From: an uncultured bacterium
GTDB lineage: Bacteria; Fidelibacterota; Marinisomatia; Marinisomatales; TCS56
Direction of reading: 5' to 3'
DNA length: 64,000 bases
NCBI GenBank assembly: GCA_964439935.1
Contig: CAYTPW010000005.1
Span: 71,410-135,409, forward strand
Part shown: one piece after another, positions 1 to 64,000 of the stretch
How the letters are laid out: each line of letters begins with the position of its first letter
Position numbering within the stretch: position 1 is the first letter of the stretch
Translations under genes and position numbers: made by a program
Notes under the pieces: model-generated
Told to the model about the DNA's origin: nothing
Seen by the model: only the letters and a program-made list of their open reading frames with translations
Database searches by the model: none

Positions 1-2
1 GT

Positions 3-164
3 GGGGAACTGGTAAAGACCTTTAAAAGGGAGGATGCCGCAATCGGTGAACAGGAGTGGGATCAGTTGACCGATGCCCGGCAGCGAACTGCTCCCGGCAT
101 CTATTTCTGGACGGTTGATTCAAACGTGGGTACTGCCAAAGGTACCCTGCTATTGATCAAGTGA
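3..164 (+). CDS. 3' end of a secreted protein with a T9SS/FlgD-Ig-like C-terminal sorting domain (truncated by window start)
   Basis: Frame 3 is open from the window edge: GELVKTFKREDAAIGEQEWDQLTDARQRTAPGIYFWTVDSNVGTAKGTLLLIK*. The GELV..WD...A.GIY....K..LLIK pattern is typical of these CTDs. Directly upstream of a PorV-like gene. Confidence 0.75.
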   Translation, partial: GELVKTFKREDAAIGEQEWDQLTDARQRTAPGIYFWTVDSNVGTAKGTLLLIK

Positions 165-172
165 GGGCCGGA

Positions 173-1120
173 ATGATGAGAAAATCAATTTTACAGATCG
201 CATTATGTGGAATTCTCCTCCCAACCGGTCACTTGTCTGCAGAGTACGGATTTAAATTTACAAAGGCTGGATCTGCCGGTCTCCAGTTCCTCAAAATTGA
301 CGCTGGTAGTCGTGCCAGCGCTCTGGGTGGGGCGGTGGTGTCAGCCACTGCTAATGCTAACGCTGTCTTCTGGAATCCGGCCGGTATCGCCCATGTCTAC
401 AATCCCGAGTGTCAGCTAACGATGAATGACTGGCTGGTGGATTCACGCTATTCTGCCCTAGCCTTGGCCTATCCAATTGGATCGACGGTATTAGCCCTTA
501 GCGCCATTGATTTCAGAATAGCTGAATTTGAGGAGACCACCGTGCTGGCGGCCCAAGGCACCGGCAATATGATCGCTGCCGGTGATATCCAGATCGGACT
601 GGCACTGGCCCGACGTTTTTCCGACCGGCTAAGCATAGGCGGACATCTGAAATACATACAGGAGAATCTGGCCGAATACAGTTTCGATAATATCCTGTTC
701 GATATCGGCACTATCTATTATGCCGGTTTTAGGGATCTCACCTTTGGCTTTGCCTTTCAGCATTTTGGGGCTGACATGCAATTTGCCAACCAGGTTTTCC
801 GGACTCCGCTGTTGTTCCGGGTCGGGATCAGTGATGCAATATTCAACACAAAACTCCATAAGCTGACCTTCAGCATGGATCGGGTGCATCCCACCGATAA
901 TGTGGAATGGATGAATTACGGTCTGGAGTATGATCTGCTGAACCTTATCGCTCTACGCCTGGGCTACCGCCAATACAGGGATCAGGGTGATCTGTCATTT
1001 GGTGCAGGATTAAACTTGCCGGCTATCAGGGAGAGGCGCCTGCGAGTTGATTATTCATTTGTCAACTATGGAGATATATTCGGCAATATAAGTCGATTAA
1101 CTTTAGGTATTACTTTATGA
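173..1120 (+). CDS. PorV/PorQ-family outer-membrane beta-barrel protein
   Basis: ORF 161..1120, likely ATG at 173 or 176. Signal peptide, FLKIDAGSRASALGGA and FWNPAG motifs, alternating beta-strands, C-terminal RLTLGITL. Confidence 0.85.
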   Translation: MMRKSILQIALCGILLPTGHLSAEYGFKFTKAGSAGLQFLKIDAGSRASALGGAVVSATANANAVFWNPAGIAHVYNPECQLTMNDWLVDSRYSALALAYPIGSTVLALSAIDFRIAEFEETTVLAAQGTGNMIAAGDIQIGLALARRFSDRLSIGGHLKYIQENLAEYSFDNILFDIGTIYYAGFRDLTFGFAFQHFGADMQFANQVFRTPLLFRVGISDAIFNTKLHKLTFSMDRVHPTDNVEWMNYGLEYDLLNLIALRLGYRQYRDQGDLSFGAGLNLPAIRERRLRVDYSFVNYGDIFGNISRLTLGITL

Positions 1121-1163
1121 TTTGGCCATTAATTAGTCAAGGCTTGGAAATGTAAGTCAGATT

Positions 1164-2519
1164 ATGATTGCCCGGATAATATCGATCATCATCCCTTTAA
1201 TTATAATGGTGGTTATGTTAATCATCTTTATTTCACCGTCGGTGGAAACGGCCAATGACGGTAAAACTCATATCCGGTACTGGCAAATAACCGGCCAAAA
1301 AGAAGTCGAATCATATCCTGTGCGCGCTTTCAACGCCAAGCAGGATCAAATCGTTGTTGAAGCCACAGCGATACCCTGGCAGGATCATGAAAAGAAAATT
1401 CTGACTGCCGTTTTAAGTGGAAATCCTCCCGATGTCGTTAGCCAATTCGTACCGGTGGTTAAATGGGCTTCGAGGATGGCATTGATCCCACTGGATTCCT
1501 TTATGCGGCGAGATAATTTTGATCCGGAGATATTTTTCCCGGCCTTGTGGGAGGAGATGTCCTACCAGGATCACATTTTTGCCGTACCCATATTCACCGT
1601 TTCTATGGCATTTGCCTATAATAAACGTCTATTTAGAGAGGCTGGTCTCGATCCGGAGAATCCGCCCAAGACTTGGTCGGAAGTTAAACGGGTTGCCCAA
1701 TTGATGGACCGCCGCAACGAACGAGGACAATTTCTTCAGATGGGATTTATTCCCGACTGGCGCTCATTGCAAGTAAACACGCTCCAGACAACGATGTTAA
1801 TGGCCTGGCAATTGGGTGCTGAATTTTTAAGTCCTGACGGGAAAACAGTCAATTTGAATGATCCGGCAATGATCAGGGCACTGCAATGGGTTGTGGATTA
1901 TTACGATCAATATGATATGGACCGAGTACAGTCTTTCAGGGGCAGTTTTGGATATGCCGACCAGAATGAGTTTATTTCCGGAAAAGTAGCAATGATGGTA
2001 ATCGACAGCAGTTTTCCGGAGCAGATCGAACGCTATAATCCGGACCTGGATTACGGTATAGCAGTGATCCCATCATTTGAAGGTTACCCTTCAGCATCCT
2101 CCTCGGGCAGTTTTTGGTTGGGCATACCGCGTGGTGTGAAAAACGTCGAAGAAGCCTGGGAATTCATCAAATTCTTTGTCCAAAAGGATACCCAGTTGGA
2201 AACTTGTTTCGAAACTGAAGAAAATCTGTTTCCCGCAAATCGCTGGGCAGCCTACGATCCTTCATTCAATGCAACTGCAATGACTGATGTATTTGTCCGC
2301 CAGATGGATTTTGCCCATTCACCAGCGATCGTTCCCATGGCTCATGATGTTTTCTGGCGGGAAATGTCTCAACGGGTTCAGGAACGGGTTGTTCTGCATC
2401 TGCGGACACCGGAAGAATCACTGCTGGATGCACAGCATATCATTCAATTGGAACTGGATAAAGCTATTCGGTATGATGAATTTGTCCGGTCGAAAATTAA
2501 GATAACCGAGTTAGATTGA
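1164..2519 (+). CDS. carbohydrate ABC transporter substrate-binding protein (CUT1)
   Basis: N-terminal TM anchor, GNPPDV, YNKRLFREAGLDPENPPKTW and AWEFIKF motifs; followed by two permeases. Confidence 0.9.
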   Translation: MIARIISIIIPLIIMVVMLIIFISPSVETANDGKTHIRYWQITGQKEVESYPVRAFNAKQDQIVVEATAIPWQDHEKKILTAVLSGNPPDVVSQFVPVVKWASRMALIPLDSFMRRDNFDPEIFFPALWEEMSYQDHIFAVPIFTVSMAFAYNKRLFREAGLDPENPPKTWSEVKRVAQLMDRRNERGQFLQMGFIPDWRSLQVNTLQTTMLMAWQLGAEFLSPDGKTVNLNDPAMIRALQWVVDYYDQYDMDRVQSFRGSFGYADQNEFISGKVAMMVIDSSFPEQIERYNPDLDYGIAVIPSFEGYPSASSSGSFWLGIPRGVKNVEEAWEFIKFFVQKDTQLETCFETEENLFPANRWAAYDPSFNATAMTDVFVRQMDFAHSPAIVPMAHDVFWREMSQRVQERVVLHLRTPEESLLDAQHIIQLELDKAIRYDEFVRSKIKITELD

Positions 2520-3439
2520 TGAATCTGTTCGGCACTACATACCGTTCCTTTGTTCATAAACATCAACAGGCGATCTGGGGTTATGTTTTTGCCGCTCCCT
2601 GGATAATCGGTTTTCTTATTTTTGGGATTTATCCGATGGGGATGTCCCTGTATTATAGTTTATGCCAGTTCGATGTTCTACGTATTCCATTATTCATCGG
2701 CTTTGACAATTATAAAACGCTGCTATATGATGATCCCTACTTCTGGACCACAATCTGGAATACGCTGTATTATGTGGGTTTCAGGACGCCATTGTGTATT
2801 TTCGGATCATTACTGTTAGCATCTATGCTGCATAATTCCCTTAGGGGTGCACGGGTGTTCCGAACTGTTTTTTTTATTCCCTCGGTAATCACTGGAGTTG
2901 TCCTGTCGGCCATTTGGTTGTGGATGTACAATCCACAGTATGGATTGATCAATACCATTTTGGCTTCTATTGGCATTCAAGGACCATTATGGTTGCAGAG
3001 TCATGAGTGGTCAAAGCCGGCGATCGTATTAATGAGCCTGTGGTCGATTGGTGGTGGACGGATGCTTGTTTTTCTGGCTGCTTTACAGGGGATTCCCAAG
3101 CACCTGTATGAGGTAGTTGATCTGGATGGTGGCAACTGGTGGCAGAAATTCATACATGTGACTTTGCCATTGATCTCTCCGGTACTATTTTTATGGACTG
3201 TGATGGAAGTTATCATTTCCTTTCAGGTGTTTGTAGAAGCTTATGTGATGACGAAGGGTGGTCCGCTAAATTCGACTTTATTTTATAATCTATACCTGTA
3301 TAACAAAGCATTCGAAGATTACAGTATGGGTTACGCATCTGCTCTGGCATGGTTATTATTAATCATCACCTTAATAATAACAATTTTCCAATTCAAAATC
3401 GGACGACGCTGGGTGTATTACGAAGGAGAACGGAGTTGA
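2516..3439 (+). CDS. sugar ABC transporter permease (MalF/UgpA-like)
   Basis: Multiple TM helices; FLAALQGIPKHLYEVVDLDGG EAA-type loop; MTKGGP. Confidence 0.92.
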   Translation: MMNLFGTTYRSFVHKHQQAIWGYVFAAPWIIGFLIFGIYPMGMSLYYSLCQFDVLRIPLFIGFDNYKTLLYDDPYFWTTIWNTLYYVGFRTPLCIFGSLLLASMLHNSLRGARVFRTVFFIPSVITGVVLSAIWLWMYNPQYGLINTILASIGIQGPLWLQSHEWSKPAIVLMSLWSIGGGRMLVFLAALQGIPKHLYEVVDLDGGNWWQKFIHVTLPLISPVLFLWTVMEVIISFQVFVEAYVMTKGGPLNSTLFYNLYLYNKAFEDYSMGYASALAWLLLIITLIITIFQFKIGRRWVYYEGERS

Positions 3440-4299
3440 TGAGTATTAAACCTCTGTTACTCATAAAGCGGTTGTTCCATTCACCAAGCAGGGTGTTGCA
3501 TTATGTTGTATTGATATTTCTGGCGTTTGTTTTTATCCTGCCATTTTTGTGGATATTCTCTACCTCCTTAAAAGGTTATGAAAATATTTTCAGCCTGCCC
3601 CTGAAATGGATCCCGGATACAATCCACTGGGAAAACTATGTCAAAGTCTTCCAGGCAATGCCATTCCTAGCTTATTTAAAGAATTCCATATTTGTGACCG
3701 GTCTGGCTATACTCGGTACGGTTTTATCGGCTTCTGTGGTTGCCTACTCGTTTGCCATATTACGCTGGCCGGGCCGCGATAAACTATTCATTGTCGTCAT
3801 TGCTACCATGATGTTGCCTGCCCAGGTGACGATGATACCGTTATTCGTTATATTCAAGGAATTTGGCTGGTTGAACACCTTTAAACCATTGATAATCCCC
3901 GCCTTTTTCGGTGGTGGCGCCTTCAATATATTTCTTTTGCGCCAGTTCTTTTTAACAATTCCCCGGGATCTATTTGATGCAGCACGGATTGATGGCTGTT
4001 CCGAATTTCGAATTTACTGGAATATCGTGCTGCCCCTGGCTAAACCGGCGATGGCTACTGTAGCAGTAATGTCATTCATGCTGTACTGGAATGATTTTCT
4101 GGGACCATTAATCTACCTCTCCGACAAATTAAAGAGCACCCTTGCACTTGGCGTGGTGATGTTTGTTGGTCAGCATCAGAGTGAGTGGGCGCTGCTGATG
4201 GTTTCCACCATCCTGATGATGTTGCCGATTATCATTATCTTTTTCCTGTTCCAGCGTTATTTTATCCGTGGATTCATGATGAGCGGTATTAAGGGGTAG
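3439..4299 (+). CDS. sugar ABC transporter permease (MalG/UgpE-like)
   Basis: ATG 3439 overlaps the upstream stop (TGATG). IPRDLFDAARIDGCS EAA motif and WNDFLGPLIYL. Confidence 0.92.
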   Translation: MSIKPLLLIKRLFHSPSRVLHYVVLIFLAFVFILPFLWIFSTSLKGYENIFSLPLKWIPDTIHWENYVKVFQAMPFLAYLKNSIFVTGLAILGTVLSASVVAYSFAILRWPGRDKLFIVVIATMMLPAQVTMIPLFVIFKEFGWLNTFKPLIIPAFFGGGAFNIFLLRQFFLTIPRDLFDAARIDGCSEFRIYWNIVLPLAKPAMATVAVMSFMLYWNDFLGPLIYLSDKLKSTLALGVVMFVGQHQSEWALLMVSTILMMLPIIIIFFLFQRYFIRGFMMSGIKG

Positions 4300-4300
4300 T

Positions 4301-7300
4301 ATGGAATTCAACTTGCAAGTCTCAAAATTCATCATCCGCTGTCTGGTAAGCAGCTCACTCGCTTTGTGCCAGGCTGACACTGAACCAATCAAATTTCCCC
4401 TGGACAAACAGGGTAATATCCCTGTTTGGCTGATAGTTGGCCCTTTTAATCAACCGATTTCCGGGTTTGGTACAATTGATGATGTGGCAAGTATTGATGA
4501 AGTGGGAATACGCCCGCAAGTCGGTCAGGAAATGCAGACAGGCCTAGTTGCTGGTGGAAAAACCAGTTGGAGACCTGTTCAAACAGGAGCACTTGGGTAC
4601 ACTGATATAAATTCGGTAATTGGCTGGACCTTGCCGGCTGATGTACCGGTGATTCCCTGGTATGGACGCGCTGCCTATGCGATGACCTATATTGATAGTC
4701 CAATTGATCAGGACTTGTTATTATTACTTGGCAGCCATAATCGAATCAAGGTACTGGTGAATGGAGTTGAAATATTCAATCATGATGGTTTGCGGGAAGC
4801 AAAACCCGATCAGGATACTGTGGGTATTCATCTGCGTGAAGGCGTAAATACTGTTTTAATAAAAGCTTTTCACACGCATCAGGATTATGGAGCCCAATTC
4901 TTTTTTGATCCGGGCTATGGTTGGGGATTCTATGCCCGTTTAGTAATAGCGGGTGATACACCAGGACCGAATTTGACCATCACGATTCCTGATAATCGTA
5001 CTGAGACCGAATTTGATGTCATATCCACTTTATTCTTTAAACCGGGAAATAGAGGCAAATTGGAACAGCGTTTCGATCTGGAAATCTCATCAGTGGATGA
5101 GACCGCTAGTGGTCATTTGTTATTAACAATTGACGGAAAGATCCATTCAATTGGTCTGCACCAGATTCCTTATGGTCATAGCCGGCATACGTTTTATTTA
5201 TCAGCTGTCAAACAGGAAATCATAGCTGAGTCACAGCTTATCCTGGATTTCAGAACAATAACGGCCAGATTGGAATTACATCCGCGCAAACAATATGAAT
5301 TGCATTTGATGATGCTGTCGCATACGGATATCGGGTATACCCATATTCAACCAATAGTGGAGGAGCGTCACGTTCGAATTCTGGATGAGGTAATTGATAA
5401 ATGTCAGACAGATAAAAAATTCAAGTGGACCATTGAAACGGTCTGGCAGCTGGAACAATATGAACAGTCACGCTCACCGGAACGTTTCCGGCAGCTGATC
5501 GATTTGATTAAATCGGGGCGTATAGCTGTTTCACCAAATTATTCAAATCCATTCACCGGAATGACCAGTGAAGAGGAATTAATCCGTTCTTTTCAAAAAG
5601 CCCGCGGTTATCAAAAGCATTACGGGATCGAATATGGAGCATTGATCTATAACGATACCCCGGGTATGAGCTGGCTGATACCTCAATTGCTGAATGAGAT
5701 CGGAATTGAGTTTCTGGTTTGTGGTATTAATGAAGTGTACACTGATTATCCTTTACAGCGAGCTCTGCCAAGGGCTTTTGAATGGGAAGGTGGCGATGGC
5801 AGTACGGTCATAACCTATATTACTGAGACCTACAATGAAGGCGTTTTATTGGGACTGGAGAAATCAGGTCAGGCGACTGAATACCGGTTATGGCAACGAT
5901 TGAATCAGCTGGAGACCGAGGGTTATTCGTCCAGCAAAGTTTTGGTGAACACGGCCTGGGGTGATAATACCGGTTACCCGCAGGTGCAGTATTCGAATGC
6001 CGTTAAGTGGAATGACCACTATGCATACCCTAAATTTATTATCAGCAATTTGAATCAGTTTGCCAAGACCTTTTTACCGGAGCAGAATGATATAAAAAAA
6101 TTCCGGGGTGATTGGACCTCAGCCTGGAGTACACGATCTCAGGGTGAGCCAGGTTTACAGCGGGATGTTCGCCGGATCCAGAATCAGATTCGAAGTGCAG
6201 AGAAATTGAACACGATCAACTGGTTATCTGACAGTACAATTACACCTTTAAAGTCGGATATCGATGAAGTGTACAAAAATTTACTCTTATTCGACGGTCA
6301 TGGATCAGGTCTTGAGTATGGTTACGGAACAAAGGCGGAAAATCGTCTCACTTTGGATTATCGTGAAGAATATGTTAATCGCGCACGACTGCTTACCCAG
6401 GATGTTTTATCCCGCTCATTACTCCGGCTGTCAATTCCAGAGGAGAGCTTGGCGAGTGAAGCTATTCTAGTCTACAATCCACTAGCTTTTGAAATTGATG
6501 CAGTAATAGAGGTAGGTTATCCATCGGCTTTCAGTCAACCTGTTCAGGTGATTGATTTATCATCGGCAGAAACTTTGCTCAGTTTTACGGCGAATAACAG
6601 GTTTTATTTCAAATCCGCTGCTTTGCCTGCTTTGGGATCTAAGAAATTCCAGTTGATCCGAGTACCTGAATCAGGAATTCTAACAGGCAATAGTGATCTT
6701 GAGATAGGTGCCGATTATATTGCCAATGATAAATATAAAATCACCATCGATAACCAAAATGGGAAAATCACCAGCGTATTCGATCGTCTTGAACAGCGTG
6801 AACTAGTTTCGAACACGACGGATGTCTCATTCTCGGCTCCAATTATAATTAAGCCATATCAGAATAACCGGATCACAGCTTTAGATAGTGGAAATGTCGA
6901 AATTAGTATTATTGATTACCGGCCGGTCAACGTGCACATAGAAATTATTCGACCAGACCATTTATTCAGTCGATCACGATATTCACTCTCCTCTGGTAGC
7001 GATCAGATAGAAATTCTGCACGCGTTGAATCTGGAGCAATTAAATGAGCCGGAATTTCTGGAAGAGTACGGTATCAGCTTCCCGATTAATTTAAAACAGC
7101 GGCAGATTGCTTTGGATCTCGCTGGTGGTTTTGTCACCAGTGAGAATGATATATTACCCGGAGCCCAGACAGGATATTACTCAGTGCGCCGCGGATTTGC
7201 CCTTTTTGATGATGACTATACGATCAATATTGGTCTGGTCGATAGCCGGATTGTCAAAACAGTATTAAAAGCTAAAACAGTTGAATCAGTAACTGCCCTT

Positions 7301-7759
7301 CTGGTGAATAATTTTCCAATAGCCTGGAACAGATCTGAAAAAAATGAAGGTAGTCTGGATTTTCGATTTATTATCAATAGTGGCCCCGGAAGTTTTGAGC
7401 CAGGTTTATTCGTTGACAGATTAGCACTGGCGCTTACTAAACCTATCTCTATACGAAGCTGGCTGCGTAAGGAAAAAAGCAACGTTAGCAATTTTTCCTG
7501 CAATGATGATAATATTCAAATTATTGCAATTGCCCCGTCGATTGAATCAAATGGTTTCATAATTCGTCTGCGCAATAATGATAATACTAAACAGGTTTCT
7601 GGAGAAATAAAATCAACCCATTTTGTAAATCAGATTGCCAGTCAAGTATCTATTTGGGAACAGAAAATCAAAGATTTGGATGTCGCACAAGATTTGATCG
7701 AAATCTCGCTGCTGCCGAGTGAGATACAGACCATCCTTATTGAACCTCGATCAAAATAA
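4301..7759 (+). CDS. GH38-like alpha-mannosidase with an N-terminal ~320-aa accessory beta-domain
   Basis: SHTDIGYT Zn motif, KWTIE, GRIAV, YNDTPG nucleophile region, FEWEGGDGS, RGDWT, C-terminal IIRLRN..P.EIQT. Probable signal peptide. Confidence 0.8.
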   Translation: MEFNLQVSKFIIRCLVSSSLALCQADTEPIKFPLDKQGNIPVWLIVGPFNQPISGFGTIDDVASIDEVGIRPQVGQEMQTGLVAGGKTSWRPVQTGALGYTDINSVIGWTLPADVPVIPWYGRAAYAMTYIDSPIDQDLLLLLGSHNRIKVLVNGVEIFNHDGLREAKPDQDTVGIHLREGVNTVLIKAFHTHQDYGAQFFFDPGYGWGFYARLVIAGDTPGPNLTITIPDNRTETEFDVISTLFFKPGNRGKLEQRFDLEISSVDETASGHLLLTIDGKIHSIGLHQIPYGHSRHTFYLSAVKQEIIAESQLILDFRTITARLELHPRKQYELHLMMLSHTDIGYTHIQPIVEERHVRILDEVIDKCQTDKKFKWTIETVWQLEQYEQSRSPERFRQLIDLIKSGRIAVSPNYSNPFTGMTSEEELIRSFQKARGYQKHYGIEYGALIYNDTPGMSWLIPQLLNEIGIEFLVCGINEVYTDYPLQRALPRAFEWEGGDGSTVITYITETYNEGVLLGLEKSGQATEYRLWQRLNQLETEGYSSSKVLVNTAWGDNTGYPQVQYSNAVKWNDHYAYPKFIISNLNQFAKTFLPEQNDIKKFRGDWTSAWSTRSQGEPGLQRDVRRIQNQIRSAEKLNTINWLSDSTITPLKSDIDEVYKNLLLFDGHGSGLEYGYGTKAENRLTLDYREEYVNRARLLTQDVLSRSLLRLSIPEESLASEAILVYNPLAFEIDAVIEVGYPSAFSQPVQVIDLSSAETLLSFTANNRFYFKSAALPALGSKKFQLIRVPESGILTGNSDLEIGADYIANDKYKITIDNQNGKITSVFDRLEQRELVSNTTDVSFSAPIIIKPYQNNRITALDSGNVEISIIDYRPVNVHIEIIRPDHLFSRSRYSLSSGSDQIEILHALNLEQLNEPEFLEEYGISFPINLKQRQIALDLAGGFVTSENDILPGAQTGYYSVRRGFALFDDDYTINIGLVDSRIVKTVLKAKTVESVTALLVNNFPIAWNRSEKNEGSLDFRFIINSGPGSFEPGLFVDRLALALTKPISIRSWLRKEKSNVSNFSCNDDNIQIIAIAPSIESNGFIIRLRNNDNTKQVSGEIKSTHFVNQIASQVSIWEQKIKDLDVAQDLIEISLLPSEIQTILIEPRSK

Positions 7760-7798
7760 TAAAGTTGAAAAAAAATTGTAACGGAAAGGACAATCGAA

Positions 7799-8662
7799 AT
7801 GAATAAAGCTAACATTAAAGTTGCCATAACCATGCTGCTGATTGCCATGATATCAGGTTGTTTCACCATCTATGAAGTAGATCAACCGGCAACCGCCGAT
7901 GCAGGATCTGAAATTCAGATGATAGTAACAGCAAGTACCAATTCTGATGATACCGGCACAAAATATGGAATCCTGGGACTGCTGCTGCCCGTCGACTGGG
8001 TAGTTAACACGGTTACCTATGACGGTGATCTGGGAACTGGTACCTTTCGCTCCCTGGAAGATTGCCTACCAGATAGTTATCCCAGCACTCTTGACAGTTG
8101 CTGGTCGGATACACTGGAGCTGCGTTATCCTACTGATGATAATATGCACTGGGAAGTCTGGGAGAGTGTAGAGGGTTATATACCAACAGAAGACACCAAT
8201 TATGTTGATATAACCATTATTGTAACCGTTGGCATTACGGCGGGCACCTATAATCTTGGGTATTTATTTTCTGAAAGTGCACTTGAAATTGTAGGCTTGA
8301 CTCCAGGTTATGAGGAATTTGGTTATGATCATACTACCAGTTTTGACAACATGATCACGGTAGCTGCAGTTAGTATTGATGAAAACACTAGCGGACCAAC
8401 CTCATTTAGTCTGGGGCAGAATTATCCAAATCCATTCAACCCAAAAACTCAAATTGAATACTCTCTGGATGCCACTTCCATGGTTGAATTGACGGTATAC
8501 GATGTATCAGGACGACTGATTCAAACCCTGGTGAATAAAGTCCAAACACCTGATAATTATCAGGTCGTTTTTAATGCTGATAACCTACCAAGCGGTACTT
8601 ATTTTTATCGCTTAAAGGCCGGTTCCAGTGTGGAAACAAGGAAAATGGTATTATTGCAATAA
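7799..8662 (+). CDS. secreted protein with a DUF4961-like N-terminal domain and T9SS type A sorting domain
   Basis: Signal ending ISGC; C-terminal QNYPNPFNP..VYDVSGRLI..SGTYFYRL..RKMVLLQ. Confidence 0.8.
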   Translation: MNKANIKVAITMLLIAMISGCFTIYEVDQPATADAGSEIQMIVTASTNSDDTGTKYGILGLLLPVDWVVNTVTYDGDLGTGTFRSLEDCLPDSYPSTLDSCWSDTLELRYPTDDNMHWEVWESVEGYIPTEDTNYVDITIIVTVGITAGTYNLGYLFSESALEIVGLTPGYEEFGYDHTTSFDNMITVAAVSIDENTSGPTSFSLGQNYPNPFNPKTQIEYSLDATSMVELTVYDVSGRLIQTLVNKVQTPDNYQVVFNADNLPSGTYFYRLKAGSSVETRKMVLLQ

Positions 8663-8689
8663 CTGATAAAAAGTATGCTGTGGCAGGAT

Positions 8690-8722
8690 ATACCTGGTCA
8701 TAAATCAATGACCAGGTATTTT
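8690..8722 (+). terminator. intra-operon stem-loop (terminator or mRNA stabiliser)
   Basis: ATACCTGGTCAT-aaatca-ATGACCAGGTAT perfect 12-bp stem followed by TTT. Confidence 0.6.
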
Positions 8723-8750
8723 AAGCCATATCATAGATAAAGGATTCTAA

Positions 8751-9848
8751 ATGACGGCGATGAAATACCGGTTGGTAGTTAAGGCGATCCGTGATCTGGG
8801 ACCACAGTTTATCGATAATGATTACCGGATGGTCGGGCAGGATGGTGCCTATTCGATACCGTTGGCTGATAAAACGTTATGGTTTTTTGGTGACACATTG
8901 ATTGGTGAGCGGGCGCCCGGTGAAAGTTTATGGTATGTGGAAAAGAACTCGATCGAACCAAAAGCACTGGTCGAGGGCTGGAATAAGATTGACAGGATAA
9001 TCCACAATACTGGTGCTTTAGTACCAGATCAATCGAAACGGAATGGAATATCGGAATATAGTCATATTCGTAATCCCGACGGCAGCCTTAAGCAACTGAT
9101 TGATCTGCTACCAGACGAAGATCATGAACTTGATCGAATATGGTGCTTTCATGGCCTGAATATGGGAGATAATCTGTACCTGTATTATCAAAAGATCAAG
9201 ATGATCGAGGATGAGGATAATCCATTTCCGGTGGCATTTGAAGTTATTGGTTCAGGCTTGTCAAAAGGTGATACGAATGCTTGGGAGTTCGAGCGTCTGG
9301 AATTCAATGATTCGACCATAATCTGGCCAGCAATCCGGCCACAGTTTGGTGCAGTTGTACTCACAGCGACAGATTATCTGTACCTCTATGGTGTATTAAG
9401 AGATAATACAGCTGGTATCCAGAACGTTTATGTGGCGCGGGTCCCATGTTCCTCAATCGAGGATTTTGCTGCTTATGAATACCTGGTCGATGGTAGTAAA
9501 ACCAATTGGAGTACTGATATTGAACAGGCCGACATCGTTTTCTCTGGTCCTCCGAACGAATTATCGGTTTCATTTAACCGACATTTAGACAGTTACCTGG
9601 CTGTTCACAGTCAGGATGTATCAGGAATCATAGTTGGTCGAACCGCCCCGAATCCCTGGGGACCCTGGTCTGAACCAATAACATTACATACTGTCACACC
9701 ACCAAAGAAAAAAATCCCATATCCCACATTGATCTATGCCGGCAAAGAGCATCCTGAATTGGCACGTGATGATGGACGCAGAATTTATGTAACCTACGTG
9801 GAATTTGAAGAATACTTCCCACATTTAATAGAAATTGAACTGGTTTAA
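8751..9848 (+). CDS. DUF4185-family (GH183-like) putative glycoside hydrolase, no signal peptide
   Basis: GQDGAYSIPL..LWFFGDT, YLYLYG, YVARV, PNELSV, TAPNPWGPWSEP, YAGKEHP motifs. Confidence 0.75.
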   Translation: MTAMKYRLVVKAIRDLGPQFIDNDYRMVGQDGAYSIPLADKTLWFFGDTLIGERAPGESLWYVEKNSIEPKALVEGWNKIDRIIHNTGALVPDQSKRNGISEYSHIRNPDGSLKQLIDLLPDEDHELDRIWCFHGLNMGDNLYLYYQKIKMIEDEDNPFPVAFEVIGSGLSKGDTNAWEFERLEFNDSTIIWPAIRPQFGAVVLTATDYLYLYGVLRDNTAGIQNVYVARVPCSSIEDFAAYEYLVDGSKTNWSTDIEQADIVFSGPPNELSVSFNRHLDSYLAVHSQDVSGIIVGRTAPNPWGPWSEPITLHTVTPPKKKIPYPTLIYAGKEHPELARDDGRRIYVTYVEFEEYFPHLIEIELV

Positions 9849-9856
9849 ATTTTCTA

Positions 9857-11917
9857 ATGATACCCACTGTAGATGATTTAAAGAGCGCACCACTTGCCCA
9901 TCGCTGCAATGAATTGTTCAATCCACCGGGATTGACCAATTTTCTGGGTACGATACAAGTAGCAGAGGGTTTGACCGGCATTCGGAGTGTAAATTTTCCT
10001 CCATTTTGTGGTTCGGATTTAATAACCGCCGGTCTGTATCTTGATAACCGCTATTTCCCAACTCTAAATTTGCCGGTAACCTATACTTGGTATCCGGATC
10101 GAATTAAACGATCCTGCGAATACAAAGGATTACTACTTGTTTCTGTTACCTCATTGGTAGTTGGCAAATCAGCGGTGATTATTCGATTATTAATCAAGAA
10201 TCAACGCGGTACTGAAGCAGCTTTGCGATTGGGATTGCGTTTCCAGGGTGGCGTTACTCGATCTCTGAACAAATGGGCTGATTTCATGCCACCCAGTGAG
10301 AATGATAATCAGGTGGAAATTGATGAATCCCGGAAAGCTCTGTTATTCACGGCGCGTCACAGTGAAGCCTGTATATTACAGGGTTTGGTCTCAGATTCAG
10401 TGGTTATGGATCGACAAGGAGGCAACATTTCAATTGTACTTCCCGCTGGATCAAGTAAAGAAATATCTATTATCTATATCTTAGGGCAAACCGCCCAAAC
10501 AGTTCAAACTGAATACGAAACCATTGCCAGTGATATTTCTGGTCAGTTACAGCGCAGTCGCTCATACTGGGATGCCGAGTTGAAAGCAGTTTTTACTCCC
10601 GGGAATAATCGCTATTCCGGATCATTGCCAGAATTGGAAATCGATGATACAGCCATTCAGAATTTATATAATACCGGTATTTTAGGGGTTATTTATTTCA
10701 AACGCGACAATCCGTATTCAGTTTATGGGCGGGCATACGATACGCTATTACCGCGTTACTGGCAAACAGTTACATTTATCTGGGACTATTCACTCAGTTC
10801 AAATGTTCATGCTCTCCTTGATCCGGAAGTTCTGCGAAAATATCTGGAATACTGGATGGGTAAAGATATCCATCAGCATTTTGGCACCGATTATCTGACC
10901 GGAGGATTGGTGGGTCCTTGGTATTCCGTTAATGATTATGCCATGCTGCGAATGTCCAATGACTATCTGCGCTGGTCGGGAAAAACTGATTGGTTGGATC
11001 AGAACATATCGTTTGATCGATCTACAATCGATTATCTGGAGGAATACGCTGGTTATTGGCGCAATTTTAAATCTGATGCCGGGCTGGCTGATTATGGTGG
11101 GATCGATAATCTGTTGGAGTGTGTGAGTACCTATGTCCATCAAATTGCCAGTTTGAACGCCGGCAATGTTTACAATCTCAGGTTTATCGCAGAATTACTA
11201 GCCGCCCGAGGTAAGAAAGATGAGGGCAATGTTTTACTAGCCGAAGCCGATGAATTATTAAATCGGATCCAGGAATTATATGTTAAAGGCGGTGGATTTT
11301 GGAAAGCACGCCAGCCCGATGGGCAGGAGACTGAAGTACGCCACTGTTATGATTTTATCACGGTGCTTAAAACGATTGAGCAGGATTTATCAGCTCAACA
11401 ACGTACCGAAATGATGCACTATTTTATTGAAGAGCTCCAGACAAAAAACTGGATCAGAGCCTTATCACCTAAAGATCAGGATGCAATTTTCAGTGTGCGA
11501 CCGGATCACCAGTGGAATGGAGCCTATCCGGCCTGGCCCGCACAAGCGGTGAGCGGACTATATCGACTGGGACATCCAGACTTGGCTTATGAATGGATGC
11601 AGGGGTTGGCTGAATCAGCCAACCAGGGTCCCTTTGGACAGGCGCATTTAGTAGAGACAGCTGCCCCACCGGAGGCTGGTGGTGCGCGAAAAGCTCACTA
11701 TGAAATGCCCTATCTTACTGATTGGGCGGTCTCATCAGGTGGAAGCTGGGTGGATATCATTATCGAAGCCATTTTTGGAGTGAAGGCCAGTATTTATAAT
11801 GGGATCTCCGCTCAACCTCAATTTGGGCCTTTTGATTCAAATGCAGAATTACACAATTTAGCCTACCAGGGAAAACTATACAGCGTAAACCGAAACGGGA
11901 TTAAACCAAGCGAATGA
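9857..11917 (+). CDS. putative six-hairpin (alpha/alpha)6 glycoside hydrolase, family unassigned
   Basis: N-terminal beta-rich domain plus helical domain with TFIWDY, YSVNDY, NLLECV..H..ASLNA, RPDHQWNGAYPAWP; located within the glycan locus. Confidence 0.55.
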   Translation: MIPTVDDLKSAPLAHRCNELFNPPGLTNFLGTIQVAEGLTGIRSVNFPPFCGSDLITAGLYLDNRYFPTLNLPVTYTWYPDRIKRSCEYKGLLLVSVTSLVVGKSAVIIRLLIKNQRGTEAALRLGLRFQGGVTRSLNKWADFMPPSENDNQVEIDESRKALLFTARHSEACILQGLVSDSVVMDRQGGNISIVLPAGSSKEISIIYILGQTAQTVQTEYETIASDISGQLQRSRSYWDAELKAVFTPGNNRYSGSLPELEIDDTAIQNLYNTGILGVIYFKRDNPYSVYGRAYDTLLPRYWQTVTFIWDYSLSSNVHALLDPEVLRKYLEYWMGKDIHQHFGTDYLTGGLVGPWYSVNDYAMLRMSNDYLRWSGKTDWLDQNISFDRSTIDYLEEYAGYWRNFKSDAGLADYGGIDNLLECVSTYVHQIASLNAGNVYNLRFIAELLAARGKKDEGNVLLAEADELLNRIQELYVKGGGFWKARQPDGQETEVRHCYDFITVLKTIEQDLSAQQRTEMMHYFIEELQTKNWIRALSPKDQDAIFSVRPDHQWNGAYPAWPAQAVSGLYRLGHPDLAYEWMQGLAESANQGPFGQAHLVETAAPPEAGGARKAHYEMPYLTDWAVSSGGSWVDIIIEAIFGVKASIYNGISAQPQFGPFDSNAELHNLAYQGKLYSVNRNGIKPSE

Positions 11918-13251
11918 CCAGGATAATGATTATAAAAAGAAAAATCACATATTTGATTTGTATGCGATTGCGACAGCTTACGACAAGCCTGCTCATTGGA
12001 TTGTTAATTCTGTCATTCAAATCCTGTTCAATATATACCCAAACGCAGAAGAATGTTAAGATGAATAAAATTACTGATACCAGATTCATTGATTTTCAGC
12101 AGGAAATTGCCACCTTGAATGATCCTGCCGCGCGCCAGCGTATCGCGGATAGATTCATGGCAAAAATTGAGACTGGGAATTACCCGATTATTGAAAATGA
12201 TACAACCGTGGTTTTATTGTATCAGGGTGATGATGACGCCATATCCATAACCGGTGATATGAATGAGTGGGTGAAATCAATCCCTTACAAAAAGATACCC
12301 GGGACTGATCTTTTTTATCTGCGCCTTACAGTTGAACGGGATACCAGAATGGAGTATTGGCTGCTGCCCCAATCCGGTGCAATGTTTGCCACTGATGAAC
12401 TAAATCCTTATCAAGTTTGGAATGGCTTCGGCCCGGTGTCAGAGCTGGCTATGCCCGGCTACCAGCGTCATCCTTATTTCGATGAATTTAAATTTGGTAA
12501 AAAATGGGACCCTGTTTCCCTGGATGTGTTTGAAATGCCGCCGGGAATTCTGGATTATTCGCGTCAAATTCATGTTTATCTACCACCTGGCTATGAACAG
12601 GGGACAGGTGAATATCCGACAATATATATACAGGATGGTCTTGATTATGTGGAGTACGCAATCGTACCTGGTGTTCTCGATCGTTTGATTGCCGATAAAA
12701 AAATCAAACCGTTAATAGCTGTTTTTGTTACTCCACCTAATCGTCACTTACCAGAAATGCCAAATCGAATGACCGAATATGGAATGAATGATGATTATGT
12801 GGATTTCATGTGTGATGAACTGATTCCAGCGATTGACTCTCGTTATCGGGCAATTAATTCAGCTGCATCGCGGTTGGTTGTTGGTGATTCATACGGCGGT
12901 TTGATTTCCTTGTATATTGGCTTTAAGCGGCCGGATATATTTGGCCTGGCTTATAGTCAATCAGGGTACCATTCATTCCAGGATGACAGGATAATTAAGC
13001 AGTTTAAAGCTGCCGATAAACAACCATTGAGATTATATGTCGATGTTGGAAAATATGAGCATTATATAGGTGGTGATCTGCTACCAGCCAGTGATGTCGA
13101 TTTCCTGGCTGCAAATCGTAGATTGAATATGGTCCTGGAAACAAAGGATTATGACATTGTTTATCGTGAGTATCCTGAAGGTCATACCTGGGGCAATTGG
13201 CGCCGTCATCTGATCGATGCCCTGATCCATTTTTTTGGGGTAGATGAATGA
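11914..13251 (+). CDS. alpha/beta-hydrolase esterase (Fes/PF00756-like) with N-terminal Ig/CBM48-like domain
   Basis: ITGDMNEW, VYLPPGY, QDG, GDSYGG nucleophile elbow, EGHTWGNW. True start may be a little downstream. Confidence 0.85.
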   Translation: MTRIMIIKRKITYLICMRLRQLTTSLLIGLLILSFKSCSIYTQTQKNVKMNKITDTRFIDFQQEIATLNDPAARQRIADRFMAKIETGNYPIIENDTTVVLLYQGDDDAISITGDMNEWVKSIPYKKIPGTDLFYLRLTVERDTRMEYWLLPQSGAMFATDELNPYQVWNGFGPVSELAMPGYQRHPYFDEFKFGKKWDPVSLDVFEMPPGILDYSRQIHVYLPPGYEQGTGEYPTIYIQDGLDYVEYAIVPGVLDRLIADKKIKPLIAVFVTPPNRHLPEMPNRMTEYGMNDDYVDFMCDELIPAIDSRYRAINSAASRLVVGDSYGGLISLYIGFKRPDIFGLAYSQSGYHSFQDDRIIKQFKAADKQPLRLYVDVGKYEHYIGGDLLPASDVDFLAANRRLNMVLETKDYDIVYREYPEGHTWGNWRRHLIDALIHFFGVDE

Positions 13252-14176
13252 GGAGGAACCCGGAATGCGAATAGGGATAGATTTTGGCGGCACAAATGTT
13301 AAAATGGGTATTTTTGAAGAGGATGGAGCGGAGATTCGATTCGAAGAATTCAAAGTGAAAGAACTGGAAGCTGCCGATGAATTTGTTCCCGCTCTGATCA
13401 CACGGGTAATCCAGTTTGTTCAGGGTCAAGCCTTGAGTAGCGGCGGTCTGGCCTCCAAGGGTTTGGTAGATCGCAATCAAGGTATTATTCTTGATGATAT
13501 CGGAGCGGGCACATTGCTGGGTGAATTAAATATCAGGGATGAGTTTCAAAGTGCTTTGGGTATCCCTTTCATCGTTGATAACGATGCCCGCGCTTACGCC
13601 TGGGGCGAGGCCGCATTCGGTGCTGGTCGGGGATATGATACCATTGTATGTATGACGCTGGGAACCGGGCTGGGCTGTGCCCTGGTAAAAGATGGACAAC
13701 CATATGAAGGCTCCGATCCTTTAGGTGGATTACTGGGTGGTCATATCAGCATAGATCGAAACGGTTCCCACTGCTCTTGTGGGAATACTGGCTGTCTCGA
13801 GTTATTTTGTTCGGCCACCGCGTTGCATAAAATGATTCGCAGCCAGCATAGTGAATTATTGGGTCCCGCCGATCCTTTGCCGATTTACTTCCAGTCTGCT
13901 GCCGAGCGGAAACAACCTTATTGGGATACTTTCCGGAAATTTCAGCTCAATCTTGCAATTGGAATTGTGAATGTGATACACGCCTATGGCCCGGAGGCCG
14001 TAATTCTTGGCGGTGGCGTCATGAATAGTGCTGATGTAATTATACCGGGTGTGGCCAAACTGGTTAAAGAAATGGGCTGGACTTACCCTCGGGGTAAAGT
14101 AAAAATTTTGGCTTCTGAACTTGGCAACCATGCAGCTGCTAAGGGTATCGCTTTTCACCCATTACTCCAGCTGTGA
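13244..14176 (+). CDS. ROK-family sugar kinase
   Basis: GIDFGGTN, DNDARA, TLGTGLG, GH..CSCGNTGCLE zinc motif; no HTH. Confidence 0.9.
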   Translation: MNEEEPGMRIGIDFGGTNVKMGIFEEDGAEIRFEEFKVKELEAADEFVPALITRVIQFVQGQALSSGGLASKGLVDRNQGIILDDIGAGTLLGELNIRDEFQSALGIPFIVDNDARAYAWGEAAFGAGRGYDTIVCMTLGTGLGCALVKDGQPYEGSDPLGGLLGGHISIDRNGSHCSCGNTGCLELFCSATALHKMIRSQHSELLGPADPLPIYFQSAAERKQPYWDTFRKFQLNLAIGIVNVIHAYGPEAVILGGGVMNSADVIIPGVAKLVKEMGWTYPRGKVKILASELGNHAAAKGIAFHPLLQL

Positions 14177-14203
14177 TGACTATGGAAATGATAACTGGGT
14201 ATA

Positions 14204-16048
14204 ATGGATAAATTCTCTAATATGGATCCGCTACAAGCTCCATTACCCGCCGAGTTGAAGGAATATTCCCGGGGATTATACAACTGTTTTCCAACGTTCC
14301 CGCTTGATGATAATATTATTTCTGAGAGTTATCAAAGTCTGGCCGAAACAGCTCAGACGCTTATTGAACAGGGTACAAGGGTTTTAGTAATTGATGGTTA
14401 CTATGGTATTGACTGGAATACTTTTCAGCGGGTACTGACGGAAAACCTAACCAAGCATGAGGTGAAATCCGACTGGCTGTCAGTAGCTGATTGTTACCGA
14501 GAGCAGGAAGCAATTGACCAAACCATTCAACCATTTCTGGGAGGTGATGATCCACTGTTTGGTACGCACTATCCCTTTGGGATGGAATTGTATTTTAATG
14601 TCAAAAAAATCGGGGAACTGCGGATCAGATCATCTATGTTGAGGGACAAAGAACCGGATACTCTGACGATCATATACGGATCCGGAGCCAGTTTGATTGA
14701 ACAATGGGATCAACTCTGGTACATCGATATACCGAAAGATATTTTACAGGAGCGAGTGCGAGCTGAGAACCTGCCCAATTTAGCTGTAACAGATACTGGC
14801 ACATTTAGAGAATTTTACAGGCGGGCATATTTCATCGATTGGCCGGCACAAAACCGACAGAAGCAACGCAATTTACCTGAGATTGATTTATTAATTGATC
14901 TGCAGATCCCGAAAAATCCGACATCAATTCGCGGTTCGGCATTCCGGCGGGCCTTACACATGATCTCAGAAGTACCATTTCGGGTTCGCCCCTGGTTTTA
15001 TCCTGGTCCCTGGGGTGGCAAATATATGCAGGGTCATATGGGTTTGGACCCGGCACAACCCAATTTTGCCTGGTCGTTTGAATTGATTGTACCCGAAAAC
15101 GGGATTGTACTGGCAAGTAGTGGGGTGCGACTTGAATTTTCCTTCGATTTTCTGATGTTCCAGGAAAATCATCGGATTCTGGGTAACACTGCAGCGCAGC
15201 GATTTCAGTATGAATGGCCCATTCGGTTGGATTATCTGGATACGATTGATGGGGGGAATCTATCGACTCAGATTCATCCGCGACCGAACTATATCCGAAA
15301 ACATTTTGGTGAAACTTATACCCAGGATGAGACCTATTATATCGCCAATACCAAACCGGAAGCTCGGGTTTATGTTGGACTGACGGAAGACTGTGATTTG
15401 GTAGAATTTCAGGAGGAATTGGAAAGATCCACTCGTACTGGTAGTTCGATCGATATTGATAAGTATGTAAACAGTGTGCCGGTGAAACCCCATGATTTGA
15501 TAATGATACCCAATGGTACCGTACATTGCAGTGGGATTGGGAATCTGGTATTGGAGATCAGCGCAACCCCGTACATATTCACTTTTAAGCTTTATGACTA
15601 CCTGCGCCGTGACCTGGATGGAAACTTGCGTCCGATAAATCTTAAACGTGCTTTTGCCAATATCCGACCTGATCGTCGGACTGAATTCATAAATAATAAT
15701 TATTTAGCAAAGCCACGGTTGTTGCGCAAAGGCAACGACTGGACTGAATATGTATTATATGATCGGCCGGAAACCTTTTACATAATCAATCGTCTGGAAT
15801 TTGGCACAACGGTTGATCTGGAAACTGAAGGAAATGCATTTGCAGTAAATCTGGTGGATGGTGAATGGATAGATGTTATAACCAGTAACGGTTTCAACAC
15901 CAGCCTGGCCCGGTTTGAGTCGATGATTATTCCAGCAGCCACTGGTAATTTCCAGGTGGTAAACCGAGGTGAATCCGCCTGCCAGCTTATATTAGTTTAT
16001 ATTCGATCAGATATTGGAGGGCATGGTGTTCTTAATAATCCAAAGTAA
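14204..16048 (+). CDS. class I mannose-6-phosphate isomerase-like protein (long form)
   Basis: PGPWGG, WSFEL, PIRLDYLDT..GGNLSTQIHP, QDETYY, GTVHCSG, LEISATP, FKLYD cupin motifs. Confidence 0.85.
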   Translation: MDKFSNMDPLQAPLPAELKEYSRGLYNCFPTFPLDDNIISESYQSLAETAQTLIEQGTRVLVIDGYYGIDWNTFQRVLTENLTKHEVKSDWLSVADCYREQEAIDQTIQPFLGGDDPLFGTHYPFGMELYFNVKKIGELRIRSSMLRDKEPDTLTIIYGSGASLIEQWDQLWYIDIPKDILQERVRAENLPNLAVTDTGTFREFYRRAYFIDWPAQNRQKQRNLPEIDLLIDLQIPKNPTSIRGSAFRRALHMISEVPFRVRPWFYPGPWGGKYMQGHMGLDPAQPNFAWSFELIVPENGIVLASSGVRLEFSFDFLMFQENHRILGNTAAQRFQYEWPIRLDYLDTIDGGNLSTQIHPRPNYIRKHFGETYTQDETYYIANTKPEARVYVGLTEDCDLVEFQEELERSTRTGSSIDIDKYVNSVPVKPHDLIMIPNGTVHCSGIGNLVLEISATPYIFTFKLYDYLRRDLDGNLRPINLKRAFANIRPDRRTEFINNNYLAKPRLLRKGNDWTEYVLYDRPETFYIINRLEFGTTVDLETEGNAFAVNLVDGEWIDVITSNGFNTSLARFESMIIPAATGNFQVVNRGESACQLILVYIRSDIGGHGVLNNPK

Positions 16049-16078
16049 TTACCGGATACGGAAAGGATTATCAATTAA

Positions 16079-17182
16079 ATGACTAAATCTGAGCCGAATA
16101 CATCATTTGTCAGTCTGAAAGGAATTGACAAATATTATGGTAAAACTGCGGTAATCCATAATATCAACCTGGATGTCTGGCAAGGTGAATTTTTGGTGCT
16201 GGTCGGTCCTTCAGGGTGTGGAAAATCAACAACATTACGCATAATAGCAGGCCTGGAAGAAATTTCCCATGGAGAATTATTCATAAATGGGCAATTGATG
16301 AATGATGTGGCACCCAAGGATCGCGATATTGCCATGGTATTTCAGAATTACGCATTGTATCCCCATATGACAGTCTATAAAAATATGGCTTTCGGATTGA
16401 AATTACGGAAATACACAACTGCAGAAATTGATCGACGAGTATCCGAAGCGGCCGCTATTCTTGAGATTGATGATTATCTGGATCGCCGCCCGAAGGACTT
16501 ATCAGGAGGAGAGCGGCAACGAGTTGCCCTTGGCCGGGCTATTGTTCGTAAACCAAATGTTTTTCTGTTCGATGAACCGTTATCAAATTTGGACGCTAAA
16601 CTAAGAATTCAGATGCGGGCCGAGATTAAGAAACTGCATAAGCGTTTACAGACAACCATGATTTACGTGACTCATGATCAAGTTGAAGCCATGACAATGG
16701 GCGACCGGGTTGTGGTGATGGAGGCCGGTTATATCCGTCAGATCGGTTCACCTCTGACCATCTATAAAAAACCGGAGCGGCAATTTGTAGCTGGTTTCAT
16801 TGGTTCACCACCGATGAATTTTTTCGAAGCGATTATTGATTCCAGTCCGGACTTGCGAATAAATGCGGATTCATTTTTCATTTCCTTACCGGATTCACTG
16901 CAAAAAAACTTACTACAGCTGCAAGGTCGAGAAGTTAGTGTAGGCATCCGGCCGGAAGATTTCATAATCGTTGATAAACCAGGCGAAATCAGCGCTATAG
17001 TTGAAGTTGTAGAACTCATGGGTAGTGATACTAACCTGCACCTGCGAGCCGGTGACTGGACATTCGTGGTTCGAACAACATCTGATCGGAATCATTCAAT
17101 TGGTGATGAGGTCAACCTTCAAGTAAAACCGGATAAACTCCATCTATTTTCAGCTGAAAACGGTGAGCGATTAATTGATTGA
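16079..17182 (+). CDS. ugpC: sugar ABC transporter ATP-binding protein (UgpC/MalK family)
   Basis: GPSGCGKST, VFQNYALYPHM, LSGGERQR, FDEPLSNLDAKLR, YVTHDQ, C-terminal TOBE. Confidence 0.93.
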   Translation: MTKSEPNTSFVSLKGIDKYYGKTAVIHNINLDVWQGEFLVLVGPSGCGKSTTLRIIAGLEEISHGELFINGQLMNDVAPKDRDIAMVFQNYALYPHMTVYKNMAFGLKLRKYTTAEIDRRVSEAAAILEIDDYLDRRPKDLSGGERQRVALGRAIVRKPNVFLFDEPLSNLDAKLRIQMRAEIKKLHKRLQTTMIYVTHDQVEAMTMGDRVVVMEAGYIRQIGSPLTIYKKPERQFVAGFIGSPPMNFFEAIIDSSPDLRINADSFFISLPDSLQKNLLQLQGREVSVGIRPEDFIIVDKPGEISAIVEVVELMGSDTNLHLRAGDWTFVVRTTSDRNHSIGDEVNLQVKPDKLHLFSAENGERLID

Positions 17183-17198
17183 TCTGGATAATTGGGAG

Positions 17199-19160
17199 AT
17201 GAGACAGGTGAGAATTTCCTCAATGATTTTTGCACTGATGCTGGTTTTTTCCGGCTGTCAATTTGACCAAATCGACCTGCCCGTTTCGTCACAACCGGGT
17301 GAAATCATTGATATATCGGTTGTCATATCGGACAGTATTGATGAGACCAATAATCCCCACCGGGGTGTGTTGTGTGTACTGCTGCCAGAGGACTGGGCGA
17401 TAATATCGGCGAACTATAACAGTACTGTAGGTTCTGGCAATATGGAGCTCACAGCAGCTTGGGCTGATTCAGCAGAAGCTTGTTATCCGGCAATTGAATT
17501 TGAGACAGGAATGGCCTGGCAGGCTTTGGTATCGGATACAGGTTATACATATTCCGACACTCCATCAGTAACAATTGAGATCTCAATTCAAGTGAGCAAT
17601 ACAGAAGGTTGCTTCGATCTTGCTTTTTTGGCCACGAAGGCAACGCAAGATTTGATTTGCCTTGGTGCTTCACCGTTTTCATATCCTCACCGGATTGGTG
17701 TACCCGACAGCTGTGGTACTCCGGAGGGAGCGTATGTTGAGCCAGCAACAGATTGGAGTGACCTTTTAGATCAAACATCGGGTTGGACCGGGTCAGATGC
17801 CGCCTATTCGATTCCTTTGTCGGGCTATGATAATCCAGGTGGCATTGATTTTCAGGGAAGCATTTTTGTCTTTGGTGACACTTTTATCGGGGAAGTTGAT
17901 TCCAACGACCAGCGCTATGACTTTTCCATGATCCGCAATACGATAGCATATTTGCCAACTATCAATCCGGATCGTGACAGTATTGATTTTATCTGGGACA
18001 CAACCAATTCCGGAAATCCAACTGCCCTGTTTACAGCCAATACACCTGATTCGGAACCGGGAGACTGGATCTGGCCTATGGATGGTATTGCTATAGCTGA
18101 TTCGGTTTTCGTTTATGGGCTCCGTTTACATGAAGAAGGTACAGGAATATTTGGATTTAAGGTTGTCGGTGTGACGCTTATATCGTTCGTCATGGATTCG
18201 ACCAATTCCATCAGTGGTCTGAGACATGTGGATGCACCGTTATTTTATGCTGACAGTATTGCTGGCACCCATACTGTTTTCGGGCAGGCAGTGATGCCGA
18301 TGACAGTTGAATCCGGTAATCCCAATCCGGATGGTTATATTTATATCTACGGACCAGAAAGTGGGGCCGGACAGAAAAAACTTATGGCAGCCCGTATATT
18401 ACCCGAGCATATCAGTGATTTCGATCAATATCGATTTTGGGATGGAGTTACCTGGTCAGCTGATATTACTTCTGCAGTTGAATTGACCAGGGGTATCTCC
18501 CAGGAATTCAGTGTGACTCCATTGGACGATGGTCAATTCATTGTGGTTTATATATTGGGCTCACAGGTGACAGTTCGTTTTGGAGACAGTCCAACGGGAC
18601 CTTTCAGAATCTATCAAAATATATATGATTGTCCGGAGACTTTCAATGATCCCAACATCATGGTCTACAATGCAAAGGCTCACCCCCATCTCTCGCAACC
18701 AGGCCAATTACTTATCAGTTATAATGTTAATACTTTTAGTCTGAGTGATTTAATTAATCATGCAGACATATACCGGCCCCGTTTTGTCACCTTGTTCTTC
18801 GACACTACATCAATAAATCTGGTAGAAACTCGGACTCACATTCCAGAAGCAGTCGTTCTCCATCAGAATTATCCCAATCCCTTTAATTCGTCAACCAGGA
18901 TTGCTTATTCGTTGGATCAGCGTTCGGATGTAAAACTGGCCATTTATGATTTATTGGGCCGGGAAGTGCGATCATTGCTGTCAACGACACGGGAACCCGG
19001 TGAATGGAGTATAGCTTGGGATGGTCTGAATAATGAGGGACAGGAAGTCAGTGCCGGAATATATCTATGTCAAATCAGAGTAACAGGTTTGTCGGCCATT
19101 AATGCCAGTAATAAAAAGCGTGCAAGACTGGAAAATCGGAAAATGATCTTATTAAAATAA
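17199..19160 (+). CDS. secreted DUF4185/DUF5005-family protein with DUF4961-like N-domain and T9SS type A CTD
   Basis: ORF 17175..19160, likely ATG 17199. FSGC; WTGSDAAYSIPL..FVFGDT; WIWP; QEFSV; YNAKAHP..LLISYNVN..YRPRF; QNYPNPFN..GIYL..KMILLK. Confidence 0.78.
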   Translation: MRQVRISSMIFALMLVFSGCQFDQIDLPVSSQPGEIIDISVVISDSIDETNNPHRGVLCVLLPEDWAIISANYNSTVGSGNMELTAAWADSAEACYPAIEFETGMAWQALVSDTGYTYSDTPSVTIEISIQVSNTEGCFDLAFLATKATQDLICLGASPFSYPHRIGVPDSCGTPEGAYVEPATDWSDLLDQTSGWTGSDAAYSIPLSGYDNPGGIDFQGSIFVFGDTFIGEVDSNDQRYDFSMIRNTIAYLPTINPDRDSIDFIWDTTNSGNPTALFTANTPDSEPGDWIWPMDGIAIADSVFVYGLRLHEEGTGIFGFKVVGVTLISFVMDSTNSISGLRHVDAPLFYADSIAGTHTVFGQAVMPMTVESGNPNPDGYIYIYGPESGAGQKKLMAARILPEHISDFDQYRFWDGVTWSADITSAVELTRGISQEFSVTPLDDGQFIVVYILGSQVTVRFGDSPTGPFRIYQNIYDCPETFNDPNIMVYNAKAHPHLSQPGQLLISYNVNTFSLSDLINHADIYRPRFVTLFFDTTSINLVETRTHIPEAVVLHQNYPNPFNSSTRIAYSLDQRSDVKLAIYDLLGREVRSLLSTTREPGEWSIAWDGLNNEGQEVSAGIYLCQIRVTGLSAINASNKKRARLENRKMILLK

Positions 19161-19179
19161 TTGAAATTGAACCTGGCGA

Positions 19180-21828
19180 ATGAATATTAAAGAAATACTG
19201 GTATTACACCATAGCCATCTCGATGTTGGTTATACCCACAGTCAGCCGATTTTATGGGAGTTGCAATCTGAGTTTATCAACCAGGCATTGGAATTACTGG
19301 ATGATACTGCTGATTGGCCGGAAATTTCTCAACCGCGCTGGACCTGTGAAGTAACCGCCCAGGTGGCTAAATGGCTGAAATCAGCAACTCCGGATCAAGT
19401 AGCGCATTTCGCCCGTTATCTCAAATCCGGACGGATCGGTATCTCAGCGATGGAATACAATACAACTCCATTGAATAATGCTGAAGAATTGATCCGGCAC
19501 TTATATCAAGCACAGATGTATCGTGACCGGTTCCAAATACCTATCAGAACCATTAATCAGCATGATGTAAATGGTATGCCCTGGACATTAGTGGACTTAA
19601 TGATTGATGATGGAATAGAATTGTTGATAATGGCAGTTAATTCTCATTTTGGCCAGGCTATTCTAAACCGACCCAATATTTTTCGCTGGGCCGGTCCATC
19701 TGGACGAGAAGTATTAGTTATGAATGGTGCTCATTATACTATGTTCGATCAGATGCTCCAGATCCCTACAAATGATATAAGCGCTATGCGAGCCGGATTG
19801 GATGATTACTTAAGCTATTTAGAACAAAGAGCATATCAGCATGACTTTATCTATCTGACAACGGCTCACGCTCCAGTCAGCTATGATAATTCTTCACCAA
19901 ATCCGGATGTGGCTAAACTGATCCGGCAGTGGAATGATAATAATAATAATCCTCTGATCAGATATGTTACACCGGATATGTTATTATTAAAAATTAAAAC
20001 TATTCCAAAAGAGTCATTGCAAGTACATCGTGGAGATTGGACTGACTATTGGAATTTTGGTTGTGCCAGTACAACGGTCGGAACAGCTCTCAATCAGGGT
20101 ACTAAATCACGGCTATACACAGCTGATTTACTAACTACTCAGCGCTACTTGCCTGAACCGATTATCGAAAATGTTTTGGCACGAGCCTGGAAAAATGTTC
20201 TGCGTTTTAATGAACATACCTGGGGTGCATATAATTCTCTGGAACCAGCTCATCCCCAAGTGCAGACACAATCTCTCTTAAAGGAAACACTGGCGCATCA
20301 GGGGCGTGAATTAGCAGAGTATGCGCTTGTCCATGAATTAGAACATTTGGCGGACAATCCGGCATCTGACTACACCCAGGATGGTATTTTACTGGTTAAT
20401 ACATCCCCATTGGAAAAAAATGAATATATCGCCGTTCCCGATGAATGGTCCATGACAGGTAAACGTCATCGTACCGCCCGGTTCACCTATGCCCAACGTT
20501 ATGACGATTTAAAATCGGCAGCGTTATTTGGACCGATAAAGTTACCGCCTTATAGTTGGAAATTCATCGAGTTCGACGGCTTAAAGCCAGCTAAACCATT
20601 ACCAAGCCTGACCAGCAGCGAAGTTGCAGCAGAGGATTTGGAAGATGACTGGATTAATTCAAAGGGATCCTCGCTCCGTTCACCGGTCAATTCGCTTGAG
20701 TCCAAGTTCTATCGCTTGGAATATAATCCGCGTTCTGGTCGGATTACGCGCTTGTACGACAAGACAAATCAGCGTGAGGTATTAGACACGGATAGTGAGT
20801 GGACTTTTTTCCAAATGGTTCATGAATATGCTGATCCAATGGTTGATAATGATCGGAAAGGCATTTATAACCGCAGCATGGAACTGGAGAAGTATGATCA
20901 TTCATGCTGGAACAGGGAATGGAAATCTTTACACCAGGGAATGGATGAGTTTTCAGGATATAGCATCGAGAAAACAGCCCGGGGAATAACGCTGGTTATA
21001 AAATTTAAGGCATCTGGGATTAAATATCTTAAACAACGGATAACTCTCTTGTCAGCACTGCCGCAGATTGAGTTAGAAGCAGAGTTTTATCTTAAGGATG
21101 TGACCAGTCCTGAAGCATATTATTTTACTTTTCCATTACAGCTGGATTCTGGCTGGCGCTGTCATTTTGATACAGCTGGGCTGCCGGTTGAATTAGATCT
21201 TGATCAATTGGCAGGAGCGTGCAATAGTTGGGTAACCGTGGAAACTTATGCTGCCGTCCATAATAAAGATTATTGTTTTAAACTATTTTGTCCCGACGCA
21301 CCTTTGGTACAAGTCGGTGATTTCAATTTCGGAAAAAAGATAAAACAAATCCCCCGGAATGACAATCCCTTGTTATTGGCATGGCCGGTGAATAATTACT
21401 GGGATACAAACTTCAAGGTTAGCCAGCCGGGGCACATTTCCTTGCGTTATGTATTCTCAACTAGTGATTTCTATAATCCAGCCCAATTATTCGCTGAAGG
21501 CCGGGCGGTGGCAATTCCGCTTGAAATACACCCGGCAATTAATAAACCATCAACAAGTGGTAATCGATTTTTCCATCTGGATGGTGAAGGTTTGCATTTA
21601 ATTCATGCCAAACAAGCTATGAATGGAGACGGACTTATTATCCGAATTATCAACTTAATGGATGAGACTGTGACTGGCAAAATTTGTATTCCCGGTAGAG
21701 ATATTGCATCAGTCAGCCTGACATCACCGACAGAAAAAGATCAGGAGGACATCAATTTGATCAAAGGGATTCTCAAATGCCAATTTCAACCGAAAAGAAT
21801 CATTAGCATGCGGCTGAAGTTTAAATAG
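19180..21828 (+). CDS. GH38-like alpha-mannosidase (cytoplasmic, no signal peptide)
   Basis: HHSHLDVGYT, RWTCE, QHDVNG, FRWAGPSG, RGDWTDYW, FNEHTWG, NNYWDTNF. Confidence 0.85.
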   Translation: MNIKEILVLHHSHLDVGYTHSQPILWELQSEFINQALELLDDTADWPEISQPRWTCEVTAQVAKWLKSATPDQVAHFARYLKSGRIGISAMEYNTTPLNNAEELIRHLYQAQMYRDRFQIPIRTINQHDVNGMPWTLVDLMIDDGIELLIMAVNSHFGQAILNRPNIFRWAGPSGREVLVMNGAHYTMFDQMLQIPTNDISAMRAGLDDYLSYLEQRAYQHDFIYLTTAHAPVSYDNSSPNPDVAKLIRQWNDNNNNPLIRYVTPDMLLLKIKTIPKESLQVHRGDWTDYWNFGCASTTVGTALNQGTKSRLYTADLLTTQRYLPEPIIENVLARAWKNVLRFNEHTWGAYNSLEPAHPQVQTQSLLKETLAHQGRELAEYALVHELEHLADNPASDYTQDGILLVNTSPLEKNEYIAVPDEWSMTGKRHRTARFTYAQRYDDLKSAALFGPIKLPPYSWKFIEFDGLKPAKPLPSLTSSEVAAEDLEDDWINSKGSSLRSPVNSLESKFYRLEYNPRSGRITRLYDKTNQREVLDTDSEWTFFQMVHEYADPMVDNDRKGIYNRSMELEKYDHSCWNREWKSLHQGMDEFSGYSIEKTARGITLVIKFKASGIKYLKQRITLLSALPQIELEAEFYLKDVTSPEAYYFTFPLQLDSGWRCHFDTAGLPVELDLDQLAGACNSWVTVETYAAVHNKDYCFKLFCPDAPLVQVGDFNFGKKIKQIPRNDNPLLLAWPVNNYWDTNFKVSQPGHISLRYVFSTSDFYNPAQLFAEGRAVAIPLEIHPAINKPSTSGNRFFHLDGEGLHLIHAKQAMNGDGLIIRIINLMDETVTGKICIPGRDIASVSLTSPTEKDQEDINLIKGILKCQFQPKRIISMRLKFK

Positions 21829-21840
21829 AATCGCCAGATT

Positions 21841-22875
21841 ATGAATTCAAGGCATAGAATAAACCTGGCTTTGCGCGGTAAGCAACCTGACCGGGTTCCG
21901 GTATGGTGTTTACTAAGTTTGGAGCACATAGTCAAAAACGGGACTTCGGATGGGCGGATTCCGGAGTCGATCGACGAATTCATTGAAGTTGAGTGCCGTT
22001 TAACACAATCTTACAATTTTGATGGAGTGCTAGTGTATTTTCCAGATATCAGGCAGGGCTCAACGATCGGAGACACGATTCGAACCATGATTCAAACGAT
22101 CCCCCAGGGTCGCCAGCTGTCTAAATTTGAAAATACTGATCCGGAATCCTGGGAACCTGTCAGCTGGGATTATTCCAGTGAGGATTATTACAGCAGTCAT
22201 CTGGCACGGGAAATAATTGGAAATGAGTATCATATTGGTGGGTGGACTCCCGACGGTTTCTCCCGGGCTATTCAATGGTTTCCAAGTTTAGAGGAGGCCT
22301 TAATCGCTACCGTCGAGGATGCTGGCCGATTTAAAGCGCTGGTGGAGTATTTTGACGAACAGTCGATCGCATCAGCTTGTGGCCAGATTGAAATTGGAAA
22401 ACTGGAAAGCATCCAAATATCTTCGCCCTATGCAGGATCAGCGTTCATTTCGCTGGCAGCTTATCGTGAATTGGTCTTTTCATCAGTTAATAAATTAGCT
22501 GAAGCCATTCAGGACGTCGGCGGTAGCGCATATCTGCACACTTGCGGTCATATTGCCGATCGACTTGAATTATTTACGGAAACAGGCGTTGATGGAATTG
22601 AATGCATGGATCCGCCGCCGCTGGGTGATGTTACCCTATCCACCGCCAAACAGCTGGTAGGTAACCGGTTATCGCTAAAGGGTAATATTGATTCGGTGAA
22701 TGTTTTGTTACTTGGCAACGATGAATTGGTGGATCAGACTGTATTGGAAACGATTGAATCCGGAAAACCGCACGGTGGTTATATTCTTAGTACAGCCTGC
22801 TCGGTAGCTCAGGATGTAAAACCGGAGCGGATAAGACACCTGGCTGAAATGGTGGAGCAATTTGGTCATTATTGA
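21841..22875 (+). CDS. uroporphyrinogen decarboxylase / MtaA-CmuA family methylcobalamin methyltransferase-like protein
   Basis: MNSRHRI..PDRVPV start, LHTCG, DPPPLGD, LKGNID, GYILSTAC (H-x-C...C zinc ligands); adjacent corrinoid protein. Confidence 0.85.
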   Translation: MNSRHRINLALRGKQPDRVPVWCLLSLEHIVKNGTSDGRIPESIDEFIEVECRLTQSYNFDGVLVYFPDIRQGSTIGDTIRTMIQTIPQGRQLSKFENTDPESWEPVSWDYSSEDYYSSHLAREIIGNEYHIGGWTPDGFSRAIQWFPSLEEALIATVEDAGRFKALVEYFDEQSIASACGQIEIGKLESIQISSPYAGSAFISLAAYRELVFSSVNKLAEAIQDVGGSAYLHTCGHIADRLELFTETGVDGIECMDPPPLGDVTLSTAKQLVGNRLSLKGNIDSVNVLLLGNDELVDQTVLETIESGKPHGGYILSTACSVAQDVKPERIRHLAEMVEQFGHY

Positions 22876-22945
22876 ACAGTAGGTTAGCGCAATTCCGCAG
22901 GGGAATAATAATACGTATTAAATTACTAGGAAGATCAGGAAGGAT

Positions 22946-23575
22946 ATGGAAGTATTAAAGATTATTGCAGAAAAATTAATTGCCGGGAAAGCAGATGAGG
23001 TGGTTGAACTGATCAACGAAGCACTGGGTGATGGATTAAAAGCGGACATAATTCTGAATAGCGGATTGTTGGAGGGCATGGCTGTGATTGGAAAAAGATT
23101 CAAGGAAGGATCAGTTTATATTCCGGAAGTCTTAATTGCTGCTCGAGCCATGAACCGCGGCTTGGAAATCCTTGATCCCCTGTTGGCTGAAGAGGGAGCG
23201 GAGCCTATAGGTACTCTATTAATTGGTACAGTTCAAGGCGATTTGCATGACATAGGAAAGAACCTGGTCAGCATTCTATTTCGTGGTGCCGGATTTCAGA
23301 TTATCGATCTGGGTACTAATATTACTCCAACAGTATTCGTTGATAAGGCCCTGGAACATAAACCGGATGTGATCGGATTATCAGCCTTACTGACTACAAC
23401 AATGATAAATATGGGTGCCACGATCAAGGCTTTGCGGGAAAAGCAGATAATGACACCGGTTATCGTTGGTGGGGCTCCCTTGACTCAGGAATTTGCTGAA
23501 TCGATCAATGCTGATATATTTGCTTCCTCCGCATCCGATGGTGTTGAAAAAGTAGTTGACCTCCTATCACAATAA
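22946..23575 (+). CDS. methyltransferase cognate corrinoid (cobalamin-binding) protein
   Basis: Cap domain plus GTVQGDLHDIGKN (DxHxxG), LSALLTTT, VGGAP. Confidence 0.93.
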   Translation: MEVLKIIAEKLIAGKADEVVELINEALGDGLKADIILNSGLLEGMAVIGKRFKEGSVYIPEVLIAARAMNRGLEILDPLLAEEGAEPIGTLLIGTVQGDLHDIGKNLVSILFRGAGFQIIDLGTNITPTVFVDKALEHKPDVIGLSALLTTTMINMGATIKALREKQIMTPVIVGGAPLTQEFAESINADIFASSASDGVEKVVDLLSQ

Positions 23576-23612
23576 TGAATGCAGGTCAACCCAATCCGAT
23601 GATTTAATTCCA

Positions 23613-24443
23613 ATGTTCATTCTCGCTCAGATACAAATGTTGATTGCATGCGGTGACAAACAGGCCAATCTCAGCCATGCGGCAGAACTGATCGCGAAAG
23701 CAGCTGGATCCGGAGCAGATTTGATTTTGTTACCGGAGGCAATGAATCTGGGCTGGACTTCTCCCCGAGCAAGATTGGATGCTGATTCAATCCCGGAGGG
23801 GGAAACACCGAAAATGTTGATCGAGGCTGCTCGAAAATATGAATTATATATTTGCTCAGGATTGGTGGAAAAGGCAGGTGATCAAGTATTTAATTCGGCA
23901 ATTCTAATATCACCCGAAGGCAATATCATTTTAAAACATCGTAAGTTGAATGAGTTGGATATCGGGCACGAATTCTATGACCAGGGTGACCGATTGAATG
24001 TATGTGATACCGAGTTGGGCAGATTAGGGCTAATGATTTGTTCCGATGCATTTGCCAATGATAAAGTACTTAGTCAAGCTTTGGGCTATATGGGCGCGGA
24101 TGTAATTCTATCACCAAATTCCTGGGCTGTTCCTGCGGATTATGATAATAGCAAGGAACCTTGTGGGAAATTATGGTTTGATCATTACCATTCCGTTGCT
24201 GAAAAATTTGCACTTTGGATCGCAGGCGTCAGTAATGTCGGATTAATAACGGCCGGCCCATGGGTAGGTAAGCACTGTATAGGCAACTCGCTGGTAATCG
24301 GGCCGAATGGTGAACTGGCAAACGAAGGTCCCTTTGGTGTGGATGCCGAATCAATTCTTTATACACGCGTTAAGCCGGTGGCTCGGCCTGCACGCGGCTG
24401 TTCCTGGGAAAGTTACTGGGATGAGAAAAATTTTAGCAACTGA
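23613..24443 (+). CDS. carbon-nitrogen hydrolase (nitrilase superfamily)
   Basis: Likely ATG 23613; catalytic triad in LPE, HRK and ICSD. Confidence 0.88.
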   Translation: MFILAQIQMLIACGDKQANLSHAAELIAKAAGSGADLILLPEAMNLGWTSPRARLDADSIPEGETPKMLIEAARKYELYICSGLVEKAGDQVFNSAILISPEGNIILKHRKLNELDIGHEFYDQGDRLNVCDTELGRLGLMICSDAFANDKVLSQALGYMGADVILSPNSWAVPADYDNSKEPCGKLWFDHYHSVAEKFALWIAGVSNVGLITAGPWVGKHCIGNSLVIGPNGELANEGPFGVDAESILYTRVKPVARPARGCSWESYWDEKNFSN

Positions 24444-24526
24444 TCTATAAATCGGATGAATGATCTTTATGTTCCCCGGTGACAGAAAGATCCATTTAAT
24501 GATGGGCCGTTGATTATAAACGTTTG

Positions 24527-27500
24527 CTACAGGGAACGATAATACAGATCGATCAATTCCCTGACTTTATCAGCAATGGCGGACTGTTTAAAAGGTTTAT
24601 ACAGGAAATCAGTTCCTTTAGCATATGGTAGATCGGTAAAAGCTGTACCGGAGGTATACCCGGTAATGAAAAGGAAATTGACTTTATTATTCATGGCCCT
24701 AATATTTTCGAATAATTCGATACCACCAATCGATGGCATTACAATATCCGTAATAACCAATTTTATGATCGATTGATTTTCTTTATAGATATTCAAACCT
24801 TCCGAGCCGTTTCTGGCACACAGGACGTTGTAGCCAAAAGATTCCAGCAAGTCATGCGTGACTTCGATTATATCTTGATCATCTTCCACTAGAAGAATCG
24901 TTTCCGACCCAGCCAGGGGTTTCATCTCAATCAGAGCCAAATCCCTGGCGCGTTCCGCTTCCTGGCTGGAGATAAAATAGAGATTGAAGGTCGTACCCTT
25001 ACCGGTTTCCGATTCAAAGTTTATGGTTCCTTTATGTTGTTGCATAATACCGAAGACCATCGCCAGTCCAAGACCAGAACCTTCATTGACCTTTTTAGTG
25101 GTAAAAAATGGCTCAAATATCTGATCACGAATATCAGTATCTATGCCATGCCCAGTATCATTGATAGATAATTTTACATATTCACCGTGTTGACTCAGAT
25201 TTAATTTCCGGGCAGTTTCTTCATCAATAGTAATATTTGATGTTGTCAAACTGATAATACCACCATCGGTCATTGCATCACGGGCATTCAGACAAAGATT
25301 GGTAATAATCTGATCCAGGGCTCCCTGATCAGCGTGAATGGGATTGATATCAGCGGATAGATTCACCCTCAATTCAATATGTTCACCAAGTATATTATTC
25401 AGAAATTTCATCGAATCGGTAATCACCATATTTATATCGGTTGGTGAATATTCCAGAATCTGTTGCCGGCTGAAAGCCAGTAATTGCTTAACGAGGCGTG
25501 CCGCTTTTTCGCTGCGTTCAAGTATTTTATTTAAAAAGTCAGTTGTAACACTATTTAAACCGGGCTGTGACAGAGCTAATTCGGCGTAGCCCATAATACC
25601 ACCCAGTTTGTTATTGAAATCATGAGCAACACCACCGGCTAACTGTCCGACCGCTTCCATTTTTTGAGCCTGTCTGAGTTGTGCTTCCAGTTCTTTTCGA
25701 TCCTCCTCAGCTTTTTTCGCTGCCGTTAAATCTCTTGTTATGGATAAGATGTGTTTCTCATCATTAAACATAATGATTTTAGCCGACATTAATCCGATAT
25801 GTTTAGTACCTGCTTTATCGACAAATTCGGTCTCGAGGTTATTTACCACACCATTTGATCGCAGTTGATTAAACAGCTCATCGCGTTTTGCGGGATCAGC
25901 CCAGATATTTGTTTTGATCGATGAATGGCCGATAATTTCCTCGCGCGTAAAACCTATAATATCTGTAAATCCCTCATTAACGTCAATATACACTCCATCG
26001 CTCATGCGATTTATTACAATTGCATCAGGACTGGTTTGAAAGGCTGTCCGGAATTTTTCTTCGCTGTCTTGGATTTTCTCGAGCGCTTTTTTACGATCTG
26101 TTATATCCCTTACTAATGCGCAATTAAATTCATGACCTTCGTATGTTAGATAATTGAGGGCAATCTCAACTGGAATGAAACGACCTTGTTTCGTTTTGTG
26201 TATCGACTCGATGATAAAGTTTTTTTTGGAAATGACTTCCTGCCAGTGCGCCTCCCAGGTTGATTCGGGGAAATTTGGATCGATATCATGTACCGTCATG
26301 TTCATTAATTCAGCGCGAGAATAGCTCAATCTTTCACAGGCAGTATTGTTAACATAAATTATTTTGGCATCGGGTCCCATCCAGAACACCGAATCAAATG
26401 AATGATCAGTTACAACTTGGGTTAGTGTTAGTTTCTTTTCCGTGCTCTTGCGTTCCACAATTTCAGCTCGGAGGGCATCGAACAAATTGGCATTTTTTAT
26501 GGCAATCGAAGCATAGGATGCAAATGTTTCCGCAAGTCCTAGATCTTCTTCGGTAAATTTTCTGACTAATCGATTAATTGTCAGCGCACCTAATACAGTA
26601 TCATCACTGATTAACGGCGATACTACTAAATGTTCAGGTTCGTTTTCAGGCGTGCCTGGAATCTGGTAGGCTGATTGCTGTTCACCAGCATTGTTGAATA
26701 TCATGCCTCTCTTCGATTGGACCGCTTTACCGGTTAAACTGGAACTAACTTCTACGACTGTCGATAATATTTCCTTGTCATATTGTGGGTCGATACAAAT
26801 AATTGGCTGCAACATGTTAGCGTCATCATCAATGATGTATATAGTGACACCATAGCAGTCCAGCAAGGTCTTGGCCTGGACAGCGATCTCATTTAGAACG
26901 ATGTTGGTATCCAGTGATGATGTAAGCTTGCGCGCCACGTCAAGTAATTTTTTCTGTTGATTCGTTTTCTGAAGTAACGATTCTTCTACTAGCTGTCGCT
27001 GGAGGGCAATTCCTGACTGGTGGATAAAGGCATTAATCAAATTAAAATCTTTAATTTGATTGTCATTTCGGATTATTACCAATCCTGATGCCAGCAGTTT
27101 ACCATTCAAATTGAAGCCAACTGAGTACATATCAGTTATTTGAATGCTTTTTTCTATCACCGCAGCTATTTTCGGGGATAATACGCCGCCGCTGATGTCA
27201 TGCAATCCTATATAGTTAGGGACTAACTCACCTTTTGCCAATATTTCTTCTGCCCCAGATCGATACGGGACTTGCATCCCGATCGGATTCTTTCCGATAA
27301 TATTAGTATAGTACTGGATAGGTTTAGGGATACCGGAAATAGACCTTATTGTAAATGAGTGAGAACTCGAATCATAAGAATTGATTACTACAATCGATCC
27401 AGGAATCAACGATTTCAATTGATCGCCGATGTACCGATAAATTTTATTTGCCTCGCCTGACATAAAATCAACTGCCGTCAGTGATAAAAATGCCAGGTCG

Positions 27501-27904
27501 GATGTGATTTCAGATAGATTAACCGGAATCTCCTGTTTACTGCTGATATCCCTGAATATACCGGTTACACCCTGTTGATTATCATTTGGTTCAAGCTCGA
27601 TCTGGAGCAATTTAGTATTGAATTTCAATTCAAAGACAGCGATTGACTCCCCAGCCTGAGCTCGAGATATTTTGTCCTGAATAAGTATCAAATCATCCGG
27701 TTCAAGCAGGTGCTTTGCATGATCCAGAAGACCTGATCCGAGTTTTTTTTCCAAAAGACCAGTTAACTCATAAAAGGTCTTGTTGGCCTGGATTATTCTA
27801 TCCTTTCTGTCGATGAAGACAAATCCACAATCAACGCCATTCAACATAGAATTGTGGTTAGCTGTTTTCCGTTCCGGTTGATTGACTTGATTAAAGTCAA
27901 CCAT
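24527..27904 (-). CDS. hybrid sensor histidine kinase (PAS-GAF-PAS-PAS-HisKA-HATPase-REC), cytoplasmic
   Basis: QKMEAVGQLAGGVAHDFNN H-box, NLCLNARDAM, DTGHG, FEPFFTTK, GSGLGL, receiver VEDD..TDIVMP..KPF. Confidence 0.93.
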   Translation of the reverse strand: MVDFNQVNQPERKTANHNSMLNGVDCGFVFIDRKDRIIQANKTFYELTGLLEKKLGSGLLDHAKHLLEPDDLILIQDKISRAQAGESIAVFELKFNTKLLQIELEPNDNQQGVTGIFRDISSKQEIPVNLSEITSDLAFLSLTAVDFMSGEANKIYRYIGDQLKSLIPGSIVVINSYDSSSHSFTIRSISGIPKPIQYYTNIIGKNPIGMQVPYRSGAEEILAKGELVPNYIGLHDISGGVLSPKIAAVIEKSIQITDMYSVGFNLNGKLLASGLVIIRNDNQIKDFNLINAFIHQSGIALQRQLVEESLLQKTNQQKKLLDVARKLTSSLDTNIVLNEIAVQAKTLLDCYGVTIYIIDDDANMLQPIICIDPQYDKEILSTVVEVSSSLTGKAVQSKRGMIFNNAGEQQSAYQIPGTPENEPEHLVVSPLISDDTVLGALTINRLVRKFTEEDLGLAETFASYASIAIKNANLFDALRAEIVERKSTEKKLTLTQVVTDHSFDSVFWMGPDAKIIYVNNTACERLSYSRAELMNMTVHDIDPNFPESTWEAHWQEVISKKNFIIESIHKTKQGRFIPVEIALNYLTYEGHEFNCALVRDITDRKKALEKIQDSEEKFRTAFQTSPDAIVINRMSDGVYIDVNEGFTDIIGFTREEIIGHSSIKTNIWADPAKRDELFNQLRSNGVVNNLETEFVDKAGTKHIGLMSAKIIMFNDEKHILSITRDLTAAKKAEEDRKELEAQLRQAQKMEAVGQLAGGVAHDFNNKLGGIMGYAELALSQPGLNSVTTDFLNKILERSEKAARLVKQLLAFSRQQILEYSPTDINMVITDSMKFLNNILGEHIELRVNLSADINPIHADQGALDQIITNLCLNARDAMTDGGIISLTTSNITIDEETARKLNLSQHGEYVKLSINDTGHGIDTDIRDQIFEPFFTTKKVNEGSGLGLAMVFGIMQQHKGTINFESETGKGTTFNLYFISSQEAERARDLALIEMKPLAGSETILLVEDDQDIIEVTHDLLESFGYNVLCARNGSEGLNIYKENQSIIKLVITDIVMPSIGGIELFENIRAMNNKVNFLFITGYTSGTAFTDLPYAKGTDFLYKPFKQSAIADKVRELIDLYYRSL

Positions 27905-28072
27905 TAGGTTTTCCCAGAAAGCTATTATCCTGAAATCCGGTGTAAATTTTTCTCATATAATTGATTGCGGAGTTAGGTACTATTCGTGATTTAGCTGAGT
28001 ATAATCAGCAGTTGGCAAAATTATTATTTCTGTTTTCAATATCCGATATTGGTGCTTTATCTAACAACTACA

Positions 28073-28089
28073 TGCAAATTTCGGACCAA
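28073..28089 (-). promoter_or_regulatory. sigma54 (RpoN) -24/-12 promoter for the hybrid kinase
   Basis: Minus strand TTGGTCCGAAATTTGCA = GG-N10-GC with TTGCA. Confidence 0.6.
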
Positions 28090-28158
28090 TGATATTATAG
28101 TTCAGTCATTAAAATAGAATTCTGTAGATAGGAGTAAGTTAGTTAAAAGCACTTGCTT

Positions 28159-28171
28159 TAATCAGTTGATA
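28159..28171 (-). promoter_or_regulatory. IHF-binding-site consensus
   Basis: Minus strand TATCAACTGATTA matches WATCAANNNNTTR exactly, ~70 bp upstream of the sigma54 motif. Confidence 0.5.
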
Positions 28172-28401
28172 AATAGTGATTAAACAGATCAATTAACTCA
28201 GTGGTTAGTACATTCGCCGATCTTCGAATCTTTTAATAATAGTACTTTCAGGAAAATATTACCACAGTGGGTATGTAAAATATCCCAATGCAGTGAATTG
28301 AGTAATTATTTTTTCAAGATTTGTAATAAATCCAGGATAAAACTGCCCGGTTAAATTTGGATTTTTGGAACTTTATTTATTCCTATTGATGTAATTTATA
28401 T

Positions 28402-28473
28402 TGGCAGGGATAATTTCCTCACAAACTGACCGTATCTGGTAAGTTCGTCGAAAACCCACAACTATCCCTGCCA
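28402..28473 (-). ncRNA. candidate structured RNA (long imperfect hairpin), unassigned
   Basis: TGGCAGGGATA...TATCCCTGCCA terminal stem. Inner stems pair only through G-U wobbles on the minus strand. Confidence 0.35.
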
Positions 28474-28532
28474 TTTATTTCTATTTATCCCAAGTACAGA
28501 AATGAATCAGAAGAATTTCTTAAATTATTCCT

Positions 28533-29057
28533 ATGCTCAATGGCATGAAGATAATCATATATTTAAAATTGGCACTGATCAGTACCATGCTGATGAGCAT
28601 CTGTTTTGCAGAACGATGGGATATTACGCTACAGGATAACGTAGAGTACTCTAATATCAACCGAGCCTGGATAGTCGGTGCTAGTCTGTTTGTAGTTATT
28701 GATAAAGATTTTAATCCTGTGAATATTGCTGATATAAAATCGATAAAACAATATCGGCAGGTGAAAACTGGATTTAACCGTCGGCGAGCCTGGTCACACA
28801 CTCAGATTTATGGAATTGTTGGCGCTTTGGTCGGTGTATTGGTTGGTACCAGCGGTTCTGATGATCAAGCAGTTAAAATGCAGCAGGGTATAAAGATATC
28901 ACTGATTTCAGGTTTACTGGCCGGTGGTACCGGATTCGTTGTGGGGGGCATCAAGGGAAGGAAACGTACACGAGTTGTATATCATGACTTAAGCGAATTG
29001 TCTCCGAAGAAAAAGATGGGTAAAATTCGTTACTTATTGGAGAATGCTTCAAAATAG
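28533..29057 (+). CDS. hypothetical exported/membrane protein with glycine-zipper-like helices
   Basis: Signal peptide (ICFA), two Gly-rich hydrophobic segments GIVGALVGVLVG and GLLAGGTGFVVGG. Confidence 0.6.
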   Translation: MLNGMKIIIYLKLALISTMLMSICFAERWDITLQDNVEYSNINRAWIVGASLFVVIDKDFNPVNIADIKSIKQYRQVKTGFNRRRAWSHTQIYGIVGALVGVLVGTSGSDDQAVKMQQGIKISLISGLLAGGTGFVVGGIKGRKRTRVVYHDLSELSPKKKMGKIRYLLENASK

Positions 29058-29066
29058 TCTAAAGAT

Positions 29067-29549
29067 TTATTTCTCCAGTATTCCTATAATTTTCTCCAAA
29101 TATTGTTGGTCGACACTGTCAAATAATCCTGTTTCCGCGCCATCGATATCCAGTACCGCTATCAATTTATTCTGCTTTATAACGGGGATTACAATTTCTG
29201 ATTTGGTGATCTCATCACAGGCGATATAGCCCGGGAATTGACTTACATCATCGACAATAATGGTATTTTGATTTCGAGCAGCAGCCCCGCAGACACCGTG
29301 CTCAAAACTGATCGTTCCGCAGGCTATCAGACTGCCCTGATACGGACCGATTTCTAATAGATTTGTTTGCGTATGTCGATAGAATCCAACAAATACCCAG
29401 TGCGGAAAATGGATTTTTAAGATGGCACAGACCAATGCCATTTTACCGATTAATTCGATCTGGTGTCCGTTTGAGCCAACAACCGCTGTGATTTGTTGAA
29501 TCGCGGATAAATAAATATCCTGTTTATTTGTATTACTCATATTAGGCAA
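29067..29549 (-). CDS. msrC: GAF-domain free methionine-R-sulfoxide reductase-like protein
   Basis: FVGFY..GPYQG..C..GVCGAAA..DVSQFPGYIACD..SEIVIP..VLDID..FD..DQ.YLE. Confidence 0.75.
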   Translation of the reverse strand: MPNMSNTNKQDIYLSAIQQITAVVGSNGHQIELIGKMALVCAILKIHFPHWVFVGFYRHTQTNLLEIGPYQGSLIACGTISFEHGVCGAAARNQNTIIVDDVSQFPGYIACDEITKSEIVIPVIKQNKLIAVLDIDGAETGLFDSVDQQYLEKIIGILEK

Positions 29550-29594
29550 TGCGTTATCGTAGATAGAGTTTACAGGGATCTATTGTCACCTTTT

Positions 29595-31094
29595 TCAAAG
29601 ATTGAATAAAACTATTGCTCCGGTGAGGGTGCATAGCAGATTAACCATATCATTATCAATCCACAAAATACCAGAATCATGATCAGTCGGCTTATCGCAG
29701 TGGGTATGGTTTTCTGTTATTGCTTGACAGGATTGGCAACGATAACGGGATTGAACCGATCCACCTAATAGAGAATCAACAAGACTGCCTAAAAATCCAG
29801 CCAGTACAATTAAAATGACAAATTGCATATCCAGCCCGAAGATCAAACCGGATAAGCCGATTAGAGCAGCCCCGATTAGGGATCCAAAAGTACCGAGTAA
29901 TGATACTCCACCAGACGCACCTTTAGGTACAGACTTAAAAGTCAGGATATGTCTGGGCTTATTAGTACTGAAAAAGCCGATTTCGGTGGCCCAGGTGTCA
30001 GCTGTTGCCGCAGCTATTGCTCCCAGATACATGATAAACAGCCAGTTGGCTGGAGAATAGAAATTGATTACTGCGATAATTGTGGCAATACCACCATTGG
30101 CCAATACCTGCACTAGGTCCCGCCGGGTACCTTTTTGATAATTATTCCATTGTAAGGCTTTCAGTGATTTACTTTTTCCTTTTCCGGTCTTTGAGATTAA
30201 TGAAGATAAAACAAAGAATACCACCAATGGTGTAATCCATTTTAATCCGCCGGCTCCAAAAATAACGGTGCCAATAATAAATGCGCCAACACCACCACTG
30301 CCTGATAAGGCCTTTGTTTGGTAGGCCAGCATGAATAAGACTAATGAACCAGCCAGCCATAACATCAATACTGGCAGTGTACCATTGTTCAGATTTATCA
30401 AGTATATATCAAAACTGATACTGCTAAACAGGGGGACCGATAGATTGTCCGAGCCATCCTTACTATTGGATTCAGCTAGGGTAGCGATCAGTGCGACAAA
30501 TCCGGCTAAACCAAACAAATGGGAGATAGGCAGTTTAGTCTGTAAATAAGGGCTCAGAATGATGGATAGCATTGAGACCAGGGCAAATGATGTCAGGAAC
30601 ATTCCAACGCTGCCTTCGATCGTTTTATTATCAGACCAAAGTCGAAAACGGCGTGGTTCTTTAACCAGATTACCAACAGTTGCGGCAGTTGTATCCGCGA
30701 ATGTCATTAAAACCGTCCCGATTATCAATGACACAGGTCGCGACCACCAGAATAGCGCCAAAATCAAAAAGGCCAATGGAAAATATACTGTACCGTAAGT
30801 TTTACGTTCCGTGGCATGCATCGCACTGAAATGTTTCGATTTCAGGGCAGCCGTGTTTATTATAATAAAAATAATCGCCAGGATTACCGGCTGCTGACTG
30901 GAAGAAAAAATAAACGGACAGATACTTACCAGTGTCCCAACGATGACATGGACGAATTTGCGGCTACGTTCTACCGGCCATTTATATCTTGACTTGATTA
31001 ATTCACTGATACCGATCAGAATAAGTATTACCAAGAAAAATAAGCAGAAAGAAATCCATTCATTGGAAAATGGCGTATATCTGGGAAAATCCAT
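29595..31094 (-). CDS. fusion of phytol/dolichol kinase (CTP-dependent) and DUF92 (TMEM19/VTE6-like) domain
   Basis: N-half RKFVH, YGTVYFP, ADTTAA.VG, KTIEGS, DNL; C-half RDLVQVLANGG, ADTWATEIG, GGVSLLG, DSLLG, DNDMVN. Likely ATG 31094. Confidence 0.85.
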   Translation of the reverse strand: MDFPRYTPFSNEWISFCLFFLVILILIGISELIKSRYKWPVERSRKFVHVIVGTLVSICPFIFSSSQQPVILAIIFIIINTAALKSKHFSAMHATERKTYGTVYFPLAFLILALFWWSRPVSLIIGTVLMTFADTTAATVGNLVKEPRRFRLWSDNKTIEGSVGMFLTSFALVSMLSIILSPYLQTKLPISHLFGLAGFVALIATLAESNSKDGSDNLSVPLFSSISFDIYLINLNNGTLPVLMLWLAGSLVLFMLAYQTKALSGSGGVGAFIIGTVIFGAGGLKWITPLVVFFVLSSLISKTGKGKSKSLKALQWNNYQKGTRRDLVQVLANGGIATIIAVINFYSPANWLFIMYLGAIAAATADTWATEIGFFSTNKPRHILTFKSVPKGASGGVSLLGTFGSLIGAALIGLSGLIFGLDMQFVILIVLAGFLGSLVDSLLGGSVQSRYRCQSCQAITENHTHCDKPTDHDSGILWIDNDMVNLLCTLTGAIVLFNL

Positions 31095-31272
31095 ATCAGA
31101 TATATTACATGTAATGACCAATAAATGAATACGCTTTTTAACTTGTGTAATTATAAATTTTATTAATAAGTCGGTGATTATATTTTCTACTGACGATTAT
31201 AGGAAAAAAATTGATTTTGGGCAATTTTCAATTCAATTTTCAATCTAATTCTAAGAAACGGTTAATGATCTG

Positions 31273-34071
31273 ATGCGATACAATAAAATGCTTTATTCAG
31301 GAGCAGCTTTCTTTGTACTGTTAACAATTCTCGGGGCTGCTACCAATGAAATTAGGTCCTCCGCAAGGCCAGTATCGCATGCCGCGCTCCAAGCCGCATT
31401 CGGATCTAATGTAAATGCGGTCATTGATCAACAGACCGGTTCTGCCACTAGTATTTTGGTGGATAACCCGAACCGTACAAATTACAATTATGAAACCTAC
31501 ACCCTGATTGCAGAATCGTGGATTACCGATTATCCTGAAATTTACCGGGTTGAACCAACGGCAATTAAACTAGAGGTCAACCAGCAGTATGGTAAGATTA
31601 ATTACCTGATCTATCGCCAGACGTATCATTCGATTCCGGTTTATCAATCTCGGATTGATTTTAGATTTCGTTCCCATCAGCAATTAGTAATGACTGGCGC
31701 AACTGTTTATCCGACCATATCGATTGACCCGATTCCAGTAATTGATTCTGAGAGTGCTCTGCAAACAGCTCAGTTCATCACTGAATTTTATTCCGCCAAC
31801 AATGATCAGATTGTCGAATCGCCTGAACTTTTTGTTTATGTCATTCAGGATGAAACAGTACGCTACCATCTGGCATGGCGAATCGGTTTATTCGTCCATC
31901 ATGACGACCCTATCCGCTTTAATCGTTCAGTCAGTAATTATGAGGTATGGATAGATGCTCACAGTGGAGATTTATTATCGTTGGTTGATCGTGTAGAGGA
32001 AAGCACAATCTCCGGTCGCGCATTGGGTATGATTAAGGATTTACCCTACGGTAATCCGGTCCTAAGGCCATTGCGTAATCTGAAAATTCAGGTTGTGGGT
32101 GTCGGTGATACCTGGACCAATGAAAATGGGTACTATAGTATTGAGGCAGGAACCATTCAACGGCAGGTAAACGTAGAATTTGCAGGATTATTTCTTGATA
32201 TAGACGCTCGTAATACTAATGATGCCTCAATTACTACTACGATAATACCAGGGGACACATTCGATATCCAATTTAATGATTTAAACTCGATTGCCGGTGA
32301 ACGCGATACTTACTATCACGGTAATCGTGTCCACGACTGGATGTTGAATATTGATGGTAGTTTTCCAGGGGTCGATTACGGTATGCCTGCAGCGGTGAAT
32401 ATCGGTTCCGAAGATAACCTCTGGCCCTGCAATGCCTACTGGGATGGTTACGGTATTAATATGTTCTCAGCCGGGGGTGGTTGTTCTGCGACTGATCAAA
32501 TGGCTGATGTCATCTACCATGAGTATCAACACGGATTAACCCAATTTGCATATGACCCATTTTCATCACCGTATGCTTCAGGGATGGGCGAGGGCTTCAG
32601 TGATTATACTGCCATGTCGATTATGAATACACCATGTATGGGCGATGGATTTTTCGGGACACCAGGCATCTGTCTCAGGGATGGTGAAAATAACCGTCAG
32701 TGGCCGGCGCCGGAATGTAATGGAGCGGTCCATTGCCTAGGTGAGATATCCATGGGAGCGTTATGGAAAATGCGCGAGAATCTGATCAATAGTATTGGCG
32801 ATACAACGGCAGCTGTAGCCCATTCGGATACGCTTTTTCGCTGGGCAATGTTTGGGCGACCTGCAACCGTACCTGATTTATTGACGGAAATACTGATTGC
32901 CGATGATACTGATGGTACAATTTTAAACGGAACGCCCAATTTTGTCGCAATCACAGATGCATTTGACCAGCATAATGTAAGCTCGCCTATACCGGAATTC
33001 GGGATCGCGCATACACCGGTACCTAATACAGTGGATACTCAGCACAATGTTACAATAGAGGCAATAATCACCTCGATTTACGGAGCTATAACAGCGGCAG
33101 AGATAATCTATACCGTCAATGATGTAACCAATAATGTTACAATGACTGACTTAGGGAACGATAATTATTCGGCTCAGATTCCGTCCCAACCATTTGGTTC
33201 TATAGTGCGTTATTATATTTACGCTGAGGATGAATTGGGGAATGCGATGTACGCACCCGAAACAGCACCACTGCAAACGCATTTTTATTTGGTGGGCAGT
33301 TTACTTGATTTTCAAAATATCTATACCAGCGAGGTCGAGGAAAGTACCGGTTGGACTATGGGAATCTCTTCCGATAATGCCACCACCGGTCTGTGGGAAC
33401 ATGTGGATCCTATCGGCACTTTTACCAATGGAATGCCGGTTCAGCCGGAGGATGATCACAGTCCGTTGGGTACAAAATGCTTTGTAACTGGTAATGCCAG
33501 CTTCAACGGAAATAATGCCGGTGATAATGATGTAGACGATGGCTATACCACCCTGATTTCGCCACCATTTGATTTATCGATCAATCTGGATCCTGTTTTG
33601 ACCTATTGGCGTTGGTATAGCAATAATACCGGTGATAATCCCGGTTCAGATGTCTGGTTGGTTCAGATTTCTGGCGACAGCTTGGTTTGGGTTGATCTGG
33701 AAAATACATACGAATCAGATGCGGCTTGGACCTATCACCAATTTTTAGTTAACCAATATATTGATTCCAGTGATCGTATCTGGGTTAGGTATATCGCGGA
33801 GGATGCAGGTGGTGGATCCCTGGTGGAGGCGGGTATTGATGATATCGTTATCGTTGATGGTGTTTCATTTGATTACCTGTATGGCGATGTCAATTTTGAC
33901 CAAGACTTCAATGTTTTTGACGTGATTTTAATGGTCGATATAATACTTAATCGTTTCGAGCCAAGCGCGCTTCAACGGCATGTGGCCGATGTGAATCAGG
34001 ATGGTCGTATTAATGTTTTAGATATGCTGTTGCTCGTATCGATGATAGTGAATAATGACAGTAGCAGTTAA
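31273..34071 (+). CDS. secreted M4/M36-type zinc metalloprotease with propeptide, accessory domains and C-terminal dockerin-like domain
   Basis: FTP/PepSY-like propeptide, CNAYWDG, VIYHEYQH (HExxH), GEGFSD, VH..G; GDVNFD..NVFD and ADVNQDGRINVLD repeats. Confidence 0.85.
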   Translation: MRYNKMLYSGAAFFVLLTILGAATNEIRSSARPVSHAALQAAFGSNVNAVIDQQTGSATSILVDNPNRTNYNYETYTLIAESWITDYPEIYRVEPTAIKLEVNQQYGKINYLIYRQTYHSIPVYQSRIDFRFRSHQQLVMTGATVYPTISIDPIPVIDSESALQTAQFITEFYSANNDQIVESPELFVYVIQDETVRYHLAWRIGLFVHHDDPIRFNRSVSNYEVWIDAHSGDLLSLVDRVEESTISGRALGMIKDLPYGNPVLRPLRNLKIQVVGVGDTWTNENGYYSIEAGTIQRQVNVEFAGLFLDIDARNTNDASITTTIIPGDTFDIQFNDLNSIAGERDTYYHGNRVHDWMLNIDGSFPGVDYGMPAAVNIGSEDNLWPCNAYWDGYGINMFSAGGGCSATDQMADVIYHEYQHGLTQFAYDPFSSPYASGMGEGFSDYTAMSIMNTPCMGDGFFGTPGICLRDGENNRQWPAPECNGAVHCLGEISMGALWKMRENLINSIGDTTAAVAHSDTLFRWAMFGRPATVPDLLTEILIADDTDGTILNGTPNFVAITDAFDQHNVSSPIPEFGIAHTPVPNTVDTQHNVTIEAIITSIYGAITAAEIIYTVNDVTNNVTMTDLGNDNYSAQIPSQPFGSIVRYYIYAEDELGNAMYAPETAPLQTHFYLVGSLLDFQNIYTSEVEESTGWTMGISSDNATTGLWEHVDPIGTFTNGMPVQPEDDHSPLGTKCFVTGNASFNGNNAGDNDVDDGYTTLISPPFDLSINLDPVLTYWRWYSNNTGDNPGSDVWLVQISGDSLVWVDLENTYESDAAWTYHQFLVNQYIDSSDRIWVRYIAEDAGGGSLVEAGIDDIVIVDGVSFDYLYGDVNFDQDFNVFDVILMVDIILNRFEPSALQRHVADVNQDGRINVLDMLLLVSMIVNNDSSS

Positions 34072-34093
34072 TCGGATTAATGGACTCAGTGAT

Positions 34094-34360
34094 ATGAAAA
34101 TAATTATTAATCCCTTGTCGTCTGACGAAATGCAGGCGCAAGGAATGACTAAATGGCCTATCTGGACCTGCCCAGTCTCAGAATTTCCCTGGAAATATGA
34201 TTCCAAGGAAACTTGTTATATTCTGGAAGGTGAGGTCGAAGTGGAAACAGCACAGGAAACAGTCAGATTCAGCGCGGGAGACATGGTGGTTTTTCCCAGG
34301 GGCCTGGAATGTAACTGGAAGGTTTTACAGCCAGTCAGAAAACATTATCTGATCGAATGA
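34094..34360 (+). CDS. cupin_3 (DUF861/EutQ-like) small cupin protein
   Basis: WPIW.C.VS.FPW.YD..ETCYILEGEV..GDMVVFP.G..C.W.V..PVRKHY; likely ATG 34094. Confidence 0.85.
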   Translation: MKIIINPLSSDEMQAQGMTKWPIWTCPVSEFPWKYDSKETCYILEGEVEVETAQETVRFSAGDMVVFPRGLECNWKVLQPVRKHYLIE

Positions 34361-34477
34361 TCAAATCACTAAGTATTCCGGATATATATTTTTTCCATTT
34401 CTTGGTAAATCAAGCTAATTTCAATAGCTTTAATCGGTCAAATTGTATGAAACCGCAACTAATTAAGGTTTTTCCAC

Positions 34478-36079
34478 ATGGTTAAAAGAATTGCAATCCC
34501 ATTTCTCGTGCTTTATTTCACAAATGGTTATGCCCAGGACAGCTTGTCCTCACCAGATCTTAATCCAAATTTAGTAGATACTAGTGAGTCGGTCGTTGCC
34601 GACAGTGAACCAATTCCAATCGAAGGGGAGACTGTTATTTCGTCCGATACTTCAGACATTCTGACTGAAGAATCGGCTCCCGGATCGAGTTCAGTCAGCC
34701 AATTGGAACCGGTACCAGAAAGTATCGATCCAGAACCGGCTCAAGAGCAAATTGTGGAGACACCTCAAGCAAGCGAGGAGTTGGAATCCACCGTAACCGA
34801 ATCTCTGCTTGATATATTCCCTACCTCAATAACAGATGAAGTTTTCACTAAAGAAGCATTGGAAGAATCATTTTTCATTTATCTGGAAGCATTGGATCAA
34901 GAGGAAGCCAAAGCCGGTGGACGTATTTTCGGAATGCTGGGCTCCAGCGAAGATATTGACCATTACAAATTAGGCGAATACAATCGTTACCTCGCATCCT
35001 ATTTTCCGGAGGCTCATTCGGATATTGTCCAGAATTTTATTATTAATACCCATATATTTAAATCGGACTGGAACGAAGTCACGGTTGCCCTTTTTAAATT
35101 TCTGTATATCTATCCAGAATCAATCAACCGGGATAAAATCTACCAAACTGCTGTCGACTTATTTTCCAACGAAAAAGATTATAGCGATGATTCAGATAAA
35201 TTGCTGGAGCAGTTAAATAATTTGAAAGCAAATGGTGAAAATATCACTGATCGCTACTTTGCATTTTTATCAGCAATTCAGATGATTGATAACGAGGATA
35301 TCCAATCAATATTCAACCGTGAAGTTTTGGAATACTTACGATTATTCCCCAATAGTGACCAAACCAGTTCAATAATCCTGTGGCTGGGCGAGGATGAATA
35401 CCGTAAAGAGAATTATCACACCTGTTTTTTGTATTATAAGAAAATATTGATGATGTATCCCCGTAGCCAGGATCTGGCCTTCGCTCTATTCAACAGTGGT
35501 GTTATACAGTCCGAAAATTTTAATGAATATGATGCGGCCATTGCAACCTTCCGCGAGTTTCTGCTGCGTTTTTCCAATGATTCTCTCGCTGCTAGTGCAC
35601 AGTTGAATATTGCTACGATTGCCGATACCAAGCTGGAAAATTGGGTACAGGCAGTAGAAGATTACCAGCTCTATGCCGATACTTATCCCACGAACGCTGA
35701 TGCAGCTATAAGTCTTATGCGTCTTGGTCAGATTCAGGCGGATGAATTGAATCAACCAAATGAGGCAATTAGTACTTATCATTATGTGGTCCAATTATAT
35801 CCCCGACAAACGGATGCAATAGAGGCTTTAGAACGTTGTGGTAGAATCTATGAATCGGATAAAAAATATTCAGATGCCGTCCTGGAGTATTATAAGGTTT
35901 ATGAGTCATATCCTGATTCTGAAAACGCCTTGACTGCTCTTAATAAATGTGTTACACTATATGAAAAGCGATTAAAAGATAGTGCAAAAACCAAGGAGAT
36001 CCTGACTGTTATCGTAGAGAAATATCCCGAATCCAAGAGTGCAAAATCTGCTCAGAAAAAACTGAGTAAAATGAAATAG
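34478..36079 (+). CDS. periplasmic tetratricopeptide-repeat protein (BamD/CpoB-like repeats)
   Basis: Signal peptide, acidic low-complexity linker, repeated Y/F-P....A..A helical-hairpin units. Confidence 0.8.
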   Translation: MVKRIAIPFLVLYFTNGYAQDSLSSPDLNPNLVDTSESVVADSEPIPIEGETVISSDTSDILTEESAPGSSSVSQLEPVPESIDPEPAQEQIVETPQASEELESTVTESLLDIFPTSITDEVFTKEALEESFFIYLEALDQEEAKAGGRIFGMLGSSEDIDHYKLGEYNRYLASYFPEAHSDIVQNFIINTHIFKSDWNEVTVALFKFLYIYPESINRDKIYQTAVDLFSNEKDYSDDSDKLLEQLNNLKANGENITDRYFAFLSAIQMIDNEDIQSIFNREVLEYLRLFPNSDQTSSIILWLGEDEYRKENYHTCFLYYKKILMMYPRSQDLAFALFNSGVIQSENFNEYDAAIATFREFLLRFSNDSLAASAQLNIATIADTKLENWVQAVEDYQLYADTYPTNADAAISLMRLGQIQADELNQPNEAISTYHYVVQLYPRQTDAIEALERCGRIYESDKKYSDAVLEYYKVYESYPDSENALTALNKCVTLYEKRLKDSAKTKEILTVIVEKYPESKSAKSAQKKLSKMK

Positions 36080-36106
36080 TCAGCTATACCAAAATACTAT
36101 CTTAAT

Positions 36107-36140
36107 AAATCCCGGTGATCTCCTATCTCCGGGATTTTTT
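36107..36140 (+). terminator. rho-independent terminator
   Basis: AAATCCCGG..CCGGGATTT stem followed by a T-tract, 28 bp after the TPR stop. Confidence 0.75.
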
Positions 36141-36273
36141 ATCTCTGATTGCTAAAGCATTGTTTGCGGCATAATTTTACATGCGTTTACGGGCACTATC
36201 AAAAGATTGATTATGCTAAAATGGAAGAAAAGTAAATTTATATACAGATTTGACCCATTGGTAAATCAGTAAA

Positions 36274-38676
36274 ATGAACACAAAGAATAAGTATTCCAAA
36301 TCATCGTTAGCACAGAAATCAAATAATGAGCTGATTAATCTTATTTTAGCTCAGCAGGAAAAATTGAAGGACTTGAGGTCGGATGAACGCCGCGCTCAAC
36401 CCTTCAGCCTGATGGTGAAGGATATTCTATCGGCCAGTGTCACCAATTCACCCTTGGGTCTGATAATCTGGGAAATTAAGGGTGATAAAACACGAATTTT
36501 AGAATGGAATCGAGCTGCCGAGCGTATATTTGGTTGGTCACGTACTGAAATTATTGGGCGCGATTTATTGAAATATTTATTAGTTGATGATGATATCTAT
36601 GTTTTCCGCCAGATTATGGATTTATTCCAGACTAGCAATTCACCACATAATTATCAAAATGAATGTTTGGTCAAAGATGGTAATAATGTAATTATTAATT
36701 GGTTTAATACTCCAATAAATGATAAGCGGCGTAATCGACTGTTTGTTTTATCTTTAATTGAAGATATCAGTGAGCGCAATCAAGCACAGGAAGCATTGCG
36801 AACGACTAATCAATCTTACCAGGCTTTGATTCAGGGATCTCCATTAGCAATTATTATTCTCGATGAGAAATGGTGTATCAATCTCTGGAATCCGGCGGCA
36901 GAGAAAATATTTGGTTGGAACGAAAAGGATGTTCTCAAGAAAAAACTTCCAATGTTGATCGATAGTCAACGGGATAGTCTAAAGAAGCATCTGAAACAAG
37001 TTTATCAGGGAAAATCTTTATCGGGTATTGAACTGAAAGTTTTAAATCGCGATCGTAAAGAACTGGATATAGATATTTCGATGGCACCCCTGACAAACGT
37101 CGAGGAATCAATTAACGGCGCAATCATGTTGGCCACTGACATCACTGATAAAGCCGACGCGCTAACTACCCTGACAAAATTCGAAACAAAAAATAAGGCA
37201 CTACTTAAAGCAATTCCTGATCCGATTTTACTTATTGATCAATCCGGTGATGTGATTGACAGCTTTCCCTCCAGTATTCCTGAATTGAATAAACAATTAG
37301 CGGGAATGATTGGAAGAAATTTAAAAGAAAGTCTTCCACCTGAAATGCAATCCGTCTTTTTTGAAAAGATTAAGCAAATTGAATCAGATGCGCAGGGGGA
37401 ACGATTTAATTTCTCGCTGTCTACCGATGAAGATGCGCCAGTATATGAAGCTCGACTGGTAGCGTATGGTAAAAAGGAAGTATTGGCAGTTATTCGGGAT
37501 ATAACAGATGAAAAGCATCAACAAGAAATTGTTAAGGACCTGGCTGACAAAAAACAATCTAATCAGGAAAAAACATTATTTCTATCCAATCTATCCTACG
37601 AAATACTTACACCACTGAACACAATCCTGGGATTTGTTGATGTGCTGGACCAGCAGCTTAGTGAAAAATCCGATGCTAATCAAAAAGAGCTGTTGGAATC
37701 AATCTCGCAGAATAGTCAACAATTGCTGCGCACGATCCAGGAGTTATCCGATCTGACTGCTATTGATACCAATAAATTTAAATTATCTCCTGAATTTTTT
37801 AGGCTCGATGAACTGGTATTAGAAATTCTAAAACCATACCGTTCCCAGATAAAAGACAAGAATCTGAAATTAAAGACAGATATTTCTGATATTGATTTTA
37901 CTGTCAGGGCGGACAAATACACAATTACGGAAGCTGTATCCCATTTTATCGATAATGCTGTTAAATATACTAATAAAGGGAAAATTGAAATCAAATTATC
38001 GGCCAGGGTTGATCAAATTGTATGTTCAATTATTGATACCGGCATGGGTATGTCCCGTGCTCAAACCGGCGATTTGTTTAAATTGTTTGCCCAGGTTGGA
38101 AACGGATATCAACGTAAATATCGTGGGATGGGTCTGGGAATGGTATTAGCGAAACGCTTACTCGATATGAACGACGTAGATCTGCAGGTACATAGTGCAC
38201 GACATAAGGGAAGCGAATTTAGTCTAACTTTCGATACATCCAGGGTGAAAGATAGTGATTATATATTGTTAGATAGTGTAGATCAACCAAAGCCTGCTAA
38301 ACGACCGGCGAAACCTAAACCACTGATTCTGATTGTTGAAGATGATGCTAGTTCGCAGCGCTTGATTCAATACCTGTTAAAAAATGAATATGGTATGTGC
38401 TTTGCCATTTCAGTTAATAAGGCAAAAGATCAACTGAGTAAAAAGCCGGTGGATATAATTATAATTGACTTATCGCTTAAAGGCAAAGAGGATGGTCTTG
38501 ATCTGGTGGAGTATATCCGCAAGCAAAAAAAATATAAACAGGTACCAATCATTGCAACGACCGCGCATACTTCTGTCTTGGACCGCGATAAATGTCTAAC
38601 AGCCGGTTGCAATGAATTCCTTACTAAACCGCTCTCCAAGCAGTTATTATTCGAAGCTTTGGAGCGCGTGATATAA
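36274..38676 (+). CDS. PAS-PAS-PAS hybrid histidine-kinase-like protein with degenerate H-box (His->Tyr)
   Basis: NLSYEILTPLN instead of SHE(I/L)RTPLN. DNAVKYT, DTGMG and GMGLG intact; receiver VEDD..IIDLSL..KP. Confidence 0.85.
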   Translation: MNTKNKYSKSSLAQKSNNELINLILAQQEKLKDLRSDERRAQPFSLMVKDILSASVTNSPLGLIIWEIKGDKTRILEWNRAAERIFGWSRTEIIGRDLLKYLLVDDDIYVFRQIMDLFQTSNSPHNYQNECLVKDGNNVIINWFNTPINDKRRNRLFVLSLIEDISERNQAQEALRTTNQSYQALIQGSPLAIIILDEKWCINLWNPAAEKIFGWNEKDVLKKKLPMLIDSQRDSLKKHLKQVYQGKSLSGIELKVLNRDRKELDIDISMAPLTNVEESINGAIMLATDITDKADALTTLTKFETKNKALLKAIPDPILLIDQSGDVIDSFPSSIPELNKQLAGMIGRNLKESLPPEMQSVFFEKIKQIESDAQGERFNFSLSTDEDAPVYEARLVAYGKKEVLAVIRDITDEKHQQEIVKDLADKKQSNQEKTLFLSNLSYEILTPLNTILGFVDVLDQQLSEKSDANQKELLESISQNSQQLLRTIQELSDLTAIDTNKFKLSPEFFRLDELVLEILKPYRSQIKDKNLKLKTDISDIDFTVRADKYTITEAVSHFIDNAVKYTNKGKIEIKLSARVDQIVCSIIDTGMGMSRAQTGDLFKLFAQVGNGYQRKYRGMGLGMVLAKRLLDMNDVDLQVHSARHKGSEFSLTFDTSRVKDSDYILLDSVDQPKPAKRPAKPKPLILIVEDDASSQRLIQYLLKNEYGMCFAISVNKAKDQLSKKPVDIIIIDLSLKGKEDGLDLVEYIRKQKKYKQVPIIATTAHTSVLDRDKCLTAGCNEFLTKPLSKQLLFEALERVI

Positions 38677-38677
38677 A

Positions 38678-39583
38678 TTATTCGGGTGAAGAATTAAATG
38701 ATTCTATTCGGCTGCGACCGTTTTCCTTGGCGCGATATACAGCTTTATCAGCTGCTTCCATGAGATTTAAATAATCCTCGCCATCATCAGGATACTGGGA
38801 AATACCAGCACTGAATGATAATAGAATATCCTGATCATTATTGCGGACCAGAACTTCAGAGCGTAATTTATCCAAGATCTTTTGAATAGAATTGATGGCA
38901 CCTTGAGTTTCTGATCGCTCAAGAATCAGTACAAATTCTTCGCCTCCCCAGCGTGAGAGAATATCGGTGCCGCGTATCTGCGATTGTATAAATCGGGTGA
39001 AAGCAACCAGGCATTGATCGCCACAATTATGGCCAAATGTATCATTGATGGATTTGAAATGGTCCAGATCGATCATGGCTAAGGTAAATTTATCTTTATG
39101 GCGGCGGTGTAGATTAATTTGCCGCGTAAGTTCTTTCTGGAAAAAGCGTCGATTGTAAATTTGCGTGAGTGCATCAAGGTATATGGCTGATTCCAAGTCT
39201 GCCTGCCGGGTCAGGATGGAACCGATTTTTGCCAGTAGTACCGACTTATTGACCGGTTTAACGATAAAATCATCAACACCACCCAGGTATGCGCGGATTT
39301 TTTCTGGTAATGAATCTACGCCAGTCAGGAAAATAAAAGGAATCAGCCGCAACTGGGTATGACCTTTAATGATATTCAATATATCAAATCCGTCGGGATG
39401 CATACGAATATCACATAAAATGATATTGGGCGCATATTGAAAAATCGTCTCTTGAGAATCTTCGATGTTTTCGGTTAGATCAATTACATTTACCAGATAG
39501 CCCTCTTTTTCAAGATGGTATTTTATAGGTGATACAAAAAAAGGATCATCCTCGAGGATTAATATTTTTGCCGGAGATTGCAT
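38678..39583 (-). CDS. response regulator diguanylate cyclase (REC-GGDEF)
   Basis: LEDD..CDIRM..KP receiver; DALTQIYNRR, IDLDHFKSINDTFGH, RGTD I-site, RWGGEEF. Confidence 0.93.
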   Translation of the reverse strand: MQSPAKILILEDDPFFVSPIKYHLEKEGYLVNVIDLTENIEDSQETIFQYAPNIILCDIRMHPDGFDILNIIKGHTQLRLIPFIFLTGVDSLPEKIRAYLGGVDDFIVKPVNKSVLLAKIGSILTRQADLESAIYLDALTQIYNRRFFQKELTRQINLHRRHKDKFTLAMIDLDHFKSINDTFGHNCGDQCLVAFTRFIQSQIRGTDILSRWGGEEFVLILERSETQGAINSIQKILDKLRSEVLVRNNDQDILLSFSAGISQYPDDGEDYLNLMEAADKAVYRAKENGRSRIESFNSSPE

Positions 39584-39631
39584 TTCACATCCTGGTCAGG
39601 GTTATATTGAGATTATCAGAAGCGATATTAT

Positions 39632-39934
39632 TTATTTAGATAGATATTTCGCCTGAGCTTGGTTAAGCTCACTTTCAAATTGGCCGAAAAGTTCCCCTAT
39701 CAAACTTTTATTCTGAGCCTTGGAAGCTTCTTCGATTTGTTGACCAATTTTACTGATTTCCATTAAGCCGTAACCCCCACCGCTTCCTTTCAGATTATGA
39801 CCGAATTTTTGGACCTTCAGATAATCGCCATTATCCAAATCTACCAATACTTCTGGCAGAGTATCTGTCAGGTATTGCACATATTGCCGAATAAGTTCTT
39901 GAAATTCCGGGTCGTCAAGATAATCTAATTCCAC
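39632..39934 (-). CDS. stand-alone Hpt phosphotransfer protein
   Basis: GHNLKGSGGGYG motif in a ~100-aa helical protein. Confidence 0.9.
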   Translation of the reverse strand: MELDYLDDPEFQELIRQYVQYLTDTLPEVLVDLDNGDYLKVQKFGHNLKGSGGGYGLMEISKIGQQIEEASKAQNKSLIGELFGQFESELNQAQAKYLSK

Positions 39935-40083
39935 TGATGGCCTCCATCTTTGGAAGATTGAATTATGGTATGCAAACTCAAGTTACTGATCAATAATCTA
40001 TGATTTATATTAATTAATAATCCTGATTATTTCAAATTATAACCGATGTTAAAGCTGTTGAGTAATTTGGATATATATAAGAC

Positions 40084-43000
40084 CTATTCAGAATTGTGAA
40101 TTTTATCGCTTATCATCAACAGATCCGTTAGGTCGATCCTCAGATCTTTATTCATATCAGCTGCTAAAAATTGTCTCGGATCCGGTTCGATCAAATCAAA
40201 TATTATTTGGATGCAGACCATGATATCAATTTGATTTACCGCATGGTCATTATTTATATCACCAGCATAAGACGGATCGTCAGCCGTTACGATAATATAG
40301 TTGGACTTCGAGACAGTCAGTTCTGTGCCGCTGTTATTATGCACCGTCAGCCTGACAGTATAAATACCAGGTTCGGTATAGGTATGGAATGGTCTGGGAT
40401 TGATTGCACTACCGTTGTCCCCGAAATCCCAATACCACCAACCATTATCACCACTTGATGCATCACTGAATCCAACTGTTAAAGGATATTTTCCACTGCG
40501 AATATTACTGGTGAAATCTGGTGCCACCGGGATAGTAGAACCATAGACTGTTTCATCAAAAGTAATTTCAGCAGTGTTCACTGTTTGGAAAGTCCTGATC
40601 TGAATATAGTAAAAATCATTGGGATTAGTGATCGATTGGAATGATTGCCAGGTTCTCCAGGGCATCCATTCGATCAGTCCGGTGTCATCAAACCAGGTTC
40701 TTCCGATACCAGTATCAGGTGGACTGCTGATGATTCGAATATCGAAATAATTAGCATTCCCAGGGATGTTTAATTGATTTGAATGCATTTGCCAATCAAA
40801 ATTGCCGCTGAGAGCTGCTCCTGCATTTTCAATATTCAATGGATAAGATGAATAACGAGACGTATAGTAGGCGATTTGGATTTCCGCATTGTTGCTATTC
40901 TCACCATGCAAGAAACCATGTAGTGAATAGCTGCTGTCAGCCTCGATTGGATGACGATTTTCCAGCCTGGTAGAAGCATCGGAACTATTGGTATTCAGCT
41001 GATGCTGCAGTGAGCGATATCCATAGAGGAATGCGGAACCATTAATTGCAGTACCGGAATCATTCAAAGCCCATTCAGTGGAACCTTCCGATTCAAAATT
41101 CCCGAACCAGATTTTTTCTCGTCCCAACCGATATTCCCAGTTGGCATTAGGTGATATTTCACCGAGCATTGCGATACTGCCATTACGAGGCAAACGTAAT
41201 GGGGAAGATACCATCCAGGAATTGTTATCAACCAGGTCAGTTGACATACGGCAATAAACATTGTTGCGTTCCATTGATAAAGTATCGAGCTGCACAATGC
41301 CCTGGATATTTTCTCGATCCACAAATAGATAAGTATCCAATTCCCTGGAACGATGCGCCAGATAATTAAGGATAAATAATCCTAGTTCTCCCCGAGCGGG
41401 GACGGGGATATAGTCGTCAATGTATACCGGTTTTAGCGAAAAAGCCGAAAAACCGTCCTGATCGATCTCAGCATTTAAAATAATTGTCGGATAAGTTTCA
41501 GGATAATCCAGATCAAAAACGAAATTTCCCAGCGAGTGAGCAATTAGTTTACCATTGTAAACTTCAAGTCCGTGGATTTTGTGGGGGTGATGCACCACCA
41601 CCAGATCGGCGCCATTATCCAGGGTGAACTGCCGGATCGCGCGGTCCCACAGGTGTGGAACGTTGATTCGCGGTGAATAATCTTCCGCTTTAGGAGCCGG
41701 ATCGTTGATATTGGTATAACCCCAGCCACTGGTCCGTGAATAACGTTCTGTTTTGTCAACAGTGAGTGGAAATTCTGCAACATCATAATGACTGCCCGGT
41801 GATGTTGAATATTCACTACCGGCATGCATTTCAACAACGATAAGGTCAGCAACACCCTCAACCGCCATAATCTGCTGTAGGATGTCATAGGGAGTCATGT
41901 AGGCAAAACCAGGTTTATTGAGACCAGCATATAAATAAGGCTGGGCATTATTATATTGCCCAGTACGATCGCTTGAGGCCAGAAATGCAATATTAATACC
42001 GGACGGTGATGCAAAAACAGGTTGTCCTGCCTGGTAGGAATTCGCTCCGGCACCAGAGTGTATGATATCATATTCATCGAGCAATTCCTGGGTCTGAAGT
42101 AATCCTTCCATCCCATAATCGAGAGTATGATTATTAGCCAGGGTTATGATATCGATACCAGCATATTGCAAACCGGTGACATTGGATGGATCACCCCTGA
42201 ACACCACTGACTTGGTTGGGTGGGATTCACCCTGATCGGTCAGTGGGCATTCCAGATTGGCAATCGTAAGATCAGCTGCGTCGCCGAGAATGGACCAGGT
42301 CGGCTCAAAAATTGCTTCAATTCCCTGGGTGGGAATAATTCCACCGTCAGCTTCATAATCTCGTGCCAACATTATATCGCCGACGAAATTTAGAGTAACC
42401 GGGAAAGAGCTGGTTCCCTGATCCACCTCAACATTGATAATCGATCGTCCCCAAAGTCCGGTTTCATCTCGCACTTCCAGCATCACGGTGTAGGTATGGT
42501 CGTCCTCGACTAAATAAGTATGCTCCGGTGCTTGTTCCTGGCTGTGAGTATTATCGCCGAAACTCCAGAAATAATCGTGAATATAGCTGTCTGGGTCGTA
42601 AATCTCAGCCGAAAAATTTATATCAACACTTCGCTGTCGATCGATGGATCGATAGATTCTACCTGACTCGAAATTAATGACTGCTTGTGGCGCTATCGAT
42701 AGATCTGTTGTAATATCGATAATATTGTCGAAATATACTGTTCCAGCGGTATCGGTATCTTGATCATTGATGAATATCAGTCCATCAAGTACTGGTAGAT
42801 AATCAAAATAAGCCAGCCAGTCTGCGCCGATCGGTAAATAGTAGGTTGCCCATCGATCTTCTTCGAAATATCCCTGGTAGACCGGAATCCATTCGTCCGG
42901 ATTGACCTCTTGAGTTCCGGCAAATGAATAGAACAAACTGTTAAGCGAATCGATGATCCCGATTCCTTGAATCTCTCCAACGCGTTCAATATATGCGTCC

Positions 43001-44877
43001 GCGAGCCAGGTAGTTGAACTATCAATTTCCGGAGGAGTGATCGACAATAATTTCCAAGTATTTCCGGTTAATTTCAGGGATACCAGACTATGGTTGCTGG
43101 TTATGTTTGTATCAAGTGACCAGGCATCAGGTTGAAAATCCTGTCCAGGGTATGAACTCAGAGTGAGGCTGTCATCTTCGAAATCGGTGATTACAACCGG
43201 AGGTGCATGACCGGGAATGTAATTGTAGGCTGGAGCGGATGTATCACTTACGTTGTCGAAATAATCTTCAGCCAGTATCCTGAAAGAATAGTCGGTATTA
43301 ACTTCAAGATTGTTAATCGTCACGCTACTGCGACGCATGTCAGCCAATCCGCTGAAAACACCTCGATCCCAAATTGTTATTCCATCCTCACTGCTGTCAG
43401 GTTCAATCAGTATTCTATAAGTTTTAAAATTGGTATCATCGACTGGATTCCAATGCAATTTGACGTATTCGATACCCAGTTCCGATGGATAGAGTGGTTC
43501 AATGTCAGCAGGGGCGGTAGTATCGGGGACTGTTTCCCAATTAGTGAGGTAGGCATTGACGGCGTTGACAAATGGCTGATAGTACTGGAGCAAAAGAGCG
43601 TAATTGTGATAAGAAGTAGGATATGGACCGGAATACAGATCTTCCAGGGGCATATCTAATTGATCAAATAACTCCGGCTTCTCATCCAATTCCACCTGCA
43701 CCCAGGGTTCATACACATCCCTGGAATTGTAAGATTGGTGAAGATACACCATCTGGACACCGTTCCAGGGACCCAGCAATTCATCACTGTGGGATATTTC
43801 ATACACATTTTCCGACCCGTAATAATGGAATTCACCGCTGTAATGGACCTGATAATAATCGACCACACAAACCGGCAGATGCAATCCAAATAAATTCTCA
43901 TCAATGGGAAATTCAGTAGTAAAATTCACAAAATCATAATGATCAGCGGTAATATCACGGATCGGTTTATTGGCATAGGGCTGAAGAGCACCGGCGGATA
44001 GGATTATAGAATTGGCGCCTGTATGCGAATTATCGAAACTGTGAGTGTGCAGGACTAGTGGGGAGTGGGGTCCCTGGTTTTTCAGCGAATCAGATAATGC
44101 CTCATGGAAAACCTGGAAAACGGTATTGGCGTTGCGGGATGGATCTGATCGTGATTTGTTATTATTATAAGAACCGGAACCACTCCATTTTACCTCGCGA
44201 CCGGCACCGGCAATCATCAATGCCATTCCGTCGCATTGCAGGAATAATTCCGTGGCTAAATAAGGAGCGATAAAATCATCACAGGGATGAGGTACTTCGA
44301 TTAGCAGATTTGATCGACTGGCTCCCGGATTAAAAATAAACAGGCCCCAGCCATTTTGGAAGCTGCCAATTACATCATCATCGAAAATACCAGAAACATT
44401 TGAATCGATAAAACTGGAATCCAATTGCTCCCGTAGTAGATAATAAACCCGGTTATATACTGTATCGGTAAACTCCACAAACTCATAATAAAAAGAATCG
44501 GATGAATCCTCAAGCATCGAATTCACAGTTTGGATATTTTGCTCGAGCAGATTGTCGAAAATTAATCGCCAGTAATCCAGTGTCGGTGAATTAACCTCAA
44601 TTAGATTATAATCTCCGAATCCGTTGGTTTGGGTGTCCAGCCAATCCGGTCCGTAATCGTTATAGCCTGGCGCAGCTATGCCTTCCGACACATGACTAAT
44701 GTAATTATCGTAAGCCAGCTGGGGAGCTTCACCACCGATAAACTCCATTAAACTACCGGATTCTTGTATCAATTGGCCATTGAGCAGGCAGAGTGAAAAT
44801 GCTGTACAAATAATTGCAGCTTTAATCGGTTTTAATACCGTATTATTATAAGATGAGTTCTTTAGTGAAATATTCAC
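40084..44877 (-). CDS. large secreted CapA (PGA_cap) family protein with FN3, PKD and dockerin-like domains
   Basis: FVGDIML, ANLE, LANNHTLDYG, MHAGSE, HHPH, HSLGNFVFD; PKD WSFGD and WDFGD; AGDINND..ADMNKD..DLTD. Start uncertain. Confidence 0.85.
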   Translation of the reverse strand: MNISLKNSSYNNTVLKPIKAAIICTAFSLCLLNGQLIQESGSLMEFIGGEAPQLAYDNYISHVSEGIAAPGYNDYGPDWLDTQTNGFGDYNLIEVNSPTLDYWRLIFDNLLEQNIQTVNSMLEDSSDSFYYEFVEFTDTVYNRVYYLLREQLDSSFIDSNVSGIFDDDVIGSFQNGWGLFIFNPGASRSNLLIEVPHPCDDFIAPYLATELFLQCDGMALMIAGAGREVKWSGSGSYNNNKSRSDPSRNANTVFQVFHEALSDSLKNQGPHSPLVLHTHSFDNSHTGANSIILSAGALQPYANKPIRDITADHYDFVNFTTEFPIDENLFGLHLPVCVVDYYQVHYSGEFHYYGSENVYEISHSDELLGPWNGVQMVYLHQSYNSRDVYEPWVQVELDEKPELFDQLDMPLEDLYSGPYPTSYHNYALLLQYYQPFVNAVNAYLTNWETVPDTTAPADIEPLYPSELGIEYVKLHWNPVDDTNFKTYRILIEPDSSEDGITIWDRGVFSGLADMRRSSVTINNLEVNTDYSFRILAEDYFDNVSDTSAPAYNYIPGHAPPVVITDFEDDSLTLSSYPGQDFQPDAWSLDTNITSNHSLVSLKLTGNTWKLLSITPPEIDSSTTWLADAYIERVGEIQGIGIIDSLNSLFYSFAGTQEVNPDEWIPVYQGYFEEDRWATYYLPIGADWLAYFDYLPVLDGLIFINDQDTDTAGTVYFDNIIDITTDLSIAPQAVINFESGRIYRSIDRQRSVDINFSAEIYDPDSYIHDYFWSFGDNTHSQEQAPEHTYLVEDDHTYTVMLEVRDETGLWGRSIINVEVDQGTSSFPVTLNFVGDIMLARDYEADGGIIPTQGIEAIFEPTWSILGDAADLTIANLECPLTDQGESHPTKSVVFRGDPSNVTGLQYAGIDIITLANNHTLDYGMEGLLQTQELLDEYDIIHSGAGANSYQAGQPVFASPSGINIAFLASSDRTGQYNNAQPYLYAGLNKPGFAYMTPYDILQQIMAVEGVADLIVVEMHAGSEYSTSPGSHYDVAEFPLTVDKTERYSRTSGWGYTNINDPAPKAEDYSPRINVPHLWDRAIRQFTLDNGADLVVVHHPHKIHGLEVYNGKLIAHSLGNFVFDLDYPETYPTIILNAEIDQDGFSAFSLKPVYIDDYIPVPARGELGLFILNYLAHRSRELDTYLFVDRENIQGIVQLDTLSMERNNVYCRMSTDLVDNNSWMVSSPLRLPRNGSIAMLGEISPNANWEYRLGREKIWFGNFESEGSTEWALNDSGTAINGSAFLYGYRSLQHQLNTNSSDASTRLENRHPIEADSSYSLHGFLHGENSNNAEIQIAYYTSRYSSYPLNIENAGAALSGNFDWQMHSNQLNIPGNANYFDIRIISSPPDTGIGRTWFDDTGLIEWMPWRTWQSFQSITNPNDFYYIQIRTFQTVNTAEITFDETVYGSTIPVAPDFTSNIRSGKYPLTVGFSDASSGDNGWWYWDFGDNGSAINPRPFHTYTEPGIYTVRLTVHNNSGTELTVSKSNYIIVTADDPSYAGDINNDHAVNQIDIMVCIQIIFDLIEPDPRQFLAADMNKDLRIDLTDLLMISDKIHNSE

Positions 44878-44978
44878 AAGTTGATTTACTTATGCAATAA
44901 TAATTATCAATTTACCGATACGTTTTGGACTTAATGTTGACTAACTTAAGTTACCAAGGAATAATTTACAGGAAAACA

Positions 44979-45689
44979 ATGGAATTTGTCACAGTAAAAC
45001 CCCGCGGGCTGCCGAAGATTATCGGTATTCTTTTTATTGCTGATATTCTTCTTATTCTGCTTTATCTGGGGAACCATTTCATTGACTATCCTTTTGACTG
45101 GTTTACTGAATTTGTTGATTTGGATAATGAAAATAATCTGCCTGCTTGGTATTCGGCAATTCAGTTATTTTTCCTCAGTATTTGTCTGGGTGTATTTGCA
45201 TTTGATATTTCCGACAATCCTGGGTGGAAGGTAAAACTAATCTGGTTAATGCCTTTATTGTTTTTATTCATGTCACTTGATGAAATTGCCATGATCCATG
45301 AGACACTGGGTGAGATCACCGATTATTTACTGGCCGGCGGAAGTCGCCGGAATACACCTTTCCGCGTCACCGGAATCTGGATGTTTTTATTTGGCATTCC
45401 ATTTTTTATTCTAATGTCGGGTGCCATACTGATGCTGAAAGGGAAAATCAGTAATATTAATGGCGTGGTCAGTAAATATTTTATTGGATTGATTGTATTT
45501 GTCGTTTCGGCAGCCGGAACCGAAATTTTTTCCAATTTTTACCGACGCGGACCGGGTTACCTGGCCCAGGTATGTCTTGAAGAATTGGGTGAAATGCTAG
45601 GTATTACGATTTTATTGTGGGCAACTTTGGAATTACTACATTCACAGGGAATTTATTTTAATAATATTTTTTCAAAACGCCAGTCATGA
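44979..45689 (+). CDS. hypothetical multi-pass membrane protein
   Basis: ORF 44925..45689, likely ATG 44979. ~6 TM; DLDNENN.PAWYS, SLDE...IHE and EE..EM.G conserved-looking motifs. Confidence 0.7.
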   Translation: MEFVTVKPRGLPKIIGILFIADILLILLYLGNHFIDYPFDWFTEFVDLDNENNLPAWYSAIQLFFLSICLGVFAFDISDNPGWKVKLIWLMPLLFLFMSLDEIAMIHETLGEITDYLLAGGSRRNTPFRVTGIWMFLFGIPFFILMSGAILMLKGKISNINGVVSKYFIGLIVFVVSAAGTEIFSNFYRRGPGYLAQVCLEELGEMLGITILLWATLELLHSQGIYFNNIFSKRQS

Positions 45690-45700
45690 TTGATTGAATT

Positions 45701-47365
45701 ATGAATAGTAAAGTAAAGCTGTCACCTGTTGCGATAGCAATCAGTCTGGCATTTTTTAATATAGCACTGTATCTTTTGTTTCCAATGCCTGGTTTTCGTC
45801 GCTGGGATGGCTTAATGACGGCTACGGCTACAGCACATTTTGATACCACTCCCTGGGAAGTGCTGCTTTATTTTGCCCATACTCTGGTTATACCCTTAAC
45901 CAAACTGTTTCATATCATTGTACCGGAGCTCAACTCGATGATTATTCCAGCTCTGCGCGAGGTGAGTTTTTCAGCCGTAAACGTGGTTATTATCTATTAT
46001 TTTTTCAGAACCTATTTGAAAAAGGATTTACCGGCAGTACTTCTTGCACTCACCTATATTTTCTGCAATGCCCACTGGCAGTTTACTACTGGTGGTGAGG
46101 AGAAGGATACCATGCTGGTATTAAATATGGTTTACCTGATTGCTTTTTTTCAATACCGGGGTTGGATCAATTTGGGATGGACCTTTTTCAATCCGACAGA
46201 TAATCGAGATGCCGGACAGGTGAACAGGTGGAGTTGGTTGCGGCCGGAATATTTGTTAGGAATTATTTTGGCGCTGTCTATTATGATCCATCTTGAAAAT
46301 ACTCTCTTAATCCTAACCACCATCGTGATCTATTTGGCGCATAAGGAATTTTACAGCAACACCAGATTAGAAATAACTGCATTACTGAGAATTTTACTAT
46401 CAGCTGGAATCATCTTACTCCTCTGGTTTGGATTTGTAATTTTTGGTATAAACCGGATTTCCAATTTTTCAGATGCTGTATATTGGTTAACGGAATATCA
46501 TTCATCAGGTGAATTTTTTGACGCTAATATTAATTTTTACAAACAGTATATTGGGGCTTATCAAGGTTTCCGTCGATTCCTTGTTGGTAACCATTTTGAA
46601 CATGGATTGTTGAGTCTGGAAGCAATTGTGATCACATGTATAGTGACCGTCCTGGGAATAAAATCATATCGCCATGCCCCCCAGTTGATTAAACCGGCAT
46701 TAATTTATATTGGAATTCTAACTGCACATTTCTTTTTTTGGCTCCCCTGGGACCCGGAGCAATGGAATCCGGTGGTCTTTGCGGGTTTTATATTACTCAG
46801 CCCGGCGGTATTCGTCACAAAAAAGAAGATCGGATTATATTCAGGTTTGGCATTGGTGCTGATACTGATTGCAGTTAATATCTATTCATATAACATTGAC
46901 GCTACAAAATACCGGGCAATATACCTGGAAAACCGGGAAAATAATCCGGATCGTTTAGATGGATTCAACGGATTCTTCCTGCGTAACATACCATATGCTA
47001 ACTTGGCACAGTTAATTGACCACCATACTGAACCTGGTGCGATAATTTTTTTAGATCACCGGCATATCGCCAATCATTTATTGATCTTTAGCGATTGTCA
47101 GCCGATTGTTAGTAAATACATTAATGTAGATAGCACTGAATTACGACGGGATTATTATCTTTCCCAATTGAGCCTGCATTTTTACAAACCGGCATATTTG
47201 ATCGAAGAATTGGATGATGCAATTCATTCGGGAAAAAATGCTTACTATCTATCAAATTCTAGAAGATCCTACCGGTTTTTGTCGGATACATTCGGTGTAA
47301 AATTGGCTGTAAAAAAACAATTCGATTTGAATGGATTTCAATTGATGCGTTTGGAAATAGACTAA
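45701..47365 (+). CDS. putative GT-C fold membrane glycosyltransferase
   Basis: TM1 followed by RWDG, AH.L..P, GEEKD loop, ~11 TM and a soluble C-terminal domain. Confidence 0.5.
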   Translation: MNSKVKLSPVAIAISLAFFNIALYLLFPMPGFRRWDGLMTATATAHFDTTPWEVLLYFAHTLVIPLTKLFHIIVPELNSMIIPALREVSFSAVNVVIIYYFFRTYLKKDLPAVLLALTYIFCNAHWQFTTGGEEKDTMLVLNMVYLIAFFQYRGWINLGWTFFNPTDNRDAGQVNRWSWLRPEYLLGIILALSIMIHLENTLLILTTIVIYLAHKEFYSNTRLEITALLRILLSAGIILLLWFGFVIFGINRISNFSDAVYWLTEYHSSGEFFDANINFYKQYIGAYQGFRRFLVGNHFEHGLLSLEAIVITCIVTVLGIKSYRHAPQLIKPALIYIGILTAHFFFWLPWDPEQWNPVVFAGFILLSPAVFVTKKKIGLYSGLALVLILIAVNIYSYNIDATKYRAIYLENRENNPDRLDGFNGFFLRNIPYANLAQLIDHHTEPGAIIFLDHRHIANHLLIFSDCQPIVSKYINVDSTELRRDYYLSQLSLHFYKPAYLIEELDDAIHSGKNAYYLSNSRRSYRFLSDTFGVKLAVKKQFDLNGFQLMRLEID

Positions 47366-47366
47366 A

Positions 47367-50300
47367 TCAGGTAGCCTCTGATTTGGTCTGTCGCTTTCTA
47401 ATGACTGAATAACGGGCTGAAGCCAGCATTAGGACAATTAAGATTCCCAGAATTACTATTGTACTAGGCCGCCATAGTATATTTTTTAGTTGAGTCGGTA
47501 GACGGAAATGAATCCGTGCGAGGTGCTGCCGGTTACGCTTGACTACCATCTTATAATCGGGGCGACCGCGGATATCTAATAATAACTGGTCTTCGATCCG
47601 CCACAGATTACCTGAAAGCAGTGTTTCCATGCTAGTCAGGGAGTATGGCCTCGTGTCCGACAGGTCGAAATGATCGTTTTCCTCATCATATATTTTAGAA
47701 TTTTTTCGAACTCGGTCAGATTTCATTATTGTGGATAACAATTCTGAATCGAATTTTGTGTCACTTGATGCATATACAAATCCATGCTTTCCTCGCGGTC
47801 GACCGGTACAGTCAATTACCCGGTAATAGGGGTAGGTATATACGACACCCTTTAATATTTTCATACTTTGACTATTACGATAATGAGGTCTGGGACGGCC
47901 CTGTGTAGACTCAGCGAAAATTCCACCCGGTTTCAGATGCTGTCTAATATTCTGGTAGAAGTTCTGGTTATGGAGTAACATCGTCCCAAGGTTATAGGGA
48001 GCCGAAATATCCATGATTATCAAATCAAATTTCTCATCACTGGTTAACAGGTAATGCTTTGCATCATCGACGACCAGCTCATAATTATCCCAATGGTCAA
48101 ACCGGTTCAATTCATACCAGCTGGTCTTGGCCGATTCAATAACGGCAGCATCAATCTCCACCAGGGTAGTTTTTGAGGCAAACGGACTGACCCGACCGAT
48201 TGAATACATCGAGCCACAACCGAAGATCAGAATACGTAATTTTTCCTGTCGCTTCTGATACAGGTATTTAGCCGGTAATTCAGCCAGGAAATAAGTGAAT
48301 TCACTTAATCCGGTCTCATGGGCAAAGTGACCATTATCATCGTATTTATAGCCAAAATAAACAATTCCATTCAGGAATGCCCAACGGGAGAGGTGGTCTT
48401 GCCGGCCGGTATCTTCAAATGTATCGATTATATCAATAGAATGATAAAATGAATTATCCGACAGGGTTAAAACCGGGTTATCGTATCCTCGGGTATAATA
48501 ATAATCTTCGGTTCCCAATTGGTGAATCCGGGCACCGTAATTATAAAGCAGAAAAATCAAGAAAAATCCTCCGAGCAGGATTGATAATTTCCAAGTACTG
48601 TGCTGATAAATGATCATTACCAGGATCAGCATTACTGAGAAATAGAGCGGCCAGAGCAGGTTGGGTGCAATGAATGTCAACAGAACCATTAATATGCTTC
48701 CGCAGATCGCACCCAGCAGATCCCAGGAATAGGACGAAGCTAACGATTTCGAACCTCGTTCCTCGATAAGTTTAGGTAAAAATACTGAATAGAAGGAGGA
48801 GGTTCCAAACGCCGTCAGGAACAGCAGGACCACCATAGTCAGCATACCAAAACCAGCTGAAATCAGATAACCAGCGGCAAAGCGGCTGAATAAAAGTGCA
48901 GTCAGATGCAGGATGAACATCGTTGGTGCAATGATTCTTATTAATTGCGCTGATAAATACCGCGCAACCCCGTAACCTACAGAAAAACCAGCAAAATACG
49001 CTGCGCCGACTATCAATACGGTCACCTCTGCTGCTGCAAGGATAATCGAGAATTCACGCGTGATGAAATATTGTAACAGAATGAGATTAAATCCGGCGAT
49101 AAATAATACCAGGCGATTTGTGTTAGAACCACGAAAAGTTGTACTTCCCGGTTTGGTTGAAGGAATTTTAGTCGCAGATTTTGGTTTTATGAATTGGTAG
49201 GCTACAGCTATGATGTATACGATTATCAATGCAGGATAGATGGCTGAGTTGGCTGATTTGTAAGTGATAACCAGCAGTACTGCCGGTATGAAATAGACGA
49301 TCCAGTATTTTTTTTGAAGAACCAGCAGGATCAGAGCAGCAGTTATAAATGGAGCAGAATAAAGAAAATAAACACCCCACTGGACGAATCCCAACATGCT
49401 GAGAATGAACCCAAGTACAAAACCATTGTTCTCATGAAAAAACAAGGATGTGGCGGAATACTTTTTCGATAATGTTCTGAAGAAACTACCGGCTGGTAAT
49501 GCAGTCAAGATTATCAAAATCGCATAGATTGGAAGCCAGACATGATAGGGTGGCAGCCAGGCAGTCAGACCGATCAGTACCAGGTAACTGACGATTGATA
49601 TAATCAGGGATGGCACTAAATCATTCCGGCGGCCAAATATCAAACTCAGTATCACACCGATCAACCAGGCGATGGCAACAGCAAAATAACCCAGAAAAGT
49701 AGCTGTCATAAAGCATTGTACGATGAAGAATAGAGCGATCTGCATCAATCCGAAATGAATTCCGGCGATAAAGAAGGGTAGTGCGGTATCAGCTTTTTCA
49801 GATTTAGTGAAAGCTGTCAAACGGATTGAAATCCTCTGGATTAATGATTTGATATCAGGCAGTAGAATATTCGTAAATCCGGCTGTAAGAATAAAAAATA
49901 ATATTACCTGTATTAGTGTCATCTGTCCCGAGATTTGAAGAATATACCCGATCAGTACTCCAATCAAGATCAGACGGATCGGGTTTGGAGCGGTAGACTT
50001 GAATTGATGGTTTTGTGTTACGAACAAACCCGATACCAGACCCATCCCAAATGCTGATATGACAATAGAAAAAAGCGATTGAGCACCAACAACTGCTTGG
50101 TTGAAAAAGATCGTAAAACTAAAAAAGATAACTGCCGTCAATGAAATAATTTTCAGATATTTTGACTTGCGAATTAAGAGACTGCAGATCATTCCGAATG
50201 TTATCAGGATTATAATGATAATGTTGCTAGACAAATAATCTGACTCACTCGCTAATTCGGGGCGATACAGGGTAGCAGTGGACAGAGGTATAATGATTCC

Positions 50301-50369
50301 AGCCGCCAGTAAATAATAATTGCCAGGGGTCGTTACAACCAGATTCAGCAGATATTTGATTCGATTCAT
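47367..50369 (-). CDS. multi-TM protein fused to a spermidine-synthase-like class I SAM-binding domain
   Basis: ~20 TM segments, then FLNG, ILIFGCGS, LVEID, VDDAKHYL..KFDLIIMD, NFY..LKPGGIF. Confidence 0.8.
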   Translation of the reverse strand: MNRIKYLLNLVVTTPGNYYLLAAGIIIPLSTATLYRPELASESDYLSSNIIIIILITFGMICSLLIRKSKYLKIISLTAVIFFSFTIFFNQAVVGAQSLFSIVISAFGMGLVSGLFVTQNHQFKSTAPNPIRLILIGVLIGYILQISGQMTLIQVILFFILTAGFTNILLPDIKSLIQRISIRLTAFTKSEKADTALPFFIAGIHFGLMQIALFFIVQCFMTATFLGYFAVAIAWLIGVILSLIFGRRNDLVPSLIISIVSYLVLIGLTAWLPPYHVWLPIYAILIILTALPAGSFFRTLSKKYSATSLFFHENNGFVLGFILSMLGFVQWGVYFLYSAPFITAALILLVLQKKYWIVYFIPAVLLVITYKSANSAIYPALIIVYIIAVAYQFIKPKSATKIPSTKPGSTTFRGSNTNRLVLFIAGFNLILLQYFITREFSIILAAAEVTVLIVGAAYFAGFSVGYGVARYLSAQLIRIIAPTMFILHLTALLFSRFAAGYLISAGFGMLTMVVLLFLTAFGTSSFYSVFLPKLIEERGSKSLASSYSWDLLGAICGSILMVLLTFIAPNLLWPLYFSVMLILVMIIYQHSTWKLSILLGGFFLIFLLYNYGARIHQLGTEDYYYTRGYDNPVLTLSDNSFYHSIDIIDTFEDTGRQDHLSRWAFLNGIVYFGYKYDDNGHFAHETGLSEFTYFLAELPAKYLYQKRQEKLRILIFGCGSMYSIGRVSPFASKTTLVEIDAAVIESAKTSWYELNRFDHWDNYELVVDDAKHYLLTSDEKFDLIIMDISAPYNLGTMLLHNQNFYQNIRQHLKPGGIFAESTQGRPRPHYRNSQSMKILKGVVYTYPYYRVIDCTGRPRGKHGFVYASSDTKFDSELLSTIMKSDRVRKNSKIYDEENDHFDLSDTRPYSLTSMETLLSGNLWRIEDQLLLDIRGRPDYKMVVKRNRQHLARIHFRLPTQLKNILWRPSTIVILGILIVLMLASARYSVIRKRQTKSEAT

Positions 50370-51742
50370 CCAATCATTCCCAGAAAGTGACGATCAACCT
50401 GGTTCCTGGTATACAATTTACTTTGATTATGGTATCGTAATTTTAGAGCACGTCGCAGTTGGTATTCATCATCAGCAACTGTCAACTTATCGCCGGCGAA
50501 AAAATACAATGCTCCGTGCAATTGAATTGCAAAATAAAAGTTGAAGCTATCCGCCAGCTTTTCCAGAATAAACCTGTTGGAACCGCCATACCTAGTCAAT
50601 TTAACGGCCAGCATCCCGTTATTATTAACGAGATTATGCAATTCCTTGATATAGGTAGAATTAGTATCTGGTTGGGGGTGAAGATAGCGCTCGCTGTCGT
50701 TATATATTACCAGGTCATATTTAAAATCGTCCTGCTGGATGAATTTTGCTGGTTTAATATTGATGAAATTCCGTTCCGGTATTCGCAAAGATTTCAAGGA
50801 CCAGGCAATTGCTTCCGGTATATTCCGATCCTCATGCACCAGATTAATCGACTCGGGATAGGCATCAGTTTCGGTGAGATACGGTTGATTTATCAGACAA
50901 ACTGAAGGACTTTGAAGAAATGATTCGGCATAGGTTAAAAGTAAGTCCTGATCACGTTGAACCTCCGCCAATGAAATTTTAGTGATACCATTCACTATTA
51001 ACAATTGGTCATGATCACCAACCGGTAGTAAATCATATTTACTGTTTACAGTGTATTTATATGTTTCCGCAGCTCCTGCTCCTAGCTGGGCATATTTTAT
51101 TCCATATGACAATTCATTAATCTGGCGATTTAGTAATGGGAAAATTGCGATTATTACTAGACACACACCGGTGAAACGATAGATTATCAGTCGGTTGACT
51201 TGTAGAGCGGCCAATAATGCAGCGCTGATTAAAGCATAAAATAGTAGATAAAGTTGAATTGATTTGGTGGTCAGTAAAACAATCATCAGTAATCCCAGCA
51301 GAATTCCGGTCAGTATTGATAATAAATTGCTTGATGGGTCGGATTCGATTGTACCCTGTCGGAAAGAAGCTGATATGGCAGCTGTGCTGGACAAGCTGAT
51401 CAATACCAGTATAATAAGATTGATCAGTGCAGAAGATAAATAGTTGAAATTAAAGTCAATTAGACTATTTAAAAACACAGACAATGCTGGTAAAGACAAA
51501 ACCAGGATTAATTGAAACAGAACCTGGAACGGTGTCAGAACCAGTATCTGGTCAGCAAAACTGGGATTTTTGTTGAATAATCCACCCAGAACAAGCGCAA
51601 TAAATATAATATTGAACGTAATTATCAAGATGGTTTGAGCTGGCAGTGATCGGAGTAGGAGTTGCTGAAGCAGGTAGAATTGAATGATTAGCTGTATTCC
51701 GGCTAATGAAAGTGCATATTCAGAGATATTCTTCATTTTCAT
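50366..51742 (-). CDS. membrane protein with a degenerate spermidine-synthase-like domain
   Basis: ~7 TM, then LIVNG, KFIQ..KYDLVIYND, YIKEL..LVNNNGML; no GxG SAM loop; ATGA overlap with the downstream gene. Confidence 0.55.
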   Translation of the reverse strand: MKMKNISEYALSLAGIQLIIQFYLLQQLLLRSLPAQTILIITFNIIFIALVLGGLFNKNPSFADQILVLTPFQVLFQLILVLSLPALSVFLNSLIDFNFNYLSSALINLIILVLISLSSTAAISASFRQGTIESDPSSNLLSILTGILLGLLMIVLLTTKSIQLYLLFYALISAALLAALQVNRLIIYRFTGVCLVIIAIFPLLNRQINELSYGIKYAQLGAGAAETYKYTVNSKYDLLPVGDHDQLLIVNGITKISLAEVQRDQDLLLTYAESFLQSPSVCLINQPYLTETDAYPESINLVHEDRNIPEAIAWSLKSLRIPERNFINIKPAKFIQQDDFKYDLVIYNDSERYLHPQPDTNSTYIKELHNLVNNNGMLAVKLTRYGGSNRFILEKLADSFNFYFAIQLHGALYFFAGDKLTVADDEYQLRRALKLRYHNQSKLYTRNQVDRHFLGMIG

Positions 51743-51806
51743 TCAGGAAATACTACCGGATTTATCAGCAATATTACAGGTGAAAAAAATACAAGCTGCC
51801 CTGATG

Positions 51807-52016
51807 TTACAGCAGTAAACCTAATGAAATCAGTAAAAAGACTATCCCGATAAGAATTAATAATATGCCGCTTATATGACGGTAACTGATCGCGAAATCA
51901 TCGGTAATAATTATTTTATTACCCCATTCGTTGATTTTCTCGAGTAATGTCGGAGAAAAAACAAACAGTATACCAAATATAATACTGATTATCCCGATAA
52001 CAAGAATTGTGATCAT
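51807..52016 (-). CDS. small two-TM membrane protein (paralog of 60774..60980)
   Basis: 69 aa, preceded by AAGG RBS; G.L...SP..L......N..I..D..G..L..IG pattern shared with 60774..60980. Confidence 0.7.
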   Translation of the reverse strand: MITILVIGIISIIFGILFVFSPTLLEKINEWGNKIIITDDFAISYRHISGILLILIGIVFLLISLGLLL

Positions 52017-52083
52017 AGCATTTACCTTATTGAAAATAACTCAGAATTATGAGATTAAGAAATGGAATATTTTATTCATTAAC

Positions 52084-53727
52084 TTACAAATTAGCTGGTA
52101 TAATCACATCACTTCCACAGGCAAAATGCAATGCTATTGACAGTATACGTCCACCCATATGCTGATGATAGGCCGAAGATGTTTCAAGCGGATCGTTGAA
52201 AAAGTCCAGTAAATATAGATTTTTGGAACTATTACCAGGGATAATAGCAGGAGGTTGAAGTGTACAAAAAGTGATTTCTACGCCACTGAGACTCATTGCT
52301 TTACGACCTTCATTATTGTTGCACCAGGACTGCAAAGCCTGCCAGTACGTATTTCCGGGAGCTCCGAAGGAGATTTGATCGAGATAAATACCTGTAGTAT
52401 CTGACGTGATTGTCATGCCAGTTAAGGTGGCTTGAGCATCTCCACTGTTCTGCAGGGTAATTAATACATCTTCATCCGGTGGTGAAGAGCCATCTCCCTG
52501 GGCTTGAGCTAGGGTTGGACTGATTGTTGCCGGTGTGCAGGAGCCACCGGTGGAGAAACTGACTGACTGATTGGTGGCGATTAAGGAATAGAAGGTAACG
52601 GTGATATTAACATCGTCCATTGGCTGGGCCGTTCCAGTACCATCATTTAAATCAAAAAAGCCGACTGGCCCAATAGTGGTAGTTCCCTTTGTTATTCTCA
52701 GTGTTTCATCAAGTAGTAAACGGGCTCTGTTGGATGCTAAAGTAGTGCGTCCGCTAGTATTCCAGGCCCAATAAGCAGCTGTATTAACAGTAAAGTTTGA
52801 CAGATAAGCATAATCACATTCCCAGCAGTCACTGTTTTCCCAACGAAATTCTACTTCGGCAATATCGAATGTACTATTGCCATTATTATTAATATCAAAG
52901 GTGATCTCCGAATTATTAGTACCACCAAGGCTCAGTGATCCGCCTTCATAGGAAATAACCCCGTAGGATGGGTGTACGGTATATTCCAAACCCATTTCCG
53001 GACTGGTTGTAGAATTATTCTCACCGACATTGATAATCCGGTAGGTTGTATCGTCGGATAGGATTATACGTACTTCATGGGCACCGATTGGTACAGTGCT
53101 GAGGTAGGATCCTATTTCGCTGGAATAATTCATCGTGTACCAGGAATCTCCATAATATACTTCCAATGCACCATCACTTCCCCTTATAGGGTAACCGTCA
53201 GCATTTTTAATTCGAAGAGCCAGGGTATTATTCAATAAAGCATTGACACTACTGGCTATATTCAGGACAATTGGATCACCATCGTTAGATGTACTTGTAA
53301 TTGTTGGGGGTAGGGAAGGATCTCCCGGAAGAGTATATGTCATCAAGTTCTCCCAGCCATCCCGGAAAGCAACTGTAGGATCTTCTTGAATCCGAGCCTG
53401 ATCAAGATAGGGACCGTTCCAACCACCCACGCTCGGATCAGTGATCAAGGCGTTTAGGTCGGCGGGCATTTGTCCTGTATCGCCCACATATCCATATTGT
53501 AATCGAACACCCTCGCCAATAATTGCTGGATCTCCTGCAATTGCATATTTCAGATTTTCCATTTTGGATAATGTAATTCTAAAGGCACGATTATCACCAA
53601 CCCGAACAATAGTACGTATTGCAATTGTAGACATAATTCCCACAATTACCAGTACTACTACTAATTCAATAAGTGTGAATCCACTATTTGAATGTCGGTT
53701 TTTTAAAACTGTCGATTGCATGTCCAT
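52084..53727 (-). CDS. large type IV pilin-like protein (GspG-like core plus C-terminal beta domains)
   Basis: NSG|FTLIELVVVLVIVGI prepilin site; GYVGDTGQMP..L..GWNGPY..DGWEN; likely ATG 53727. Confidence 0.85.
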   Translation of the reverse strand: MDMQSTVLKNRHSNSGFTLIELVVVLVIVGIMSTIAIRTIVRVGDNRAFRITLSKMENLKYAIAGDPAIIGEGVRLQYGYVGDTGQMPADLNALITDPSVGGWNGPYLDQARIQEDPTVAFRDGWENLMTYTLPGDPSLPPTITSTSNDGDPIVLNIASSVNALLNNTLALRIKNADGYPIRGSDGALEVYYGDSWYTMNYSSEIGSYLSTVPIGAHEVRIILSDDTTYRIINVGENNSTTSPEMGLEYTVHPSYGVISYEGGSLSLGGTNNSEITFDINNNGNSTFDIAEVEFRWENSDCWECDYAYLSNFTVNTAAYWAWNTSGRTTLASNRARLLLDETLRITKGTTTIGPVGFFDLNDGTGTAQPMDDVNITVTFYSLIATNQSVSFSTGGSCTPATISPTLAQAQGDGSSPPDEDVLITLQNSGDAQATLTGMTITSDTTGIYLDQISFGAPGNTYWQALQSWCNNNEGRKAMSLSGVEITFCTLQPPAIIPGNSSKNLYLLDFFNDPLETSSAYHQHMGGRILSIALHFACGSDVIIPANL

Positions 53728-53734
53728 TACTATA

Positions 53735-55360
53735 CTAAGGAAATGTGTACCCGATGACTTGATCCGATCCACATTCAATTGAAAAAGTTATATCAAGATC
53801 ACCACTGTAAGGACCACCGGTCGAGTTAGTGACATGATCATAGAGGTTTATTGTGACTGTTGATGTCCCACCACCTCCAGTAACTGTAACCGGGGTATTG
53901 AGGCATAATGTAGCAGTAGTAGGATTACCCTCTATCTGCGGCCTGGTACCATTTCCACAGCCGCCTGGGGATATGGTTTCAGCCCAGACATTTGTGCTAG
54001 AAGGTATTTCAATGGCTCCGAGATAGGTATTGGCACCAAATGTACTTTCGATGCTGAGACTATTAATTTGGACTGGGAAGGTACCACTATTTCTAATACT
54101 GAAATCAATTGAAGTACCAACACTAGTTGGAGTACTATTGAGTGCAATGCTGGCCGGAACACAGCTCCCGGATGTGTTGAATGTTATTGACTGGCTGGGT
54201 CCAGAGGTAGGATGGAATTGTACATCAACTTTAGCACTTTTTAAATTAATTGAATTTCCAGTGCCGTCCGAAGCATCCTCAAAAATGATTGGTCCCAATG
54301 ATTTTAAACCGGAATATATTCTTAACACATTATCAAGAGAAATCCAGGCACCGTTGGCCGCCAAAGCGCTATGACCTGAATTCCATAACCAGTAGCTTAC
54401 CATATTGGCAGAAAATTGATTAAGGTAGGGGTCCTCACAATTCATGCAATCGTTGGTCAGGGCAGTGATTTCTATATTAACACGATCGATATTGAAGGTT
54501 GGCCCTCCTGAATTATTTACAATGAAGGATAACTCATTAAAACCGGCACCACCTAAACTGTAACTGGCTGCTGCATAGGTTATTGTACCATACAGTGGAT
54601 AAACAGTCATTTGTTGTGGAGAACCCATCGATGAGGCCGGTATAATTGAAAATGCCTTATAGGCCGTATCGGCGGCAGAGATTACTCGGACCTGGTGCAG
54701 GCCAATTGGTACAGTTGTTATTTCAAAATAGCCTTCACTACTTTGATAAGGAACACTGTTCCAGGCACCGGAGTAATATATTTCAGTCACTCCATTGGAA
54801 CCATTGATCATATTTCCATCCACGTCATAGGGCCTGATCCTCACCTGGTTATTGAGTATGGCGTTAACGCTGCCAGCGATGTCGCGGGTTATGGTGTCAC
54901 CATCCGCTGCTGCTAAAATCTGAGGTGTTCCAGCAGGGGCAGCAGGTAGTATATAGGTATAATTATTACCCCATGCATCACGTTTGAAATAATCTGGATC
55001 TCCGCTGTATCCAAGATCTACATAGGGTCCATCCCAGCCTGTGACAGTAGAAACATTAGAGAACAGATCATCGATGGTCGGTGGCATTACCCCGGTATCA
55101 CCAACATAACCAAAATCAATCCGGATATTATTTTGGATAACGGTTGGGCTTCCAACTATGGCTTCAGCTAAAGTCTCCATTTCAGCAAGTGTTTCATTGA
55201 ATTTGGAATTCTCATTTATCCGGCGGATTGATCGAGTAGATATACCGGCAATAATCCCGATAATGATGATAACAATAATAATTTCAATTAATGTCATCCC
55301 TGATTGATGTTCAGAAATTGTTGAACGTATAAAATGCAATATTCTCTTTAACTTGATCAT
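53735..55360 (-). CDS. large type IV pilin-like protein (GspG-like core plus C-terminal beta domains)
   Basis: QSG|MTLIEIIIVIIIIGI; GYVGDTGVMP..GWDGPY..DAWGNNYTY; ATG 55360 in an ATGA overlap. Confidence 0.85.
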   Translation of the reverse strand: MIKLKRILHFIRSTISEHQSGMTLIEIIIVIIIIGIIAGISTRSIRRINENSKFNETLAEMETLAEAIVGSPTVIQNNIRIDFGYVGDTGVMPPTIDDLFSNVSTVTGWDGPYVDLGYSGDPDYFKRDAWGNNYTYILPAAPAGTPQILAAADGDTITRDIAGSVNAILNNQVRIRPYDVDGNMINGSNGVTEIYYSGAWNSVPYQSSEGYFEITTVPIGLHQVRVISAADTAYKAFSIIPASSMGSPQQMTVYPLYGTITYAAASYSLGGAGFNELSFIVNNSGGPTFNIDRVNIEITALTNDCMNCEDPYLNQFSANMVSYWLWNSGHSALAANGAWISLDNVLRIYSGLKSLGPIIFEDASDGTGNSINLKSAKVDVQFHPTSGPSQSITFNTSGSCVPASIALNSTPTSVGTSIDFSIRNSGTFPVQINSLSIESTFGANTYLGAIEIPSSTNVWAETISPGGCGNGTRPQIEGNPTTATLCLNTPVTVTGGGGTSTVTINLYDHVTNSTGGPYSGDLDITFSIECGSDQVIGYTFP

Positions 55361-56973
55361 GGCAGAGCAAATGAAATTAATTGAGTGTGGCTGGCGGGAC
55401 ATACAAAATTGAACTGGATATCAATTACGAGGCCCGAGGAAAGTGTAACTCCGGTACTGCCGCTGGCATCATCCATGATTTCCAGGCGTACGGTAATGGT
55501 TTCATTTCCGGTAATGTATGGGAGGTTCCAGCCGGTGCAAGCCTGAAAATTAGCAGTTCCAGTATTATTATCCACTCGAGGTCTTATAAGCCCGGGACAC
55601 TCGGCTGCTCCGGGTGCTGCCCAGGCGTCATTTCCGTCGTATTGAACTCTAGATAAATAAGCCGTGGTTGAAATGTCGGTAGTAATCTCGTTAGAATTGA
55701 ATGTAGCTGTCAAAGCACCTGTATTCTTTATCGGAACATTGATGTATCCGGCACCCCAGGTCACTGTTCCATTTTTCGATAAACTTGGAGTCGCACAGCT
55801 TCCGGGGCCGTTGATGGTGATCGTACTGGTTGGTGCAAGATTGGAAAAGAATTTAAACTCGAAGGTGGACCCGTTAATATTAATACAACTGCCGGATCCA
55901 TCTGTCGCGTCTTCAAATGTGAATGGCCCCACTGTATTTTCACCGGAATACAGATACAATTTTGAGTCTAAAGAAATAATTGCCCCGCTATCCACCAGAG
56001 CACTATGACCATCATTCCATAACCAATACTGGTTCCCACTGGCATAAAAAGATTCTAAATATGGGTGCTCACAATTCCAACAACTGCTGTCTTGACTTCC
56101 CCATGCCAATCCAATTTGACTAATTTCGTAGGTCACGCTTCCGGTATTTTTTACATCAAAATACAATTGATCCTGGCAGGTTCCTTCGATATTCGTACTA
56201 CCCGAGACGAGCTGCAAGCTACCCCAGCTGGCATATACCAACATTTCCGAAGCTTGTGCTGTGGTGCTGTTATCCGGCCCCACGCCGACTGATTTATAGG
56301 TCGTATCACCGCCAGATATCGCCCGGATCTGATAAATACCGATCGGTACGGTGGATATCTGGAATCCAGTCGCGCCGGAATAGGTGAAATCATGCCAACT
56401 CTCAGCATAATCTATCTGCACGACACCATTATCGCCATCGACGGCAACGCCATTTGAATTTAATAGTTTTATTGTTATTGTATTATTAATAACCGAGTTT
56501 ACGCTTGCGGCAATTTCCCTGGTAAGTGTATCACCATCAGCCGGAGTCATAATAGTGGGGGGATCGCTTAAATTGCTGGGAAGGTTATAAACATATAGAT
56601 TACCCCAGGCATCCTGTTTATAATAATCGGGATCATCGGTGAAACCAAGGTCGATGTAGGGTCCATCCCATCCGTCAAGACCAGAAACGTTGCTGACCAG
56701 ATCCTCCAAAGTTGGTGGCAGTTGTCCCATGTCCCCTACATATCCATAGTTGGTACGCAGATTATTCTGAATAATTTCAGGATTACCGACCATGGCTTCC
56801 GCCAGTACTGTTAGCTCGGCCATTGTGCTGGTATAGTTAGCGTTGCGGAAAACGCGTACCAGTGACCGGGTGGCGATTCCGGAAATGATACCAATTATTA
56901 CTATAACCAGGACCAGTTCGATCATGGTAAAACCGGATGCTTTGATCTTTCTCATCAACATATTGGAATTCAA
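55357..56973 (-). CDS. large type IV pilin-like protein (GspG-like core plus C-terminal beta domains)
   Basis: ASG|FTMIELVLVIVIIGI; GYVGDMGQLP..GWDGPY..DAWGNLYVY. Confidence 0.85.
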   Translation of the reverse strand: MNSNMLMRKIKASGFTMIELVLVIVIIGIISGIATRSLVRVFRNANYTSTMAELTVLAEAMVGNPEIIQNNLRTNYGYVGDMGQLPPTLEDLVSNVSGLDGWDGPYIDLGFTDDPDYYKQDAWGNLYVYNLPSNLSDPPTIMTPADGDTLTREIAASVNSVINNTITIKLLNSNGVAVDGDNGVVQIDYAESWHDFTYSGATGFQISTVPIGIYQIRAISGGDTTYKSVGVGPDNSTTAQASEMLVYASWGSLQLVSGSTNIEGTCQDQLYFDVKNTGSVTYEISQIGLAWGSQDSSCWNCEHPYLESFYASGNQYWLWNDGHSALVDSGAIISLDSKLYLYSGENTVGPFTFEDATDGSGSCININGSTFEFKFFSNLAPTSTITINGPGSCATPSLSKNGTVTWGAGYINVPIKNTGALTATFNSNEITTDISTTAYLSRVQYDGNDAWAAPGAAECPGLIRPRVDNNTGTANFQACTGWNLPYITGNETITVRLEIMDDASGSTGVTLSSGLVIDIQFNFVCPASHTQLISFALP

Positions 56974-57004
56974 ATAATAAATCTATTATTCATACCTGTC
57001 AATT

Positions 57005-57054
57005 AAAAAATTCCCGGGTATTGATCGTTACCGATAACTTGCACCCGGGAATTT
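57005..57054 (-). terminator. intra-operon rho-independent terminator-like hairpin
   Basis: AAATTCCCGGGT...ACCCGGGAATTT 12-bp stem with inner GTTA-ccga-TAAC hairpin; U-run follows on the minus strand. Confidence 0.65.
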
Positions 57055-57081
57055 ATTATTTATGAGTGAATGATTGCTAGA

Positions 57082-60000
57082 TTATTCGATCTCGCATAGC
57101 GCTCCACCATTGCGACTTTCCCCGGATACAACAGTGAAACTCCCACTGACTAATCCGGGTCCGATCGGTTGTGAACAGCTGGTATGGATTTCAGTATTGA
57201 AGGTATCGTTGATATAGACTCTGATTCTGGAACCCATCGCATTGCCATTTCGCGTTCCAACGAATGAGAAAGAAGCACCAGCTGATACCGAGCCCTCGTA
57301 AATTGTGACCATATCTTGTGACTGGATGACTTTTATGGTAGCACTGCTGCCGCCATCATACTGCAAGGTCAATTGAGACACCTGCCCATCACAGCAATCC
57401 TCATCCCCGCCACTATGATCGTCACCACCATGATCGTCACCACCATGATCGTCACCATCGTGATCACCACTATGATCGCTTCCACCTGGGGTTACGAATT
57501 CTACATCATATTCACAATCTGGAGTAACTCCAAGGAAACGAACATCAAAATCGACACCTTCCATATTGCTGTTCGAGCCACTGCCGGTCGCAGCGTTCTT
57601 GAAATCTTTCAGTTCCACCTTTATGTACCGACCAGCTTCCAGCAGGTATCTTGCATCCAGATCGATTATACCACCACTTGCCAGGCGGCCGCCACTACCA
57701 TCTGCGTAATTCCAGTATTCATGTCCACCTAACTTCAATTTAGACATGAAAGCATCCGCTTTATCCCAAGTGACAGCCATGCGATCGAGTTGGACGGCGC
57801 TGGCGCCACCATTTTCAACATAGAATTTTGCCGTGCTGGAACCGCCCCCGGTTGTAGTGATATTGGTACCATACAATTGCACTACCGGGCTACCTAAGCT
57901 ACCGGTATTAAAGGTTAACGGTACTTCTTCACCTTCTACAGTAATTAATGTAACTGTGAAATTCTGTCCACGCATATCCAGGCAGTCGCCTGAACCACTG
58001 ACCCGGTCCGGTTCATTCGAGCAATCAAATACATCCCCATCGCTGCATTCACCGCATTCGTCACCATGGGCTTTATGCCGATCCCAGTAATTGACCGGAA
58101 TACAGATTGTCTGAGTGATATCAGAATCTCCGGACGGATGATGACAAATTGTGACTTTTCCATCACCGTCGTCATCGGGACAATCATACGGGGAATAACC
58201 ACCACCGCTACTTTGATCGCCGTTGTGGTCACCATTGTGATCGTCATTGTGATCACCACCATGCCCGCTATTACTCTGCCCACCTCCGGATTCACAACTA
58301 AAATGATTCTGGAATTCGAATCCGCTACCAGCACCGCCGCCGTGATCGTAGCCGCCATGACCGCTACCGCCATGACCGCCAAACCAGTAACCGGCAGTAC
58401 TCTCATCAAAACAGGCATCGGTGGCTGTAATTCCAATATACCATTGACCCATTGCATATCCAAATCCGTCACGATTATCATTGTACAGGTTTACTGTCAT
58501 ATCAACCGAACCAAAATCGTAAAATTTATTGTTCTGCAGTGAATATGTTGATCCATTCACAGTCATTGTATTCTGGTTGCCATTACCTTTCGGACGAACA
58601 TGAACCCAGGCGGCTGCGCCTGAGTAATCTGGTAGTTCGGAGTGCAGACTATCTCTGGTAAGTACCGAACCATCAGTCTTAATCAAATAAAACTCATTAT
58701 CCGCACTGTTATTGGGATTAATGTTTAACGAACCGCTGATCGTATTATCACAGTGGTCGTAAAAATAATTGCTGCCCCAGAGTGATCCGCGATTATCATT
58801 GAAACCTTGCAGGCCAACAGTGACTACGTCATCACAAATAACAACGGATTCCTCCAGAACTATATACTGGCCACTGGCGGCACGACATTGATTGTCATAC
58901 CAATAGGTTGTATTGTCTACAGTGACTTCAGTCATATATGGAATCACACAGGTTGTATCCCATTCAATTACCATTTCGACTATTTCAATACAGCACTCAC
59001 CGTAATTACCAATATCAAATTGTACATTACAATTATTATCAAATGTTTGTGTGGTTCCGTCGATCAGCCGGACACTGGCCATGCTGGGGGGGGTGCCTGG
59101 AGTGGTGAAGGCAACCCGTTGGGTAGGTGCCAGTCCAGAGAACATGCGAATTATGAACTCCGAACCTTCCATCATCATTGGACTGGCATCACCAAACCTT
59201 TGATTGGCAAATTTCAAATCTGTTATCTCAATTCCCGATCCCGGCGCTAACTCGATATCGGAGCTTAATATTAATTCCTGACCGGAGGTTGCCCTTACAC
59301 CATTATTGTCAGTGATGTAATTCCAATACGACGTTCCATTTAATATGAATGATTCCAGATATGGAACCGTACCGCACCAGGATGAACCCTTCCATTGAAT
59401 AGAGACACTGGTAATGGTAAAAGTGCATTCCCCGGTAACTTTGATATCCAAGCTAACGATATCATTCATCGCGCCGCTCAATGCTACCGATCCGTCATAT
59501 TCTATGCTGCCCCATTGGCAGGTAATAGGTGCCGGATCACAGGGCGGATTAGGACAATCGGGTGGATATAATGTATCTTCGGCAACCAGATTGATCACTG
59601 AAACTTCTAGCCCACATTCAGGGAATCCATCGCCATAGAATCCGATCGATTCATCATAATCCAATAGAATATCACCACAACCATAATTGACGTACACTTC
59701 TATTTCCAATGGCGTTAAAAACGCCCCATTTTCATCTGTGAACTGGTATTGCACTGAATTGCCTAACAATTCCGCTGTTGAACTGGCCATAGAAATTATA
59801 ATTGGATCAGTATTGCCTCCTGCTGTCGATGTAATCGTAAGATTTTCCGAATCCCAGATATAGGGATTCCCCCAGGGATCAACTAGATAATCTAATGGAT
59901 CATCGACAAATCCAACATCTAGATACGGACCTTGCCAATTGCAGTAAATTCCTGGGTCTGTCAATAGATGCTCCAAAAGAGTAGGTATTGCACCAGCATC

Positions 60001-60219
60001 TCCAATGAAACCGCAATCACCCTCGGTACAACCAATAACAGCACATTTAATTATTTCTAATTCGCGTCGAGCTTCATTCTCCCAGGTGGAAGGTGTCAAT
60101 ATCACAACTAATTGAACAGCTGTGGTAGCTATTAAGCCCAAAACGACGATCAATGCAACTAATTGAAAAAGGGTGAATCCTGAATTTTGTTTACGATGTA
60201 TTTTTTTCATGATACTCAC
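57082..60219 (-). CDS. giant (1045 aa) pilin-like protein lacking Glu5, with repeated beta domains, His/Gly/Asp-rich tracts and a Cys-rich C-terminal domain
   Basis: NSG|FTLFQLVALIVVLGL; GFIGDAG..WQGPY..DPWGNPY; KVTICH..H.AHGD.CG.C motif; C-terminal CDGQV..LTLQY..IHTSCSQPI..GGALC. Confidence 0.8.
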   Translation of the reverse strand: MSIMKKIHRKQNSGFTLFQLVALIVVLGLIATTAVQLVVILTPSTWENEARRELEIIKCAVIGCTEGDCGFIGDAGAIPTLLEHLLTDPGIYCNWQGPYLDVGFVDDPLDYLVDPWGNPYIWDSENLTITSTAGGNTDPIIISMASSTAELLGNSVQYQFTDENGAFLTPLEIEVYVNYGCGDILLDYDESIGFYGDGFPECGLEVSVINLVAEDTLYPPDCPNPPCDPAPITCQWGSIEYDGSVALSGAMNDIVSLDIKVTGECTFTITSVSIQWKGSSWCGTVPYLESFILNGTSYWNYITDNNGVRATSGQELILSSDIELAPGSGIEITDLKFANQRFGDASPMMMEGSEFIIRMFSGLAPTQRVAFTTPGTPPSMASVRLIDGTTQTFDNNCNVQFDIGNYGECCIEIVEMVIEWDTTCVIPYMTEVTVDNTTYWYDNQCRAASGQYIVLEESVVICDDVVTVGLQGFNDNRGSLWGSNYFYDHCDNTISGSLNINPNNSADNEFYLIKTDGSVLTRDSLHSELPDYSGAAAWVHVRPKGNGNQNTMTVNGSTYSLQNNKFYDFGSVDMTVNLYNDNRDGFGYAMGQWYIGITATDACFDESTAGYWFGGHGGSGHGGYDHGGGAGSGFEFQNHFSCESGGGQSNSGHGGDHNDDHNGDHNGDQSSGGGYSPYDCPDDDGDGKVTICHHPSGDSDITQTICIPVNYWDRHKAHGDECGECSDGDVFDCSNEPDRVSGSGDCLDMRGQNFTVTLITVEGEEVPLTFNTGSLGSPVVQLYGTNITTTGGGSSTAKFYVENGGASAVQLDRMAVTWDKADAFMSKLKLGGHEYWNYADGSGGRLASGGIIDLDARYLLEAGRYIKVELKDFKNAATGSGSNSNMEGVDFDVRFLGVTPDCEYDVEFVTPGGSDHSGDHDGDDHGGDDHGGDDHSGGDEDCCDGQVSQLTLQYDGGSSATIKVIQSQDMVTIYEGSVSAGASFSFVGTRNGNAMGSRIRVYINDTFNTEIHTSCSQPIGPGLVSGSFTVVSGESRNGGALCEIE
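57410..57480 (-). repeat. 15-bp tandem repeat encoding GGDDH units
   Basis: ATGATCGTCACCACC x2 plus ATGATCGTCACCATC and degenerate flanks on the + strand; encodes SDHSGDHDGDDHGGDDHGGDDHS. Confidence 0.85.
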
Positions 60220-60704
60220 TTCAAGTGTAAAATTAGATCATCTCCGCCACCCATTTGACCATCAGGTCCGTAACTGACGAGGCTTGTATCGTCGGCGGAG
60301 TAGCTGTGGGTTATATAGGCAGAGCTCCAAGCATCGGTTTTCCATTCATCCGAACCATCATCGGATATATATGGTCCGTTCCAACCGGTCTGGGTATAAC
60401 GATTCCAATCCGGGAGGGAACCCTGTGATATTAATTCTGAAAATGGACTTGGTAAACGACCGACATCTCCGTTAAAACCTTTATCCACCAGTGTTCCACC
60501 AGCGACCGCTGAAGGATCCCCCATGATTGCTTTTTTTAATTCTGTCATCTCACCACGGGTTGCTTTATCTCTGGATACCTCAATAATATTTGTTACTTTT
60601 GGTATAGCTATGGCAGACAGGATTGATAAGATGATAATTACCATTACCAGTTCGATCAACGTAAATCCAGCAGAAGACGAATAATTTGCAGAGGACTTCA
60701 TCAT
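60216..60704 (-). CDS. GspG-like major pilin/pseudopilin
   Basis: SAG|FTLIELVMVIIILSILSAIAIP; GWNGPY, DAW, SYGPDG..GGGDD as in the GspG C-terminus. Confidence 0.85.
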   Translation of the reverse strand: MMKSSANYSSSAGFTLIELVMVIIILSILSAIAIPKVTNIIEVSRDKATRGEMTELKKAIMGDPSAVAGGTLVDKGFNGDVGRLPSPFSELISQGSLPDWNRYTQTGWNGPYISDDGSDEWKTDAWSSAYITHSYSADDTSLVSYGPDGQMGGGDDLILHLK

Positions 60705-60773
60705 CTTATTTTACTAATTATTGTAGGTTTAGTTGTGATTGAAATCACAGTCTCGCGGTTTTTAATAAATATT

Positions 60774-60980
60774 TTAATAAATAGCATATACAAATAGTAG
60801 ACAAGTTCCTATAATTAGAAGAATTACACCTGTTGGTAATGAATGCTCGATAAAATATGAGTCTTTGAATATTACAGAATTGGCTTTTTTCGCCAACATG
60901 ATAAGACTGGTAGGGGATATTAATAATAATAATCCAATTACAAGGGCAACCAAAAATATTGAAAATCCTATTATCTGCAT
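60774..60980 (-). CDS. small two-TM membrane protein (paralog of 51807..52016)
   Basis: 68 aa, AGGAAAG RBS; first gene after the sigma54 motif. Confidence 0.7.
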   Translation of the reverse strand: MQIIGFSIFLVALVIGLLLLISPTSLIMLAKKANSVIFKDSYFIEHSLPTGVILLIIGTCLLFVYAIY

Positions 60981-61041
60981 TTTATGATACTTTCCTAATT
61001 ATCCTCAACTGGAACTGGACGCAATACTATTCAATATAAAG

Positions 61042-61058
61042 AGCAATTCATATGCCAA
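61042..61058 (-). promoter_or_regulatory. sigma54 (RpoN) promoter of the pilin operon
   Basis: Minus strand TTGGCATATGAATTGCT, a near-consensus TGGCAC-N5-TTGC, ~60 bp upstream of ATG 60980. Confidence 0.75.
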
Positions 61059-61183
61059 ACCATTAATAATTCCTGTATTTTCATTATTAATAATATATTT
61101 TGCTTAAATAAATCATTATTGTTAGTTGTAGATGATAGGAGCGGGGAAAATTATTCGGTTTGAATTAAACATTATAAGGGTAA

Positions 61184-61200
61184 TGTTACATATTGTAACA
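61184..61200. promoter_or_regulatory. palindromic candidate enhancer (bEBP upstream activating sequence)
   Basis: TGTTACA-TAT-TGTAACA inverted repeat ~130 bp upstream of the sigma54 motif. Confidence 0.5.
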
Positions 61201-61310
61201 GTATCCACCGCAAAACTAGTCTGGCGGGTAAGTTAGCATTATTTTTTGAGTTATGATTGCGGTAAATATTAATATAATAAGAGTAAATATACAGATATAT
61301 CGGTCAATTT

Positions 61311-62432
61311 CTAATCATCTTTAAATGATATGGCATCACTCATCACCGGATGCTTGGTAGCCTGTTCCTCTACGCCGTCCATTTTTATTCTTAATTTTAA
61401 ATCATTAGCACTGTCAGCTGCGGCCAGGGCATCCTCTAGCTTGATAGTTCCATCCTGATAAAGATCAAACAAATGCTGGTCGAATGTCTGTAAACCCGAT
61501 TGTTTGGCAGCAGCAATAGCACTTTTAATTCCATCGATATCGCCCTTATGAATCAAATCACTGATACGGGAGGTGTTTATTAATATCTCGATAGCAGCAA
61601 TCATGCCTTTGCCGGAAGATCGGGGAACCAGACGCTGGGATAGGATTGCTTTTAAATTCAACGACATATGCTGGCGTATCATGGGGTGGTTGTCGACGGG
61701 GAAAAAATTCATGATTCTTTCAAGCGTCTGATTTGAATTGACCGAATGCAGAGTACTGAATACCAGATGACCGGTTTCTGCAAATGTCAGAGCTGCTTTC
61801 ATCGTATCCTGATCTCTGATTTCACCAATCAGCAGTACATCAGGTGTCTGCCGGAGGGCGCTTTTTAAAGCACGTTGGTAAGAATCGGTATCCATGCCGA
61901 CTTCCCGTTGGGTAACAATACATTTTTTATGGTAATGTAAAAACTCCATTGGATCTTCAATTGATACGATGTGACCTGATCGGTCGGAATTGATGTGGTC
62001 AATCATGGCGGCTAGGGTAGTGGACTTGCCACTGCCGGTCGCACCAGTCACCAGAATTAATCCGCGTTGAGTATCGCATAATTTTTTAATTTTTGGTGGC
62101 AAATCCAATTCATCCATCGTGCGTATTTCTGATTTAATATGTCTCAAAACAAGTCCGATTGATCCACGTTGCCGGTACACATTAATCCGCACGCGACCTA
62201 CACCAGGTACACTGTAAGCAATATCGATTTCGCGTTCTTCATTGAATTGGTGGGTTTGCTCATCATCAAGAAAAGATAGGGCGATTTTTTCGGTAACATC
62301 AGGGGATAATTTCGTTGAACTGACCGGGTATATATTTTTACCGATCCGGTACATCGGCGGACTTCCGACTGCAATATACAGATCGGTGGCATCCTTATCG
62401 ACCATCATCTTTAATAGATCACTGAAATTCAT
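61311..62432 (-). CDS. pilU: type IV pilus retraction ATPase PilU-like
   Basis: GATGSGKSTT, IEDPME, QREVG.DT, LRQTPDVLLIGEIRD, GHLVFSTLH, C-terminal A.SANDLKL; immediately downstream of pilT. Confidence 0.85.
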   Translation of the reverse strand: MNFSDLLKMMVDKDATDLYIAVGSPPMYRIGKNIYPVSSTKLSPDVTEKIALSFLDDEQTHQFNEEREIDIAYSVPGVGRVRINVYRQRGSIGLVLRHIKSEIRTMDELDLPPKIKKLCDTQRGLILVTGATGSGKSTTLAAMIDHINSDRSGHIVSIEDPMEFLHYHKKCIVTQREVGMDTDSYQRALKSALRQTPDVLLIGEIRDQDTMKAALTFAETGHLVFSTLHSVNSNQTLERIMNFFPVDNHPMIRQHMSLNLKAILSQRLVPRSSGKGMIAAIEILINTSRISDLIHKGDIDGIKSAIAAAKQSGLQTFDQHLFDLYQDGTIKLEDALAAADSANDLKLRIKMDGVEEQATKHPVMSDAISFKDD

Positions 62433-62484
62433 GTCTATCTCCTTTGTCCGCTGCCTTTCCGAAGAAGATTACGGATTCAATTTA

Positions 62485-63525
62485 TCACTGCAGGGATTTA
62501 TCGTCAAGATGTTCCATGGCTAGCTCACGTGCTATCAATTTTTGGTCATATAATTTTCGGATTGCCTGTTCCATGGTACACATTCCTAGGGATGAGCCGG
62601 TTTGGAGCGCGGAGCTTAATTGAAAAGTTTTATTCTCCCTGATGAGAGCGCGTACGGCATTCGAGGCAATCATTATCTCCAGTGCTGCAATCCGGCCTTT
62701 TCCACCGATTTTTTTAAGTAATATTTGGGCCACGACTCCTTCGACAGAATCAGCGAACATTGCCCGGATTTGAGATTGCTGGCTGGTTGGGAAAACATCC
62801 ACGATCCGGTCAACTGTTTTGGCAACACTGTTGGTATGTAATGTACCAAATACCAGGTGGCCGGTCTCAGCAGCGCTGATTGCCAGCGAAATGGTTTCCA
62901 GGTCCCGCATTTCACCAACCAGGATAACATCAGGATCTTCTCGCAAAGCACTGCGCAAAGCGTTGCTGAATGAACGGGTGTCCCGTCCGACCTCGCGTTG
63001 ACTTATCAAACAACTCTTGCTTTCATGGACAAATTCAATCGGATCCTCAATGGTAATTATATGGGAACGGCGGGTCCGGTTGATATAATCTACCATGGCG
63101 GCCAATGTTGTGGACTTTCCGCTGCCAGTCGGACCGGTTACCAGAACAAGACCTTTTTCCATTTCACAGAATTTTATCAGGGGTTGGGGTAAATTCAACT
63201 CTTCAAGCGTCATGATTTTATTCGGTATTGTCCTGAATACAGCTGCCTTGCCATGATTCTGATAATATACATTAACACGGAAACGGCCCATTTCGCCAAT
63301 TTCACGGCTGAAGTCCAATTCCCAATTTTCTTCGAAGCGCTTACGATCCTCATCAGTCATGATGTCATAAATTAAATGATGTATATCATCAGGTATTAAA
63401 TCGGGAACATCGACTTTCCGCATTTCGCCATCGATTCGAACCATTGGTGCCGAGCCGGCGTTCAAATGAAGGTCTGATGCTCCTGAGTTTACGGTAAACT
63501 GTAATAATTCAATTATGTCTATCAT
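62485..63525 (-). CDS. pilT: type IV pilus retraction ATPase PilT
   Basis: ASDLHL, GPTGSGKSTT, TIEDPIE, LREDPDVILVGEMRD, GHLVFGTLH, AVRALIRE (AIRNLIRE box). Confidence 0.95.
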   Translation of the reverse strand: MIDIIELLQFTVNSGASDLHLNAGSAPMVRIDGEMRKVDVPDLIPDDIHHLIYDIMTDEDRKRFEENWELDFSREIGEMGRFRVNVYYQNHGKAAVFRTIPNKIMTLEELNLPQPLIKFCEMEKGLVLVTGPTGSGKSTTLAAMVDYINRTRRSHIITIEDPIEFVHESKSCLISQREVGRDTRSFSNALRSALREDPDVILVGEMRDLETISLAISAAETGHLVFGTLHTNSVAKTVDRIVDVFPTSQQSQIRAMFADSVEGVVAQILLKKIGGKGRIAALEIMIASNAVRALIRENKTFQLSSALQTGSSLGMCTMEQAIRKLYDQKLIARELAMEHLDDKSLQ

Positions 63526-63616
63526 AATAGTTACCTGTGAAGTTTATTAAGCTGCTCTGACCGGCGTTTGCAAACGAATACTACCTGCCTATAGTTTCTG
63601 AATTCTAGGCTGGACA

Positions 63617-64000
63617 TTATAATTTCAGAATTATCAATAAGTATACCCAGCCCAGTAATAAAAGCGAGGACCATAGAAAAATGGATTTTAAAAGTGAAAT
63701 TTGTGCCAACGCTATTTCTCTAATTTCATCACTAATATACAATGAATAGTTGCGGATACTGTTAACTTTGGTGTCACCTGATTTGTACAAAAACAACTCT
63801 TTAGCAAGATTCTCCGGGAAATTTTCCAGCAATTTGATAATTCCATCCGGGGGATCATCATTTTGTAATCCCTGGTGAATTAAGGCCAGGTCACGGTCGC
63901 AGGAAGCGAACTGCAGATAAGTTTTCTGTAAATCTACATTTTGCAGAAAAGGAACACCGGATTGTTGGAAAGTATCGAATAGATAGCAAAATCTGCTGAT
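63617..64000 (-). CDS. 3' part of a divergent PilC/GspF-like platform protein (truncated by window end)
   Basis: Frame is open from the window edge: ISRFCYLFDTFQQSGVPFLQ..I.QGL..G....L..FP..L......SG......E......LLK plus terminal TM. Resembles the second T2SSF repeat. Confidence 0.5.
   Translation of the reverse strand: MSRFCYLFDTFQQSGVPFLQNVDLQKTYLQFASCDRDLALIHQGLQNDDPPDGIIKLLENFPENLAKELFLYKSGDTKVNSIRNYSLYISDEIREIALAQISLLKSIFLWSSLLLLGWVYLLIILKL

What the first reader, a model, noticed from the sequence alone, without database searches (positions are those of the whole stretch)
47367..64000. Candidate undescribed type IV filament system: retraction motors, GspG-type pilin, four giant paralogous pilins and membrane SAM-fold enzymes
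Seen: on one strand, pilC-like, pilT, pilU, a sigma54 promoter, small TM gene, 162-aa pilin, then 1045/538/~540/~550-aa pilins, a second small TM gene, and two spermidine-synthase-fold membrane proteins. All five pilins share a G(Y/F)xGDxG..P..L...W.GPY...D.W core. Known: that core is characteristic of the T2SS major pseudopilin GspG, whereas PilT/PilU belong to retractile T4a pili; canonical minor-pilin sets (GspHIJK, FimU-PilVWXE) are not recognisable here. Inference: a hybrid retractile filament whose minor subunits arose by duplication of the major pilin and carry large adhesive or binding domains, possibly chemically modified by the co-encoded enzymes.
Basis: partly seen in the sequence, partly recalled or inferred. 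Interest (0 to 1): 0.8.

Follow-up and report, generated by a model that had tools for sequence, protein, structure and literature searches.

The report
Modular GspG-like pilin set in Marinisomatota
An uncultured marine bacterium carries, at the end of an otherwise ordinary retractile type IV pilus locus, a rare conserved operon of one small and four very large related pilins that probably form an adhesive pilus tip in place of the usual minor pilins.

Summary
On the minus strand lie a short PilC-like gene, PilT, a second PilT/PilU ATPase, a sigma-54 -24/-12 site, a 68-aa two-helix membrane gene, a 162-aa GspG-like pilin, four pilins of 1045, 538, 555 and 564 aa, a paralogous 69-aa membrane gene and two membrane proteins. 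One of those has a clear spermidine-synthase fold; the other is a degenerate remote paralog.

This is not a self-contained or hybrid system. It is the distal operon of a complete T4a pilus locus that continues beyond the window: PilM/N fusion, PilO, PilQ, PilD, PilB, sigma-54 activator, PilC and a PilA-type pilin.

The large pilins are modular: a GspG-fold head, a transthyretin-like domain, then two or three copies of a beta-sandwich domain. That C-terminal module has 45 cluster representatives among 1.84 billion, and most recognisable ones are pilin-borne. The giant pilin has Gln5 in 5 of 5 orthologs, the signature of a tip or initiator subunit. No GspH/I/J/K or PilY1 family was detected in the genome.

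The pilin module recurs in at least four Marinisomatota families. The SpeE-fold gene is only loosely linked to it.

Verdict: a new variant of modular minor pilins; function inferred, not shown.

The parts
63617..64000 (-). C-terminal 127 codons of a 337-aa short, divergent PilC/GspF-like platform paralog. The gene runs about 630 bases beyond the window end.
   Evidence: PF00482 49 bits, TIGR02120 71 bits. Aligns to PilC408 at E 3e-10. Orthologs in G148, G205, G259 and G189 at 41-60% identity.
62485..63525 (-). PilT retraction ATPase, 346 aa
   Evidence: TIGR01420 489 bits, cut-off 319. 77-86% identical orthologs in synteny.
61311..62432 (-). Second PilT/PilU-family ATPase, 373 aa
   Evidence: TIGR01420 450 bits. 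Syntenic orthologs at 76-88% identity.
61042..61057 (-). Sigma-54 -24/-12 promoter-like site, TGGCATATGAATTGCT
   Evidence: Only exact match in the window. Lies in the 330-nt gap upstream of the 68-aa gene. Conserved in G148; not found in family f14, where that gap is missing.
60774..60980 (-). 68-aa two-helix membrane protein (sTM1)
   Evidence: No Pfam or NCBIfam hit. Paralog of sTM2. Conserved loop motif across 14 copies.
60216..60704 (-). 162-aa GspG-like prepilin with Glu5
   Evidence: PF07963 29 bits; PF08334 22.9 bits (cut-off 21); TIGR01710 46 bits, below cut-off. 64-81% identical orthologs.
57082..60219 (-). 1045-aa modular pilin with Gln5: GspG-like head, three 'A' beta-sandwich copies, His/Asp-rich tracts, a Cys-rich mini-domain and DUF7467
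   Evidence: Gln5 in 5 of 5 orthologs. A-domain repeats. DUF7467 43.7 bits. Alignment. Tandem DNA repeats encode the His/Asp tracts. Start codon overlaps the pil162 stop by 4 nt.
55357..56973 (-). 538-aa modular pilin with Glu5
   Evidence: AF2 mean pLDDT 84. Domain matches. 15 relatives among 5.8 billion proteins.
53735..55402 (-). 555-aa modular pilin with Glu5
   Evidence: PF07963 24.4 bits. 41% identical to the 538-aa pilin. Ortholog in G148.
52084..53778 (-). 564-aa modular pilin with Glu5
   Evidence: PF07963 31.9 bits. Orthologs in G148, G205, G259 and G189. Own clade at 100/94.
51807..52016 (-). 69-aa two-helix membrane protein (sTM2)
   Evidence: Present after the last large pilin in all 8 loci examined. 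Tandemly duplicated (139-140 aa) in G031 and G014.
50366..51742 (-). 458-aa membrane protein, a degenerate remote paralog of the C-terminal half of the next gene
   Evidence: hhalign 89%, E 2.3e-6. Full-length ortholog only in G148, plus a C-terminal fragment at the contig edge in G164.
47367..50369 (-). 1000-aa polytopic membrane protein with a spermidine-synthase-fold domain at about 700-900
   Evidence: PF01564 46 bits. Matches 1uir_A at E 4.5e-12. GCGSM, VEID, DDAKH and MDISAPY are invariant in 5 of 5 orthologs.
45701..47365 (+). 554-aa polytopic membrane protein of unknown family, a conserved convergent neighbour of the SpeE-fold gene
   Evidence: Orthologs next to the SpeE-fold gene in G148, G205, G259 and G164. 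No Pfam or PDB match.

Best explanation
The region is the distal, probably sigma-54-controlled operon of a complete type IVa pilus locus in an uncultured marine Marinisomatota (Marinimicrobia/SAR406) bacterium.

The five GspG-fold pilins are a lineage-specific substitute for the usual core minor pilins and PilY1. After cleavage by the locus's PilD they would assemble on the PilC platform into a priming complex that ends up at the pilus tip. The Gln5 giant would be the first, capping subunit. The three pilins of about 550 aa and the 162-aa pilin would sit beneath it.

The shaft is then built from the PilA-type pilin encoded 9 kb upstream, or possibly from the 162-aa pilin. It is extended by the c-di-GMP-type PilB and pulled back by PilT/PilU.

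The tip would display about a dozen tandem beta-sandwich domains plus His/Asp-rich tracts, for attachment to particles, polymers or minerals.

Shown: the genes, their families and folds, Gln5, synteny and rarity.
Inferred: assembly order, tip location, adhesion and regulation.

The SpeE-fold membrane proteins are most likely a neighbouring envelope-modification module and not an obligatory part of the pilus.
For: Full machine in the same locus:
- PilM-fusion, PilO, PilQ, PilD.
- PilB, TIGR02538 613 bits, with an MshE-type c-di-GMP domain at 67.8 bits (cut-off 38).
- Sigma-54 activator and PilC.
- A 135-aa PilA-type pilin followed by an 11-bp-stem terminator.

Position of the module in relatives:
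- A PilA-type pilin lies on the same contig in G205, G189, G259 and G007.
- In G031/G014 the module lies directly between four pilA-like genes and AAA_22/PilM/PilO/PilQ/PilT/PilU.

Tip or initiator signature:
- Gln5 in the giant pilin in 5 of 5 orthologs; Glu5 in every other pilin where the motif was found.
- The largest subunit lacking Glu5 is the published signature of the first subunit of a filament (passages of PMC5207764).

Canonical minor pilins and PilY1 in the genome (92.7% complete):
- PF11612, PF02501, PF12019 and PF05567: no match.
- The PF05567 control was silent, so that result is uninformative.
- PF03934: only 20.5 bits, elsewhere in the genome.

Modular architecture and rarity:
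- AF2 mean pLDDT 84.
- GspG-type head at Z 8.4; transthyretin-like domain at Z 9.2; further beta-sandwiches at Z 7.4-7.7.
- The C-terminal module has only 45 cluster representatives at E<=1e-3. 25 of them show a prepilin motif with E/Q at position 5; several others are truncated pilins.

Precedent:
- Modular pilins are expected to be tip-exposed (PMC8179133 passages).
- One machine primed by alternative minor-pilin sets is described for cyanobacteria (PMC13759059 abstract).
Against: - No expression or protein data exist; no RNA run holds the stretch.
- Nothing shows which pilin is the shaft. The sigma-54 promoter drives the 162-aa pilin first, and the order 'G-like pilin then four others' mirrors gspG-H-I-J-K. 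That equally fits a separate filament.
- A conserved second PilC-like gene next to PilT/PilU hints at a dedicated platform.
- Four bulky subunits plus a 1045-aa cap must pass the secretin, which is untested.
- GspG similarity is marginal by sequence: 22.9 bits against a cut-off of 21, and TIGR01710 is well below its cut-off.
- Structural Z values of 7-9 are in the range the tool calls middling.
- The giant pilin's model is poor (mean pLDDT 56.5), so its special domains are uncharacterised.
- The module's distribution is patchy even within the family: 2 of 6 other f1 genomes matched, and one of the two (G230) only through the separate sensor-prepilin fusion.
Confidence: 0.5

Rival explanations
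1. A second, separate filament. The 162-aa GspG-like pilin is the major subunit of its own short or specialised fibre, which could be T2SS-like (a pseudopilus for secretion or surface display) or a second pilus type. The four large pilins prime it and the PilC-like paralog serves as its platform. It borrows PilB, PilD and PilQ from the neighbouring genes.
For: - Gene order and count (a small G-type pilin followed by four others, one lacking Glu5) parallel gspGHIJK (PMC5207764 passages).
- The operon has its own sigma-54 promoter.
- A PilC-like paralog is conserved in 5 loci.
- PF08334 matches nothing else in this genome. Among the 14 control genomes it rings only in E. coli and Caulobacter.
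- Cyanobacteria build two filament types on one machine with distinct minor-pilin sets (abstract of PMC13759059).
Against: - The PilC-like gene was not seen in the fetched stretches of G007, G031 and G014, although the pilin module is there.
- No separate assembly ATPase or secretin lies in the operon.
- The Glu5-less subunit is second, not last.
- PilT/PilU are adjacent, which is unlike a T2SS.
- pil162 is translationally coupled to the giant pilin (4-nt overlap) with no terminator after it, unlike a typical highly expressed major pilin gene.
Confidence: 0.3
2. One reading: the co-encoded SpeE-fold membrane enzymes chemically modify the pilins (aminopropylation or methylation) and are an integral part of the system.
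For: - The 1000-aa gene follows sTM2 directly and co-directionally in G000, G148, G205, G259 and G189. It overlaps sTM2 in G259 and G189.
- Its motifs are invariant in 5 of 5 orthologs, as expected for a working protein.
- Other membrane glycan-handling genes (Wzy_C+TPR, PMT_2+TPR) lie in the same locus.
Against: - Five genomes with modular GspG-like pilins (G001, G007, G014, G020, G031) gave no match to it (families f22 0 of 6 and f27 0 of 4).
- Four genomes with clear orthologs (G164, G228, G161, G224) gave no match to the 538-aa pilin.
- In G228, G161 and G224 its neighbours are ABC transporter, GT2, YfhO and PMT_2 genes.
- Sources name relatives 'fused MFS/spermidine synthase', including ones from Melioribacteraceae and Fidelibacterota.
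- The dcSAM-type GGG(D/E)G loop reads GCGSM and the DxxDP motif reads DISAP. The 458-aa copy lacks the glycine loop altogether.
Confidence: 0.12
3. The large proteins are not filament subunits. They are inner-membrane-anchored, pilin-like periplasmic or surface proteins that use only the prepilin N-terminus as an anchor or export signal.
For: - The same genome holds a 1012-aa protein in which a Cache-like sensor with two membrane helices is fused in front of a complete prepilin of this family. So the module is used in a non-standard context.
- No assembly evidence exists.
Against: - Glu5 is strictly kept in all but one paralog and the GspG head is fully conserved.
- The genes lie in pilus loci in every genome examined.
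Confidence: 0.08

Closest known systems
Core minor pilin / PilY1 priming complex of type IVa pili (FimU-PilVWX-PilY1; M. xanthus work PMC7541494, seen only as search listing and abstract start)
   Same: A set of four or five low-abundance pilins encoded together in a T4aP locus with PilB, PilT, PilC, PilM, PilO and PilQ. It is proposed to prime assembly and to carry an adhesin at the tip.
   Different: None of the GspH/I/J/K Pfam families was detected and no PilY1 was found. All five subunits are paralogs of one GspG-type pilin. The bulky adhesin-like parts are fused to the pilins themselves and are not a separate PilY1.
T2SS pseudopilus: GspG plus the GspH-I-J-K tip (as summarised in PMC5207764)
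   Same: GspG-type fold and motifs. One small pilin plus four others. One enlarged subunit lacks Glu5.
   Different: - PilT/PilU retraction ATPases and a PilA-type pilin are in the locus.
- The enlarged subunit has Gln5, not a hydrophobic residue.
- Its extra parts are C-terminal beta domains, not an inserted alpha domain.
- It is second in the operon, not last.
- TIGR01710 is far below its cut-off (46 against 88.85).
Modular type IV pilins (S. sanguinis PilB/PilC, ETEC CofB, V. cholerae TcpB, Thermus ComZ; Raynaud et al. 2021, PMC8179133, passages read)
   Same: A pilin module with extra functional modules grafted onto its C-terminus. Expected to be tip-exposed and to bind ligands.
   Different: - Four paralogous modular pilins sit in one operon, not one or two.
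- The modules (transthyretin-like plus a repeated beta-sandwich) match no Pfam family at its cut-off.
- They occur almost only on pilins: 45 cluster representatives among 1.84 billion.
Alternative minor-pilin sets priming distinct filaments on one machine in cyanobacteria (PMC13759059, abstract read)
   Same: One T4P machine and several pilin sets. A capping function is carried by a domain fused to a minor pilin, not by PilY1.
   Different: A different phylum and different folds (beta-solenoid PilX there). Only one candidate minor-pilin set is seen in this locus.
'Fused MFS/spermidine synthase' / membrane-bound spermidine synthase-like proteins (names given by sources; PRK03612)
   Same: A polytopic membrane N-terminus plus a PF01564 domain.
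   Different: Scores are far below every SpeE equivalog cut-off (61 against 260). The glycine loop and acidic motif are altered. The function of the family is unknown to me.

Membership tests
Type IVa pilus system | PilT-family retraction ATPase | tested here: met
   TIGR01420 at 489, 450 and 441 bits (cut-off 319) for three genes of the locus.
Type IVa pilus system | PilB-type assembly ATPase, PilC platform, PilD prepilin peptidase | tested here: met
   PF00437 473 bits with MshEN; PF00482 189 bits in two stretches; PF06750 plus PF01478. The PilB equivalog TIGR02538 scores 613.5, just under its cut-off of 675.65.
Type IVa pilus system | PilM/N/O alignment proteins and PilQ secretin | tested here: met
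   PF11104 127 bits in a 647-aa fusion; PF04350 57 bits; PF00263 152 bits. TIGR02515 scores 223, below its cut-off of 284. No separate PilN or PilP model was matched in this locus.
Type IVa pilus system | Core minor pilins (GspH/FimU, GspI/PilV, GspJ/PilW, GspK/PilX families) and PilY1 | tested here: not met
   No match for PF12019, PF02501 or PF11612. PF03934 gave only 20.5 bits on another contig. PF05567 gave no match, but its control rang nowhere, so that result is inconclusive. The genome is 92.7% complete.
Type II secretion system | GspG major pseudopilin | tested here: inconclusive
   PF08334 22.9 bits (cut-off 21) for the 162-aa pilin. TIGR01710 46 bits against a cut-off of 88.85. Fold match of the 538-aa head to EpsG at Z 8.4 and PulG at Z 7.2.
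Type II secretion system | GspH, I, J, K minor pseudopilins; no retraction ATPase | tested here: not met
   The families were not found. PilT and a PilT/PilU paralog are adjacent. GspC/L/M were not searched.
Modular type IV pilin (sense of PMC8179133) | Class III signal peptide and pilin module followed by extra module(s) not specific to pilus biology | tested here: met
   Prepilin motif in all four large pilins. AF2 model: helix 17-62, head to about 153, then three beta domains. Transthyretin-like domain at Z 9.2. CarboxypepD_reg hits of 19-26 bits in distant orthologs, below the cut-off of 32.3.
GspK-family tip pilin | Larger than the other pilins and lacking Glu5 | tested here: met
   1045 aa. 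Gln5 in 5 of 5 orthologs and in 4 further database representatives.
GspK-family tip pilin | T2SSK domain / alpha-domain inserted in the pilin head | tested here: not met
   No PF03934 hit on the giant pilin. Its extra parts are C-terminal and beta-rich.
Spermidine synthase / polyamine aminopropyltransferase | PF01564 domain at family level | tested here: met
   46 bits against a cut-off of 22.9 for the 1000-aa protein. No hit for the 458-aa protein.
Spermidine synthase / polyamine aminopropyltransferase | Equivalog-level score and the catalytic/dcSAM motifs (GGG(D/E)G loop, DxxDP; motif roles recalled, not from a call) | tested here: not met
   Best equivalog scores 61.3 against a cut-off of 260. 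In the alignment to 1uir_A, GGGEG aligns to GCGSM and DLTDP to DISAP. These are invariant in 5 of 5 orthologs.

The most novel reading that the evidence does not exclude
A T4a pilus whose entire priming and tip complex was rebuilt from duplicates of a single GspG-type pilin. This would be an independent evolutionary replacement of the near-universal H/I/J/K-type core minor pilins and PilY1. It would form a multi-armed tip of about a dozen beta-sandwich domains, capped by a Gln5 giant whose repeat-encoded His/Asp tracts bind metals or mineral surfaces. The two-helix sTM proteins would be new dedicated assembly factors. The same pilin family has also been wired to a Cache-type sensor elsewhere in the genome.
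Probability: 0.25. Interest if true: 0.75.

Novelty: new variant of a known kind. Interest (0 to 1): 0.55.

Why it matters
Minor pilins decide what a type IV pilus sticks to and how its assembly starts. The accepted picture is a conserved core of four H/I/J/K-type subunits.

Here a whole lineage of abundant but uncultured ocean bacteria appears to do without that core. It uses four paralogous modular pilins with a domain found almost nowhere else. If they form the tip, that bears on two questions: how priming complexes evolve, and how SAR406-type cells attach to marine particles.

It also supplies a compact set of soluble domains that can be expressed and tested for ligands without culturing the organism.

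Tried and rejected
- **Complex prediction.** Complex prediction was run on the four large pilins' head modules, with the giant as partner. It scored 0.00 and gave no answer; this is not evidence either way.
- **Expression.** No RNA holder was listed for the operon. Two DNA runs of one seawater study hold it and may be its source.
- **Loci outside the phylum.** The search for related loci with the C-terminal-module alignment returned an error for lack of a conserved stretch.
- **Protein atlas.** The C-terminal half of the 538-aa pilin scored only 0.82, which is uninformative. sTM2 gave 66-70-aa hypothetical clusters at 0.90-0.92 and DUF6199 at 0.87; these are leads only.
- **Giant pilin model.** Mean pLDDT was 56.5. 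Only the A domains were confident, so I ran no fold search on it.
- **Foldseek on the 538-aa model.** It returned generic tandem Ig-like arrays at TM about 0.2. Domain 3 (about 251-392) was barely tested by the wide search, so I make no claim that its fold is new.
- **The convergent 554-aa membrane protein.** No Pfam or PDB relative was found.
- **Topology.** A hydropathy sketch of the membrane proteins was too crude to place the SpeE-fold domain inside or outside the cell.
- **Other promoter and pilin scans.** The strict pattern TGGCAC-N4-6-TTGC had no match. A permissive prepilin regex over the genome added only noise.
- **Literature.** Searches for Marinimicrobia or Marinisomatota with pili, and for spermidine synthase with pilin, found no description of this gene set. 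That covers only the held library. Supplements, such as Dataset S1 of PMC8179133 listing modular pilin architectures, were not seen and could include a member.

Full report
**Observation.** The region 47367-64000 carries twelve co-directional genes on the minus strand. In order of transcription they are:
- the end of a 337-aa PilC/GspF-like protein, whose gene starts beyond the window;
- PilT (346 aa);
- a second PilT/PilU-family ATPase (373 aa);
- a 330-nt gap;
- a 68-aa two-helix membrane protein (sTM1);
- a 162-aa prepilin;
- prepilins of 1045, 538, 555 and 564 aa;
- a 69-aa two-helix membrane protein (sTM2);
- a 458-aa membrane protein;
- a 1000-aa membrane protein.

Family scores confirm the names.
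- TIGR01420 scores 489 and 450 bits (cut-off 319) for the two ATPases.
- The four pilins other than the giant hit the N-methylation motif PF07963; the giant's prepilin motif is read directly from its sequence.
- PF08334 (T2SSG) scores 22.9 bits (cut-off 21) on the 162-aa pilin and 18.3 on the 538-aa pilin.
- TIGR01710 (GspG) scores 18-46 bits on all five, below its cut-off of 88.85.
- PF01564 (spermine/spermidine synthase) scores 46 bits (cut-off 22.9) on the 1000-aa protein.

The gap holds TGGCATATGAATTGCT at 61042-61057. This is the only exact match to the -24/-12 pattern in the 64 kb, and it recurs at the same place in the closest relative. The two small membrane proteins are paralogs (E 2e-6). 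It is far beyond chance: the 538-aa pilin against the 1045-aa pilin gives E 5e-39.

The 458-aa protein has no family hit. It is related to the C-terminal half of the 1000-aa protein only by profile comparison (hhalign 89%, E 2.3e-6 over 335 columns), and the glycine-rich loop is gone. So 'two SAM-fold enzymes' is one clear case plus one degenerate copy.

The window is G000:C5:71410-135409 of a 3.67-Mb, 54-contig genome. Beyond base 64000 the same strand continues with these genes:
- a Wzy_C+TPR membrane protein;
- on the other strand, a PMT_2+TPR protein and a LamG protein;
- a 135-aa PilA-type prepilin;
- PilC (408 aa, two T2SSF domains);
- a sigma-54 activator;
- PilB with an MshE-type c-di-GMP-binding N-terminus;
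- PilD;
- two single-domain response regulators;
- a LysM protein;
- a third PilT-family ATPase;
- a PilQ-type secretin;
- PilO;
- a 647-aa PilM-containing fusion;
- an AAA_22 ATPase.

The PilA-type gene is followed by an 11-bp-stem terminator. No comparable terminator lies inside the operon under study. The finding is therefore the distal operon of a complete T4a-type pilus locus, not a stand-alone set. The genome has two further type IV filament loci, on contigs 7 and 10. It has ten recognisable prepilins in all, six of them in this locus.

**Organism and distribution.** Sources name the nearest proteins as Candidatus Marinimicrobia, Neomarinimicrobiota or FCB group. Two seawater metagenome runs hold the DNA.

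The 538-aa pilin has only 15 relatives at E<=1e-3 among 5.8 billion clustered proteins. In a sample of 301 genomes of the phylum, 16 match it at E<=1e-5.
- Matches covering about 90% or more of the query occur in G000, G148 (same family) and all four sampled genomes of family f14. G007 (f27) matches over about 78% of the query.
- Partial matches occur in four of six genomes of f22.
- Two of six other genomes of the window's own family matched. One of these, G230, matched only through the sensor-prepilin fusion described below.

Synteny is strict.
- In G148, G205, G259 and G189 the order is Wzy_C-TPR (not in the fetched stretch of G148, whose contig starts at the PilC-like gene), PilC-like, PilT, PilU, sTM1, small pilin, giant pilin, pilins of about 540 aa, sTM2, SpeE-fold protein, and a convergent 554-aa membrane protein.
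- In G007 the order is PilC, three pilA-like genes, PilT, PilU, sTM, small pilin, an 817-aa pilin, a 515-aa pilin and sTM.
- In G031 and G014 the order is four pilA-like genes, a small GspG-like pilin, four pilins of about 380-530 aa, a duplicated sTM, then AAA_22, a PilM-fusion, PilO, PilQ, PilT and PilU.

The conserved unit is thus sTM, small GspG-like pilin, two to four large pilins, sTM. It sits inside a T4aP locus beside PilA-type pilins. PilA orthologs lie on the same contig in G205, G189, G259 and G007.

**What the large pilins are.** The AF2 model of the 538-aa pilin was built on 24 sequences and has a mean pLDDT of 84. It has four parts:
- helix 17-62 and a small head ending near residue 153;
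- a beta domain at 158-250;
- a beta domain at about 251-392;
- a beta domain at 394-538.

An alignment against 48,161 PDB representatives gives these matches:
- Residues 40-153: V. cholerae EpsG (4lw9_A; Z 8.4, rmsd 2.2 A, 90 residues, 24% identity) and PulG (5wda; Z 7.2).
- Residues 164-248: transthyretin-like or carboxypeptidase-regulatory domains (Z 9.2, 8.6). This agrees with sub-threshold CarboxypepD_reg hits in distant orthologs.
- Residues 394-538: assorted beta-sandwiches at Z 7.4-7.7, a range the tool itself calls middling. They include archaeal FlaF and a chitinase domain.

Foldseek returns tandem Ig-like arrays such as CFA/I pilins and integrin legs, at TM about 0.2. The 'A' beta-sandwich occurs twice in the pilins of about 550 aa and three times in the giant.

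A profile of the C-terminal module finds few relatives among 1.84 billion cluster representatives: 45 at E<=1e-3 and 17 at E<=1e-30. Matches typically begin near residue 140-155 of the hit. 25 of the 45 show a prepilin motif with Glu or Gln at position 5, and several of the rest are truncated pilins. These are modular pilins in the sense of Raynaud et al. (PMC8179133, passages read), with a module that is rare and mostly pilin-borne.

**The giant pilin.** Its mature N-terminus reads FTLFQ, with Gln at position 5, in 5 of 5 orthologs (G000, G148, G205, G189, G007). Every other pilin in these loci where the motif was found keeps Glu5. Four further database representatives also have Gln5.

According to the passages read in PMC5207764, most T2S and T4a systems have just one minor pilin without Glu5. 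It is usually the largest, and this is proposed as the signature of the first subunit of a nascent filament.

The giant also carries the following:
- His/Asp-rich tracts encoded by 15- and 12-nt tandem repeats, which vary in length among orthologs;
- a conserved Cys-rich mini-domain;
- a C-terminal DUF7467 (43.7 bits), present in G000 and G148 only.

Its AF2 model is poor (mean pLDDT 56.5) apart from the A domains, so these extras remain uncharacterised.

**Origin of the paralogs.** I built a maximum-likelihood tree of 40 pilin heads, 145 residues each.
- A long branch (100/99) separates the four PilA-type pilins from all 36 GspG-like ones.
- The small pilins lie unresolved at the base of the GspG-like group.
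- The large pilins group together at 93/88.
- Inside that group there are separate clades for the giant (99/98), the 564 type (100/94), the 538/555 type (94/97) and the four f22 pilins (94/97).

The large pilins therefore arose by duplication of a GspG-like pilin, not of the PilA-type pilin. The f22 set probably expanded separately. The root is a midpoint root used for drawing only.

**Are the usual minor pilins missing?** In this genome (92.7% complete) the six-frame family searches gave the following:
- PF11612 (T2SSJ), PF02501 (T2SSI) and PF12019 (GspH): nothing. Their controls rang in known genomes.
- PF03934 (T2SSK): only 20.5 bits, on another contig.
- PF05567 (PilY1): nothing, but its control was silent, so that result is uninformative.
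- PF08334: matches only this operon.

The NCBIfam hits of the large pilins to GspH cover only the N-terminal helix. The large pilins do not map one-to-one onto a described minor-pilin set by sequence.

**Most likely mechanism.**
- *Shown:* a complete T4aP machine; a PilA-type pilin; a conserved five-pilin operon of GspG-fold paralogs, four of them modular and one lacking Glu5; a sigma-54 site.
- *Inferred:* the sigma-54 activator in the locus turns on the operon. PilD processes the prepilins. The Gln5 giant nucleates a complex with the other four on the PilC platform. PilB then adds shaft subunits beneath it, so that the complex ends at the tip and displays roughly a dozen beta-sandwich domains and the His/Asp tracts for attachment. 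PilT/PilU retract the fibre.

I put this at about 0.5.

The main rival, at about 0.3, is that the 162-aa pilin forms its own filament primed by the large pilins, with the PilC-like paralog as its platform. The gspG-H-I-J-K-like order and count, the operon's own promoter and the cyanobacterial precedent (abstract of PMC13759059) speak for it. Several points speak against it:
- the PilC-like gene was not seen in the fetched loci of G007, G031 and G014;
- pil162 is translationally coupled to the giant;
- no terminator follows pil162.

**The SpeE-fold proteins.** The 1000-aa protein aligns to Thermus polyamine aminopropyltransferase 1uir_A (E 4.5e-12). Where that enzyme has GGGEG and DLTDP, this protein has GCGSM and DISAP, and both are invariant in 5 of 5 orthologs. 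That these motifs select decarboxylated SAM and bind the amine substrate is recalled knowledge, not a call result.

In the phylum sample, 27 of 301 genomes match it.
- Clear orthologs (E<1e-180) occur in ten genomes including G000.
- Six of these also have the pilin module. The two are adjacent in five; the sixth, G275, is too fragmented to tell.
- Four (G164, G228, G161, G224) had no match to the 538-aa pilin.
- In G228, G161 and G224 the neighbours are ABC-transporter, GT2, YfhO and PMT_2 genes.
- Conversely, five genomes with the pilin module gave no match to the 1000-aa protein.

Sources name relatives 'fused MFS/spermidine synthase' and place some in Melioribacteraceae and Fidelibacterota. 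I read it as a neighbouring envelope-modification gene. A role in pilin modification is possible (about 0.12) but not indicated. The Wzy_C+TPR and PMT_2+TPR genes are at least as plausible candidates for pilin glycosylation; this rests on recalled analogy with Wzy_C-type pilin O-oligosaccharyltransferases and was not tested.

**Comparison and novelty.** The system works like a T4a pilus and meets that family's machine-level features. It does not meet the core minor pilin feature. It is not a T2SS: it has retraction ATPases and lacks GspH-K. The large subunits qualify as modular pilins, a known and widespread kind. Raynaud et al. report more than 1,200 proteins and 264 architectures.

What is new:
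- four paralogous modular pilins in one operon, all derived from a GspG-type pilin and apparently standing in for the canonical set;
- a module family that is very rare and mostly pilin-borne;
- conserved flanking two-helix membrane proteins of unknown role (3 invariant residues across 14 copies).

I found no description of this set in the held literature. Supplementary lists of modular pilins could not be read. I rate it a new variant of a known kind, with interest 0.55.

The organism is uncultured, and there is no expression or structural evidence for assembly.

Noticed in passing
L022:6221-9259 (+) = G000 contig C19, outside the window: A 1012-aa protein fuses four parts in order. First comes an N-terminal membrane helix and a Cache-like periplasmic sensor domain (PF21623, 91.8 bits). 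A second membrane helix follows. Then comes a short basic loop ending in a prepilin cleavage motif. Last is a complete Glu5 pilin of this same GspG-like modular family. It lies next to large sigma-54-activator and response-regulator proteins. A 1020-aa counterpart exists in the same-genus genome G230. In effect it is a sensor domain acting as a 354-residue 'leader' of a prepilin.
   Followed up: partly
window 57410-57465 and 58214-58258 (-), inside the giant pilin gene: Short tandem DNA repeats (15 nt x 3.7 copies, 12 nt x 3.8 copies) encode the His/Asp/Gly-rich tracts. Tract length differs among orthologs, which suggests repeat expansion and contraction.
   Followed up: partly
window 55357-56973 (-), residues 298-301 of the 538-aa pilin: A CxxC motif (CWNC, CWEC or CMNC) in the first 'A' domain. 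Both Cys are invariant or nearly so across 24 family members, and four more Cys are conserved. This may be a disulfide, redox or metal site.
   Followed up: no
L001:1151-3307 (-) and L001:3471-5117 (+), just beyond the window end: A Wzy_C (O-antigen-ligase-like) + TPR membrane protein is conserved directly upstream of the PilC-like gene in G205, G259 and G189. A PMT_2 + TPR glycosyltransferase-like protein lies nearby. Both are candidates for pilin glycosylation.
   Followed up: partly
window 40084-44877 (-): A 1597-aa protein with PGA_cap (194 bits), two PKD domains and a C-terminal type I dockerin. It is conserved next to the 254- and 554-aa membrane proteins in G164.
   Followed up: no
L001:9513-11153 (-): The PilB of this locus carries an MshE-type c-di-GMP-binding N-terminal domain (NF053729, 67.8 bits, cut-off 38). 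This suggests c-di-GMP control of pilus extension.
   Followed up: no
L024 (G000 contig C7) and L025 (G000 contig C10): Two further type IV filament loci in the same genome. One has a pilin, a PilT-like ATPase, a second pilin and PilM/N/O. The other has a sigma-54 response regulator, PilB-like, PilC, two pilins, PilD, PilM and a secretin. Neither has GspG-type pilins.
   Followed up: partly
L020:13068-13487 (+) and L021:7857-8279 (-): In family f22 the small two-helix membrane protein is a tandem duplication of the unit (139-140 aa, four helices). Both halves keep the loop motif N-x-x-G-N-x-x-I-x-x-D.
   Followed up: no
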